Assembly (NCBI GenBank): GCA_002633005.1
Contig: NMRA01000254.1
Span: forward strand, 217,722 to 281,721
Source of the DNA: Phoronis australis
Taxonomy: Eukaryota; Animalia; Phoronida
DNA: 64,000 bases
Direction of reading: 5' to 3'
Below, piece by piece: positions 1 through 64,000 of the stretch. Position numbers and translations under genes: made by a program. The notes below the pieces were generated by a model that did not search any database, had not been told where the DNA came from, and worked only from the letters and a program-made list of their open reading frames with translations. The first letter of the stretch is position 1. The number at the start of each line of letters is the position of its first letter.

Positions 1-237
1 CTTTGTCTAAAGCTGTTGACATGTTGGCTGTGAAGCAACAATTTGAGTTGATTCAAAATCAACAGCTTTGAACTAGTCAGCATACACATACTTTCCATAA
101 TTATTGCAACTACATCGCAGGGCCCTAGGCCATCCCACTGTACTCGAGGCTCTACTGAAAAATTGGCCCTATCATACAGCAAGCTTTGATTCAACTAAAG
201 TTTCACGAGATGTGATTGGTTAATTTTGTTGTTACAG

Positions 238-993
238 CCATTCTTGCTGGTAAGGATTACAAGATGACGATGAAAGATATATACATTGGTGCCCTCATGC
301 CACCCAGAAGTCAAACTGCGTCAAATATATTCCTGGGTCACGTAAAGAACGTCATCATTGATGGTGTAAAGTATTTCGACGTCGTCGGTGGCTGGCCCAA
401 CATTCCTGGCACCAACATCACTGGTAAACCGCCGAGTCGTCGTGAAACACCGCAGCCATTGAATCCCAGTACGTTCAAAACACCAGAGGCCCATGTGACC
501 CTGACCCAGCTGACTCGGGGAACTCGGTTGGCTCTCATGTTCAAAACCAAAGAACCGAACGGCCTGATCATGTACAACGGTCCAGCTCGTGGCTATGATG
601 ATTTCCTTGCTCTGGAATTGCGGAACGGCAACCTGGTCTATACGTTCAACACAGGCGGAAAAATTTCCATGATTGTTGCACGTACGCGGGCGCCACTTAA
701 TGACGACCAGTGGCATTATGTTGAGATCACGCAGCCAAATGAGTTAAAGACAGTGATGGTGGTGGATGACGCCGTGCAAGAGATTAGGAACTCTGCGTCT
801 GACCCAGATTTCAATTTTGGCGGGAAACTCTACCTTGGTGGAATGCCCGAGGACATGTACGATGAACTGCCAAGCATTCTGGACTCACGTACGGGCTTTA
901 AGGGTTGTTTGGCATCACTGGATCTGGATGGCCGCGTGCCCAACCTGTTCACTGACACGTTGACTAGACACCCGAAAGTGGCTGAGGGATGTG
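238..993 (+). CDS. Exon: end of one LamG/LNS domain plus a complete neurexin LNS5-like LamG domain
   Basis: ttacag|CC acceptor, G|gtaagt donor. [13 protein letters not shown]...[13 protein letters not shown]...[10 protein letters not shown]...LYLGG...[18 protein letters not shown]...EGC parallels neurexin LNS5 (PLNDNQWHNV...LYIGG...GFQGCLASVDLNGRLPDL...RGC). Confidence 0.92.
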
Positions 994-3900
994 GTAAGTT
1001 AGGTTACATGATTCATTTGAAAGGTGTCTTGCGATTTCGTCGAGGTCACATCACGTGATCATGGTAATGTTATCTGACAGTGCTCGCCACTTGTTACAAA
1101 GTACCAAAATGGCTATGTTTTAATGCTGAATTATGGGAGGAAATGGTACATAAACACACAGGATACTACGTCAGGGGACTCCCATCCTTTTTTACTTTTC
1201 CCAGGACGTGTTTCATTGGGTATATCAGCCTGCCACACCTCTGTCAAGTCAAGCCACAAACTATCCGTGCAGTGCATGGGACTGCGCTAATGGCGATAAC
1301 GGTTTCTATGAAATGCTTTTTGGCAACACGTAATAGGTTTCAAAATGTCCTGGACAACAAAATTCAACAAAGTTTCGATGCACAAAACTACGACAAAATA
1401 TCCATTTTATTGTCCGCAAGTGTCTAATTCTGGCTAAATCTCAACAAAATCTCAACAGCTGTTGCTCCAAGCATGTTGCCAAAATAGCAACAAGTTTGAT
1501 GCGTAAGTCCATTCATAAATAAATAATTAATTGCTAGATGCAAAAACGTTACATTAGCTCTTACAAAAGTTCAACAAAACACCATTTTATTGCGCCTAAA
1601 GTTTGACAAAACTGTCAAGTAATTCAAATTGACAGAATCTGGCAAAGTTGTGTCGAAGAGTGTCTAGTTTATTTTGAAAACCGGTGTATTTGTAGACAGG
1701 TGTGTTTTGCTCTTCACGATAGCAATGCAGTGTGCAGTGTTTTAAAGGAATGAATTCGTTGGTTGCAATGCAAAGGGAGGTTGAAATTGATGATCCTACA
1801 TCTGTTGCGCCTGACGAAAGTTGAATTTATTTTGCAGGTAACTTCTGCGATGAGGACACCTGCCTTAACGGTGGTCGTTGTCTGCCGAATGACAAGTGTG
1901 ACTGTTCACTTACCTCCTACACTGGAGAGTTCTGCAGTCAGCGTATGTTTGACCCGTAACGGCTATTAGTTGCTATAAATTGCATCTTGGCGATTTCAAC
2001 AATATTTAGTTGTACTTAACTATCAATTCTTAGAATGTAATCCATCCTGGAAAGTTCATAATCAGAGACATGTTAAATCTGTTCAACTGAACTAGGGTAC
2101 TTAGTAAAAATCCTCAAGCCCTCGGGAGCATCAGGTATCCTACTTGGAATGGTCCTATCTATCGCGAACACAGCAGGAAGCTCCACCTGTCCTGCCTTTC
2201 TAATCATACCACATGACACTCCCGTGGTTTTCACGACAAAGTTAGGCTTCATGTAGGTTTATGTTTTTTGTCTATTTAAAGATGACTAGTGGAAAATAAT
2301 TTTCTCCAATTTTCCAATTCTGTACCACACTACTAACATACCAATCTTTTGAAAAACTAAAGCATTCCACTGTGTTATAATATTAAGTCCTTGAAAACTG
2401 AAAAAGGACAATTTTGGTAAGAATTTTTGTCAGAAATTGATGAGATTCATTAGTGCCCTGTAGCCCTGCTCTGTTCTTGTATTTTAGAGGAGAACGGTTT
2501 CCGTATTGGCGAGCACAACAAGCCAGGGATGTTGAGATACAGGTTCCCAAGTGGGAACTTGCCCTCTTCCACCAAGGACATGGTAGCGTTTGGGTTCATG
2601 ACCTATGACTGCAATGGCGTGCTGTTCCGTGCTGAAAGTGAAGATAAATCAGAGTTTATTGAAGCTCGTCTGGTGGGTCTGACTTTGTAAACTTTTTGAC
2701 TGCATCATTCTGTGGAGTTTGATTTGAAATTTCTGCAAAATTATGTTAATATGTTTTTTTGTGCATATTTTTGGTTTTGGCTGATCAAATGACAGGCCCG
2801 TGAGTGTCAGCTTTCAGCACAATGATTTGTGCACTCAGATTACTTCTAATTTGAGTATGGTACAAGTAATTGAGACCCATAATGTCATGGTAATGTATGC
2901 ACCAAAAGTAATCGCACAATACGCCAATTCTTGTTATGATGTCCAGCCCCGTTTACTGTGAAAATGATACTGATCACGTTTCACTTGGTCAAATTCTAAG
3001 CGATTGTTGAATCCCTTTGCTAACTTGTAAATTTTCGGTCATTTTGTAGCAAGATGCACAACTACTGTAGCGATACATTGGGCTTGCTGTCAGCTGTCAT
3101 GCCAGGAACTGCCAGGTTATTTTGTGCTATTAGTTTTGGGGCAATCAAAGTAGGTGCAGATGTGTTTTCATGATCGATTTCCGCGTCAAAAAATTCTTTT
3201 CTTTATTAGGAAAATGGCGATGTTGTCGTTGAATGGAGGGTTGGTGACACAACATCAAGGATTGTGGAGCGTCGTCAGAGCTTCTGTGATGGCCGCTATC
3301 ATATTTTGCGGTTTGAAAGGGATGGGGCTTTGGCCTCACTATCTGTTGACGACTTGTTGCCCAATGAGAAGATTTCACCAGGTAAGATCAACGTCTAGAA
3401 AATGAAACTGAATTAATGTTATTTTATCTAGGTAATCTAGAAATGATGTAAACTGACACAGCGGAATTTACAGTAATGTAAAACATGGCTGACACTGGCC
3501 ATCTTGCACCATGTCATTTTGTACCCCGTCAAAGTTAACTTCTACACTGTACATGTCTAGTTTTTGCATTGAATATTTTTGAGCAGTAGCAGTCTATCAA
3601 ACCTGCAAGGCTATGAACCCATTTTTCTAATCTTGAGTTTCGAGCTCATGTTTTGTTTCTTTGAAATTGACGTATAGGATAATCTGGAGACAGTATAATG
3701 GGAAACATACAGAGTACAATGACACATTGTTGTATTGTTTGGTTTTCTTTATGCACTATAATCACGTATAGTGATGTGTGTGAGGCTTGTTATTGCTGCC
3801 CTGTGAGTAATTTTAACTTGTTTCATTAACAGATTCAGACAGAACATTCAGCCGCATATCTGTGGCGACGATTGGTGGAAAACAGTCGTCATCAAACATC

Positions 3901-6900
3901 ATTGACAACCCTCTGAACAGCATCATTGCAGGTATGGCCATTGACAATTGTACAAAATCTTGAATAGTCCCAGTGTCTGTGTATTTAGTCTAAAGCATAA
4001 TTGTAATGGAGGAGCGTACTGCTATGTATTAAGATACTGGTATGTAGTTTTATTTGAATTATGGTGACCACTGGTCATTGTTAAGCTGGGATGTTTGCTT
4101 TATTGAAGCTAAACTACTCCGTTTCATCCGTGAGTTCTAGATTTCTGCATTTGTGTAATGTTTTTTTATTTTTTTTTCCACAACTTCGATGAAATTTGTC
4201 AATATTTTTAAAAATCACTGTTCAAGGATCATTAATCAGCAACACTTTCTTCAATGCAGGACTTTACTTCAACGGTAAGGAGATCATAAAACTGGCAGAG
4301 CGCAATGCCCCAGGAACCACCCTCATGAGGGATATTCGCCTGATTCCTCCGCCATTCCGCCTGGATGCACCTACCGTCACGTGAGTACGGAGTACTTTCT
4401 ATGGTTTGAAGTTTTCGGTCTTTCCAGTCTCTAGGGATTAGAATGCCATAATAATTAGGATTGGTAATTACAGAGAGTTTTCAAACTCACTTCAAACTCT
4501 TCTTTACATTTTGATAATGGCATTGGTTTGTTTTAAAGATTTAGGTGACCGAGTCTTACACTGTTTCTGTTTATATGCTTAAACAAGGTTCAGTCAATGA
4601 AAAGCGTTAAGTCTAATAGATAGCTGTGTAAACTTATCGCGTGGTCTTCATTCATTCCAGTCAGACGCCATCCCCGCCTAGAGAAACGTTCTGTGTTGTT
4701 GAACAGGATGGGTCAACATGCCGTAACTATGGCCTCTGTCTCGTTGACTACTGCAACTGTAACTTTACGGCCTATGCGGGACCGTACTGCACAGCAGGTA
4801 AAGAGTTTCTTAGAATATTGTGTCTCTCCTTGCCCTGTCCTCACTTTTCAATGCCAAGTGCTTTGATGCAAACTTCTGTCAATTTTACAGAAATTTTTTG
4901 TTTAAAATTTTTAAATCAAATGGATATTTTGTTTTACAGACAGTTGCATTTGTCTGAGGGGAAACTAAACTGTCATTTGTACAGTGACAGCAGATTTGGA
5001 CAGCTTTCATCGCCTTTGTTACAACCGGAGGAATTGCCTAAGTCTCTATGGCACAGTGAATGACCCTACTCACTCCTATGTGAAACCCAGTAAAATCTCA
5101 TCTCATTGTGTAATGCGTAGTAATATCTGGTGGAAAATTGAGTGATCTTGCCACACTCAAAAGATACGGTACTAGCCTCGTTTCACTGGCACCCATTTAC
5201 ATTTTTCTGCAGCCTGTTACTATTTTTCAGTTATACAGAATACCTTGGTCACACTGTTCAGTGGTCAAATCTAGTTCGAACTTTAAAATCAGCGCTTATG
5301 CACACAACGACATATTAATGGACATTTCGGTTGTCTTTAAATCATTTTCAAGACAAAATTTCACAATATTCCAACCATCTAACACAGATGGAGAACAGAC
5401 TGTACAGGTGCATATCAAAATGCATTGTGAGGGGAGAGACCAGTAATCAAAACAGTTGGAGCTCAAATGAACCAATGTTTCTATTCAGATAGTGCTCAGC
5501 ATGATTCAGCCATATATGCATAGTCTCCTTTATGAGGAACCTGAGTGTGGCATTATCCTTGTCCAAGATATAGACACCAGAGTAATCTAAGTGTGACCAG
5601 TTGTCAATGAATTGTTAAGAACAGCACTGTGTGTGTCTTTACAGTGTTCTTATCAACATCGTAATCAAAGAACACTGTAAAAACACACGCAATTCATTTA
5701 CACTGTCACATTAAGTACGGAACAAAAACTACGCAGTATAAATTACAGCTCCCATCACTGATTATCAATATGTTATTTCAGAACCCTTTGGTTTGTACTT
5801 TGGTCGAAATGGTCAATCAGGCATCGGCCGCGTGATTCTAGATGGTGGTGAGAAAACTAACACAGATAAGGTAGCCATCGGCTTCATGACGCACTACCCT
5901 AATGGCGTCCTCTACAGGGGAAGTAATGAAGATGGACAGTATCTGGAGGTCTCTATGGTGAGTTGATTGTTTCAGTTTTCCCCTAGTGTCTGAGATTCAT
6001 TTTTTGTATGTTGGGATACCTCAACTTTGACGACTGTTAGCTGTGGAAGCCTGGCAGAAATAATGTGTTCGTGTGAAAGAGCTACCAAGCTATTGTTTGA
6101 GGTTATTTTGGACCTTAAAAATGTCCAATTTTTTTACTAACTTCAGAACATTATGTCTCAGAAATGGCTGATTGGATTCTCATGAAACTTGCACATACTA
6201 TGCCTTACGCACTGCTTTCCAACGGCTGTTAGGAATTGTTTTGGAAAATCGGTAAATCTGGGTCCCGTTCCACGAAAACTGACTTAGCTAAGGCAGATCT
6301 TAACTTTCAGTCAATATTAAGATAAGACTTAAATTTGTCGCATGTTCATTTCAAAAAAGAGATCTTATGTTCGACTTAAGTTTTTGACTTCACTTTTGTC
6401 TTAATTTTGACTATCTTATCAGATGTAGAAGTTTCAAAGTTCAGAATTTGAGACAAATCTTAGACTTAAGTAAAAAATGAACTTAAGTCAGTTTCTTGGA
6501 ACGGGTGTTATTATGAAGCTGTTCTGTTGATGCCAGGTAGAATATTCAGTGTTGCAAATAAGCAAATATTATGACTGCAAGAATTCTCTTTTTTTGGGAA
6601 ATTTTACTACACAATTGTGCTGTGCAGTGCTATGTAGTGCTATGTAGTGCTATGTAGTGCTATGCAGTGCTATGCAGTGCTATGCAGTGCTATGTAGTGT
6701 TATGCAGTGCTATGCAGTGCTATGTAGTGCTATGCAGTGCTATGCAGTGCTATGCAGTGCTATGCAGTGCTATGGAGTGCTATGTAGTGCTGTGCAGTGC
6801 TATGCAGTGCTATGCAGTGCTATGCAGTGCTATGCAGTGCTGTGCAGTGCTATGTAGTGCTATGCAGTGCTATGCAGTGCTGTGCAGTGCTATGCAGTGC

Positions 6901-9900
6901 TCTTTATCAACAAGTCTGTGTATTTAACCAACTATCTTAAAACTATAGTGAATTGTAAATGACTGAATATATTTTCTGAAAGAAAAAGTCTATTAACTTT
7001 TACCAATCTGCCATTCATTGAGTCATGTGCTCAGGTATTTTTTGTACACTTTTAAAAGCCAAAAAGAATTATGGAACGCTCATAGCAAAACGACGGTATC
7101 AATAACGTGACCTAATTTCATTTCATGCAGACTCATGTTAAAAGATTTTTTTCAATAAAACTCCATCGTACAGAAGTGAATCAATTTAAAATCGGTTCAC
7201 AACAGTGTTTTGGATAAATGCGCATAAAGAATTGTATGTGAAACTTTGGTATGAATCCAACTAGCCGTTTCCAAGGTATGGCATTCACATGTCAGCCAAA
7301 TTTGAACAATTTTCTAGGGTCCTATGTGACCTTAAAGTTCAAAGGAAATTACCATGGAGTTAGTTCTTGTCTTAACACATAAACTTATTATGAATGATGT
7401 TCTTATAGGTGGATGGTTATGTCGTCAGTAAATATGACCTTGGCTATGGCGAGCAGACGGTGTCGAGCTCCGAGCCTTTCAACGACGGAGAGTATCATGT
7501 GTACCGCTTTCACCGACAGAATGGAAATGTCAAGATACGTCTTGACGACTTCATGCCACAAGTGAGGCGTAGATCAGGTAGGAGATTTCTTTAATTGACT
7601 TCACCCCCCCATATTACTTTCTGTTTTATGCTGGCAAGGAGGTTATGGTTTTCAGGTGCATGTTATTGACATTGTCTCTTGTCAAACATGGATGAAAAAG
7701 TACTTTTGCAGTTATAGTACTTGACGGATGCTGTTTACAAAATGTCATACAAGGGAATTTTTTATTGAATTAGGCAACAAAACGAAGATGGCAATTGAAA
7801 TTTCACAAAAACAGTTATTGTGCTTTTCTCATTTTTTAAGGTCTTCTCATGTTGCAAGTGCCTGTAAGTTTCCAAAATTTTGTACGGTCCGTGGTAGATA
7901 TACAATACTTGAACATGGTAAAGCATTAATTTGGTGCCTTTTGTTTTATATGAAGAGAAGAGATAATTAAATTTCTGGAATGGGACTCTAGCCTCTAGGG
8001 TCTTACATGGGTCTCGCATTTTGAGAACCATTTTTTTCTGCTCAAGAACAAGCATCAAACTTAAAATCCAGGACCCCTGACTACTATCCATAGTAGTAGG
8101 CTGTTACTCTTGTTACACAGAATTTTTTACCATCTTTTTAGGTATTGTCTTGCTCAAACCCCAGACATCCTTCAATGTTGGTGCTCAGGATTACATAAGA
8201 GGGCGCTACATTAAGAGGTTCAACGGCATCTTGGGAGGTCAGTTATTTGTCAGGATTTTGTTGTGTTGTTAATTGTAGTCATGTGTGAGGAAATGGGGTG
8301 TGGATTAAGGTCCCAGCCCACATAATCGAAATCACTAACTTCAAACACTAGTTGGCATCAGCGAACCGTCACCATGAACTGATCAGGGAACTCCATTTGG
8401 GCTTTGGTGTTGTGCGTAATTAGGTCAAGACTTACTTGCCATAATGAAGAACTAATTGAAACAAAGGGTTCCTCTAAAGATGGTGCTGCATTTGGCTTCA
8501 AATCCAGTCGAAATATGGTTTTGCTCAGGTTTACGTTGTGAATTTGACAGACTACATTTTCACCACAACAGTGGCTATTGATTACAAATTCAGTGTTAGC
8601 TAATTACTGAAGTCAAGTCTTAACGATTTCTTGGACCACCGTTCTGGTGTTTTCCAGGTGGTCATTTTGAAATGCTTTTTGTACGTTATTATTCTTATTG
8701 AGTTTCGTCATCCTGTCTTGTAGTTCTTAATCTTGTCCTGTTCTTTGCATGTGTTTGTCTCGACTGTTAATGTCAATCAACCAATTCCTGCAGGGGTCAA
8801 CTACAACAACCAGTACATCCTAGACAACAGAAACATCGTCAAGGATGGCGACGTCACTATTGCTACGCATAAATTCAAGCTAGTGGACATTCCAAGTAAG
8901 TTAGGTCATCCAATGAACTCGTTATTCAAGAATTTTGGACCCTGAAATGGCTGCCGGAAATTTATGTCCCAGGGCTGTTTTGTTCAGAGTACTGCAGAGA
9001 GTGTCGTATCAGGGTTTTCTGCAGTTTAAAACAAAATTGATATCAGAGTGCAGTATCAACGTTTTGATATTAGGCAAATATCCTGAGGTACAAGAGTTGT
9101 ACCATTGTACACGAGGCTGATTTTTGCCTGATATTGAAATGTCGTTCGTGCTACACTCTAGCGCTGTTGTCAACTTCCCGCTTCCAATTTGGCCCAAAAA
9201 AATGAATGTTATTTTTCGCAATTTATTAATTAGCAGTTTATGAAGTTAGTTATCAGGTCTGAATACCGTTTATGGTCAAGTAATTATCAGTTGTAGCATT
9301 TTGTTCTCATAAACAACCCAGTGTCAGGTTTACAAGAACCTACCTATCACTGTCTCAATTATGACCAAGTGTGATGTTTCCTAAAACAGAACACGTTCTA
9401 GATTTTGAGCCCAGTGTACTCTGAGTAACACTAAGAATCCCCACTATCCTTTAAGGATGAATTTTATGCCCAAAATCGAAATTCAAAGTTTTGTTGAGAA
9501 ATTCAGAAACGTGTGTTACGGTGTGTGTTGCTGCTTTGATTTAGTGAATGTACGCAGACCATCACTAAGAAGTGTTCAGGTTTCCTAATATTACATTTTG
9601 CTCTATCTCAATTGTATTTGGATACCTGTGCCCGGTTGCATGAAACAGTCCCAAATAGGGACTCAACTAAGGTACCTAACTCTTTTGCGAATTTGTTTCC
9701 GTCTTTACTCACAAATGTGGCTCAGGTGTTTGGTGCAATGGACCCAGCCATGAGGCCTGCACACGTCTTATGCACCACAAATGACATCAGACCACTTGCA
9801 CTGTTTTTTTTTTTACTAATTTTGATATCTTTATTATCAGCTCCTCTTTGACTTATGACATTTTCTAATAAAACAATTAAGAACTGAGGCCTTATTTCAG

Positions 9901-12900
9901 TCAAAATAAATAGGGACTTAGTCCTTAAATTTGGGGCGTTTCATAAATGACCCCTACATATTTACAGTAATATTGAGAATTCAATGTTGAATTCACTCTC
10001 GATTTGTATTGAAGCCAAATATTGTCTTCGTAATGAGACTCAAACAGAACACAAAAGAACGATCAATGTTTTCACAAGTCCACAAATATGCAGTAGATTT
10101 AGGAAACTTAGTCGAGTCCCTGTTTGGGAGTGTTTCATACAACTGGGCAATGTATATCTCAATGCCTTTAACATATCATGCAGTTCTAATACAATGTCAC
10201 TGTTACCAGTTGTCATCACAAACTGATAGTTTGCTGTATTACATACCACACTGTATTTGACTTCGAAAAACTATGGCCCTCACAAGGTACAAAATCCTTG
10301 ATCACACATATTCTGAGGAGCGTTTTTGGGAGCACATGACCTCACGTGCTCCTTTTATTACATGGTAATATCCTCTATAGATTTGAGCACAAACTTGCCG
10401 CATTCACAGTGTTATGGCCTTCAGTGGATTTTGTGTAAAATCACTTTCGAGGACTTCACAACCATGTTGATTGTTTGCAGAGACATTCTGTACGGAGGAT
10501 GGAGCTGACGGCAAACTGTGTAGACATGGCGGCATTTGTGTGAATGGCGAGTATTGTGACTGTTCCAAGACCTCGTACATTGGACCTTACTGCAATAACT
10601 GTAAGTAGCTGTGTCGGACAGGGTCTGAGCTCTACTGTTTGCGAGTTGGGGTACCCTTACTGTGGACGACTTTCAGTGATAGAGATCAGGCATTGATAGC
10701 TGTAGGACACCATCTGGGTTGAATCCACTGAGCAACAATTTGTTTGCTGGCACATGGTTTTTGATGCCTGAAGTACATTATACTTTTCACGTGCTGTCTT
10801 TATTCCTGACATTGAACCATGTAATGTGCTCTTTGATGATCCGGAGATAATAATCTATGTTGATCATTGTGCTTAATTTGTTACTGAATGATGTCCTTCA
10901 CTTTGATTGGACAGTTAGTCAGTAGATTTGACACCGGTCAGGAAACTTTGTTCTATCAGCTGGACGCAGTGAACAAGTGGACATATTGAAATGAAACATG
11001 ATAAGACATTTTGGATAGCAATTGATTAGAATCTGCTGTGTGGTCAGGCATGCTGTTTGCAAGTTGTGTTGAATTACATCTCACAAAACTGGTGGTGTGG
11101 TGCACAAATCTGTGGTCGTAATGAGATGGGTTCAGTCGCATCACAAGATTTTGTAAAAGTACCGTATGCTGTTGGTGACTAGGAAGGTTGTCGAGTTTCC
11201 TTTGTTTTCACTGGCTTTGAGCATTTCACGTTTTCATCAATTGAGACAATCTGCAATAATTATGCCTTTACATTTAGGTTGATAAAAAGTTTGGCATTGT
11301 TCACTTAGGCAACTATGGTGTTGGTGCACAACAGGAAATTGAGAAATCTAACATACGGTCACATTGGTACTAATCTTAGACCAATGTTGGCTGTCACATA
11401 TCGAAACACCGTTTCACCTTGTCTGATCTCATTCCAGACGATGTTGGTTATCGTTACAACACCACTTCTCGTAACAACATCATCAAGTTTGTCTACGCAG
11501 AGCCAAAGTCTGAGTCAATCGACGAGCTGACGTTTGGTTTCATGACTTACGACGAGGACGGCACATTGGTCAGAATTGACAACCAAGATGGCAGCCAGTA
11601 TATGGAGTTCCGCCTCGTAAGTCAAAAAGTCACATGTGTTGCAGTTTAATATTAAAACTGCATGTCAACCTGTTTAGATGATTGAATCAAAGTGGGTATC
11701 ATGATATTTATTATCATGAAAGAACTTTATTTGCCAACTAAGTCGCAGGCATTGTGTACATGCTGCTTTGTGTAATGGAAAAGGCTGCATTTTTCTTTGA
11801 ACATTTTCATTCACACCATTTTTGTTACTTGGTGCCCATCAAAGATTGGTCAACTCATTTTAGGTTAAAAATATGATTGGAATTGATTTTGTTAAATGTT
11901 CATACCTGGTGGTTAAATATTTTCTCAGGTGGGAGGTCAGTTGTGGCTGTATTACAACATGGGGAATGGTGAACAGAAGATTCGGGTCTCGTCCACAATC
12001 TACTCAGATGGCGCCTACCGACAAGTTCGTTTGATACGCGACCGTGGGACCCTGCGGGTTCTCGTCGGTGGTAAAGAGGTGTATTCTGGTGTGATACCGG
12101 GAATGGCTGTCGGCGGCAGATTCCGTGACCAACATGTCATTAGCCTGGGAGCTCATGAACTCCGAAATGGGCAACTGATTCGACCATTTGATGGCATCTT
12201 GGCGGGTAAGTATAACTGTTGAATTATCGTAGTGTCACACGTTAGCGCCATTCTCGAAATTGTGCTGCATGAAAGCCAATTAAAAACACGGTGATTAAAC
12301 AGCTCCGGGTCTCAAATAATCAAGGGCAGAAATTCTATGGCTGCTGTTCACTGTTTTACTTGATAGTCTAGTGCCTACGTCTAACTGAATACAAGTTACC
12401 AAAACGTGTGGAAATCAAGGAATAGATGCGTTGAAAGCCTTAAAAAATAAGTGACATGAATGTTCAAAACAATCTAAAATCATATCAAATATGCCATGCA
12501 GTTGGTAACTACAGTCAACTGCAGGTGAACATTGGGTCTGCAAAAGCGACCTTGTGCTGGTTTGGAATAAGCTCTGGGTCAAAAAATAAGTGATCAGGCT
12601 TTTGTGATAAAAGTGGCTTTACTGACCATGAGCAGACGCTTGTGAACTTTGTTTCACCCAAGTACAATGCTTTATAGTGCTTTATAGACTCAACTCAATC
12701 TCTGTCACAATAAACATTTAAAAATAAAAAATAAGCTTTCATTTGAATTTTCGAAGTTGGAAATGTTTTAATACTGCCGACTCAGTGAATACACTGTGGC
12801 CTTTATTATGGTGGGCATGACTGACTCACATGTGAGGCCACTGTAAACCCTCCCGGTACATCAATTACTCAGGGATATCTGGATTTGGGAAGAACTGACA

Positions 12901-15900
12901 TATATTTATTTTATGCAAGGACTGTGAAGCCTTCAGTTGTTTCCAAACCCAAAAATCACCTCTCACTGGGTGAAGAACAAGACATTTGAGATCAGGGGCC
13001 CGTTTCAAGAAAAGTAACTTAGCTAAGACAAATTTTAAGTTTCAGTCAATTTTAAGATAAAACTTAAATTTGTCTCAAGGCCATTTCAAGAACAAGATCT
13101 TGAATTCGACTTAATTTTTTACTTAAGTTTTGTCTTAATGTTGACTACCGGATGTGGAAGTTTCAAAGTTTGAAAGTTGAGACAAATCTGAAAGCCCTTT
13201 CATACTAGCGTCGACGCGTCGATGTTTTGGGGAGTTGCGGTCAGTATGAACAGATAACTTTGGTCTTGGATCGAAGTTAACTGTGTCAATTAATGTCGCT
13301 GTTAACAGGTGCATTTAACACTGGAGTGTCGACGCTGCAGTGCAGTATGAATGGTCCACTTTGGTCCCATTCAAGTTATCGCCAGTTGCCAGTGTTATCG
13401 TCAACAATTAATTTAAAAAGGGTAGTGTTGTCGCTAATATTTTTTAAATTTTTTTTATTTTTGCAGAAAAAACCTATTTACAAAAACATATATACAAAGC
13501 AAGTGTGCACACGTAGTCACAAATAACAACACTAAATACCAAGTATGATAGGTACAGAGATTCTAAATAAAATATGCAAGATCTTTCCACTTAGTTTTGT
13601 GTCGCTCCAACTCAAAGTTTTGTTTACAAATCAAGTAATCAACTTTACAATAACCTATGGTATAAACTCGTAAATTATCAAAAATAGGTACAGCTTCCTT
13701 AAATGTCACCCTATATAAAAACATTTTCGTTTATCAAAATATGATATCATATACGAACAAACTTCTATTGCGAAAACCTAACAAAACCTCTTTTGCGGAA
13801 ATATTTATATTGTGAAAAATCTGAGCCAAAGTAGTAATTTGGTCCACAAAATTTTAACATATCTACACTCTCAGAACAAAATGTACAATTGATTCTGGGA
13901 CTTCGCAGCAAAAAGAACATAGATTTGAGTTAACAATACCATTTTTGAGAAAACATTTTGTTGGAAGAATGTTATGTACAATTTATAATTAAACCACCTC
14001 ATTTTTGTATCAGCATACCATTGGTTTTGGGTATTTTCTTCTGTCACTGCTTAATAATTGTTTTGCAGAAAGCCTTGTGGAAACCTTTTATTTATCATAA
14101 TTGTCTGGCATTACATTTAGGTGTTTACTACAATGGTTTGAGGTTGACACAGTTGGCAAAAGCAGACGCATCTGGCATCACGAAGGTCGGCGGAGGTCAA
14201 AGTCTCTATGTCATCAGCCCATTTTACCTTGACAGGCCGGTCATGTATGTAACTTACTCTGTTTCATTATGATTGAGGGCAGCCTACTGCCAGTTACTGA
14301 TGGACTACAATGAGGCAGTGTGGCCTAGTGGGTTGATTGTCTGCCTCCTGTTCACACAGTTGTAGGTTCGAATCCCACTGAAGCACACTCCTAGAACTGG
14401 AGTCAGATCTTTAGCTTCTAAATACAGAAAATTGAGTCAAATACTGGAATTAGCTTACTTGAGTTAGCGACGTTTTGTCCATCTCTGAGGGACTTCAGCT
14501 TGGTTAGTGGTGTTGTTATCGTTGTGGCCAATAGGTGGCGTTTTAACCAGGGAATGCATTAAACCACCACCTATTGGCCAGAACGATAATAACACCACTA
14601 ACCTAGCTAGAGTAATCAAATTCCATTTTTGTACTCAATTTTTATGCGCCCACATATTTATATGTGGTCGCATTTTGCCGTCATCTTTGTCTGGGCGTCT
14701 GGGGCTGTATCTCCTAAACCCCTAGCAGGATCTTATTGAAATTTGACAGATATGTTCCTATGTGGTTGACGACAGAGGGCGACGAGTTTCAGACTGACCC
14801 GAATACCGCTGTGCCCCCTAGTGGCAATTTTAGTTTTTTACATTTGCCTCTGTATCTTCAAAGGTCCTCAACCGATTTTCATGAAATTTGGCACATAGGC
14901 ATGTATTAATGAGTTGACGCTATTCTCCCGTTTTCGGATGGATTCGAGACATTTTGCGCCATCTAGTGGTCATTTTTACCATTTTCGAGTCGTTTTTTTG
15001 GCGTCCGCCCCTCTAACAACCAAACCACTCTAAGGATGATTGTGAAAATTGGCATGTATGTTTGTACTATGATGAAGACAGTTGACAATGATTTTCCAAC
15101 GACTGCGATTACAGTGGCACCTCCTAGTGGCAGTTTTGTTTGTTTTTGTACCCATGGCTGTATCACCTAAACATTCTACAGGATCTTTATCAAATGTAGC
15201 AAATGTATTTATTTGAAGTTGACTACGGACGACGGCAACTTTTGGACAGATCAGTGTACCGGTGTGCCCCCTAGTGGCAATTTCAGTTTTTTACGTTTAC
15301 CTCTGTATCTTCAAAGGCCCTCAACGAATTTCTATAAAATTTGACACATAAACATCTTTTAGTGAGATGACGCTATCTTTCTGTTTTTGGATTGATTCGA
15401 CATAGTTTGCGCCACCTAGTGGCCATTTTTCTGTGTTTTGTTACCTCAGCTGGATGACTCAAACTTTTCTTCCTTTTATCTGTAGCTTCTCAGCTTGGTC
15501 TTAATTTGTGCAATGCGCATCGGACAGCCTGCATTATTGTTTTGTTTCGCTGACTTGCATTGATTTTGTAACCTGTAGAATTATCAAACTTGATAGCGTA
15601 ATAATTAGATTTCTCCCCTAAATGTTATATTTCAAAGGAAGAGCGATAAAACCTGGATGTACTATAATAGACAAAAATTTGTAAAATATCGTTTGTCAAA
15701 ATTTTCAACAAAATAGAATTTCCTAAAATTTTCTTTGATTCTGATCGCACTGTACATGTATGTTATAGCCATTACCAAAACATTAGTTCAGTTAAATATG
15801 AAATTTCTGCGATTTAAACTAAGCATCTGAAGAACATAACAAAGTCATTGCTATGAAATATATTTTTGTCTCAAACTGAAGACTATTTGCTGTAAATATG

Positions 15901-18900
15901 ACAGCTATTGTTTAAAGTAGTCCCAGAGTCTTTAAAGCCATTATGATATCAAGTTTGTGTTAATAACATGTTTTAATTACAAAATAGGTTATTGCTATTC
16001 TGACAAGAATGCATGCCATACTTGTTGTTGCGGTCTGTCTTCTTTTAATTTCACTTTCTTAGCGTTTCTGATTGGTCTGTTATCTCTGTGGTTTCGGTTA
16101 ATAAGAAACTGTCAATTCCGAATTCAGTTGTCTTCATACGTTCACGAGAACTGACATTTCATAACTTAAGTTAGCCTCGATATGTCAGTGATTTGTTGCA
16201 AACCATAGCATCTTGATGAAGTTGCTGAGCTTACAGAAATTACTTTTGAATCATGATACATTCAATAGCAGTATGCTCTACATGCGGTAAATAGTCAGAC
16301 AAAATGATCTGGTATAATTACATATTGACGTCTAAATGCTAATGGAATTTCTTGTCAACGGCTGAGTGCAAGTCGCATTCACCTAGTTCATAGTTGTAAT
16401 AGTCACCTCTCGTTACCAGCCATGGCAAGGAAATGGGATTTTTCTCGGTTACAGTGCATGGCAAAAGTAATAGAGTGAGACAAAATGACATGTCCCATTT
16501 ACCTACCTCACTAGCTTTTCCGTTAATTCCTTTTCATTCTTGATCATGAAGTAAGGCCTCTCTGACGATGAATTGGACTTTTGCCCAGCCACCATGACAA
16601 GGAATTCTGGGTCGTTTCGCCTGAATATTTTTGGCATGTACTGTATGTACAGTATTTACTGTCAGTACAATATGTTATTACGCTCACAACATGATAGTAG
16701 TTGTATTAGAATTCTCAATGCTCACTACATCTCAACGGACACGCTTCTCGCTTCTTTCCGCTGGCTTTCTTTGCTCTCTGCTCTCTCTCTTCTAAATTCA
16801 TGATGTCTTTTGCTTCATCACGCTGTACTTACTATTTGAACATTCCTCGCACACTAATTCCATTAGAAAATAAATTTACATAGTCGTTATATTTGCACTA
16901 AACTCCCTGACGAGTATTATTTCCATACAAGTCTGCTTTTCAATCTTAATTGACAAGATTTAGCTTCCCATTATATTAAAGTCTTAAACTATGTGAATAA
17001 TTTGTAAAAATACAATGTTTTGTCATAATTCCTGACACAGATTGCTAGTGCAATACAATGAAGTTCTGAGGAAAAACGTGTAAAAAGCATACGACACAGT
17101 CTGACTCAGAAGTGAAATGTCTACAAATTTACTTCATTGTTTCCACCGTGTATTTTGAGCCAATGCAGTATTGCGGTAACTCTTAGTTTTAAAAATAGAA
17201 ATGTGGCTATCACAGCTACTTACAGTGTTCGCCCTACTCTTCCAAAAGATGAAGTCCGGTGGACCCACCTTCCAAAAGCTGAAGTCCGGTGGATTCACCT
17301 TCCAAAAGCTGAAGTCCGGTGGACTCACCTTCCAATATTTTTAGCTCCATTTGATTTTTGGGGTCCATGAAACTTAGTAACGGAATTTCTTTAAAAAAAC
17401 TCTCGCAAAGTATGAGCTTTTATTTTTCATAATATTTGTCTGTTTGGACACCATTTTTGCACTTATGTTATTGAGTCTCTACCCTATTGGACTGACTGTA
17501 ACAGGATAGTCTGACCTAAACTGTGATGACCTACTTACGGAGCAACGATGTCATGCATTTGGCTTCGAAAAATGAAACAATCTAATGGTGCTGTTATGTG
17601 AACAAAGAAAAGAACAAAATAATTTTCATTTGTTTTTAGTTTTATTTATCACAATCTTTGAACAAGAAGTTGCTTCCAAGGGAATGCACTCATCAAGTCA
17701 ATTTGCGTCAAATGACACAAAAACGCAACCTGGGGCGAACACTGTACTTATTTCACAAGTTGAAGAATTGTTACCATATTACTGACTGTCAAATAAATAA
17801 TCTTTTCCAACGTGATGTATTTGCAGCAGCTACTGCATTACTTTAAACTCTATATTTTTCCTCTGAGCTTCAAAGATCAACAGTCCCCCCCTAATAGTTT
17901 TAACTTTTTGATTGCCTAGGTTGCTTGTTAGTAAGGATATAGTTGGATAGACAGGGCACTTCTGGAACCCCAAAGCCAAACAAAGGAAATGATAATTCTA
18001 TGAGTAAAAAATTCACAATTCTTTATCGCTCACGTATTGTTTGTCCTAAAAAGTGAAACATAGTACAAATGAGTCAGTAGCAGTCTGTAAAGGTAGTCAG
18101 CTGGAAAGTTGCTAGTAGCATTACATAATATTATGTAATGTTGCCACGCCAACTTTCAGCTTGCCACCAATTGCTCCTATTCTTCCACCCAGTAAGAAAC
18201 CTGTAGCCGGTGGTGTTATGGGTGGCGGCGGCGCAGCATGGAACCCTGTCGTTGGAGCTGGAGGCGCTGGTGGAGAGGTCATGGGTCTGGCTAGTGGTGC
18301 TGGTGGAGCTGGCATGGGCGGTGTTGGTGCTGCTGTGGCGCCAGCAGCGGCAGGAGTTGGCGGTGGTGCTGCCGCTGGTGTCGCAGTCGCGTCCATACTA
18401 GCTCTTCTCATGCTGATCAGCTCACTCATCTGGGCCATCTACAAGTGTAAGCCCGGACTGATCCCATGTTGTGGAACCGGAGCCGCGGCTGGCGCCCCTG
18501 TTGCTGGAGCAGCTAGCTATCCCCTTCTGAAAGGAGGCGTCTTTGGGGCCAGCGCTGCAGGAGCTGGAGTAGGAGCAGGTTAGTGAATGGCACCCTGTCT
18601 GCGCGTATGACAGGAAGTACTCCACATTTTAAAGGCATACAGGATATGAGTTGTATTTGTATTTTTAAAAATAAGTAGTTATTGGTATTGTAAGGATGAA
18701 GTGTGAACTTGCCTTAAAAAACTTCATGCTGAAGTGTGTTAAATTGAGCTATTAAAAGTATTTGCTAATAGCTGGTAACAGAAGGGACGTGTATGAGCCA
18801 GGGGCATTTTGTTCAAGAATAAAATAAACTTCATTTTCTTTCTTTCATAAAAACGTAGGATTCAGTAAAACCAGTAAACAGTCTTAAATCCATTAACGAT

Positions 18901-21900
18901 GTGTGACCTCTGTGAGGCAGTCAATTCACTACAAAATTTGCGTGCTATGAGACCTTCGTATAAGTCTACTATTTTTGTAGGTGCTGGCATGGCCGGTGCC
19001 GGTGCAGGAGCAGGTGGTATGGCTGGTGCTGGTGCTGGCGGTATGGCCGGTGCAGCTGGCGCTGGAATGGCGGTAGGAAGCGGCGCAGGTCTGGCTGTCA
19101 ACGGCATGGCTGGTGGTGGTGGAATCGGTGGCGGTGCTGGATACTCGCAATTTTCAGCCAGCACCATCAACAGGCAAACGGTCTATGACGCTGCTGATGG
19201 CTCAATGGTGGATGGTGGAATGATGATGGGAGAGGGTAGGTACTAGGGACTTGTGGGTAAATGGGAGAGGGTAGGTAGTAGGGACTTGTGGGTAAATGGG
19301 AGAGGGTAAGTACTAGGGACTTGTGGGTAAATGGGAGAGGGTAGGTAGTAGGGACTTGTGGGTAAATGGGAGAGGGTAGGTAGTAGGGACTTGTGGGTAA
19401 ATGGGAGAGGGTAGGTACTAGGGACTTGTGGGTAAATGGGAGAGGGTAGGTACTAGGGACTTGTGGGTAAATGGGAGAGGGTAGGTACTAGGGACTTGTC
19501 GGTAAATGGAAAATCTTGATGCTTGTCCCATGGTATAATCTTTAACCCAAGGTTTTAAACAACAATTGCATAAAATTTAAGAATGGTCTGATGTCATTGG
19601 TAACTGAATCTTTGGTGTGTGCAGACACGATACTGTACTTAAGAGATTATTGTTGGATATATTTTCTCATGTAATAGTTATTGAGTGATATCTGTTATGT
19701 AATGTTTCTCTTATGATGTCTGCTAATAATGCAGGATCTGTTGACGTCATTGGCTACCATTTGCAGGTGGCAACATCTACGACTCTAGCACACTGGCTCA
19801 CTCTCAGTACAATACGTCCAGCTACAGTGGTGGCGGTGGCACCATGGGTGGCACCATGGGTGGCACTGGCCGAGGAAACACCATGACCTCTGGCTTCCGC
19901 ACCATGTCAGAGAGTGCCAGCAATTACGGCGGCAGTGGCATGGGTGGTGGTGGCACATTCATCGAAGGCTATGGTAACACGATGGGACACAATGCACAGG
20001 TGCATAATTATTCAACCTCCTCGTCGGTGCATAATTACATGACGGAGTCACGCCAGTTTGGAACTATGGGCGGTGCCAGCACCATGGGGGATTCTACGCA
20101 ATTCTTGGGATTCGGCGGCTCTGTGTCCATGCCGTTCATCACGCTGAACGAGGATGTCAAGGTTGACTGTTGTCTCCTAACTGCCGATGGACGTCACGTG
20201 GTGACAGGCTCCTGTACTGGACCTCCCCAAGTGTGGAACATGGCGGTTGGTATTTAATTTTGAATTCATGTTGTCAGTGTTAGCTTTTATATTTTACTTA
20301 TAACTCTTTCACTGCTAGGTTTCCTAGAACTGCATTTACCAAATTTTGGAGAAACGTAGATAATGCGGTGCAATCAGTAACATGTATCAGCGGTGAAACA
20401 GAATAAGATTTGGTTGACATACATGTCTAGTCTGACATTTCATTCTTGTAAAAGCAAAATTGTTTTGAATCTGAGACAAAGTATGTGCGGTTAACAGTCT
20501 CGGGAGGCCTGTATGTCAATCACAGTTCTGTATGTCAATCACAGTTCGACAGGTAAGTAATCGACAGAAATTTTTAAAAAAAACGTGGAAAATTATTTTC
20601 ATTCAGGATTTGGTAAAAATGCCTTACTATGTATGACGATGTTGTTATACTAATTATCTCACGGGAAGTTTAGGGTTGATGAGGCAAAGAATGGGCAGGT
20701 ACTCAAGTCACCAAATGGCACATTTGGCTGTAAAAAAGTTAATACAAATAATTGAAAATGACATTTTCTTAAAGCAAATTCAGTCACTGTTGCAATATCA
20801 AAACATTTTAGGCACTGCCTTCACATATATACTTAATACATGCATTCAAATTCATGACTTTTCTGTTGGAATAACCTAGCAAGAGAAGAGTTAACATTCA
20901 CAAGCTCTGGTAGAAGAGTTTTCATCAGGTCTCCAAGAAATGAGACTCATCTTCAATTTCCCCCATATGTCGCATATTCTCTCACTTCTAGGAACACCCA
21001 TATGTCTACCTCTCTCCTGTGCAATTAGTCTTCAAGTATAGATATCGGGGATAATTCTAGCTCTTGCTTTCAACATGGTTGGCATTTTTTCTTTGTGGCC
21101 TGGTATAAATGTTGCCACGGATTTGTCGGCGCAGCTACACCCTAAAACTGACACGGTCCGTAGCTATGGAATTTCTGGTCTTTTCCTGGTATTCACCTGG
21201 TACGTTTCCAATTTTCTAGAATGGAGAACTTGTGACTGTGATGGCTGGTGATGACATGAACTCTACCGACCTTCACCTTGCACTAAATGACTCTCTGTTG
21301 GTGGGTCAAGTGAGTACAGAACAGACGAGTCTGGACATGTCTGATGTACAGGCGAGCAACAGGGTACCACTGAGGAAGCTACAGGTGGGTCGTTTGTTCT
21401 TTGACATTAAACATGGCAAATACCTGCATTCACTAACATTCTTGTTTTGATAGTTCCCAAATGCTGTGTCATGTCCAATATTCCCATGCAAAACACTAAG
21501 TCTAATCTCAATATTTGAATCTGGACTTGAAAGTAATTTTCACATTTTCCGTTCTATGTTAAAACATTGTTAAGAAAAGAGTGTTTTTTTGTTCTCAAGT
21601 ACGCTATGGTTTACGCAGACGAATTTCTAGTCCCAACTTCACACTTCTTGACCCCTAGATTGGAGTTGCAAACTTGAGTAAAAACTAGAGATTTCATGTT
21701 CAGACTCGAACTTATAACTTTAATGCTGGTGTCGTCAAGTGTAAACTAAGATTAGACAGTTGGTCATCCATGTTAACCACTGTGTGTTGCAGCTCAAAGA
21801 AAAGTTGTTCTGAGTTCACACATCAAAGGTAGAATGAAAAATGTCAAATAACAATTTCGAGTTTTAGTCCGATCCCAAATTGAAAATAAATTGCCTCTAA

Positions 21901-24900
21901 TTTGAAACCTAACTTTTCTTATGGCAAGTTCTTTAGTGTCACAAGATCCAGGGTTTGTAAAAAGCTACTACTAACTTTAAGATCAGTCGACACTGTCATA
22001 AGTAACATATTATATATTTTTTTCATGTTAAGCCAAATTCAGAACCACCTTCGATGAAAATTTGTGTTCTTTTTGGAATACATCTTAAAAGTATTTTTGC
22101 AGTCTGTAGTGAATTAGTCAGTTCCTAATTTCACAGTTAAACCTCTTGGAATAATACGGAGAATCATTGATTACTGCTGGGGCTAGATTCACTGTCATAA
22201 CTTTGAGTTATTTTAGTTTCAAATGGCCGATTATAACTCTGACTTAAATATATCTTTTTCAGTGAGGCGTGGGAATATGTTAGGAACATTTTGTGCCATC
22301 AGCACGCCATCTGTTCGGTCACATCAAGTGTCCTAATGAATATATAAGTTCGAAAAGATTTTTGCCCCCAAATGGGACTTCTGCTAACCGTGCAGACGCT
22401 CTAGCCACTGAGCCATCGGGACCACTGGTCAAAGAGAAATCCAGTGACACTTAGTAGTGGGCATCTTACCCTAGATTAAGGGTAAGATGCTCACTACTAA
22501 GTCTTATTGGATTTCTGTGTTTGACTAGTGGTCCCCTGCATGGTTAGCAGAAGGTCCTGGGTTAGAGTCCCGTTCGGGGGCAAAAATCTTTTCGGACTTA
22601 TGTTCATTAGGACATGTGATGTGACCAAAAAGATTATGTGCTGATGGGTAAAAAATGTTTGCAACTCTGATGACTTAATGCAACTATTATCACTGCACAA
22701 GGCTTTAGATTTTAAAAGTGTCCTAAATCAGGTGCAAATTTTAAGGAAAGAAGTCCTAGAATGTGTTACTACCCCAATTTATTCCTATGCATCTGTTATC
22801 ACTGATTTTTCAGATATGGGACTTTGAAAGCGGTCAGCCATTGGAAATGGCCGATGGTCAAATGTGTTCTGCCATAGCCATGATGTCTGATGGACGACGC
22901 GTGGTGCTGGGACGAACAGACAAGTTTGGAAATGCCACTCACGTGACCATTTATGATCTCATGGGAAACGAGACATTACGTGATATTAGGTAATGATTGA
23001 ACTGTCTAATGGTATTAATTTTGGTACTACCTAAATTATTACTATAGAAATTGCAGGAGGGATCTGTTTTCACAGTTAGTGTTGTGGTGAGTTTATTTTT
23101 AATTCAAGTAGACTAGTTTTTTGGTTTGATTTAGCTGTTTTTCATGTACTTGATTTTAGCATTTTACGTGCAGATTTTTCATTTCCGAAAGAAAAAAGTA
23201 TGCTGTTCAAAAAATTGATTTTTGTCACCCACACAAAATATCTGAACACACTAGGAAACATTTTTCTGTGTTAAGTGGAAGTATTATTTGTACATGCCAA
23301 GTTTTGGTCACCATGTAGTTGCCATTGGCAACTACTGTATTCTCGCGTAATAAATGTTATATCTGTACATGGCGCAGGTACGACGGAGGTGTTGGGATCG
23401 CTGACAGCGTCACGTGTCTCCATCTGTCACCTGATGACAGGTATGTCATCGCTGGCTTCAACAACTCGTATGACGGGAATGCCAATTTTGTCGTCTTCGA
23501 TCTCAGTGTTAGTGACCACATCGCTGTCGACCCCAAGATTATCGCTCTTGATGCCGAGCCTCAGTGTACAGCTATCTTGGACACTCACGAAGCTGTGACT
23601 GGTACGTGTTGCAAGGTTCTGTAGCAGTGTGATCCTTTTCGGGAATTGCAACTTTCTCTCGTTCAGTGGCCATGCCAGACAGCAGCAAAGCTGTTGTTCT
23701 CGATTTCCTTCATATGGTAAACCATTTTCTTGTAAGACTATCGAAGACAATTAGTTAAAGCTGAATGAGAGAAATTTTTAATGATTTGTTAAAGCAAATT
23801 TAAGAAACTCAGTGCCACACTTTATAACAGTCTGCTTGAATATGATTGTGTGAAGTCTTCTAGAAAAAGGTTATGTAAGCACCCTTAATGCTCATTGTTT
23901 TTCATTGCCTAGCATCTTGCAAATGCTTGGCATCACTAAGTATGGCCTACACTACTTCTTTTACGTTTGAGTCCCACATAAAAATTGCTGTGGACTCGAG
24001 ACTTCTCATAATGGCTGCATTTTTCCCAGTGGTTGCCTTGCCAACTATGTTTCTTATACTTCTTTCATGTCATTGCAGGCACTCGCAAGGGAGAGCTGGT
24101 AATCTGGAGCCTGCGGACCGGCAAGCCTCTACGCCAGCTCATCGGCAACACCGGGGGGACCATGACCTTGAACCGTGTTTCCGCGCTGAGCGCTCACTCA
24201 GCTGAGATAAAGGACCTTACACTGTCCAAGGATGGCCGAATATTGGTGTCAGCGTCTGCAGACGGCACGCTGAGGTCATGGTCAATGGACACAGAGAAAC
24301 TAATGCACACTCTGTCTGGACATAAGGATGAAGTAAGAATTATTGTCTCACTCGAATCTACTCTCTTGTTCCCCACTCCCCCCTCCCCTCTATCCTGTGC
24401 TCTCTGCTCACCATCCCTGCCACCCTCTCTGGTTACCTCCTTCCAGCCTCCCTACATTTCTCCTCCCTCACTCCCTCCCCCCTCCCTCCAGCTCTTCCTC
24501 TGACTCTTCTCTCCATTCTCCCCTCCTCTCCTAAATTAAGATATTACCGATTTCATTCTTTTTACAAAAATAATTTAATTTTGAAGTTTCACAAATTAAT
24601 GAAGTTTCACCGGTAGCTTTAACTGTAACATGGTTGTACTGTTGTTACTTGGCACTGATGAATATAGTATTTTTGTCATAAATATTGTCACACCCCACAA
24701 TACAAACATCATTTCACCATGTTCTACTTAACGCGTGTCATATGTCTTCCGTTATTTTCTTTTTCCCTGTCTTACTTTGGTAATTTCACGCCTATTTGTG
24801 TGTGTGTGTGTGTGTGTGTTTGTGTGAATGACTGTGTGGATGTACAACACTACAATCATTGGTCTCAAATTTAAATTATTTCTTGCCATGTGTAGGTTTG

Positions 24901-25135
24901 GTGCTGTGATATATCCCATGACAACGAGATGATTCTGTCAGGATCGCGTGACAGTACAATTCGACTCTGGAGGACCCGCAACGGTGCACCTATATGTCTA
25001 TTCAACGCTAACATGGACATATTCTCAGTAAAGATGAGCGCCAATGCCGGAACCGTTGTTGCCCTAGGCGACAAGTTTGCGTCCAGAAAGTTGATCATGT
25101 TGCAGATAGTTCATTCAAGAAGCAGACGACATTAG
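238..25135 (+). CDS. 5'-truncated 23-exon gene: neurexin-like single-pass membrane protein (LNS-LNS-[EGF-LNS]x3-TM) with a cytoplasmic low-complexity linker and C-terminal WD40 propeller
   Basis: Exons 238-993, 1838-1942, 2488-2672, 3210-3381, 3833-3931, 4260-4380, 4661-4797, 5782-5957, 7409-7577, 8142-8237, 8794-8895, 10481-10600, 11438-11616, 11929-12205, 14121-14244, 18160-18578, 18981-19235, 19767-20245, 21220-21384, 22814-22989, 23378-23601, 24079-24332, 24896-25135. All junctions are AG/GT, phases are consistent throughout, and the frame is open to TAG at 25133-25135. Confidence 0.85.
1838..1942 (+). CDS. Exon: EGF-like domain, copy 1
   Basis: tttgcag| acceptor, |gtatgt donor; [34 protein letters not shown] with six Cys; phase 1-1. 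Confidence 0.9.
2488..2672 (+). CDS. Exon: LNS6-like LamG copy 1, part a
   Basis: attttag| acceptor, |gtgggt donor; [49 protein letters not shown]. Confidence 0.88.
3210..3381 (+). CDS. Exon: LNS6-like LamG copy 1, part b
   Basis: ctttattag| acceptor, |gtaaga donor; [12 protein letters not shown]...[24 protein letters not shown]. Confidence 0.88.
3833..3931 (+). CDS. Exon: LNS6-like LamG copy 1, part c
   Basis: taacag| acceptor, |gtatgg donor; [17 protein letters not shown]...PLNSIIAG. Confidence 0.82.
4260..4380 (+). CDS. Exon: LNS6-like LamG copy 1, part d and linker
   Basis: atgcag| acceptor, |gtgagt donor; [32 protein letters not shown] (compare neurexin GLYYNGLKVLNMAAEND...NVRLV). Confidence 0.88.
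4661..4797 (+). CDS. Exon: EGF-like domain, copy 2
   Basis: ttccag| acceptor, |gtaaag donor; [36 protein letters not shown]. Confidence 0.88.
5782..5957 (+). CDS. Exon: LNS6-like LamG copy 2, part a
   Basis: tttcag| acceptor, |gtgagt donor; [35 protein letters not shown]. Confidence 0.88.
6264..6505. mobile_element. MITE (non-autonomous TIR element), intronic
   Basis: Left cccgttccacgaaaactgactta and right taagtcagtttcttggaacggg are near-perfect inverted repeats; a second copy lies at 12995-13189. Confidence 0.75.
6617..6900. repeat. 10-bp minisatellite (GTGCTATGCA)n, about 28 copies
   Basis: Directly visible tandem array with variants GTGCTATGTA and GTGCTGTGCA. Confidence 0.97.
7409..7577 (+). 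CDS. Exon: LNS6-like LamG copy 2, part b
   Basis: ttatag| acceptor, |gtagga donor; [14 protein letters not shown]...[24 protein letters not shown]. Confidence 0.88.
8142..8237 (+). CDS. Exon: LNS6-like LamG copy 2, part c
   Basis: tttttag| acceptor, |gtcagt donor; [32 protein letters not shown]. Confidence 0.82.
8794..8895 (+). CDS. Exon: LNS6-like LamG copy 2, part d
   Basis: cctgcag| acceptor, |gtaagt donor; [34 protein letters not shown]. Confidence 0.85.
9629..9953. mobile_element. Degenerate MITE
   Basis: Imperfect TIRs atgaaacagtcccaaatagggact and agtccttaaatttggggcgtttcat. Confidence 0.45.
10481..10600 (+). CDS. Exon: EGF-like domain, copy 3
   Basis: tttgcag| acceptor, |gtaagt donor; [39 protein letters not shown]. 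Confidence 0.9.
11438..11616 (+). CDS. Exon: LNS6-like LamG copy 3, part a
   Basis: attccag| acceptor, |gtaagt donor; [37 protein letters not shown]. Confidence 0.9.
11929..12205 (+). CDS. Exon: LNS6-like LamG copy 3, parts b and c fused
   Basis: ttctcag| acceptor, |gtaagt donor; [14 protein letters not shown]...[23 protein letters not shown]...ISLGA...PFDGILAG. Confidence 0.9.
12995..13189. mobile_element. Truncated second copy of the 6264-6505 MITE family
   Basis: Colinear similarity (acttagctaagacaaattttaagtttcagtcaattttaagataaaacttaaatttgtc...gagacaaatct); right TIR missing. Confidence 0.75.
13194..13356. mobile_element. Small MITE abutting the truncated copy
   Basis: TIRs gccctttcatact...gcgtcgac and gtcgacgc...agtatgaatggtc. 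Confidence 0.5.
14121..14244 (+). CDS. Exon: LNS6-like LamG copy 3, part d
   Basis: atttag| acceptor, |gtatgt donor; [24 protein letters not shown]; ends in phase 2 like the paralogous exon 4260-4380. Confidence 0.85.
14312..14385 (+). mobile_element. tRNA-derived SINE head
   Basis: Pol III A box TGGCCTAGTGG (14321) and B box GGTTCGAATCC (14365); no convincing cloverleaf, so not called as a tRNA. Confidence 0.6.
14497..14608. repeat. Inverted repeat with 50-bp arms and a 12-nt loop
   Basis: Arms 14497-14546 and 14559-14608 pair at about 45 of 50 positions. Confidence 0.9.
14639..15540 (+). mobile_element. Helentron/HINE (pearl/DINE-1-like) non-autonomous element with ~150-bp internal tandem units
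   Basis: Starts tttttatgcgcccac; repeated units contain ctctgtatct, gaaatttggca and ctagtgg; related copies at 36775-37590 and 39320-40210. Confidence 0.6.
17240..17335. repeat. 30-bp tandem repeat, 3 copies
   Basis: cttccaaaagctgaagtccggtggactcac repeated with minor variants. Confidence 0.9.
18160..18578 (+). CDS. Exon: Pro/Gly/Ala-rich stalk, transmembrane helix and juxtamembrane Cys cluster
   Basis: tttcag| acceptor (phase 2), |gttagt donor; hydrophobic [22 protein letters not shown] followed by [19 protein letters not shown] resembles the neurexin TM exit LLYAMYKYR. Confidence 0.88.
18981..19235 (+). CDS. Exon: cytoplasmic Gly/Ala/Met-rich low-complexity region
   Basis: tttgtag| acceptor, |gtaggt donor; [15 protein letters not shown]...[16 protein letters not shown]; phase 1-1. 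Confidence 0.85.
19226..19505. repeat. 35-bp G-rich minisatellite, 8 copies, spanning an exon-intron junction
   Basis: Unit atgggagagggtaggtactagggacttgtgggtaa; the first 10 nt of unit 1 are exonic. Confidence 0.97.
19767..20245 (+). CDS. Exon: Gly/Ser/Thr/Met-rich linker and first WD40 repeat
   Basis: ttgcag| acceptor, |gttggt donor; ends [30 protein letters not shown]. Confidence 0.87.
21220..21384 (+). CDS. Exon: WD40 region
   Basis: ttctag| acceptor, |gtgggt donor; [31 protein letters not shown]...RKLQ; phase 0-0. Confidence 0.83.
21638..21745. mobile_element. Degenerate MITE, same family as 61917-62042
   Basis: Shared internal tgttcagactcgaa and cacttxxtgacccc/gtcxtcaagtgxaa ends. Confidence 0.6.
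22285..22658. mobile_element. Palindromic (fold-back) element whose arms contain tRNA-like heads
   Basis: Centre acttagtagtgggcatcttaccct-agatta-agggtaagatgctcactactaagt; arms pair out to aacatttt/aaaatgtt. A-box sequence lies on the minus strand of the left arm and B-box-like ggttagagtccc on the right arm. Confidence 0.75.
22814..22989 (+). CDS. Exon: WD40 region
   Basis: tttcag| acceptor, |gtaatg donor; IWDFESG...[16 protein letters not shown]...VTIYDL. Confidence 0.87.
23378..23601 (+). CDS. Exon: WD40 region
   Basis: gcgcag| acceptor, |gtacgt donor; [18 protein letters not shown]...FVVFDLS...[13 protein letters not shown]. Confidence 0.87.
24079..24332 (+). CDS. Exon: WD40 region (canonical repeat)
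   Basis: attgcag| acceptor, |gtaaga donor; GELVIWSL...[32 protein letters not shown]...LSGHKDE. Confidence 0.92.
24360..24532. repeat. Polypyrimidine (CT-rich) low-complexity tract
   Basis: Intronic C/T-rich run immediately after the donor at 24333. Confidence 0.8.
24798..24826. repeat. (TG)n microsatellite
   Basis: Direct inspection. Confidence 0.9.
24896..25135 (+). CDS. Terminal coding exon: last WD40 repeats and stop
   Basis: tgtag| acceptor; [26 protein letters not shown]...[16 protein letters not shown]. Confidence 0.92.
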   Translation, partial: VWCCDISHDNEMILSGSRDSTIRLWRTRNGAPICLFNANMDIFSVKMSANAGTVVALGDKFASRKLIMLQIVHSRSRRH

Positions 25136-27658
25136 ACTGTTCCAGAGACAGATGGCACTAGTTCGCTTGTTTTAAGTGCTAATTTTGTTTCTGCATTTCA
25201 TTTATTTTTATGTTAAGGATAAGAAGCTCATTAATGTGTAGATTGATTTGATTTAAACTGCAACATTATATAAAGCAGTTTCTTGAGCTTTTGACATTCT
25301 TAGTCGTTAGTAATTGTTTCTCAAATCTGGGTTTGTGTGAGGAAAGCTGTGTACTAAACTTACAATGGCAGTCAATTGAACAAAGTGTATGACAAAGTTA
25401 TGACTGCGAGATGATGAATCACTGTTGTTGACAGCACTCTCTATTGAGGCGTATGGTAATCAATGGTTGTCTGTTAGGTGGAGCCAGATTGGTTGGTTTG
25501 TTCTGGCATGCCTGATTGGTTGGTTTGGGTTAATACTGAACATGTTTTGTAACAATGCTGTTTTTAAAATGGAGAAAAAGATTAATATAGACATAAATAT
25601 ACCGTAAATTTGTGAAATAACGCCCTGGGTGCTTAAATTAGGAAACTGTAAAATGGTGAGGGGGGGGGGGCACTTGCATCAAAAATTAAAAACCAGATTG
25701 CGAGTTTTTCGTTTTTACTCAATGGTCAAGGTAAAATGCTAAATATTTCTTTGTCTATATTTGTCTTTTTACCCATTTTAATTTTATGTTTTAGCTGGTC
25801 ATAGCTGGTAACTATTTACACCTTGATGAAAGCTATTCTTGTTGTAGATGTAGTAGTTTTTTAAAACCATTTTGAATCTGTGTAATAATATATATTTCTT
25901 GTGTTATTACTATATTTTTGTTTATTTCGTTTACTAATTGCTTTTTAATTATTATTTATCGCAGACTTGCCAACTTGCTTGAGGAATCAAATTACTAGAT
26001 CTGGTGGTCTACTGTTTTTTATTTTGCATAATATTTCCACGGTCTCTATTGGTTTCAGTGGAAAAGGATCTGAGCAGGTACTGGCTTTTCATCATGAGAT
26101 CAAAGTTGCATAAAGTTTTAGTTGTTTGTAGTGAGTTCAAATGCAATTTGTGTCTATGCGAAATGATCAAGAAAACTTGTGGAACTGTTACATGTAATAG
26201 TTTAAATTTGCACCCCTGTGTAATTTGAGAGTTGTGAAATCAAACAAATGAATTGGAGTACAAAGTCATGTTTTTGATTGCTGTAATTTTTCATGCCCAC
26301 ATATTTATCACCCAATTTGTCAGAAAAGTGGAATTGTGGTGTCAGAACTCTCAATACAAACAGTTACAAAAATCTTTTAGCGGTGGCTTCAACTTTGCAT
26401 AAAATTGTCATGAAACAACACAGGACAATTATGAGCATTTATAACTGGGCAAACTACTGGAAGAAAAACAGTACGTGACTTTGTGCTACAAAACCGTCAA
26501 CAGTGCCATTCTAATTCTATTGGTTTGTGGTGCTACTGTACACTTAATCGTTTGCTGTTTAGCGGTGGTGAGGCTGTGAATATTAAATATTCTCGGCTGA
26601 AAATGTTGTTCTTGGACTATCTCGTATGAAATACAGGCAGTTCAACTAGTTCTTGTAGGTTATTTAAATTCTTGAAGCCTGTTAGCTTGGGTGGTACTAT
26701 AATAGGCCATTGTGTATACTGCTTGTTTTTGTCATAGAATTGCAGAAGCTGTTGCTCTGTTGCTTAGCTACTAATTGTTAATTATTAACTCTGTTTTTTG
26801 GTGGTTTGATTTATATTTTGCATTCACCACCAAATGGTAGAACTCATCGCCAACTGTTGTTTTTGGTGTGCAATCACTTGACTTGAGAATTCCTTGCAGA
26901 AGTGGACATTTGAGCTGTGTGACCTTTTTCATGGATCTCTCAAAAGCAATTGATAAAGTTCCCTTTCATATTGATGGCAGGTGGCCCCTACCTAAGTCAC
27001 TGTGACAATAGCTTTGATGTCACAGTTACTTGCGAGCTGTCTAGGGTTGCGGCAGTTTCGAACATTTTGATTTCAATCATCAGCTTTGTATATAGTAAAG
27101 ACTCACCAATTTCCACAAAGATATTAGCCAAAATTGACCTTTATTGTTCAAAGTTCAAAGGCCTCTGACCGACAGTTTCTCAAAACATTGTCTGGTAGTA
27201 GGTATGGTATAGAGGTATGATTTAGTTTGCTTCTCTTATATGAATAATGAATAATGAATAATCGACTTTTCCGCTATATTGTGCCCTAAATTGGTGTGGT
27301 TTTATTTTATCATTAACTTCTTAACAAGGCAGTTCTCGTCCACACTCTTGTGCTATTTCGATGCAGTCGGAAATTTCCTGTCTGTTTGCTTTCATTTTTT
27401 GTGGTGATTATGGTAGATTGTACTAGTTTTCAGTCTGCAGAGTATAGGCGAAAAACAACGACTTGTGCCAGTGATTGTACGAGGTGGTGGGCGAGTCAAT
27501 TCAAAAGCTGGCCCTTCATTGCAGCGGTTGTTGCGATCTTAAATCAGGTGGTTGTAAACCATTAGTGAATGCTCGCTTCCCACAGTATGTGAACTGTGAA
27601 TCTCGTGTTAGTACTATTATCATCATTGTGACCTTTACTATTTTTATTATTATTTTGA

Positions 27659-27664
27659 AATAAA
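27659..27664 (+). promoter_or_regulatory. Candidate polyadenylation signal after a ~2.5 kb T-rich putative 3' UTR
   Basis: AATAAA downstream of the stop codon; further AATAAA hexamers near 28163. Not discriminating in AT-rich DNA. Confidence 0.25.
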
Positions 27665-28281
27665 ATATTGCTTACATTAAATTTAGTGATTCTTTTCTTA
27701 ATCAGCACAAACTTACGCATTCACCGGGTAAATTCGAGGATTTGGCATGTTTTTTCTTTAGCGTTTTCCTTAGTCCTGGAGAAAATACACGGCTTTTTAC
27801 CGAAAGGACTGTTTGTAGCGGAAAGGTGTTTTGGTGTTGTTTCATATTAATTAACAAATTGTCGGAATTCTCGTTGTCGGTTGGGGTCTAACGATGTTGC
27901 TCATTCTTCGGTGTTCCCATCAGAGGGTTAGAGTAGTGCATGTTTCAAACCATGTTCATGTAACCTTCAAACAGGGATCTTGTTTCCGAATTAATTTCAG
28001 TTGGATACCTCGTCTGCACGTTCCACAGATTTCGATAACCTTGCCTTGCGACTGTAAATGACAGATAAATATTGAACGAAATGAGCTATCACCAATAAAT
28101 TAACCAAACCTGGCTTGGTGGTGGTGGTAGGGTCCGCTGACCACGGATCGAGGCACCAAAGAAATAAATAAAAATACAATGTTACAAAATTAGGTGATAA
28201 TGTAATTTAGAACTACTTGTAAAAAGACCACAGTGTAGGAGAGATTATCGAAAACAGTTACACACGAAGCAGTTGAAAATA

Positions 28282-30146
28282 GTGCACTGATACGCAGTAA
28301 TTGTTACATTTTACGCCAATGATTGTTACATTTTACGTTGCTAGGCCTCTCCTAAAATGTAACAAGTTGTTACATTTTATGTAATTTTACAATTTATGTC
28401 AAATGCACACGCGAGAAATGTACCACTGTTACATTTTACGAAAGCGACGTCATATTTCATGAGTTTGCATGGTACACGGAGGAAAACGCGTTCTCGGATT
28501 GTTTGAATGAAATTCTATCAAGTGTGCCAGCTCAAATTTATAGATGTGTCCATATGTGCTTTCTATTGTTTTGTAACCTGGGTACTTTCTTGGTATAGTC
28601 AAAAATGTAGCCGTACAGTTTCAATTCCAGACGAAAGAAATTTCCAGGATCAGTTAACAAGTTTTTTTATTGTTAAATCGTTCTTGCAATCTTTTGTGGG
28701 CGGTCGCAGGTAACACCCAATTATGTGTCTGGCATTACAGTAAAAACACTTCCCTTGGTACCTCGTAAGGACAGAAACAATGACAGCGTATTCAATTTCG
28801 GGAGCCAATTTGATAGAAAAATACCCGTTTTAATACACGGTAGCTGGATTTATTTCAGCCAGTGTTTTATTGCCTTGGAATCGTGGCTAATGCTCCACAC
28901 GAATGAGACAAGACCAAAGTTTCTGATGCGGACGGGTTGTGTTTACCATCTTAGTTACGAACGATAATTTCTGGTGGAACGTGTTTTGAAGAGCTAAAAG
29001 CTGAAAGAAATATAATGGTTCCTATGATGCTAAACCTGTCTGAAATAGCGGTGGTAACAGCTAATCAACCGTGACGTGTATGCGTAAAATGGGAGGCCTA
29101 GGTGGGGAAATAAGAAATATTTTGCCACTCTGAAAGGACACGGTCATTTTGCTCATACCGCGTGTAGGTCGATAGTTTAAAGGGGCAACACTCCGAAAAA
29201 AGCTGACTGGAGGCCTTGTGGACTTCCAAAACATGCACTTTCTCTTTCTATTATCTTTTAAGATAAAAAAAATCAATGAAAATTGGTATTTGGTCAATGA
29301 TCGTTAGTCCAAACTAGGAACCAGGTTCCTATGTCCGAAGCACATATACATGTAAATAAAGACAGAGTCTGGACATTCTAGTATTAATGGACGTGAAGTC
29401 ACGTGTCTCATGAGGCGCCATTTTTGTGTTGCAGCTCGCTGCCAACAACACGCATGGTTGTAGACAAATAAAGATGTTTGGTATATTAAACGTTTTGCTA
29501 CACCGAGATGATTTTAAAATCTTTGACGATCATGACGTATTAGCACTTTGCTAAAACATGTATTATTTTTATTGCACTGTGTCATTGTTAAATAAATTCA
29601 AAAATATCAACAATGATAACAATAATGATAACGATACCGATAACTAGTAACAGTAGTGAAAGTAGTAATAGTAGTAATGGTAGTAATAGCAATAATAATA
29701 ATATAATAGTAATAAAATGATAATGGGTATCCGTGTCAGTCTGGAGGGCATTCCTGTAGAGGAGGTATACGAAAAGTGCCGCCCAAAAGGATGCTTTTTC
29801 ATAGCAAAAATGCTCTCCAATATGGTGCCATTTATAACAAAATTATCTAAAGGGTGCCTTTTATGAACAGAAATGTGTGAAAATTGGAATTTGTACGCAA
29901 AATTAGTCTCTAAATGGGCCAATATTTTGTCCAAGCCCACACTCTAAACGATAAGTATTCAAATTTTTCGGGCGCCACCCCTCGTCTAAAAATACTCGAG
30001 TGTCCCCGGCCGTGTCATATACTACTTGTTCCTGATTTTAGTCATTTTCTTTGAAATATGACATAGGTTTCGTAAAATGTAACAATAGTACATTTCTCAC
30101 ATGTGCATTAGACATAAATGCCACACTTTACGGCGTATCGGTGCAC
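28282..30146. mobile_element. ~1.9-kb non-autonomous TIR element with subterminal tgttacattttacg repeats
   Basis: Termini gtgcactgatacgc and gcgtatcggtgcac; ~52-bp block at 28390-28443 is inverted at 30068-30119; no TSD recognised. Confidence 0.6.
29608..29725. repeat. Imperfect (AAT/AGT)n microsatellite
   Basis: Direct inspection. Confidence 0.85.
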
Positions 30147-30297
30147 TCAAGTTCATAACTTTCAAAACAAACGTTCGTAAAATAATTTATAACAGAGGAT
30201 AACGCATGGGTAAATCTGGAAGAGTATAAGAAGAATTGTCAAGAATTTTTGAGTAAATTTTGATAACTCCTTGCACGTACTAAGTCTGTTTAGGCCG

Positions 30298-32670
30298 TAG
30301 TCACAGCTCTCCTATCTTTCACCTCCGTGACCACTTTCTGGGGGAAACGGGAACTTTGCATTAAACCCATCTACACATGTTCAAAAGTCAATTTCAAAAA
30401 AGTTCCCAAGAATACACTTGCACGTTTAGTTAGAATTTTAATTTAAAAGTTGGAAAAAATATAACCTCAATTAATGTGTTAGCCACCAGGTGTCAGCGCA
30501 ATCAAATGCCAGAAAAATCTTGAGTCCATACCTTTCCCCTTCAAAAGCCGTCTGCTTGGCAAGAAAACATTCATCAGAGGACAGGCAGCAGATGTTATCC
30601 TGCTGGCTTAATAGCTAGATTGTTTACTGCTACTGACTACATTGGATAGTATCAATTCTTGGATGGGTGTTCAAGTAATAGGCAACCACCAAGGACCAAG
30701 GCTCAAAAAACAGCAGACAGCAGAATTGAGGAAAGCCAAATCAAGTGGGCACGAGTGTCATCGTAATGAAACAATTCTTGGCACATTCCTGAATCATTTT
30801 GTGTTTCGCAAAGAACAGTTTTGGGAGAGCTAGGACCATGAATTATTGAACGAGTGTGCGACTTCACAATAGACTGGCAAGATGTCTGCCCCTTGCAGCA
30901 TTCATGTGTCAGGTTCTGCTCAAATTTCTGAGCTGGAATTTTCAGATATTACCTGGTCTAAGGCTACTACAAACAAACGTATCAACATTGCGTGCAGGAG
31001 AAGTATCATTGCTGAAAAGTTTTTAAGTTTTTGTGAAAAAACAGAGCTCTTGTCATGCGCGCACCCAAGGGTGGGGGGGCTTGAACGAGCCTCCTCCATT
31101 TGGTAAAGCGGGTAAAAAGGTCAGCCTCAGAGAAACAAAAACTCCAAAACAGTTGAAAACGAGACAAAAGTTCATTAAAAAGGCAGGAACTACCAAAACT
31201 CGGCGAACGCACAATTCGTAGCTCTGAAGTACCCCGTGAATCTTAGTGAATGTCCACATTCTCAAAAACTCGAGCCCCCCATTCATTAGGCTTGGTGTGC
31301 CCATGCTTCTATCACAAGCAGTGTTAAAGACACTTAACAGATATAACAACAATCGAAAGAGCTCTTAAAAAAAGAAGAGACCAAGCTGATGATGGAAATA
31401 ATACTGAGCCCACGAGAAAATTAAGGAAATTGTCACTGTCAGTTACATGTACATTTAACAGTGCTCAAAGAAATATACCTTATATGTCTTGCCACCACAA
31501 TGAACCATTTGCCACAAATCAAATTTCATCACAGGGGAACTTCACAAACAAAAGGAAAGTTGAAAACCTATACCAGTTCCAAACATTCAATTGTAAATAC
31601 CTATTCTCAATTTTAAAAGGTGTCATTTATGGTAAATAATGTTTAGTTTAGGTCACACTACAAAAATTATTTTGCTTGATAAATTTGCAGTAATAGTCGT
31701 CTCAATCTCAAATGTACTGGCAGTATTTTTTACCNGGGTGGCTTTTGGAGCAGGTTAATCTGAAGCTCCCCCGGATGACTCTGCCTTTAGCCCCAGAAAA
31801 TGCCATGGAAAACGTTAATGGCAAGTGTAAAAGAAGTGGTTGTAGTAAAAAAATGTGCTCTTGTTGGAATTCATGCATTCCATGTTCTAAGTTGTGTGAC
31901 TGTCCAGACATTGTAAACAGGGTGTCTCAGTCAAAAAACAACTTTTGATGACAAGGATGTTGATATAAATGATGAAGGAGTGGATGAAGAAACATAATAA
32001 GTGGACGCCATGTTGTTAAAGAACTTTAAATTTCCAACCTCATGGAAAATATTGACAACATTTAATCATACTGGTGACTGTGGGGACTGTTGGGTGTATC
32101 GTTCCCTGAGACAGTTGACAGTGAACAGCAATGTGGATAATAATTAATTGTGACTATTAATGAAAGTGATGACAGTGAATTTGTTGCAGAAGTGTTGGAA
32201 ATGTATATTGTTCATATATGTAGGTTGTGATATCAAATCTTCGTCAAGTTCCATCCAAATGTTTAACAGTATTTGTTTTTTGGCAGATCAGAATATAGTA
32301 GTATGTTTTCTGGCCAACAAGAGGCGCTGCTAAAATATTTCTTTTTCTCTTTTTTGAGCAATTTCCCACCTAATATCATAATATATATCACTTTTCTTGT
32401 TCCGTAACTTCAAATGAACAAATCCCAATCAAATTGTCATTCAGTTTTTGTCTAGTGTTGTTGGTTTTTGAAGATAGGTTTTCTGTGCCAAAGTATGCAA
32501 AAAGTCAGATTTTTGAGTTCAAATTTCTCGAACACGAGCAAGTCAAAGCTTGATAACTTTTTAGATTCTTAAAGTATAGTACTTAATGACCTTCAAAACA
32601 CCAAAATTATCTTGCCCCAAAAAGTGGCCACGGAAGTGATTTTCTAAGCTTCCTAGAGTCGAATGGACTA
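30298..32670 (+). mobile_element. Degenerate Academ-like DNA transposon remnant
   Basis: Ends TAGTC...GACTA with inverted tcacYtccgtgRccactttYtgggg. The fragment at 31712-31948, GWLLEQ...MTLPLAPENAMENVNGKCKRSGCSKKMCSCWNSCIPCSKLCDC, matches the Cys-rich C-terminus recalled for Academ-type transposases. Confidence 0.55.
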
Positions 32671-35600
32671 TTGGCCTAGTTTAGAAGGAAAGCGCTTTGG
32701 ACGCACTGCACGTCAGTCTGTAGAAAAATACTATACAGCAACGGTATTCTTTCTCTGACACAGTTACAATTTGATTTTAGTTATGCTCTGCTTTTATCAC
32801 TGAAGTGAGACAATGATGCGTAACAGCGAACAAGGAATATCATGCTGAAATCACTAAAACACAGTTTAGTGATAAAAGGTTATCAATGACTTAAAATCTA
32901 CGTACTTGCTCCCGGAAAATCTTCAATTTGAGAAATGAAATTCATCGGTAGTCATTTCTGATTATCTACAATTTCCAAAAACGAACCGAACGTACGCTTT
33001 TTGGCAGACCCCGTTCCCCTCCCAGCCTCCACCCGCTGCACTAACGCATACTATGACATTCTACAATTTATAAAGACACGCCGGCCGTTAAACCCCTTTC
33101 CTACCGTACGTCTTCGAGGTAGACATTGCAAATAGGATAATTGTGTCCCTTAACATATCGATGTAAGAAAGGTTGAAGAAAAAGCAAAGGAGCCATAAGC
33201 TCATATCGTGTTGTAAACCTAAACACTGAATTCATTCTTGCAAACCTGGCACCAATCTTTCAGGCAGTTCTCGTTTTTGTTTCTCCCCAACTCATGCAAG
33301 AAACGAAAACGGGCATGATTGAGAGAACAAGTGCGCATGATTTTGAAGGCACCCGAAATCAGTAGCTATACAACTAACGGTGTGCTTGATTTATCGCTAA
33401 ATTTCCCAGCATTGCTATTCAACGGGTCTAATGATTGGCTGTTCATTCGGCGTTTTCTTATCCACCCGACGTACGAAAATCGAACGAACAGTCCAGCTAC
33501 TGTAATCCGAGTGACGTTCTCTGTTTTCATGGGGCGTTCCGCACTGCGTCGGCGATGTAAGTAAATGAAAGCACTTCAATGGGCTTGCAAACAGTTGCCA
33601 ATAATCGCGAGATGAAGGACGGTCTTCAATAATAAAATATCCTTAAATGGAGTTAATCCTACTCGGCGTAGCCTGCACCGGAGAACTTCGTCGTCTTCAA
33701 TAAGGTAAGATTTCATATAGACATGAGAAAACGCATACGTTGCTACACGTATCATATGTTCTGACATATGGAAGACGCAGCTCCGTTGAATCAGCCGACA
33801 AGCCAGTACTTCCGTTAACGCAGGCAACAGTTTTAAAACGATTATAATATCATCCATAATGATGAAAATGTCATCCAGCTAAAACGAGTCCTCAGTGTGT
33901 CTCCGGGAACACTCCACATTTTTAGACGATTTGTCCCAGGAAAATCGAGTATGATATGCTGGAAAAGGGACACATTTCTATTACGAGCTTCCATGAAAAA
34001 GGAATTTTACTCCATTATTCCAAAAACACTAGAATTCTGTAGAACTAGATTCTATTATACAGGTAACCCTTTCATTTATACAAAAAGTATAACGTTTAAT
34101 CTCACGACGCTATATATTTTTTGAAAGCAAGAACGTTTATAGGGCCATAAATTGGATCACACCTATTTCAGTGAAATTAAAGAAAATCAGAAATTCATAT
34201 TTCGATGTTCATAGCAAAACAGCACCATCAACGTGATTAAACTTCTTAGGGTAGAAAAATTCAAAACTATTATTAAGGCTGATTTCTAGTTCTCAATTAG
34301 CCATTTTCTTCACTTGAAAGACTATTTCGGTGTACATAAATAAAATCTTAAAAAATATATAAATACTACCGTTCAGAATAAGTGTCGCTCACTGCTGTAC
34401 GATTCAACTTCATCACTGAAAGTAAGGCAGGGGAAATTATTTTAAAAAGTCGAGTCATTTTTAATGGAAAATATGGCAAATGATAATCTAACTCAAGATG
34501 CAGACTTACCGTAATACTGAGTGAGTGCTAATATTAGAGACTGATACGCTTATTTCATAAAAAGTACCGTAAGATCTTTCAAACCAGTCGATACGTACAG
34601 CATGCATTTCAGTTTCGTTACGTTGTAATCCTACACCACTCAGAGAAATCGTAACCATAGTTAAAATGTGGGAAAATTAAGTTGGTTCAAACAAATGACA
34701 TTTCCATTCTTATTGTCCCATAGTTTCATAAAACTGGGAAAAATATTTGGATTCTACGTAATCCAAAGGTTCCGGTCAGCTATCAGAATTTGTCTTTAAA
34801 TATCTTTGACGAAAGCAAAATTTCATATACGTTAAGGGATCATGTTAGACACTGTACGTTTTGAGCTCACATGCACGCAGCTCATCTCAAATATCGCATC
34901 TGTACCACGTCATAGGTGACATGCGTGGAGATATGATCCGAAACCTATCAGCGACTTTGTCTAGTATTCCTTAATTTAAAACTTAGTTGTTTTGCATTGC
35001 GCAATGATGTATTTGCACCAAGAAGGTTGAATTTCCTTCCCTGATAATTAGACAAACGTTCGGTAATTGAAGTCTTCGCAAGATTACGTGAGATACTGCC
35101 ATGCAGTTTAAATTAACAATTAAGTTATTTCGGCTAGATTTTAGAGAGGCACTATAGTCGGTCCTAGGGTTACAGAACTTGACTCTGGTGTATTTGCTTT
35201 GCCAAGCAATGCGTTTCCATGTTTCCACATGCCCGTGCAAAATGGTGTCTCTAGAAGAAAAATCATTTGGCCAGTTTTTAAGTCAACAGGTACCAATTTC
35301 ACGAATCCTCCGAATCTAAACCTAATGCTGAGCCCAGTTAACTTTCCGTATTGTTGCACTCCAAACATTTTAGGCCCCAGGGTCAGGCAGCATTTTTTCA
35401 CCAGGATGGCGGCTGTGAGGTCAGAGATCACTACATGTACATGTAATGTAATTATTAAGATGACGCTTACCTGCAGTGGCGGAGGGTAGGGAATTAGTAT
35501 TTTGTCACCCTACTCGCTTAACTACCACAGCAACGCGGAATTTCTTCAGTTTCACTAGAAATAGATCTATCAAGCATTACGACTTTACAGAGACTATACG

Positions 35601-36315
35601 CATTACGGATAGATGAAAACATCCGTTTTATTTCGTCGCTCAAGTAAAGCGACTCCAAACGCATATCGTATCACGAATTATGCATTACCTCCCAATGGAA
35701 CAGGTTTAAAAGCCTTACCAGACGGTGAGTATTCGCCTGAGGCAGATTACGCGCAATTAATGTACCTCAGACAGATACGCTCAATGTGACGTCTGTCAAT
35801 GTTAAGAAAATACCTCATGTGTCAATGTAGAAGCAGATTTAACACGCTAGAAATTCTTACGACATGCCAGAAAGATACTCAGCGTGGAGTTAAGGCTTGC
35901 AGCTTTGCGTCGCCGAGCTGCTGACAAATGAGAACGTAGTAACCGTGGTGTGCGCGTGGCACAGCCCACATCAAGATAAATTACACATCATCAAAAACGC
36001 CTAATATGAACATGTTGTTTACCCGTTGTGTCACCAGAAAACGCACACATTTTGGGCTGGTGCAACATGTTTTGAAGACGCAAGAATCTCGCTAAGGCCA
36101 AGCTATAATTTTATCAAGTGCATTGCTTGCCTACCTATTTTCTCTTCTCCCAAGAAACTAGGTTTTCATTAAAATTGCATTTAGCGGGTTCATTGGTTTG
36201 CCACACTTTACAGGTTATTTACCTTTTCCTTTATTAGTTGGTTTCTACCAGCATGCGAGTATTACCTAAGTTTACCCTTTCCGCTTACTGAGCTAGTTCT
36301 CGTTTCCACCGGCAG

Positions 36316-36494
36316 GTCTGATTTTCCAAACACGATCGATTTTTACGGATTAGGATTGATTTTCCTAACAGGATTGATATTTACGAATAAGGTTTGATTT
36401 TTACAAATTAGGTTCGAATTATGTTTAACTTTGATTTTTACGATTTAGGTTTGATTTTTCTATTAACAACTTTTGCCCTTTCCGCGGCCCATAC
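36316..36494. repeat. ~20-bp degenerate tandem repeats ending in a TIR-like terminus (DNA transposon end)
   Basis: Repeated gatttttacgRattaggtt units followed by gccctttccgcggccccatac. Confidence 0.5.
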
Positions 36495-36774
36495 TCAAAC
36501 AATGAAATTTTACCGCGACATGAATTTCGGTTTCAACAATTTTGAATTTTAAATTTGTCTGGACAGTGACTCTTCAAATAGAATAAATATTTTTTTCTTT
36601 TTGTACGTGTTTACCCAGAAGTGATATCATTATAATGATTTGTGAATATGACTGGGGTTGGGTGGCCCCAGGTTCATACCCCTAGAACATACAATATAGT
36701 ACATCATAAAGAACAAATAAGTATTTTGAAAAGTAACTCCTAGCTAATGGGCCTACATAGAGCAACAGCACATT

Positions 36775-37590
36775 TATAAGTGGGCGCACTATGCCGTCAT
36801 CCCACTCCATCCGTTGGTAAAAACCTCCGCCCTTCCGGCGTCCTGCGTCCGCTGCTGTATCTCCAAAGCCCCTTGATGGATGTTCGTGGACGTTTGCAGA
36901 GATGTTCGTTTTATGGATGGAAAGAAATTCCACTACCCGGGTGTCCCCTAGTGGCGAAAAAATTTTATGTTTACCTCAGTCTGTACGCCTTCCGGATTCG
37001 ATGTATTCTGTGCCACCGGGAGGTCGTATCTGTTTTGAAACCGTCCATCTATCAGATAAACTACGCAAAATATCATTATGAAAATTGGTGTACGTGGCTA
37101 CTGGGGCGAATGCGGCTGGTGATGTTTTTAGAATGGCCTTTATGTCATTTTTATGCGCCCACCTATTTACATGCTAGTGCATATTGTCGTCGTCTCTTTC
37201 TGGGCATCCGGCGTCCAGACTTCCGACGTCTGCTACTGTATCTCCGAAACCCCTTGCAGGTTCTTATTGAAATTAGGCAGGTGTGTTTTAATGAAGTTGA
37301 CGACAGATGGCGAGTAGTTTTGGACCGATCTGAATACAGTACGTTGTGCCCCCTTGTGGCAATTATATTTTTTACGTCTGTTTCTGTATCTTCGGAATTT
37401 CTGGGTGGATTTTCGTGAAATTCGTCAAATGTTTTTATTACAGAGACGACGATGCCAATTCATTTTGGATGAATTTGGCATATTTTACGTCACATTGTAT
37501 CAATTTTTGTTATTTTTGCGTCCTTTTTGTGGCGTCCGCCTCTTTATCTGCCAATAGTCGGTGGGCCAGATTTTGTAGGGCCTCTAGAAA
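36775..37590 (+). mobile_element. Helentron/HINE-like repeat, copy 2 (second start at 37148)
   Basis: tttttatgcgcccacctattta at 37148 matches 14639; same internal units. Confidence 0.6.
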
Positions 37591-37862
37591 ATGGTTTGTG
37601 TGAAGAAGAACCGGCATAGTTCTGTGTTTCAGACTGTGTTGTTCCACGAACGGCTAGAAAAAATACGGACACGCAACAGTCTGCTTCACAATCTCTAAAG
37701 ACGTTGAGATTCGGAAGCGTTGGGTCGTTGCCGCGACGAAGCAAAATATGTCCGTGTAAAATTTATAAATGTTTTCGAAAAGTTAGATCATTTTGTCGCA
37801 TGTTGGTCAATTGTTAAGCATCATAGTAACGACCGGAGAATGGGCCAGCCAGGCTGTGTTTT

Positions 37863-38149
37863 CATGACTACGGATTTAGGGGGGGGGGGACATGCCCCCC
37901 TAAAATTGTATCAGGCGAATTGCTGACTAGCACACATGCGCAACCGGGGCGGGTCTTGGGGGGTGAATAAACAACGCATAGGAGCTGAATGAACCCCGTT
38001 TACAGTTTTTTTTTAGTCAACAGGTCCGCAAACCCAAGAATTCAAGACCCCTGCATCCCCAGAGTTTAGGCTGGGCGCGCGCATCTGCCGAAATCCTGCT
38101 TATTCCTGTGCCCTGCCCCCCTTAACTGGAAAACCTGGATCCGCCCCTG
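37863..38149. mobile_element. GC-rich MITE remnant
   Basis: cggatttagggggg at the left and cctggatccgcccctg at the right end. Confidence 0.4.
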
Positions 38150-39319
38150 CTATGGGTTGAAACATTATAATTTTTCTTTCCAAAAAGGACTGGGCCCTCA
38201 ATCCCTCAAATTTGGGGCCCAATATCGGCCCTATTCCCCTCTCAAACATATTGAAATATCACGCGAAATTCCCCCCACGAGGCATAAAAATTCCCCTAGT
38301 GAAAAATCTCTCTGAGTTCACATCACCTGTAACCACACAGGTGACAATTTTTAAGAGCACAAAAGGCTACTTTAAATTGAGGCAGAGCCTATGAGAGCTT
38401 GCAACAGGGCGGGGGTGCTATTGATGGTGATCGGGAGGTAGATTGTTCCCGCCCTCACTCGGCGAAAAAATCGCCTCTCAGTAGGCACTGGCACCGTTCC
38501 CCTCAGATGAAAGAGGCTTCTGCAGAAACATGATAACTATGATTGCATTGTCCAGTTAACTGAAATTGAGTTCTAAAACGATGTTATGTTTTGGACGAAC
38601 GAATTAGGTGTTTTAATTTTAAAATTCAACTTGGTCCAGATTGATATTTGAAATCTAACACATGAAATAGACGTAAGAATTATTACAACCAAGAAAGCAT
38701 TGATGGTCAAATAATTTTTATTTTCAATTACGAGCCTGGTTTTTTATTTTAATAAAAATATATTTAATAACATCAATTATTCTTTCAGACCAATGACAAA
38801 TCAACTGTTAGTCCCAGTGAGTGCATAGGATCAGGCTATGCTTGATGTTAATATTCTTGATCAACAAATTAAACCAGATGTGACTAATTGCACATGACAG
38901 ACACCACTGTCGAATATGTCTTCAACTCGTCAACAATACGAGCAGATGACCTGGTCCGCGTAGAAAGTATTTTGATCAACAATTTACAAGAAAAAAGTTA
39001 ACCCTGCATTCAGCATAATACCTAATCCGTAACACTACGATCGCCGCAATTTGGTCATATTTACTTTTCATGTTTCGAACCTAGTTTTCCGAAAAAATTT
39101 AAACCCTTACATCAGACAACTCTTTGGCGCCTTAACTTGTTCTCTAATGTAATTTTCTACGTCTCTGTGGTTAATTGTCGACACATCATTAAAATTTAAT
39201 ATCCAGGTTGGACTCGAAAGACCGGCTATTTAACTCACGCAATGTCTACTTTCGCTTTGTTTATCGCAGTGAGCCTCGCTTTGGATCTTAATGGCCGCCG
39301 CGTGAATAGGGTCTATTGT

Positions 39320-40210
39320 GAAAATTTACGGTTGTGTTCCTGATGAGAAGGCCACGACTGACGTTGAATTTCAGACGGGTTCAACTATGATTGTGTCGTC
39401 CACTAGTGGCGATTTTGTTTTTATTTGCGTCTGCGTCCGAATATTTTTATAACCCTTTGAAGGAGCTTTGTGAAATTGAAAGATTGTGTTCCTCTTATAC
39501 TGCCGACGAAAACGGTAACGAGTGTTGAATTGATCTGAATACCACTGTGCCCCCTAGTGGCAAAATGTTTTTTTACGTTTACCTCTGTATCTTCGGAGTT
39601 CATTTTTTATTAAATTTGACAAAAAAGTTTTTGTAAAGGTGAAGACAACCCCTTCCCATTTTTAGACAGCTTTGATTTTCTGCCCCACCTGGTGGCCATT
39701 TAGATATTTTTGTGTAGTACAGTACGTTTTTGACGTCTTGCTCTCTATGTGCCAAACCTCTGAAAGTATCATTTCCAAAATTCAGTGTTGTGATCCTGAT
39801 GCAAATACCGCGACAGACGTTGATTTTCGGACGATTTCGACTGCTCTGGCGCCCTCTAGGGCGTCTACAGCGTCAATCCTTTGCCAAATTTGCGGATAAG
39901 CTCCTACATGTACAGTTTATGTAGACGGCAACAGATGACGCTGAGTTTCAGACCAATTGGACCGTACATGTGCACCCTAGTGCCAATTTTATTTTTTTTA
40001 CGTTTGTCTCTGTATCTTAGGAGTTCGTTGGTTTATTTTCATGAAATTTGGCAAATAGTTGTGTTAGAGACGACGCGACCTTCCCAATGCGGACTGGTTT
40101 ACATATTCTGTTCCATCTAATAGTCATTTTCGTGATGCTAAGAACGTCCATAGAAACGCACCGTTTGCGGTGCTGTCGTGGGCGTACTTCAACGCTCTGA
40201 GTTGCTCTGT
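39320..40210 (+). mobile_element. Helentron/HINE-like repeat, copy 3 with 3' end
   Basis: Same internal units. Ends with gtgggcgta (inverse of the 5' tatgcgcccac), then a short stem-loop caac-gctctga-gttg and a T-rich tail. Confidence 0.6.
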
Positions 40211-40264
40211 TTGTGTCCTTTGTCGTCTACGTCCCAATCCTCCAAACTTCTTGAAGAATCATGA

Positions 40265-40450
40265 CGAGATGTAACATAATGAGGAAGGATCCCTTTTGGA
40301 ACCAAAGAACAATACCTGATGTGGTAAGTGTACAGCCGTTTCGACCTTATACCACGGACATGATTCAACTCCGGGTGAGATAGGCTGTACACATCAAGGT
40401 ACGGTTCTTTGGTTCCAAAAAGGACCTTTACTCAATATTTTTCGTCACGT
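40265..40450. mobile_element. Hairpin/MITE-like inverted repeat
   Basis: cttttggaaccaaagaac...tgtacagcc pairs with ggctgtacacatca...gttctttggttccaaaaag. Confidence 0.65.
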
Positions 40451-41657
40451 AAGTGGAACCCAGTAATACACATAGCCTTATGATGAGATGTGACAAGCGT
40501 GTTTCTATTCAGCGGAGCATTTCTGACTTGCTTTGCACTTCCTAAGGGCAAGGAGGATGTTTAAAATAATGATCAACTCTTTTATCAGCGTTGTATGTCA
40601 TACAACTCTCTCTGCGTTTCTCTTGCCTGGTAAAATTAGAATAGGTTGTTGATGGCGTTATACATTTAAATAATAACATAACAAATGTTTATGAACGGAA
40701 ACGTGAAGGCTGGCCATTGTTGAAAAAATCTGGGGGAATTGAGGTAATTTCATACGTCGAGTTATCGTCTCCAGATGGGTCGTTCATACATTGTACATGT
40801 ACTGTTAGGATGAGCCGAGTGGCGTTCATTTGTTTCTTCTGTTGCTAGGTTACCTTCCTCAAATCTGGATTTTGCAGATATTCACGAGCCTTTGGTTAAG
40901 ACATACTTTAAAGTACGCGTAAGTTTAGCCACTCTTTTATGGGGATAATCCCACAGAGTAACTCTTTCGGAGCCGGGAATTTGTGGACAGCTGAAACCGT
41001 ACAAGAGGAAATGCCACGTTGTCAAAAATTAACGCATCTTTGCAAAAAATATTTAGAAACATAGTTGATATTGAAAACTCCTCTGTAGATTCACGTAGTT
41101 GGAAAATTATCCTTTTGTAAAGTTTGAAGCTCCCAAAGTGGATCCTTTTTCTGGAATATTATCGGAAAAGCCACATTTTCTTAAAGAATTTTTGTCAGAA
41201 AAGGGCAAATTTGCAGGGAAATTAGTCGTGAGGGTTTGCTAATAGCGAATGTGTTGTGTACAGTGTTGCCGGGTGTTGTTGTAACGAATGTTTAACACAG
41301 AAGCAATTAATAAAGTTATTTTATTTGATTTATTATCATAAAATCAATATTAAACTAATAACTTGTGTAGAAAGCATTCAACTGTCATGTTATTATAGAA
41401 ATGTTTTGGAAATGAATAAAGTCACCGTTGCCGCACCCCATCTCCATCGACTGTGTCTGTGTTCAACCGGGTGACATTATGCTCATAACCAGCTGCAATG
41501 ATCTCTTCCGTATAGAAACCCTCACACTGTTGCCAGGGATGCATACTATCACCTATAATGCAGTACAGAGGAACTGGTATGGGGCATGCGCATTGAGATT
41601 TGTACATTCGCTATTAGGTACTTGCACTCTAAAACCTTTTCAACATTGTTGTAACGA

Positions 41658-41833
41658 GACTACTAAACATTATTTTGGTATAGACGACGAAAAATTGGAC
41701 AGTTTATAATGCCATCCTACTGAAGAACCAGGAGTGCGTCAGTTCGAGGATGGCCGCCAGTACTAGGACTAGGAGGCTGAAAACGCTCACGAGGTAAAAT
41801 TTCGTCGTCTATGCCAAAGAAGTTTTAGTAGTC
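41658..41833. mobile_element. MITE with ~34-bp TIRs
   Basis: gactactaaacattattttggtatagacgacgaaa and tttcgtcgtctatgccaaagaagttttagtagtc. Confidence 0.7.
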
Positions 41834-44800
41834 ATGATTATTCTGGACGCATGATTATATTTAGTACATTGCTGTAACCACATTGAACATCAACTATGAC
41901 GGGCAAGAAAACATGGAAGAGAAATTATGCGCTTGTTGTGTGATGTTAGTCAGTGGGACTGAATCTCATTTTTGTTGGTTTGTTCCTTTTATATATTCAC
42001 CTTCGACGTAAGTTTTACATCTCAGCTATTGTGAGTGGTGTATTTTGGATTGGTAAACAGTTTAAAATGCATAAATTAACACCGTTTTAAAACACCAACA
42101 CCGTGTGTGCGTATGTGTAGGCCTACTTATTGTTTTCTATTGCTGTACAAGTGCCGGTAGACTGTTCTCAGGGATTAAATGTATGTCTTATAAAGCCACC
42201 CTCCAGAGCGGCACGTTCTACACACTTTTGCCTCACCTTTAAGATTCTTCAAGCAACATCTACATACGTTTCTAGGCAAACCTATACGGATCCTCTCTTT
42301 TCTGATTCTGGGATTCCTAGTAATCATTTTGAATGACTCATCCGAGTTCCTGTAATTATGCCTTATGATCCCGCGAATGATCCTATGATTTCGCCTATTA
42401 GATTAAATACGCCAAGTGATGGATATTTATCAGCAGGGCTATCCTAAAGCACTCAGTGGATTCTTAATGGCCATTGAAACATCGTGCAGGTTCGCCTATA
42501 AGAATATAAGTAGTAGTACCAGCAAAGCATTACATGTAATGCCGTTTTGGTAGTATACATGTGGAACCTTATCGACAAGACAGTTTATTTAGTAAGACAT
42601 CTAGAAAACTAAATTAATTAAACAGTATAAAAGTATTTATTTTCTGAGAGAAGAAAGCTTTTAGATTTTGTCTTTAATATTGTAGCAACGTGCCATCATT
42701 TGGAAAGTTGGCCATAACGTCTTAGTAAAATTTAGCATAAAAGAAAAGTACATTCATTCAAATTGGCCAAAATTTATTTCATATAAATGTACAAGATAAA
42801 ATCTCATTAACAATTTTACAGCTTGTTTGGAAACCATTTCGTTTTATTTGATTTTCGATTGTTTCTCGACTGGACGAATATCATGTATACGATTAATATA
42901 ATTCCTATTGTCGTAAACGAATGATTTGTTCTCATCTTCCGCAGGCGTTTGTCTGGTTCGTCTTTTCTTATTTCGACTGCTCGCTTTACCGCATTTTCAA
43001 CATAACTCCGAGTTAGCCTTATTCCGTTAACGGATGCATATTATACATACTGTGTAGTCAAATTTACCGTACACGAACTCACTGTCGTAAAATGTGGTGC
43101 AGTGAAGACAGGCTTTAAATCGCTGATATATTTTTCTGAAAATTAAGTGTGTTTTAGCTACTATTCGACTCTTTCCGGTTCATTTAGATAACATTTAATA
43201 TAACTGATTTTAACGTTAGTTAATTCAGTCGAAACTCAAACCCAAATAATTTCCATTCAACGTCTGGTATAATCACTCATCATCAAGAACTGATAAAGGG
43301 CTTTCTAATGATATGGCTCGTCTGCAATTAGGTTGAAAAATGGCAAAGTGTTGCGAATTAAAGTTTTAGTGACGGTAAATTCCATTGCAACACCCAACAC
43401 CGGAACAAATCATATATATTGAACTACATTCTCTGGAACAACCACAGACATTCCAGTGCAACCGGAATAGCTTGCTCGACAAACAAGATTACTGCATTTT
43501 TATAATATCCTGAATAACAAAATCGAACTTTTCCTTGGGGATAGATATAACTCGCGTAAGAATTTACTTTCGAATAAATCACGCGCATAACCCATTATTA
43601 AAAAGTAGCGTTTTATTTGTCAATTTCCCGTGTATGCCCTGTGAACCACGCAGCATAATCTATATTGTACTACGGCAAATTATTCCTAGGCGAGACTGCT
43701 GTGGGCGGCGCACGTTGATAACCGAACATTCGAAATTAAAAAGCGAGACACCTAGACTCAGGCCATACTGCAAGGGGAGAATGTCAGCCGCAGTACTCCA
43801 AAAGATCTGTTGTGTAGTCGTGCCTGAGAAATGGAACGGGCAAATATTTGTAAATCGTGTGCACGAAAATTTACGAAAATTTTCGAAAATTTCGTAGCGT
43901 GTGTCTAAAAGGGGACATTCTAATGATGTGGTGGGACGCGGGACAAAGCTTCAAAAAAGAGGATCATCAATTGCCTCTTAAAAGAGATCTAAACTACAAG
44001 TTTCAGTATTTTAGTTAGCCAGACAGCTAACTGTATGAAGACTATACATCTAGGTACCACTGTGTGTTTTTCTTCCATAGACCCCGAAATTGCACACTGC
44101 CAGGGTAGTTCTGCTCGTCAACTCGCCGTGAATTTGTATCAACATGTAGAGCTAAAGACCGGTGGGGGTGCATGCAAAATCAGTGGGAGGCAACCGACTC
44201 TCATCTTGCCCGTTACAGCCGTTTAAGTGAAAAACAATCTAATAAACGTCATTTTCTTGAGTAATTCTAGAGGTTTTGTAACAAAGAAAAGTCTGTCGTC
44301 GTTTTGAAAACAGTAATGTGAACTAATAAAAAAGACGTGATTTCTTATATAGACTTAATCCATAACCTAAATTACATAAAAATGCATGTTTTTGTACTTC
44401 AGTAATCTTTAAAGACATCCCGAATATCCAAACGGTTACCATGCACCGCTCCGGAAGTGTCCGTATTCAAAAACGACGTCTTTTGGCGTAAACGTTGTCG
44501 CACCCAGCCATTGGTTTGTTGTGAATTAGAGTAGCTGTCCATCTGTCAAGGGTGACGCGATATGAAGTTGTCCATTAGTTAATGTATAGGTTTGTAAATA
44601 TTTTTAGTCCAGATATACGTCTTCTACATTATGGTGGCATCGGTGTCCAGAGGTTTATTTGTGGGTATACTGGAGGTAAACATGCTTTCAGATTTTCAGA
44701 TTTGTAATGCCACACGATAGTGTTTACTTACGAAGTAACTGAATGCATGGTGTTGATGAAACACATGTTCTCCATGACACCAATGTTTTTGGAAGTAAGA

Positions 44801-45040
44801 CCATTTCTAACTGTAAGAGGTACTATACAATTGTCACTGTGTTTTGTCTACCCTTTGTCACTGGACTTGGTGCCTTTCGCCCACGCCGTCGAAAATTCAA
44901 CTAAGTAACAAATTGTCAGTCATTTCACATCACAGTTCCTACGCATGACCTGTTTCATATTTTTAGCACATTTATTTCCACCGAAAAGGGGAGGCTCTCC
45001 GGAAAAAGTGTCAAAACACGCAAAATAGACTCGGTTAAAT

Positions 45041-47190
45041 CACAATCAAGGTCCATTGACTGTGTTACGGTCTAAAATAAATTTTTTAGTCACCAAATGC
45101 CAACTGAATCTCGTATGCAAAGAGTTATTTAGTTGTGCAAATTAAAAAAAGAATAATCAAAATCGGACAATGTTTGAGAAATTTATGCATGTTTTTGTCT
45201 ATGAATTTCATGCATTTTTACCAATACGAGTGGCCATTTTAAAAATTGCTGTTTTCAACTGTCAACAGTGGAAAAAAAATTATTAAAAAAGCAATTGCTT
45301 TGATATGACTGGGAATAACTTGAGTCACTTTCAGAATCACTTAGATGAAGTTGTGCTTAATCATTGAGAAATGGTAGGGTTCATCATAGAACAGGCACTC
45401 GTTACGAAATTTGTAAATTCTGTGTTTCTAACCTTCACCTACTGTAAAGAAGGTTAAAAACTAAAGTTCACACTCTGTACTAAAAAGAACTGTCTAGGCA
45501 ACACAGAAAATTATACAATATCTAAACAAACCAAAAGTTTGGATATTGACTGGGTTCTGTTATGTTGAAAATGGGCCAAAAACGCTAACAAAATGTAGTG
45601 TACGTACCCCCATGTGGAATTCAGTAACACAAATGGTCATTGCAAATGAAATTATTGCCTCTTAAATAACAAAATGGTGCTTATTATCACCAAAGAAAAA
45701 TAAATGGCCATACAACATTACGTTACCATGTGATGCAGAAACAGTGATGCAGTGTACGTACCCCCTTTTGTAGTGTACGTACCCCCATGTTTACAAATGC
45801 CACGAAATAAAAATATCACTTGGTAAGTGGGCAACATTGACCATAGGCAGTTTCCTTCCTTAAGAATGTTAGGTTAAAGGGTGTTTATTGCAAATACATT
45901 TGTTTTGAGTGAAATATGTAGCACTTGTGTAGTGTACGTACCCCCATATTTTAATTAGTGCCTATTTTCAAAGTATGGCAGATAGGCACATGAATGCTGT
46001 GCTTTTTATTTTTTCTCTTTGAATTGATTTAGTAAATCAACTAACACTCAGTAGATTCGTATTTTAGGTATTTATTATCATTTACAAACAATTACAAAAA
46101 CAAACAAACAAATATCTCGTTTAAAGTAAACTAGCCGTTACCCGTGCGAAAGCACGGGTAGCAGCTAGTGGGAAACGCCAAGGGAAATACATGTAGATAC
46201 TCCTAGGAGTGAACATTAATGCTCATTGCAAGAGACGGAAATACTTCTTGAAAGGCCGTGTTCAAACAAGTCATTGAAATGTAGTGTACGTACCCCTGTG
46301 TAATGTACGTACCTTCAACCTCTGTGCTATAGTATTGCCCACGAGTATTTTTACATACTGCTGTTCCCATGAACAATAATGATATTTTCAGAATGCATGC
46401 AGTCTGACAAAAATGGATATTATTAAATTTGTGGGCAATAAAAAATGCCACACAGGACTTGGCTAGTAACATCCTAGAAGACACGTCATGTGACAACTGA
46501 TGTTGCAGGGCAGGTTCTCTATCTCTCAAGACAACTTGCAACAAAACAACTAGTAGAGGCAGCACAAAACTCGAGATCACCCCATACATTTGTAACTTAG
46601 TCAAAATTTGACGTTGATTGACTGTACGTAGTGTACGTACCCCCCAACCAGTACCATTTTTTTCTGTTTACAAGTTGAACACTGGGCCTAGCATTGTTTT
46701 GACTATTTTGACCAAGTGCTGAATGTGTTGAAAACTAGGTAAATAGCACCAGTAAAGTTTTTGGAACAAGTAGTTACTTGTCATTTTCTTTTTGTAAGAA
46801 TCATATTGCAAGACGGAAAAAGTTCTCATTATACTGTGTTAATATATGCAATGTATCATCAACTAGAACAACTTGATCAGCACGGTAATAACTTTTCTTA
46901 CTTTAGTTTGTGATACTTCTTCAATTTGATCAATAACTTGTTTAATTAACAGCTACCTTATGAATTTATGCATGATAGAAGTGGGCAGTGACCACAAATT
47001 GTAGTGTACGTACCCTTTTATACAACTGCGATGCATTAGGCCATAAAATTTTATTTGGTGGTTCTTGTGCAAAAATATTTTAGTTTATAAACCTGGAATG
47101 ATGGTACTTTAAAATAACCCAGCTTTTACAGTTATATGACAACCTTCATTTTTCACGAAAAGTGGCCACCGAATATGGACCTTGATTGTG
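45041..47190. mobile_element. ~2.15-kb non-autonomous CAC...GTG TIR element (EnSpm/CMC-like)
   Basis: Perfect TIR cacaatcaaggtccat/atggaccttgattgtg flanked by AT on both sides (possible 2-bp TSD); internal GTAGTGTACGTACCCC motif x7. Confidence 0.7.
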
Positions 47191-49844
47191 ATTTGCACGA
47201 CAGTGTTTAACCCCAAACCTCTGCTTCCTTGCAAATGCTAGACATGAGCCAACACTAAATTCTGACTCGGAAAAGGTGGTTCAAAAGTGTTGCAATCCAA
47301 CTAGTATTTTTGCAATTATGGGTTATTTGTGGGCTGCCTGAAATCGCTGCAGGTTTCTGAGTCGCTGCCTAGAATGCGACAATACTAATGGGTCCACCAT
47401 TGTAAAGAAAAGTGTATCTTCAGCCGAGCTAGTGAACAGTTCTCATTCCCAACATGTTTACAAATACATGACAAACCAGATTAACTGAACCTATTAATTA
47501 AGTCGCTAAACCTGGCCTTTCCGAAATATTTAATTTCTACGAACTGCAAATTACCCGCAGGTACAGTCTAACTGCACAGTTCCACCTACCAACTCAGGCC
47601 AGTAGCCAGCATCGTTCGGAGGGTAGTTCGAATTTTTGAAACGGTGAACCTTTTGATCATACTTCGCAAACGTCGGCCATTTTTTCAGTAGCGCCCGTAT
47701 GCAACTAAACTCGGTAGAAGGGAAATCCGTATACACGACGAAGACTCTTGCCGGTTCCATTTTCTTGAGACAAGACGGAATCCGAGCAATGGCGATGCCA
47801 TCACGGTTACTCGAAAAAAAAAACGGGACCCAAATTCAGATGTAATGTGGTCCACAAAGTTCTCTTTCTGGGTTACTGATAAATGAGTGTTTAAACACCA
47901 TCACATACGCTGACGGAAACATTTAGTGAGAGAGAATGACTTGAAGAAATTTTTGTCAGGTTGCTCATAGCGTTGGAAATCGGAACAGCCTGCTACTCCG
48001 CCAAAGGCATTTCTTCAAAGGTTCATTACTCCGAAGATTCACTACCCCGAAAATGTATGACATTTCGGATTGAGATGTAATTTATGTACTTCCATATGCA
48101 AAAATACACATATCGGTTTAGACGCAGTGGCGTACCTGTATACTGAGAACAACGCCCGGGTATTAATAAACTTAAATTACTTGTTTGGGTTTCTTACGCA
48201 TGCGAAAGTTTGCTTCTAAGCATTTCTTTTGAAAAAGGAGAATGAAATCAATGCGTTCTTGCATTTGAAAAGAATATGAAGTAGGAATATTGATGAACTA
48301 TCAACCACGGTAGATTCACCAAATTCATTTTAAAATCGCATCAATTCACAGCGCGCCTGAAAGTTAATCCGCAGTGCTTCAACCTCACCCACCGCGTCGG
48401 AAAGACGCGCATGGCCAGGTCGGAACTAAAAGTTGTAGTTTACCCTATCCCTGCTTGTCTTCACCAAGTTAGAGAGCCACATCCACATGATCCAGTATTC
48501 TCAAATTTAAATTCGCCCGTAAGCCGCCGCAACCCTGAAATGGATTTAATATTCCCTTGCGGCCAGGTGCAGGTGTTGTCCCTGTTTGAAAACGAGTCGT
48601 TTATGATTCAAGAATCGCGATTGCAAATGATTGGAACTGAGCTCATGTGCAAGCAATGCAATCAATGTTTTATGAACTATTCAACTTTGGCTACTATATG
48701 GGCACAAAATCAATAATTTATGAATTTTAGTTCCGCTTCATTAGTAGACATTCAAAAATAGTACTAAACTGTCGGACTTGTGAACATTTTTTTCACAATA
48801 GTGAACATTGGAAATCTTTTCCATCAAGTTTGTTGCTCGTATGAGGTCTGCGAGGTTGTGCACCATCGACAGTAATTTAGAAGAGAAGACTTTTCTTCGT
48901 TGACCAAAGATTTTTGATAGTTCTGAGCCTATCTTTACCCAGAATAATGTGAACATGTTCGTCGGCGCGATTTTCTCATTGCAAGAACGGTTACCGTAGT
49001 GAAATGTCTGCTTTTCGAGCAAAACAGATGGCTGCCTATTGAAGTTACGTGTACTGTATTTAAAAGAATGAAAACGCACACATCACATGCATATGAATCT
49101 ATCAATAAACAACCGAAGCGTACACTGGATGAACATTATATTCGACAATGACTTTCAATTCGAAAATTAAAAATGCCTGCACACCACTATATGCTGGCAA
49201 CTATACCAAAAATTTAGGTAACACACCTATCTTCTGCTGTTTTGTTGGTTGATCGATTTTAAGCCATTCACACACTACGTTTTGGGGCCTCTCGCGGCAT
49301 TTAGTTCTAGGCTCGTGTTAATCTATGGTACAACAAAAACTCCCTCTTTATGGTCTCTGGGTACAGCGTGGCAGTCGGTGGCTTACGACTGTATGTAAAG
49401 TCGCCTGGGCGAACCTGTCATCTACTGTAGTACGCAAACACATGGCCACATGGCAATTGCCGCCTTTTACGGCCCAAGTTATTACCTAAGGCGCCTGGCA
49501 GAACCAAATTTGAAATTATTAGCAACTTGATTAACTTAGTAGTACCAGTAATAACTACAACAATTTTGTTGGAATTTTTGTTCATCTATATCCTATACGT
49601 AACAGATATGTACGGGCTGGACCTTTTCCGCGGGGAGGGTTCGATCGAACCCCCCCTGCAGCCTCCTGGTATTACTGGCCTGAGACTTCGTCGAAACTAT
49701 ATGTTGCATGAACAATTGCTGTCATAGCGCACAAAAGATTTCGTTGGAGTAATCGGCACGAGACCTGCATATGCATACGTATATAGCTCCATTGTATGAT
49801 CTGTGTAGGCCTACCGGTAATAAATCTTAACTTGTTTGTCACTG

Positions 49845-50030
49845 CGGTTTCAATCCCCGGCGGTCATGTTCAGTCCCCGGCGGTCCTGTTTTCTGGTGGG
49901 TCGGTCATGTTTTTAGGTGCGCCGGTCAGTCGCATTTTCTGGTGCGACGGTCCCATTTGATTCCCGGAGGTCCTGTTTTAGATGAGTCGGTCCCATTTAA
50001 GAGGACAGGCGGTCATGTTGTTTCTCACCC
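49845..50030. repeat. ~21-bp degenerate tandem repeats (cggtcNtgtt units), probable transposon subterminal array
   Basis: About eight cggtc-anchored units. Confidence 0.55.
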
Positions 50031-53000
50031 AGGGAACAAATTGTTGGTCATAGGTCCATGATGTAAATTGACATGCGTCATCTCAATTAAACAATTGTTC
50101 TGTGTTGCAAAAATCTTCACTGTACTTAGCCGCTTGTTAAGTTTGATTATTGCATGTCTTCTAACACCAGCCAACTGGACGTACGACCATGTGACGTCAT
50201 TGTAATTGCTATCGAGCGTAAACAACTATTATGTAACTGGGACAAGCGCGTTGCTAACGAAGTTTTACATAAATGAAATTGACGACTAAGTACCATCCAC
50301 TGGTATTTGACGAAGATTAATTTCTTCTTGAGCGAGCTAGGTGTAATAGTCGGATGTGAAGTCTTTTTGCGCTGGGGCAACGCGTGTAACTATTACTCCA
50401 CTTATCGGCATTGACCGGTAGTTTGTTCTAGGTTAGCTTGCCCAGGCGCAAGCCGTAATGTCGACGCAAACCCCTTAACATTCGGAAGTAATTACCAGCA
50501 GCACGCTTCCTCAGTTACACGCATAGCGGGGTTGTTGAACAAGTGTTGCACCATACTTGTTTCATGGTCTAGGGTGTGTAATGTGGACGCTTGGCTGAAC
50601 TGGGACAAGCTGTTCCAGAGCATGTTGACCCGGGGTAACTCGTAGTGTGGACACGGTTGTAATTAGCGTTTTTGTAACAAACGCGTGTTCTTGCTACATT
50701 TTTTGACGTTGTCGTTTAAGGTTTTGTTACGCATTGGTCCAAGAAGTTCTAAATAAATATCATGAATCGGGTATTCATTTCACACTGGAGATGGGTTAAT
50801 TGTGTCTACATGCATCACAAGCCGTGACCGCCACCAGTAAACTGACAAAATTATACCGACAAACGAGCTACAATATCAATGTCAAGGAAATATTACTTTA
50901 TTTGATGATTTTAACCTTATTTAATAAAAATCGTAAGCGAATGAAAATCACAAGCGTGCATGTTTCATGTACCACTTGACGACTGCGGTCTCTTTGTCCG
51001 CTTTGACGGAGGCACTGATACGCCGTAAAATTTCGATAGACTGCGTTAAAGCTAACTGCACTGTGTGTACGTATGCACCTTTGTCAAAATAGAACTTGCG
51101 AAGGCTGTGTTTACACTCGGTTCTCGAGTCCCGTTAGAACTGGGAATCCTTAGTTTGTAGGTCAACATTGCATCGCCTAAATTAAAAAAAAAAAACGCCA
51201 TAAGTTCGCATAAAATCGTCACATTTTTGGAAAATGTCAAATACAGCTCTCGCCTTATTGGCAATTCTACTTTTTCCGTCACTTTGACGGTCTCTATGAG
51301 CTTCGTCTTCTATTCGACCAAAAATTTTTCGATTCTTCGACAAGAGATAAAAATATTCAAAACCACGAAGGCACACATGTACTTGTAAGTCTAAGCCAGC
51401 TGATTCACTCAGCATATGATCTGCATGGGGAAACTAGAGAAAACCAATGCCAAGGGATTTGCTTAGGAAAATAGGCGCCATTTTTGATCCAATTGACAGA
51501 TCACGCTTAAACCGCAATGTATGGTATCTAAAAGGGGAACTTCCCTAGAAATCAACAACTCCAAGTTATGAAATTCATATAAAATCCCTCCATGCAGTTT
51601 TACAGCAAACAAAGACGTTGGTTTCCGATGGTTCCTTCGGCAAAAGTCACCGTTGGTAACGACTGTTTGCGCGTAACCCATAGATGACAAATTTATAAGC
51701 CGCAAACTTAAAATATGGACATTTGTTAAAACTCGGCTTGTTTTAAGATTTAAATTGTCAGTTTCCAGCTTCATAAGTGATGGTGGCCCTGTTTTCTTTC
51801 TTCCTTTCGAATATGGCTATTCAGAAAATAACCGCATCCAGACCATGCTGTTTTGTGTGAGTTTACTGAAAGGCTCTTGTAGTTAATTCAGTCATGTCAC
51901 CGCCTGAGTGTATTTCCGGGAAATTCCCTCTGGAATTTTCCGACCAATGGTTTCAATGACCCCCAAAATACGATTGAGCATATTTCTAACATCCTGAACC
52001 GTCTGCTTTCGACATCGGACGTCCATGCCACCTGGTCGGCATGCACAAATAGTGGGATTGTATTAAAAACCCCTCGACCCCCACACCCCTCGACACATGA
52101 CGCCCGCGACTCACAACCCCCTTGACCCACCACTAACATAACCCAAAGCCGGGTTCGGCTCCGTCAGGTTATCGACTTCTCTGGGTCTGTACACCAGCAC
52201 AGCTAGCATCAGACTCAACCATAAGTTTCAAACGCACCATTAACAAGGTGTATATAATTGAACCAGGAACAACGCACCTTTCTGAGAGAAACGGCAGACG
52301 GACCTCCGATGGACCGAAAATAGACCGATGCTGCTTTCGTCCCATAGCAGCGCAGGAATGTAGACGATGGACAGGAATCACGAACTATTTTTCGTTTTGA
52401 CGATCAGAGGCCGGGAAGGTTGGCACGCGATCTGTCACACGCTCTGTCTGCACAAGACCTGCTGTGCGGAGCCAGAGGGTGCACGAATGTGTTCGTCCGG
52501 TGGAACAATGTCTCATGCAACAAAACTCAAAATTCGAATTTATTACATCAAGACATGGGGTGTGCAGCGCAGAATTAAGTGGGGACTATAGGCCCCCCAG
52601 GCCCCTATGGTGCGCCGCCCATGCAAGATTATTTTTCAAAAGGGGTAAAATGCATTTTAATTTTGAAAAATAGATTAGATTTTAAAATGGTTCCGATAAA
52701 AAGTTATGTTTCTGACCTCTTGTTCTCAACACTACACAGTTCCCACCCCTACATAAATGAAACTTGTTGCTGATAAACCTTTACAGAAAAGTCTTGTACA
52801 TTTATTACTAATGCTTACTGCACTTGCACGTATGTCACAAGGACACATTTAAAACATACCAAAAGTAATGCTGTGCCAATTTTTTAAAAAATGTATGCCT
52901 GAAAGGCACTGTTTGTTAAAACAAAGCACTTTTCTTAAAGGTGTCTGCCACCCGATTTAATTAGTCTTTTTTACCGATTTAATCGGTCTATGATCCACAT

Positions 53001-53099
53001 CGACTCTTTTACGCTCGACCCCACCTTGCCGAGAGGTGTCGCGTTAACCTGTGAAGAAGGTGAGAAACGACACAGCGCCGTCAGTGGTTCATCTGCAGA

Positions 53100-53370
53100 G
53101 TGAATGCCGCTATATTGCGGTGCATCGTTCCCACTTGTCCGAACTATGAAGCTGGGAAGAAAGCGCGTATATCATTTTTTCGAATTTCTCGAGAGCTCGA
53201 AATTCTTAGGAAGTGGCTCGCGATAATGGAGAATGAAAAGTACCACGCTGTTAATAGCAAGTATGAGGCAGTGAAACGTCTCCGTGTCTGTCAGAGAAAT
53301 CACTGTCGGACAGTGATTTCTCTGACGAATTCGGTCTTACCAAAGAACTATCCATACGTTCCGTTGCCGG
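53100..53370 (+). pseudogene. Degenerate THAP zinc-finger coding fragment (DNA transposon remnant, possibly Kolobok or P-like)
   Basis: CIVPTC...ISFFRI...RKWL...RVCQRNH follows THAP C-x-V-P-x-C/F/W/VC-x-x-H spacing; apparent frameshift after the His; ttaa-ag possible element start at ~52935. Confidence 0.55.
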
Positions 53371-54524
53371 TGAATGTTCACGGCGCCTCTCTAGTATTTC
53401 TTGATCAGTGTATTCCGGTTCGAACTGATAGCCTGTGAAACCTAACGATCAGACCCGTGAAATCTTCCTCGGAGGAGCTCTCGACTAAATGGGGATTGGC
53501 GCCGGGCGAGTTGCCACGTAGACGATTATTATTCTTCGAAATGCTTCAAAATGAATTATTCACACCCTAACCAATGCTTATATAAAACTGAACCAAAGTC
53601 TGTCTCATTAGATACAATATGTTATGCTTTTGGAATATTCGTGAGTGCAAATGTTTTGAGAAGCCAGCAATTATAGCTGCGTTACCGGGTTTAGATGCAA
53701 TAAAAGTAGTTGACAGGGCACCGAGGCCGTGTGAGCGCATGCTAATTCAGTGTTTGCTGAATGAAAGCTGCTGTGAAAGAGTAACTAGATTTTGTATGCT
53801 ATGGTCACATGCTGAAGGGGAATCTTTATTTAAATATACAAATACATTATTCAAATCATTGTTACTGTATAACCTTTGCCCTGACGCTTCTGTTCGTGGA
53901 AGGGGAACCTGATTTCGCGGCCCCCGACAAGTGAGTAAGTAGATTTTCAGTTTCGTGGTTAGTTCACCTAAATAATTACGTGCACATTATTTCTTTGACT
54001 CAGTATTATTGTCTTTTCGTTACTGCAGGTTTAGTTTCCAACTTAAGCTGGTTTATGTAAAGTGATGTAAAGTCCCGGCGGCCGCGACGGGCCTGATCGG
54101 GTTCCGAGACAGTGGCGGGGAATAACAAGCGTTTTGTGTGCTTAGAACTGAAAAAGCGCAAGTCTAAAAGTACAACACACAGCTCACGGAAGAAGGATTC
54201 GAATTTATCACCAAACAGACCCAACATGCTATGAACATTCCCACTAAATAAAATTGGTTCTAACCCCGGTGTTTAAGGTAAACGGCGGGGTATGGAAAAT
54301 TGAACTAGACCGTATTTATACACCTTGGCTGAGACGCGCTCGGCTCATGCTCAAAGGGATGCCGCCAAGCTGCTCTATTCATCGAGTCACGAGCGAGGAT
54401 AATTGACTTCGCTCATGCGGATATGATCAGCTGATTACAGTCTAGCCTAACAACTGTACTTTTTATGGAGAGAATTTTACGTAGTTTTTACTGTAATATT
54501 TGAAAAGAGGAGCGAAAACAAATA

Positions 54525-54880
54525 NNNNNNNNNNNNNNNNNNNNNNNNNNNNNNNNNNNNNNNNNNNNNNNNNNNNNNNNNNNNNNNNNNNNNNNNNNNN
54601 NNNNNNNNNNNNNNNNNNNNNNNNNNNNNNNNNNNNNNNNNNNNNNNNNNNNNNNNNNNNNNNNNNNNNNNNNNNNNNNNNNNNNNNNNNNNNNNNNNNN
54701 NNNNNNNNNNNNNNNNNNNNNNNNNNNNNNNNNNNNNNNNNNNNNNNNNNNNNNNNNNNNNNNNNNNNNNNNNNNNNNNNNNNNNNNNNNNNNNNNNNNN
54801 NNNNNNNNNNNNNNNNNNNNNNNNNNNNNNNNNNNNNNNNNNNNNNNNNNNNNNNNNNNNNNNNNNNNNNNNNNNNNNNN
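54525..54880. other. Assembly gap (N run)
   Basis: Run of n characters. Confidence 1.
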
Positions 54881-55561
54881 CCCGTGAAATGAATTTTTCT
54901 AAGCGTTTGTTTGAGCCAATACAGTATACAGCTTTCCACCAAGGCTAGGTGATGCAAGACATTATTACTTGTTCTTTGTTGCATTATAGTAACTGGTCTT
55001 GGCTAATTATCATTTTATGGCCTGGTCATCCATTCAGCCCAAAGTAGTTCCAGAGGTGGCTTATCAGCCAATTATTCACGCATGCTGACTCACAATAGAA
55101 GCCTGATAAGAGTGAAGGTGGATAAATGCGGTGTTCCTACAGTTTCTTGTTTTAGTGGATGTGTTCACGATCGACCACGGTAAATTGGCCTACCCGAACG
55201 TTGTAGGCTACGGTACTTTCAAATACCTATAAATCCGTAACAGTAAAATAAAACAACACGTTTGTATTTGTAAGGGGTTTTTATCGAATTTTGATAATTT
55301 AATGGTGCAAAACGATGAATTCAAGCGATTAAGTTGACACCAGTAAGCGTGTTGTGGACAGCTGAACAGACTGCGTTCGAACCGATTACATCATTGGCTA
55401 ATTTCAACGAGTGATATTTTGCTTTGAGAAACCGCAGAGTGCCTCCATTGACTGAGACAATTGACGGGAAACAATTAGCTGCCCTCACCGCGTCACCTCG
55501 TAGAAGAAATGCAACTAATTCGAACAGTTACGGGGCATGTACAACAGTAGAAAAAGGTTGT

Positions 55562-55643
55562 CTGTTGTGGATATTTAGAAGTTGACTTTATCCAAAAGGA
55601 TACTGTTGTGGATATTTAGAAGTTGACTTTATCCAAAAGGATA
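55562..55643. repeat. Perfect 41-bp tandem duplication
   Basis: ctgttgtggatatttagaagttgactttatccaaaaggata x2. Confidence 0.95.
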
Positions 55644-58464
55644 CCACACCGGTTTTTAGTGACCTATTTTAGTATGTTAAAACATACTAAAAACGACTCG
55701 GTCCATTCAGCTCTGTGGAACAAAACAATGCACCGTAACCTTCGACCAACCTCAAAAATTTTGTAAGAAATTTTGAAAACTCCGTTCAAAGTCTGCTAAC
55801 CTTCCACATTTACTTGCTTGCAGAATAATTCAGTGATTGTGGCCTTTGTTATAATCAGTCACGTACACTGCAGTGTTTTGCTACGTGACTTATTCCCTAG
55901 TAGGCATGCGTACTTGTTTGGTAAGTTTCCCTGTGCGTGATGTGTACATGTACAACGACAAAATACGTCATTAGACATGTCTTACCGCACAAAAATAATT
56001 GTTTGCATAAATGGTACAAAGGTGTGCACAGATTCCATGATCGTGACAACCATCATGGTTCCATGATCGTGACAACCATCAAAATTCCCTAAGTCCCATT
56101 AACGGACCAGCAAACACCAACTGCTACGTAAATCCCTAATGAGACCAATTTCGATTTGTACAACCAAGGTCGTCTTAAAAACATCATGGATTCCCGGACT
56201 CAGCAGTTCAGAGGGACCCCTGTTATATCAACTAACTGTTTATAGCAAGAAAACACTAAAAAGCAGCATCAATATTTGACGATCACGGTTAAATGTTTGG
56301 ACAGTATTAACTCATGGAGTGCTTTACAGAATGCAAGTTTAGCACGGAAATAAATCAGGCGGCATGACACCAGCATGATATTGCCCATTAGAACTGGTAA
56401 TATAAGGTAAAAGCAGTTACTGTAGTAAAAATATTGCTTTTCTTACACCACACTGGTTAATATCACCGACTACGTAATTTTTTGATATTACACGGGCACA
56501 TCATAAAGTAGTGCAAAGTAGAAATCCATACGCCTTACATTTTATCGTCTGCAAAACACTAAAACAACCAAACGCGCGCCAACCAAACAATACCGGAATT
56601 CCGAGAAGGTGACAGAACGGGTGTCGTATACTGCAACCACTGCAGGCGTCTACTTTGGGAAGAGAACTTCTACTTGTGCGTGGCTTGTATAATGTAATAC
56701 ACTCAAGTTTCAGCTTTCTTAATACATATCGAGTTTTTATGTCGTTGGAAAAGTTTTTCTTATACAAGCACTTCTCAACTTCAGATACATTGTATGTAAA
56801 AGAGTACACGAAGGCCGCAGCCGCTCAGCACTCATTTACTGTTGAGGCACGAAAGCAATCTGCTCCTCGGTAGACAACCACGGTGTTGTGGATTCGAAAA
56901 TCATTTACAGTATTACATGTTTGGTTCTTCCCAATCCTAGGATAAAAACACTTCTAGTCTCACCAGGTACAGGTTGAGGTCATTATTGTGCCAAATGAAC
57001 TTAATTTTCATTTTTAAAACGTCTTATTTTTGACACAGGGAATCGTCAATCCGGGTCTTTAATATGAACTTGCCAATTAGCCTAAGTTATTCTAAAGCAG
57101 AAGATTGATCGCGAATGGATGGGAAATTGTTAACGAAAGGCCGTCCATAATGGGTAAAAGGCTTTGGACTGATGATCAGTAAATTACATGTACGCAGATC
57201 TATTGGCAAATGATTTTATTATCGAGTTATTGAAAACCATGGTTTCCATGGACAATTAGTAGCTACGCAATAACGGGTCAAGGATTTCTTGCGTCACTAC
57301 GATTTAGGTAGATGAAGAGAGATGTTGTTTTGTAATGTTACCGTTGTTGCCTAGGAGATGAGCGCTGCATGGGAATTTAAACGCATTTGTGTTACAGTGA
57401 TACCGAATTGTGACAGCGAAAACTTTGGACGTCCCATCTAAAGGTAAGACAGGAGATATACTTAGTGTTAGTAATACCTTTCAATGAAATAGATTACAAC
57501 TATAATATTGTTACTATTGAAACTCCTACTTTTCCTTCTACTGCTGCTGTTAGGAATTCTCAGTTTTTGTCCTGCCTACAGGGGTGCTATCGCTTACAAC
57601 TTACTGGGGACTGCCGTCGTGAACGCGCCCAGTGTCCACGTCTTCAAACAGAAATAGTGGAACTTTGTGCGCGGTTCGGCACTGTATGCCTCATCTCATC
57701 ATTATTTTACTCTATTTTATCTACTTGTACTTATTAACGAATGTTTACACTAATTTATTTTATTTATTAATATTTCAATCTTATTGTACATAGCTCTCTG
57801 TATTTTACTTCATGTACTTATTTCCGACTGGGCCCACTTGAAAATCAATGTATTCACTGAAATGGTCACCCAGTCTTTTAAGAGGTTTAAATGAATAAAC
57901 AAATATTTTCGATAACCGCCTGAAAGCTTTTATTCCGTTTTTATTATTATGTACTTCGTGTCAGGTAGATGCACACATAATTGGTTCTCTGCTTAAATCG
58001 TCGATGTTAACCCGAGGGACTAGTCTTTAGAATTGTGGACTAGACTTGTTCCCAGTTAGGGGTAGCCGATTTCAATCTCTTCTGACACGTCGTGAAATTA
58101 CGTAAAGTAACTTCATGTTGTGTAGGCTCCTACAAAAATGCCCAAATTTTACTAACTTTGGAACATCCTATCAGAGAAATGGCTGGTCAGATTCAAATGA
58201 AACTTTCTGATACAATACTTTACGCATTGTTCTCCTACATGTATATGCTGTTAGAGTTTGCTTTCAAGATTATCCACTTTTATATGAGGGGTTATTATAA
58301 ATAAATCTTTTATGATTTTCTCGAAACAATAAAAAGTGGCTTTAAAACGAAAATGGAGGGAAGTTAAAAAAAAATAACAATGCTTTTGTGATTTCATACT
58401 GAACATTTGTATGTAATGAAATTCTTCCAGGTTTTTCAAGGAATTATATCGAAATTGGAATTCC

Positions 58465-59525
58465 GGTGGAAAACAGACATCACCGACTCCCGCACTTTCA
58501 AAACAGCTAATCAGCCCGAAAAACACAAACCTCGGCCTTTATAACACGACCCCAACCTTTAAAATAGATAAGGATCGGACAGGAAACTCGGACATTTTTT
58601 TAAATTTTGTGAGACCGTTGTCAGTAGCCTCAAGCTTTGAGTTAAAGCATCTTCAAGTACTTTCCAGTTGAATTTGATATTGATATGGGACTATGGTTAC
58701 CATTTCCTGCTCGTGGCTAGGTATTGAAATGGGTATGATTTTTGACATGACCGTGGCCCGTCCGTACCCAACACACTTTTTTCGAAGTACTCCATGGTAA
58801 ATGTTATCGCCAGTAGCTCCGGTCATTTTTTTACAACATTGCAACCAAATTTAAAAAAGAAACGGTAAAGAGGAGACTGGTTATAAGCAAAAAACGTCTA
58901 CCCAAATACAAATCAAGTCGAAACTGATCGGACATCCGACTTTCAACCCGGGCACTGGGCCCGAAACGCCAAACAAATCGACCAACTTTCAAGCAAATTG
59001 TAAACGATTACATTAAAAACAGAAAATTCCAATACTACAGCATCTATAAAGAAAATCCATATCTGCTTCTTGCAAAATAGTTATGAAGGCAGATGAAAAA
59101 TCTCGGATTGAATCCGCCAAATCGTCCACCACATAAGCACTTGCCATTTCTTATTGTCGAGTACACTGTACACCTCCGCGAGTAAATAAGGTCAACGCTT
59201 TATTCGCTAAAGAGATCGGTCATATGTTGTCTAAAATTCTCATATAGTAAACAACATATCACATCAGCTATCTTAAGTACGGAGATTTATTTTTCATCAA
59301 AATGTGAAATTGATTTATGTCGTATGAAAACAAAGCATTTTACAGGTAGTAAGGTACTATTTTCTTGGGACAGAAAATGCAGGAGTGGTCTTTCGGTCCC
59401 CGGGTGTCCTGTGCGATCCCAGGGGCTCCTGTTTTAAAAGTCGGAGTTCATGGTTTTCGGGCTGGTTAGCTATTTTGAGGATGCGAGTCTATTTCGACTC
59501 CGGAATATCTGTTTTTCACGGGGTT
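58465..59525. mobile_element. ~1-kb degenerate element bounded by long imperfect inverted repeats
   Basis: aaaacagctaatcagcccgaaaa (~58500) is the inverse of ttttcgggctggttagctatttt (~59455). Confidence 0.5.
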
Positions 59526-60779
59526 CCAATCTCGATGGAACACTTTGTTTTTAGTACCGATGTTTGACTATAAATGTATCTTTCGTTTTTTGCTAAAGCA
59601 CGTGGTCACGTGACCCAAGTAATGCCATATTAATAAAAATTCAAACATAAAATTTTAAAGGGCTTCTGGTTTTAGGAAATCTATACTTTTACCGAGTTAA
59701 AAGCTATCGTTTTGTAGATATGTGGCTACATACAACTGTACACAGACTTGTCTTATCGGTAAGGTCCGACAAGGGCACAGAGTAGTCAAATTAACAATTT
59801 TATGACTGATTTTTGAAATAGCCACGCCGTATTCAAATTCACTATAACACCAGACGGCGATCAGGTCTTTGATGGACAGGCGTTCAGCGCCACCTACAGA
59901 TCCCATGTAATGGGGACGGGGGGTTTCAACCAACTGGTATATGTTGTGTGTTTTAAAGCATCTTTCCTGCTATCATAATGCCAACAAATTTCATCTGTTG
60001 TGTATTAATGCCTTAAGGAAAAAGGCCAACAATGGATGAAGGACATCGAAGTTCCCCATAATTCCCACTGACTGAGAAAACGAATCTGCGCCAAAGCCAG
60101 TGGATACGGTGGATAAAGCGGGAGAATTTCTATCATAGCTTGTGTCAGAAATCTAAAATTAGTTAATGAACTTAAACTAATCAAACAAGAGGAGTGGCTG
60201 ATAGTGGTATTTTTCCTTGGTTTTTAACTTAATGAACCACTTAGTAAAAATTGAATTTCTCTCCATCAAATCTGAGTTGGGATGAAGCGGAAATCACTTT
60301 GGTACTCTCATTACTCTAGAGAGCGCTACATGAATATGAAAAGTCCCTAATGTCTACGATGTTGCTTGGCAGCTATATCAAATGTGTTTTAATGTCACTC
60401 TCTATAGTTTCCTTGTGTTACTAGCTTCCCTCCGAATAATAATAATAATAACACATAAAATTGTGTTATGCCTATTCACACAAGCTGTGCAACTGATACG
60501 ACAGTCAGCTCAGTGAGTTTCTAAATAAGGAGGCAATAATAACCTGGCAATAATTATTATTAGTTTACTCTACGTCCGCTGCGTGTTTCCGTCCACTTGA
60601 AAGAAGCGAAGAGACGTAGAAGGAACTGTTCAAACACTTTGTGGCAAACAAGTGGAAGATGAACCCGAACGGTGAAAACATTTGATTTAAACCAAGACTG
60701 CTGCTATAAGATTGATTTCAATTTGTCTCTCCTCACTGGAGATTTAGCGAGATTTCCGGGCTTAAGGCTGTCACTGTTT

Positions 60780-61353
60780 CTCGCTGGTTCCCTGCGTGCC
60801 GCTAGGTGGGGCGGTAGCCGCGCCAGCACGCAGGTATCACTTAAATTTCCTCTGTAAATTTTTTTACACCGGAGTTTCTGATTGGCTAGTCGATTCGTCA
60901 ACAGGCAGCGCTTTGCGCAAACAAACTGGCATGGCTGATGGACTGAAGTGTAAATGTGGTCTGTTGTACAGACAAACCGGTGCTTAAAATTATGTTCAGG
61001 AAATGTGAAGCCTAGAAATTGTGATTGAGCCTTTTCGGAATGCATCTTTCTACTGTCGATGACTTTTGTTTACGATAGTGTCTTTATACAGTATGAATAA
61101 CACACCGTAATATGTGTTTATTGTGCATGTATGTGCTTCAAGCACGGGGCTATTAAACATCACTGCACAAACGAAATAGTTGCTGCGACGCCACTTGCAT
61201 GACAAGGCTAAAATCATTCACAGTCTGCCATTTTTTTCACGGTGTTGTAAAGCTAACCAATGACTGCCAAGATTACATCGACCAATGCTAAAGCGCGTGC
61301 CACTGCGTGATACCTGCGTGCTGGCTGGGCTAAGCACGCAGGGAACCAGCGAG
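60780..61353. mobile_element. Complete non-autonomous TIR element with a 10-bp target-site duplication (Mutator/MULE-like)
   Basis: TIRs ctcgctggttccctgcgtgc/gcacgcagggaaccagcgag; gtcactgttt directly flanks both ends (60770-60779 and 61354-61363). Confidence 0.8.
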
Positions 61354-61916
61354 GTCACTGTTTGTGCGCCAGAACAAGCTGAGTAAAATACGTGGTCTTA
61401 CAGTGCACGTTATGTCTTAGACTCAAATACTCATGACTTGTCCGTTATTCCCAGGCCTAAAAATCTCTTTGTATATTAGTAAATCTGAAACTTAACCCTG
61501 GCTGTCCCAGACTTGGCCCAGGGTCTAATGCCCGCAATTGAAATCGTGCTTGAAGTATTTTTTCATTCTCTGTTCTATTTCTAAAAGGACAGTGTCGTTT
61601 TTGGAGATTAGTACTAAATTATACTTTTGAAACTATTAGCTCTGATTAGAGCTATAGAACACAAAAACCTTGGTGTTTATGTGACGGTATTACAAATCGC
61701 TAGTTAATGCTGATGTGTGCTCTAATTAATCGAGTGAGATTTAACTCAGCCAGCAGAGCGTTTGGCTGCGACTACGAAAGCTTCCGTTTCGAATCCACGC
61801 TGGGGCTGTTCTCAGACAATTAATTTCCCTGATAATGGCACTTTATATACACTCAAAACAAAATATTCTGTGTTCGAGTATATTATGCTTTAAGCAGGTA
61901 AGTGTCATGTTCAAAT

Positions 61917-62042
61917 TTGCACTTGATGACCCCTTTATTCGAGTTACAAACCCGAGTATAACCTACAAATCTCACGTGAAGATTTGAGACGTCTTGTTCA
62001 GACTCGAATTTACAGCTTTTATGCTTGGGTCATCAAGTGCAA
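61917..62042. mobile_element. MITE with perfect 16-bp TIRs
   Basis: ttgcacttgatgaccc/gggtcatcaagtgcaa; related copy at 21638-21745. Confidence 0.75.
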
Positions 62043-63682
62043 TTAGACAGTCATTCATGTAAACTTCACCAAGGAATAATGAACAACTATCGAGTGTAGA
62101 ATGGAAGTGGCAACCCTAATTATGAATTCGAATTCTAAAACAAATATTAGAGCATTGCTTTATTATGGTGATTTTAAGGGACATGATCGATTTTAAGGCC
62201 GAAAAACGTTTTTTTTTTGGGTGGAATTGCTGTTGGGTGGTATGGATTTCTTGAAGTAATTAGTTTTGACCAGAGCTATTAAACAATAAAATACATGAAC
62301 GATGTGGTTTTGTGATTATATTTCAAATTGCCAATTCATACCGTTGTCTGTCAGATATTCGCTATACTCAGGGCCGACGATTTTACCTGTTAACTATGCT
62401 CAAAATACTCTCCTGATTTATCGAGTGGCAGTTTGGCTGCGACCTAGGAGGTCCCAGGGTCCATTCCATAGCTTACATGTACCTCTATAAAACTGGTTTA
62501 TGGTCTTGGAGAAAACGGACAGATCGTTATTGTTATAGTCTATGCCTGGTTCATCAACTGACCTCCAGCCAAACAACATGGAACTATCATTCTTTTTCAA
62601 CATCAGAAAAACGTTCAATTTGAGTAAGGAGCGGATTGGAGACCAACTCCAAACCGGAAAAGGCCTCATTCAAAAGTTTGTTTCTGACTGAAAGCGCGTG
62701 CTGCAGGCTTAAGGGCGCTGCCATTACCTACATGTAAGGCCAAGATTAGTTGGCGAAAAATACTCCCGAGGATATTCGCAGAGAAACTATATCTTTTCAG
62801 GAAGAACCCTAAGTGTGAGCTATGACTGTTTTTGCAATTAATTTCACCAGTAAATCCATTTTAATTTACCTGCAATATTGTGAGTGTTCAACGAATTAGT
62901 GATATGATTACTAACGTGGCCGACAGGAAGCCTTTATGAGCGCTAATTTCAATGTCGTCGTATAAAAATTCCAAACCGATCACTGTGAAATTTTTATGTG
63001 ACGGCAGATCAGACGTTTGACTGAGGTGTAAAACAGCAAAATATGCCGTGTTTCCGATTTTGTTGCAAATTGCCAGTCAATCGAAATCGAGGCAGCTGGG
63101 TAGCAAATTTCTCAAGAAAGCCAGAGTTTGTGACCATTTTGAAAAGCAAATTCAGGGCGTGCCATAAATCAGTGTAAATCCATTTCGACTACATCTATGT
63201 ACATCTTGAGCAGGAATTTCTCAGTGTGAATGCCTATCTGTTAATTTGTTCGATGCTAGAAGTTTAGGGGCGAATGTTCGAACGGTACTGAGTGAGGAGA
63301 CATTTAGATGCCTAGTTCTAATCTGATACCTACTTGTCTAGCCCGTTTCATCGCAAGACAATGGCACGAAAGTAGAACGGACTATCCCTAAAAAGGATTT
63401 TTACTGATGCTTAGCGAAACGTAACCGTGAACATGAGTACACTGCATTTACTTACTCTCTGCACTCTGGCAAAAAGAAAATTGTACTACATTATTTTTAT
63501 TCTAAACCATGTGGGCAAAACGTCACGAGTCACGACATCATAGAGTGGATATGTCATTCTCAACTACAGCTTGACCCAAGGGCGGTGTCGAACTCAAGAC
63601 CCGTGCGTCTGTAGCCTAAAGTACTTCTTGCAAACTCATTGATCTCGATTTCAGCTTGAGTCTGGCAGACAACGGATGGAAT

Positions 63683-64000
63683 CTCGCTGGTTCCCTGCGT
63701 GCCGCTAGGTGGGGCGGTAGCCGCGCCAGCACGCAGGTATCACTTAATTTTCCTCGGTAAATTTTTTTACACCGGCGTTTCTGATTGGCTAGTCGAATTC
63801 TCAACAGGCAGCGCTTTACGCAAATAACTGGCATGACTGATGGACTGAAGTGTAAATGTGGTCTGTTGTTCAGACAAATCGGTGCTTAAAATTTATGTTC
63901 AGGAAATGTGAAGCCTAGAAATTGTGATTGCGCCTTTACGGAATGCATCTTTCTACTGTCGATGACTTTTGTTTACGATAGTGTCCTGTATTCATACAGT
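63683..64000. mobile_element. Second copy (left part) of the 60780-61353 element
   Basis: About 300 bp highly similar to 60780-61085, reaching the window edge. Confidence 0.85.

What the first reader, a model, noticed from the sequence alone, without database searches (positions are those of the whole stretch)
238..25135. Neurexin-derived receptor with an intracellular WD40 beta-propeller instead of a PDZ-binding tail
Seen: 23 exons join in one open frame, running from LamG/EGF domains through one TM helix and a long low-complexity linker into about 7-8 WD40 repeats, ending ...HSRSRRH*. Every junction is GT/AG and phase-compatible, including the links across the TM (phases 2, 1, 1), and the first WD40 repeat shares an exon (19767-20245) with the linker. 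Known: neurexins have a ~55-aa tail ending in a PDZ ligand (e.g. KEYYV) that recruits CASK/Mint. The LNS5, EGF3, LNS6 and TM-exit (LIWAIYKCK vs LLYAMYKYR) motifs here are neurexin-like, but that tail is absent. I know of no characterised neurexin/CASPR/axotactin-type protein with a cytoplasmic WD40 domain. Inference: an adhesion receptor carrying its own intracellular scaffold, possibly a lineage-specific junction or synapse signalling system.
Basis: partly seen in the sequence, partly recalled or inferred. Interest (0 to 1): 0.9.

Follow-up and report, generated by a model that had tools for sequence, protein, structure and literature searches.

The report
PHRED-1-family neurexin-WD40 adhesion receptor gene
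This is a real, spliced, expressed animal gene that joins a neurexin-type outer part to a WD40 protein-binding domain predicted to lie inside the cell; the layout matches the PHRED-1 family already described in flatworm muscle, so it is likely an ordinary new member, unusual only in carrying three copies of the last outer module.

Summary
The gene is real, but the architecture is already described. RNA reads support 22 of 22 junctions, including those linking the LamG exons, the transmembrane exon, the linker and the WD40 exons. One acceptor is corrected (18193, not 18160), giving 1664 aa in the window. The 5' end lies outside it. The same LamG/EGF-TM-WD40 layout occurs in named mollusc and annelid proteins, 49-56% identical over the WD40 part. 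Planarian PHRED-1 itself could not be aligned, so membership is inferred. Additions here: the EGF3-LNS6 module is present three times (one copy in 7 of 7 relatives), all three lack the neurexin calcium-site asparagine, and a relative's WD40 domain is predicted to be an eight-bladed propeller. The host clade is undetermined; the tree mildly favours an annelid (AU p=0.056). Likely role: muscle-surface adhesion receptor with a built-in cytoplasmic scaffold.

The parts
238..993 (+). Internal exon 1 in the window: end of LNS4 and all of LNS5 (aa 1-251); the gene starts upstream of the window
   Evidence: Best stretch against neurexin-1-alpha 3qcw_A is residues 770-1013; Pfam Laminin_G_2 E 7e-30; X1 contig has 654 nt before 238
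1838..4380 (+). EGF3-LNS6 module, copy 1 (exons 1838-1942, 2488-2672, 3210-3381, 3833-3931, 4260-4380; aa 252-478)
   Evidence: Junction reads; 29-37% identical to the single membrane-proximal module of 6 relatives; tree
4661..8895 (+). EGF3-LNS6 module, copy 2 (exons 4661-4797, 5782-5957, 7409-7577, 8142-8237, 8794-8895; aa 479-705)
   Evidence: Junction reads; blastp; tree
10481..14244 (+). EGF3-LNS6 module, copy 3 (exons 10481-10600, 11438-11616, 11929-12205, 14121-14244; aa 706-938)
   Evidence: Junction reads; Pfam EGF_2 and Laminin_G_2; blastp; tree
18193..18578 (+). Exon 16: Gly/Ala-rich stalk, the single predicted TM helix (about 18374-18439), the family TM-exit motif W-A-x-Y-K-x-K-P-G and a Cys pair; acceptor corrected from 18160
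   Evidence: Reads 14244>18193 and 18578>18981; only hydrophobic peak in the model; motif shared with 8 relatives
18455..20149 (+). 255-aa low-complexity linker after the TM (end of exon 16, exon 18981-19235, most of exon 19767-20245); predicted cytoplasmic
   Evidence: 27% Gly, 14% Ala, 11% Ser; relatives have 193-317 aa linkers; junction reads
20150..25135 (+). WD40 beta-propeller (aa 1281-1664; exons ending 20245, 21220-21384, 22814-22989, 23378-23601, 24079-24332, 24896-25135) and stop codon
   Evidence: Junction reads; Pfam WD40; 49-60% identity to 10 relatives, 80 of 384 positions invariant; a relative's model best matches eight-bladed propellers
25136..27680 (+). 3' UTR of about 2.5 kb; end approximate
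   Evidence: Continuous stranded depth to about 27.6 kb, read ends piled at 27632; AATAAA at 27659

Best explanation
The window holds the 3' part of one spliced, expressed gene that is likely a PHRED-1-family receptor: a neurexin-alpha-derived LamG/EGF outer part, one predicted membrane helix, a 255-residue low-complexity linker and a WD40 domain predicted to be a cytoplasmic eight-bladed propeller, likely working as an adhesion receptor on muscle cells. Shown: exon chain, expression, domain order, three EGF3-LNS6 copies, orthologues in molluscs and annelids. Inferred: the LNS/EGF rod binds a ligand on a neighbouring cell or in the matrix; the flexible linker lets the propeller reach the cortex and bind cytoskeletal or attachment proteins, taking over the job that the PDZ tail and CASK/Mint do in neurexin; this couples adhesion to muscle-fibre alignment, as planarian RNAi suggests. 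All three LNS6 copies lack the residue matching neurexin N238, so canonical calcium-dependent neuroligin binding is unlikely. Odds: family membership about 0.93, adhesion receptor with own scaffold about 0.8, mainly muscle about 0.55.
For: 22 of 22 junctions spliced, with no large drop across the TM-linker-WD40 links: mean reads per junction for ectodomain against WD40 are 10.4/9.5, 10.4/17.5 and 16.0/35.8 in X2, X3, X4. One X1 contig runs from LamG exons through the TM exon into exon 17. LamG, a TM-exit motif and this WD40 domain sit in single records from 7 clusters: P0003, P0016/P0281 (Mizuhopecten), P0018, P0023 (Aplysia), P0026 (Candidula), P0078 (Tegillarca), P0177 (Owenia). The PHRED-1 paper defines the family by this layout, names mollusc and polychaete homologues, and shows muscle expression and muscle-fibre defects on RNAi with pharynx neuron number unchanged; a second paper reports a muscle-fibre elongation phenotype for phred-1 RNAi (passage). 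AlphaFold2 of the Helobdella domain: pLDDT 82, pTM 0.81, 30 strands; top Foldseek hits ODA16 TM 0.68 and eight-bladed Tako8 0.62, against 0.51 for seven-bladed WRAP-T. Calcium-site positions D137/N238 read E/S, Q/K, Q/R in the three copies, but D or E and N or D in 6 of 6 relatives aligned.
Against: Short reads chain the exons but show no single full-length molecule. In X1 the WD40-plus-UTR contig has depth 342 against 51 for the ectodomain contig, which leaves room for a WD40-only transcript in that material. Tissue of expression is unknown here; muscle is carried over from planarians only. No ligand or propeller partner is known. Membrane topology is from hydropathy and homology only, and the signal peptide lies outside the window. 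The fold was predicted for a relative (52-53% identical), not for this protein.
Confidence: 0.75

Rival explanations
1. It is a synaptic neurexin variant that binds neuroligin in neurons and signals through the WD40 domain instead of CASK/Mint.
For: The ectodomain is closer to neurexin-1-alpha than to any other solved structure; the Aplysia record is named neurexin-1; relatives keep acidic or amide residues at the calcium site.
Against: All three LNS6 copies here lack the N238 equivalent and two have Gln at D137; planarian PHRED-1 is in muscle and its knockdown left pharynx neuron number unchanged.
Confidence: 0.12
2. It is a cleaved signalling receptor: the ectodomain is shed and the linker-WD40 piece is released into the cell, as recalled for Notch and for neurexin intracellular fragments.
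For: A folded, strongly conserved propeller (80 of 384 positions invariant) on a long flexible tether would suit release; the X1 depth step would also fit a separately made WD40 product.
Against: The planarian Western shows one band above 270 kD with an ectodomain antibody, so full-length protein persists; no cleavage was tested here.
Confidence: 0.1
3. Two genes or transcripts (a LamG-TM gene and a WD40 gene) only appear fused, by read-through or by chance phase match.
For: X1 contigs break near 19927 with a seven-fold depth step; WD40-only records exist (Helobdella P0005, P0006; Mizuhopecten OWF43129.1).
Against: Linking junctions carry 4-29 reads per run, like their neighbours; there is no stop between TM and WD40; the fusion is in 7 other clusters; the short Mizuhopecten record shares a cluster with the fused 1715-aa record; planarian 5' RACE gave one 8-kb transcript.
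Confidence: 0.03

Closest known systems
PHRED-1 family (Schmidtea mediterranea PHRED-1; Adler and Sanchez Alvarado, bioRxiv 10.1101/131789; Dev Biol 427:165 as cited in PMC6453901)
   Same: LamG and EGF domains, one TM helix, C-terminal WD40 repeats strongly conserved in the family; homologues in molluscs and annelids.
   Different: Three tandem EGF3-LNS6 modules here, one in 7 of 7 relatives checked; calcium-site residues degenerate here. The paper reported 3 WD40 domains by SMART; a relative's model suggests eight blades. Host clade unknown.
Neurexin-1-alpha (PDB 3qcw, 3r05, 3poy)
   Same: LNS4-LNS5-EGF3-LNS6 order and sequence: exon 1 E 4.9e-77; relative P0003 E 3.2e-159.
   Different: Neurexins have a short tail with a PDZ motif that binds CASK and Mint; here a 255-aa linker and about 384 aa of WD40 follow the TM and the chain ends in HSRSRRH.
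Owenia fusiformis CAH1790210.1 (P0177, 3736 aa)
   Same: Same TM-exit motif, Gly-rich linker and WD40 domain (56% identical); closest named relative.
   Different: Owenia repeats LNS5-like domains about five times rather than EGF3-LNS6, and has a long extra N-terminal LamG-like region.

Membership tests
PHRED-1 family | LamG, EGF and WD40 domains in one protein | tested here: met
   Pfam on exons and 22 of 22 junctions spliced
PHRED-1 family | Single TM helix between LamG/EGF and WD40 | tested here: met
   One hydropathy peak; TM-exit motif shared with 8 relatives; prediction only
PHRED-1 family | Strongly conserved C-terminal WD40 region shared with mollusc and annelid members | tested here: met
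   49-56% identity to named Aplysia, Mizuhopecten, Helobdella and Owenia proteins
PHRED-1 family | Reciprocal best hit to planarian dd_Smed_v6_4789 | not testable with these tools
   No tool returned the planarian protein; the paper's supplementary alignment could not be seen
PHRED-1 family | N-terminal signal peptide | not testable with these tools
   5' exons lie outside the window and no genome is held
PHRED-1 family | Host is a lophotrochozoan | tested here: inconclusive
   WD40 tree places the window between Owenia and the Helobdella group at 91/90; the alternative is not rejected, AU p=0.056
PHRED-1 family | Expression and function in muscle | not testable with these tools
   Tissues of runs X1-X4 are not given
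Canonical neurexin-1 | Short cytoplasmic tail ending in a PDZ-binding motif | tested here: not met
   About 640 aa follow the TM and end in HSRSRRH; reads support that exon chain; definition
Canonical neurexin-1 | LNS6 calcium site (D137, N238) needed for neuroligin binding | tested here: not met
   E/S, Q/K, Q/R in the three copies by alignment
Canonical neurexin-1 | Three LNS-EGF-LNS repeats with one LNS6 | tested here: not met
   EGF3-LNS6 occurs three times; the N-terminal repeats are outside the window

The most novel reading that the evidence does not exclude
The host is not a lophotrochozoan (for example a hemichordate or echinoderm), so the neurexin-WD40 fusion predates the protostome-deuterostome split and was lost in vertebrates and ecdysozoans, overturning the published claim that it is lophotrochozoan-only; its triplicated, calcium-site-free LNS6 modules would bind a new ligand class.
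Probability: 0.12. Interest if true: 0.6.

Novelty: new member of a known kind. Interest (0 to 1): 0.3.

Why it matters
The headline architecture is known, so surprise for a specialist is modest. The family is barely studied: one functional paper, in planarians, which says the role of the WD40 part is unknown. This member adds a read-verified exon chain, a predicted eight-bladed propeller with 80 invariant positions to aim pull-downs at, and evidence that the ectodomain grows by different module duplications in different lineages (EGF3-LNS6 here, LNS5-like in Owenia). It also shows that database names such as 'neurexin-1' (Aplysia) or 'WD repeat-containing protein 5B' (Mizuhopecten) hide the family. 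It would matter more if the host proved to lie outside Lophotrochozoa.

Tried and rejected
No whole genome is held, so the 5' exons and a canonical neurexin paralogue in this host could not be sought. The run index listed no holder on record as RNA; the raw-read runs added by species label gave the evidence. The representative search with P0001 was swamped by generic WD40 proteins: 3 of 150 listed rows were family members by coverage; likewise 6 of 120 listed rows (380 passed, 260 not shown). Family range is therefore undersampled and the lack of deuterostome hits is weak. The Atlas gave only generic WD40 clusters for P0001 and no usable hit for P0281. The VIA-align comparisons did not complete. 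Module-skipping splice forms were looked for and none was among the joints shown for 1-12300 (2 joints not shown). The timing of the triplication is unresolved: the three copies are long branches and do not group. Host clade from neighbouring genes failed: 150 of 173 stop-free frames downstream gave only THAP, CXC and one sub-threshold Rad10 hit; Rfam found nothing. Four look-ups of earlier findings returned nothing. Paper searches for a deuterostome report listed none by title or abstract start; the first search missed PHRED-1, the second found it. No complex prediction was run, as no partner is known.

Full report
Observation. I rebuilt the 23-exon model from the sequence. Every intron is GT..AG, the frame is open to the stop at 25133-25135, and there is one hydrophobic peak. 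Pfam finds LamG in exons 1 and 14, EGF in exons 7 (weak) and 12, and WD40 in exons 21-23. RNA reads settle the question of chance. Four runs were laid (one set of contigs, three stranded raw-read runs from a second study). All 22 junctions are spliced in the three raw-read runs, 17-77 reads each when summed. The links that matter carry 13/11/27 reads (last LamG exon to TM exon), 6/8/22, 4/9/21 and 6/13/29 (linker exon to next WD40 exon). The TM exon is entered at 18193 rather than 18160, which removes 11 residues in frame and gives 1664 aa. The gene begins upstream of the window and has a 3' UTR of about 2.5 kb.

One transcript or two. Junction counts are flat in X2 and rise about two-fold towards the 3' end in X3 and X4, which ordinary 3' bias can give. 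Against this, X1 shows depth 342 on the WD40-UTR contig and 51 on the ectodomain contig. That may be bias or a WD40-only form in that material; short reads cannot decide. No read spans the whole molecule.

Relatives. An exon-21 search gave 1 hit among 35 candidates, and that protein led to 6 among 788, including P0003, which has LamG, EGF, a TM segment and the same WD40 domain. A search with the P0003 WD40 region listed 120 of 380 hits, 6 of them with LamG; the representative search added Owenia. Named members come from Aplysia, Candidula, Tegillarca, Mizuhopecten, Helobdella and Owenia; that these are all molluscs or annelids is my own knowledge. The WD40 domain is 49-60% identical to ten relatives, with 80 of 384 positions invariant, and the TM-exit motif and long linker are shared.

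What is known. The second paper search returned PHRED-1 (bioRxiv 10.1101/131789; I read parts 1-4 of 5 and passages; figures and supplements, including the homologue list and WD40 alignment, were not visible and bear on membership and range). It describes a 2536-aa planarian protein with signal peptide, 6 LamG, 9 EGF, TM and WD40 domains, homologues only in lophotrochozoans, expression in muscle, and thickened or disordered muscle fibres after RNAi. The journal version was seen only as a reference in PMC6453901 (passages) and is not held. A review of wiring receptors has no mention of WD40 or PHRED (PMC10084454, term search). The neurexin tail definition is from PMC3229692 (passages) and the calcium-site numbering from PMC2570956 (passages). 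Other papers were seen only in search listings; none of those listings shows a deuterostome member.

What this member adds. Exon 1 is the end of LNS4 plus LNS5. The next 14 exons are three copies of EGF3-LNS6, 29-35% identical to each other, each with the same opening phase pattern 1, 0 and similar exon sizes. All three fall with the EGF3-LNS6 modules of relatives, not with EGF2-LNS4, at 100/100 support. Seven of seven relatives checked have one such module, by a cysteine pattern that could miss divergent EGF domains; Owenia instead repeats LNS5-like domains. At the neurexin calcium site, mapped through the 3qcw alignment, the copies read E/S, Q/K and Q/R where six relatives keep D or E and N or D; the alignment of copy 2 has a gap nearby. 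An AlphaFold2 model of the Helobdella domain from a 10-row alignment has 30 strands and matches eight-bladed propellers better than seven-bladed ones (Tako8 and WRAP-T blade numbers are in the titles, those of ODA16, TBLR1 and Fbw7 are recalled).

Host. Not given and not resolved. The window's WD40 is about as far from Owenia (56%) as Owenia is from molluscs (53-57%). With 16 rows the tree left it unresolved outside the mollusc clade. With 12 rows (four short fragments left out) it sits between Owenia and the Helobdella group at 91/90; a tree that holds all presumed annelids together without it is 5.8 log-likelihood units worse, AU p=0.056, and the group was named after seeing the first tree. 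This leans to an annelid but does not exclude another phylum.

Mechanism. Most likely a type I adhesion receptor of muscle: the LNS/EGF rod binds a neighbour or matrix, and the tethered propeller gathers cytoskeletal or attachment proteins in place of neurexin's PDZ partners. The gene structure, expression and domain order are shown; topology and blade number are predicted; ligand, partners and tissue are inferred from the planarian work. Rivals are a synaptic neurexin variant (0.12), a cleaved signalling receptor (0.10) and two separate genes (0.03).

Verdict. Observation confirmed with one splice-site correction; interpretation partly supported; new member of a known, little-studied family; interest 0.3, or 0.6 if the host is outside Lophotrochozoa (probability about 0.12).

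Noticed in passing
window 19226-19509: A 35-bp tandem repeat of about eight copies begins inside exon 17 and repeats its splice donor each time; the joints shown use only the first donor.
   Followed up: partly
window 19934: An X1 contig has a 12-nt in-frame insertion in the Gly/Met-rich linker, a likely length polymorphism.
   Followed up: no
window 14640-15430: Intronic repeat with an internal duplication, covered at depth 140-210 by 90-95% alike reads from other copies; a transcribed mobile-element family is likely.
   Followed up: no
window 22285-22659: Inverted pair, 77% alike over 396 columns, in intron 19; looks like two opposed SINE-type elements (recalled resemblance).
   Followed up: no
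window 6640-6900: Array of a 10-bp unit in intron 8 with no read cover.
   Followed up: no
window 31697-31945 and 53064-53435: Isolated CXC (PF03638, E 3.6e-5) and THAP (PF05485, E 1.2e-6) frames in the otherwise gene-poor 36 kb downstream; likely transposon remnants.
   Followed up: partly
window 60779-61082 and 63682-63985: Direct repeat of 306 bp at 95% identity; an assembly gap of 357 N lies near 54520-54880.
   Followed up: no
P0001, P0163, P0272, P0078: These fragments stop matching the family right at the window's exon 22/23 boundary, and P0001 and P0163 start at its exon 19/20 boundary, which suggests conserved intron positions in other species.
   Followed up: no
P0023, P0280/P0281, P0005/P0006: Database names hide the family: the Aplysia member is called neurexin-1, and a 415-aa Mizuhopecten WD40-only record clusters with the fused 1715-aa record, so the two Helobdella WD40-only records may be split gene models. 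The Aplysia member ends in QVLV, which resembles a class II PDZ ligand (recalled pattern).
   Followed up: partly

Follow-up and report, generated by a model that had tools for sequence, protein, structure and literature searches.

A probable PHRED-1-type neurexin-WD40 receptor gene with a tripled EGF-LNS6 unit

The window analysed here, a stretch of 64,000 nucleotides of DNA, carries on its + strand a gene that was modelled as 23 in-frame exons with a single open frame of 1664 aa. The order of its domains is LNS4-LNS5, an EGF-LNS6 unit three times over, and a transmembrane (TM) helix; in the model, a cytoplasmic linker and a WD40 domain follow. The first exon in the window (238..993) encodes the C-terminal portion of LNS4 followed by the entire LNS5, and was matched in one stretch by residues 770-1013 of NRXN1-alpha; its LNS5 was placed with the LNS5 class in the tree (support 96/95). 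RNA reads splice into position 238 from an exon beyond the window edge, so the gene extends upstream of the window, where the signal peptide and the N-terminal LNS domains would lie. The three cassettes, each comprising an EGF and an LNS6-like domain, are cassette A (exons 1838-1942, 2488-2672, 3210-3381, 3833-3931, and 4260-4380), cassette B (4661-4797, 5782-5957, 7409-7577, 8142-8237, and 8794-8895), and cassette C (10481-10600, 11438-11616, 11929-12205, and 14121-14244), all on the + strand. Their splice sites are AG/GT throughout with the frame open, and the LamG and EGF domains of the predicted ectodomain have matches in Pfam and PDB.

The gene is expressed. Between the LNS5 exon and the TM exon, each of the 15 junctions is backed by RNA on the + strand, either by reads or by one contig: every joint of cassette A is found in RNA, cassette B is covered by joints, a loose-end consensus, and contig pieces, and cassette C by joints and contig pieces. 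The joint between cassette C and the TM exon (14244 to 18193) is carried by 11-27 reads per run and by one contig. An acceptor at 18160 was considered for the TM exon and ruled out, as the reads use 18193, and neither a script nor the reads revealed a further exon downstream of 14244 and ahead of the TM exon. Cassette skipping was also looked for; no such event occurs among the joints and loose ends listed, and one joining A directly to the TM exon would have to bridge two separately analysed stretches.

The TM exon (18193..18578, + strand) encodes a Gly/Ala stalk and a TM helix at about 18383-18445, the only one in the model according to hydropathy, and has the motif WA-x-Y-x-x-KPG at its end. 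On the same strand, the in-frame model places a Gly/Met/Ala-rich cytoplasmic linker at 18981..20152 (all of exon 18981-19235 plus the beginning of exon 19767-20245) and a WD40 domain of 384 aa at 20153..25135, recognized by Pfam WD40 and by homology. The latter starts at the end of exon 19767-20245 and continues through exons 21220-21384, 22814-22989, 23378-23601, 24079-24332, and 24896-25135, the last of which contains the stop codon. RNA depth over exon 18981-19235 lies on the same strand as the gene, and a 35-nt tandem repeat begins at the end of this exon. The first-pass annotation had missed the region after the TM helix, and a reading of the gene as an ordinary alpha-neurexin is not supported: the cytoplasmic part (~640 aa in the model) consists of the ~250-aa linker and the WD40 domain and has no neurexin PDZ tail, ending in ...SRSRRH here versus ...KEWYV in two arthropod neurexins. 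Beyond 25200, a Pfam search of 136 open frames of at least 62 aa gave two matches, THAP and CXC.

The same architecture has been described for PHRED-1 of Schmidtea mediterranea, a planarian muscle protein with LamG and EGF domains outside, a single membrane pass, and WD40 inside (bioRxiv 10.1101/131789). Relatives that join LamG, the TM motif, and WD40 in one chain were found in Aplysia, Mya, Sinanodonta, Mizuhopecten, Candidula, Tegillarca, Ylistrum, and Owenia. The family motif at the TM end, WA-x-[YW]-x-x-KPG, which was derived in the present analysis, is present in 11 of the 12 relatives checked and in neither of two neurexins, and the distance from this motif to the C-terminus is 637 aa here and 480-698 aa in the relatives. 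Over most of the WD40 domain, identity is 48-59% to most full-length PHRED-1-type relatives and 33-44% to the most divergent ones, whereas generic WD40 proteins reach no more than 27% across the same length. The domain is predicted to form an eight-bladed propeller, as suggested by a model of one relative (P0004) and a fold search; the region of P0004 that matches the linker is disordered by prediction. Among proteins of up to 2000 aa, a homologue search with the LNS5 exon yielded only 2 arthropod neurexins of 866 candidates, and one with the WD40 exon (23379-23600) yielded 1 of 35. In the ESM Atlas, relative P0003 led to generic WD40 clusters only and P0012 to no usable match, while a metagenome scan returned 64 loci with one strong match (L001, 48%, E 4e-24).

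That three EGF-LamG cassettes lie at 1838-4380, 4661-8895, and 10481-14244, as the first-pass annotation had proposed, is borne out by the single reading frame and the splicing seen in RNA. The three sequence motifs said to be shared by the cassettes were all found; one of them, GFMT, is not confined to the cassettes, since it also occurs in several relatives and one neurexin. The shared intron phases could likewise be confirmed (each EGF is followed by a phase-1 intron and EARL/EVSM/EFRL by one of phase 0, and GxxYN/FN is preceded by one of phase 1), and an additional internal phase-1 intron is common to A and B and absent from C. All three copies lack the C-terminal Cys pair, as had been stated: A has two mid-domain Cys, B and C have none, and LNS5 has both. 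In the domain phylogeny, A, B, and C all grouped with neurexin LNS6 (support 99/97). A profile of LNS6 constructed from the relatives alone, without the window sequences, scored 166.5 bits for A, 112.1 for B, and 113.9 for C, with other LNS domains at 54.6 bits or less; A is the best-conserved copy, and B and C are further from the family consensus (112-114 vs 166 bits). Profile searches of PDB ranked neurexin LNS6/beta first, above laminin, pikachurin, and agrin, with CASPR, EYS, and crumbs absent from the matches.

Duplication within the gene, the origin that had been suggested for these domains, is the most likely one. The copies are old, as their mutual identity is 25-29% and the only nucleotide likeness between them is a single 52-nt stretch shared by the EGFs of A and C. 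The cassette phases are asymmetric (1 to 2 in A, 2 to 1 in B, and 1 to 2 in C), so plain exon-block copying would break the frame unless splice sites shifted. In the three copies, the C3-C4 loop of the EGF is 5, 4, and 5 residues long, versus 8-10 in all 10 comparators, which fits a shared, lineage-specific origin. In LNS6 trees, from which P0058 was excluded because of its broken domain, A+B+C were not recovered as one clade, and such a clade was not rejected either (p-AU 0.08, twice); the three modules fell with PHRED-type LNS6 and separately from both arthropod neurexins (100/99). When modules were counted in relatives, as had been advised, a single LNS6 was found in 10 of 11 relative clusters, and one fragment may have two. 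A literature search for LNS6 duplication in invertebrates found no relevant report.

In neurexin LNS6, the side-chain ligands of Ca2+ are D137 and N238 (PMC2570956), and PMC2570956 and PMC4183798 describe D137/N238 and L234/I236 as required for Ca2+ and neuroligin binding. At D137 and N238, cassette A has E (at 2652) and S (3850), B has Q (5937) and K (8156), and C has Q (11596) and R (12124). Among the comparators, 8 of 10 PHRED-type relatives have D or E together with N or D, and both arthropod neurexins have D/N. The L234/I236 positions read D/T in A, I/L in B, and G/R in C, so these hot spots are substituted in A and C; the V154 position is Met in C, as in arthropod neurexins. Given that no copy retains either Ca2+ ligand unchanged and that L234/I236 are replaced in A and C, the multivalent neuroligin/LRRTM-binding ectodomain that had been envisaged appears unlikely, and with N238 changed to S even the copy that might serve as the head, A, may be without Ca2+ binding. 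On the other hand, the relatives P0132 and P0218 have Gln at D137 despite a single intact terminal LNS6 position, and loss of D137 alone is thus no proof of a spacer.

Variants in the cassettes comprise 23 silent and 4 replacement changes, against a random expectation of 23% silent (p 9e-12), a ratio that indicates purifying selection on the cassettes; B accounts for 6 silent and 1 replacement, and C for 11 and 3. The selection on B and C equally fits a binding role or a spacer role.

It seems fairly probable that the gene encodes a lengthened receptor of the PHRED-1 type, in which a neurexin-derived ectodomain with three EGF-LNS6 units and a TM helix is joined to a cytoplasmic WD40 domain and units B and C form a folded spacer. 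Lacking the Ca2+-binding residues, the extra units would act as a folded spacer rather than as added neuroligin-binding sites, and would set the conserved LNS1-LNS6(A) head farther from the membrane. If planarian PHRED-1 is taken as a guide, the receptor may reside on muscle cells, where the head would bind matrix or an adjacent cell and the WD40 propeller, in place of a PDZ tail, might couple to the cytoskeleton.

It is possible, though not probable, that in the same PHRED-1-type gene B and C have been neofunctionalised into Ca2+-independent binding domains, recognizing sulfated glycans through basic surfaces or new protein partners. The purifying selection on both units and the Lys or Arg in place of N238 are consistent with such a role, and PMC4183798 reports that laminin-type LNS domains bind sulfated glycans via basic surfaces; however, B and C have drifted farther from the family consensus than A, and no conserved motif is specific to either. 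Quite improbable is the idea that two adjacent genes, or separate isoforms, account for the LamG/TM exons on one side and the WD40 exons on the other, their fusion being an artefact of the model. The RNA-supported junctions do end at 18578, the tandem repeat starts in the region between, and several database relatives are WD40-only records, but the model is stop-free between TM and WD40 with compatible phases throughout, LamG, TM, and WD40 occur in one chain in 11 relative clusters, and a number of the WD40-only records either fall into one 90% cluster with the full-length form or sit on contigs that are too short for it. Frame, splice sites, and homology across the 7 junctions after 18578 make a single transcript from the TM exon to the WD40 exons likely. 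That the gene is an alpha-neurexin whose three LNS6 modules bind neuroligin/LRRTM is hardly credible: all three domains are LNS6-class without the C-terminal disulfide, as in LNS6, and C has the Met at V154, but the D137/N238 and L234/I236 residues, the non-PDZ C-terminus, and the grouping of the modules with PHRED-type LNS6 argue against it.

As a probable lengthened PHRED-1-type receptor, the gene bears on a protein family that has been little studied, with one functional study found in the literature. The window shows, domain by domain, the alpha-neurexin origin of the PHRED-1-type ectodomain, and on the intracellular side the prediction is a complete eight-bladed propeller, not three WD repeats. 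By its residues, the gene would not amount to a multivalent neuroligin receptor; it offers a natural test of the role of LNS6 after loss of the Ca2+/neuroligin site, and in-frame deletions from A to TM or from LNS5 to C are possible. A broader reading, which we regard as doubtful, is that the source animal lies outside Lophotrochozoa and that PHRED-1 is an ancient bilaterian sister family of neurexin, in which independent LNS duplications (LNS6 three times here, LNS5 five times in Owenia, and an upstream block in Ylistrum) would retune the ectodomain length in each lineage and so set, like a ruler, how far cells are spaced from one another or from the matrix. Its basis is the WD40 trees, one of them a quick tree, in which the window domain fell outside the mollusc clade and outside the Helobdella-containing clade. 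If true, it would contradict the published claim that PHRED-1 is lophotrochozoan-only.

With regard to known systems, alpha-neurexin (NRXN1 and arthropod Nrx-1, P0001 and P0002) has the same LNS4-LNS5-EGF3-LNS6 order, a TM helix, and an LNS6 without the C-terminal disulfide, whereas its LNS6 is single with D137/N238 intact and its tail is short with KEWYV, as opposed to the three degenerate LNS6 copies found here and the cytoplasmic part of ~640 aa with WD40 in the model. The likeness to PHRED-1 is drawn from the published description of the planarian protein (dd_Smed_v6_4789, 2536 aa), which is reported to have 6 LamG and 9 EGF domains (bioRxiv 10.1101/131789); no planarian-labelled match was obtained in the homologue searches, one of which was limited to proteins of at most 2000 aa. 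The PHRED-1-type relatives in molluscs and annelids have the TM-end motif and the WD40 domain in common with the present gene, which differs from them in its three terminal EGF-LNS6 units (one in 10 of 11 clusters), its shortened EGF loop, and the absence of Ca2+-site residues from B and C. Two further PHRED-1-type proteins, each with a single LNS6, are extended elsewhere: LNS5 is repeated in about five copies in that of Owenia fusiformis (CAH1790210.1, P0145), and an upstream block is repeated in that of Ylistrum balloti (XP_060080039.1, P0164). Ectodomain lengthening is thus recurrent in the PHRED-1 family, separate lineages having duplicated different LNS units, and the present gene, probably encoding a neurexin-WD40 receptor of the PHRED-1 type, is a variant with tripled LNS6 of this known family.

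The gene model, whose exons were rebuilt from the window, is comprised of 23 exons running from position 238 to a stop codon at 25135; every intron is bordered by AG/GT, no internal stop occurs, and the product with the read-supported acceptor has 1664 aa. The three EGF-LamG cassettes proposed in the first-pass annotation, A (1838-4380), B (4661-8895), and C (10481-14244), were borne out in this exon model at these coordinates, as were the motifs and intron phases they were said to share and the lack of a C-terminal Cys pair, which is present in the LNS5 domain. Their pairwise identity is 25-29%. They are followed by a transmembrane (TM) helix (exon 18193-18578), a Gly/Met-rich linker, and the WD40 exons (domain at 20153-25135). 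A phase-1 intron common to A (3382-3832) and B (7578-8141) is missing from C; it marks the site of a ~20-residue insert in an arthropod neurexin (P0001), which we take to be the splice-site-4 position of neurexins, and no insert at this site was found in the reads.

RNA data consisted of three raw RNA-seq runs of a single study and one contig set guessed to be RNA, mapped to 1-6200 and 6920-19260. Each of the 15 junctions between exon 238-993 and the TM exon has RNA support: 11 as GT..AG joints (2-28 reads per raw-read run), B1-B2 within cassette B by a loose-end consensus, and three more within cassettes B and C (B3-B4, C_EGF-C1, and C1-C23) by one 1464-letter contig. RNA-supported joints reach the TM exon, which starts at 18193 in the reads, and the seven junctions 3′ of 18578 are predicted from the gene model. 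First mates of the RNA-seq pairs lie on the minus strand, the pattern that a plus-strand RNA would give in most stranded libraries. Skipping of a cassette was absent among the joints listed for the two mapped regions; according to the exon phases, B+C or A+B could be skipped in frame, while the loss of any single cassette breaks it. Among the exonic differences listed, 27 fall in the cassettes, of which 23 are silent (23% expected by chance; p 9e-12) and four are replacements, two of them in one codon.

Several features were observed near the TM exon and linker. Use of an upstream in-frame acceptor (18160-18192) would lengthen the stalk by 11 Pro-rich residues; the joint listed is at 18193. 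A 35-nt tandem repeat of eight copies (19226-19509) begins just inside the 3′ end of a coding exon, whose donor site it duplicates, and the frame stays open with the first donor only. In addition, a 6-base length polymorphism between runs was noted at 19021, in the Gly/Ala-rich linker.

With regard to the class of the LamG domains, all three cassettes cluster with LNS6 (99/97) in a phylogeny with LNS1-6 of two arthropod neurexins as references, in agreement with their first-pass assignment to this class. The LamG domain of exon 238-993 groups with LNS5 in this tree (96/95), and this exon matches NRXN1-alpha in a single stretch (residues 770-1013). When the first LNS exons of the three cassettes were combined into a profile, 19 of its 20 PDB matches were neurexin LNS6/beta chains; with the second LNS exons, 19 neurexin PDB chains ranked higher than laminin, pikachurin, and agrin. 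The LNS6 profile derived from 10 other proteins scored 166.5, 112.1, and 113.9 bits for A, B, and C, respectively, and at most 54.6 for every other LNS domain.

With the WD40 domain (384 aa), which is likely part of the same protein, the gene has the build of PHRED-1-type proteins. A WD40 search with one relative (P0003) found 14 family members among the best 120 of 266 matches, eight of them with LamG domains, and a search with another (P0004) against 50% representatives gave seven single-long-stretch matches among the 150 listed. The genera named among the members are Aplysia, Mya, Sinanodonta, Mizuhopecten, Candidula, Tegillarca, Ylistrum, Helobdella, and Owenia. The WD40 domain of the window is 48-59% identical to most full-length relatives and 33-44% to the most divergent, and the motif closing the TM exon, WA-x-[YW]-x-x-KPG, occurs in 11 of the 12 relatives checked and in neither of two neurexins. 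In trees (the second of two being a quick tree), the domain belongs neither to the mollusc clade nor to the Helobdella-containing clade and lies at a weakly ordered base together with Owenia and further sequences. The predicted structure of P0004 has pLDDT mostly >90 across the WD40 domain and 31 strands; its top fold matches include eight-bladed Tako8 and ODA16, the latter also an eight-bladed propeller.

The copy-number scan covered 15 relatives, of which P0009 begins at the LNS6 end; each of the remaining 14 (11 clusters) has a single LNS6-class domain in terminal position, which is broken in Tegillarca and weak in P0218. In the latter, a divergent member known as a partial protein, residues 1-48 directly precede EGF-LNS6 and fit an LNS6 end (11.3 bits) rather than an LNS5 end (-2.2), suggesting that it may carry two LNS6 units, possibly through an independent duplication. 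In trees that used two neurexins as outgroup, all three cassettes fall among LNS6 modules of the PHRED type (98/99 and 100/99), where a single A+B+C clade was neither recovered nor rejected (p-AU 0.081 and 0.076). The EGF C3-C4 loop has 5, 4, and 5 residues in A, B, and C vs. 8-10 in 10 comparators, which favours one lineage-specific ancestor; the C1-C2 loop is long in B and C (8 and 9 vs. 4). Judging from the sequences, A is likely the original copy, because it is next after LNS5 and closest to the relatives. Outer intron phases are 1->2 in A, 2->1 in B, and 1->2 in C, so splice sites at the new junctions would have had to shift to keep the frame.

Some repeats and fragments were also observed. 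A 10-nt tandem array of 28 copies (6617-6901) lies within an intron of cassette B, and intronic dispersed repeats (9392-10215, 12688-13511, and 14336-15571) attract heavy read depth from other loci, strongly strand-biased in the last. Nested inverted repeats at 22289-22654 resemble a small non-autonomous DNA transposon. Isolated CXC (TCR) and THAP fragments (31697-31945 and 53064-53435, both on the plus strand) are likely transposon remnants; outside the gene, 136 open frames gave no other Pfam match. An assembly gap of 357 bases lies at ~54520-54880.

In neurexin LNS6, D137, V154, I236, and N238 form a Ca2+ site that is required for neuroligin binding and kept in the bee (PMC2570956), and it was reported that mutation of the matching Asp, or of a Leu/Ile/Asn trio, abolishes neuroligin and dystroglycan binding (PMC4183798). 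Positions were transferred to the window through an arthropod neurexin (P0002) aligned with NRXN1. At the equivalents of D137/N238, A has E/S, B has Q/K, and C has Q/R; D/E plus N/D is kept in eight of 10 PHRED-type relatives, the other two having Gln at D137. Most likely, the protein is an adhesion receptor, in which a conserved neurexin-like head would be lifted by two EGF-LNS6 units that are selected but dead at the ligand site, and the WD40 propeller would serve as the signalling or anchoring end. For the extra units we infer a spacer role, and for the protein a role in muscle. The stalk between the end of C and the TM helix is ~65 aa, vs. ~105-130 in three relatives (P0005, P0012, and P0018), and this short unstructured stalk fits folded units assuming part of the spacer role. 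The main rival to the spacer reading is that B and C have a new binding role. The multivalent neuroligin-binding ectodomain proposed in the first-pass annotation is unlikely, given the altered D137/N238 in all three cassettes.

The family itself is already known, and what appears to be new is the LNS6 triplication. No report of it was found in literature on PHRED-1/neurexin, neurexin/WD40/hemichordate/laminin G, invertebrate LNS6 duplication, and PHRED-1 in spiralians, a survey that extended to paper listings beyond 10.1101/131789, PMC2570956, and PMC4183798; the published domain maps of 14 PHRED-1 homologues (10.1101/131789, supplementary figure 2) may already contain repeated EGF-LamG units. 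Other members are enlarged differently. Owenia fusiformis CAH1790210.1 (3736 aa) has LNS5 repeated in tandem, with ~5 copies and a further truncated one (residues 1743-2706), and a lectin-fold (Laminin_G_3) repeat block between LNS1 and LNS2 (~260-1100), and Ylistrum balloti XP_060080039.1 reaches nine LamG domains via a repeated upstream block (residues 53-1400). Follistatin domains were described as additions in parasitic flatworms (10.1101/131789). Together, the Owenia LNS5 copies, the Ylistrum block, and the flatworm domains indicate that ectodomain expansion is recurrent in the PHRED-1 family, and the LNS6 triplication is one form of it. Planarian PHRED-1 was described as a 2536-aa muscle-surface protein with six LamG, nine EGF, TM, and WD40 domains that is required for muscle fibre patterning, and its family was stated to be lophotrochozoan-only (10.1101/131789); the LamG/EGF, TM, and WD40 build of the gene in the window is likened to it through this published description.
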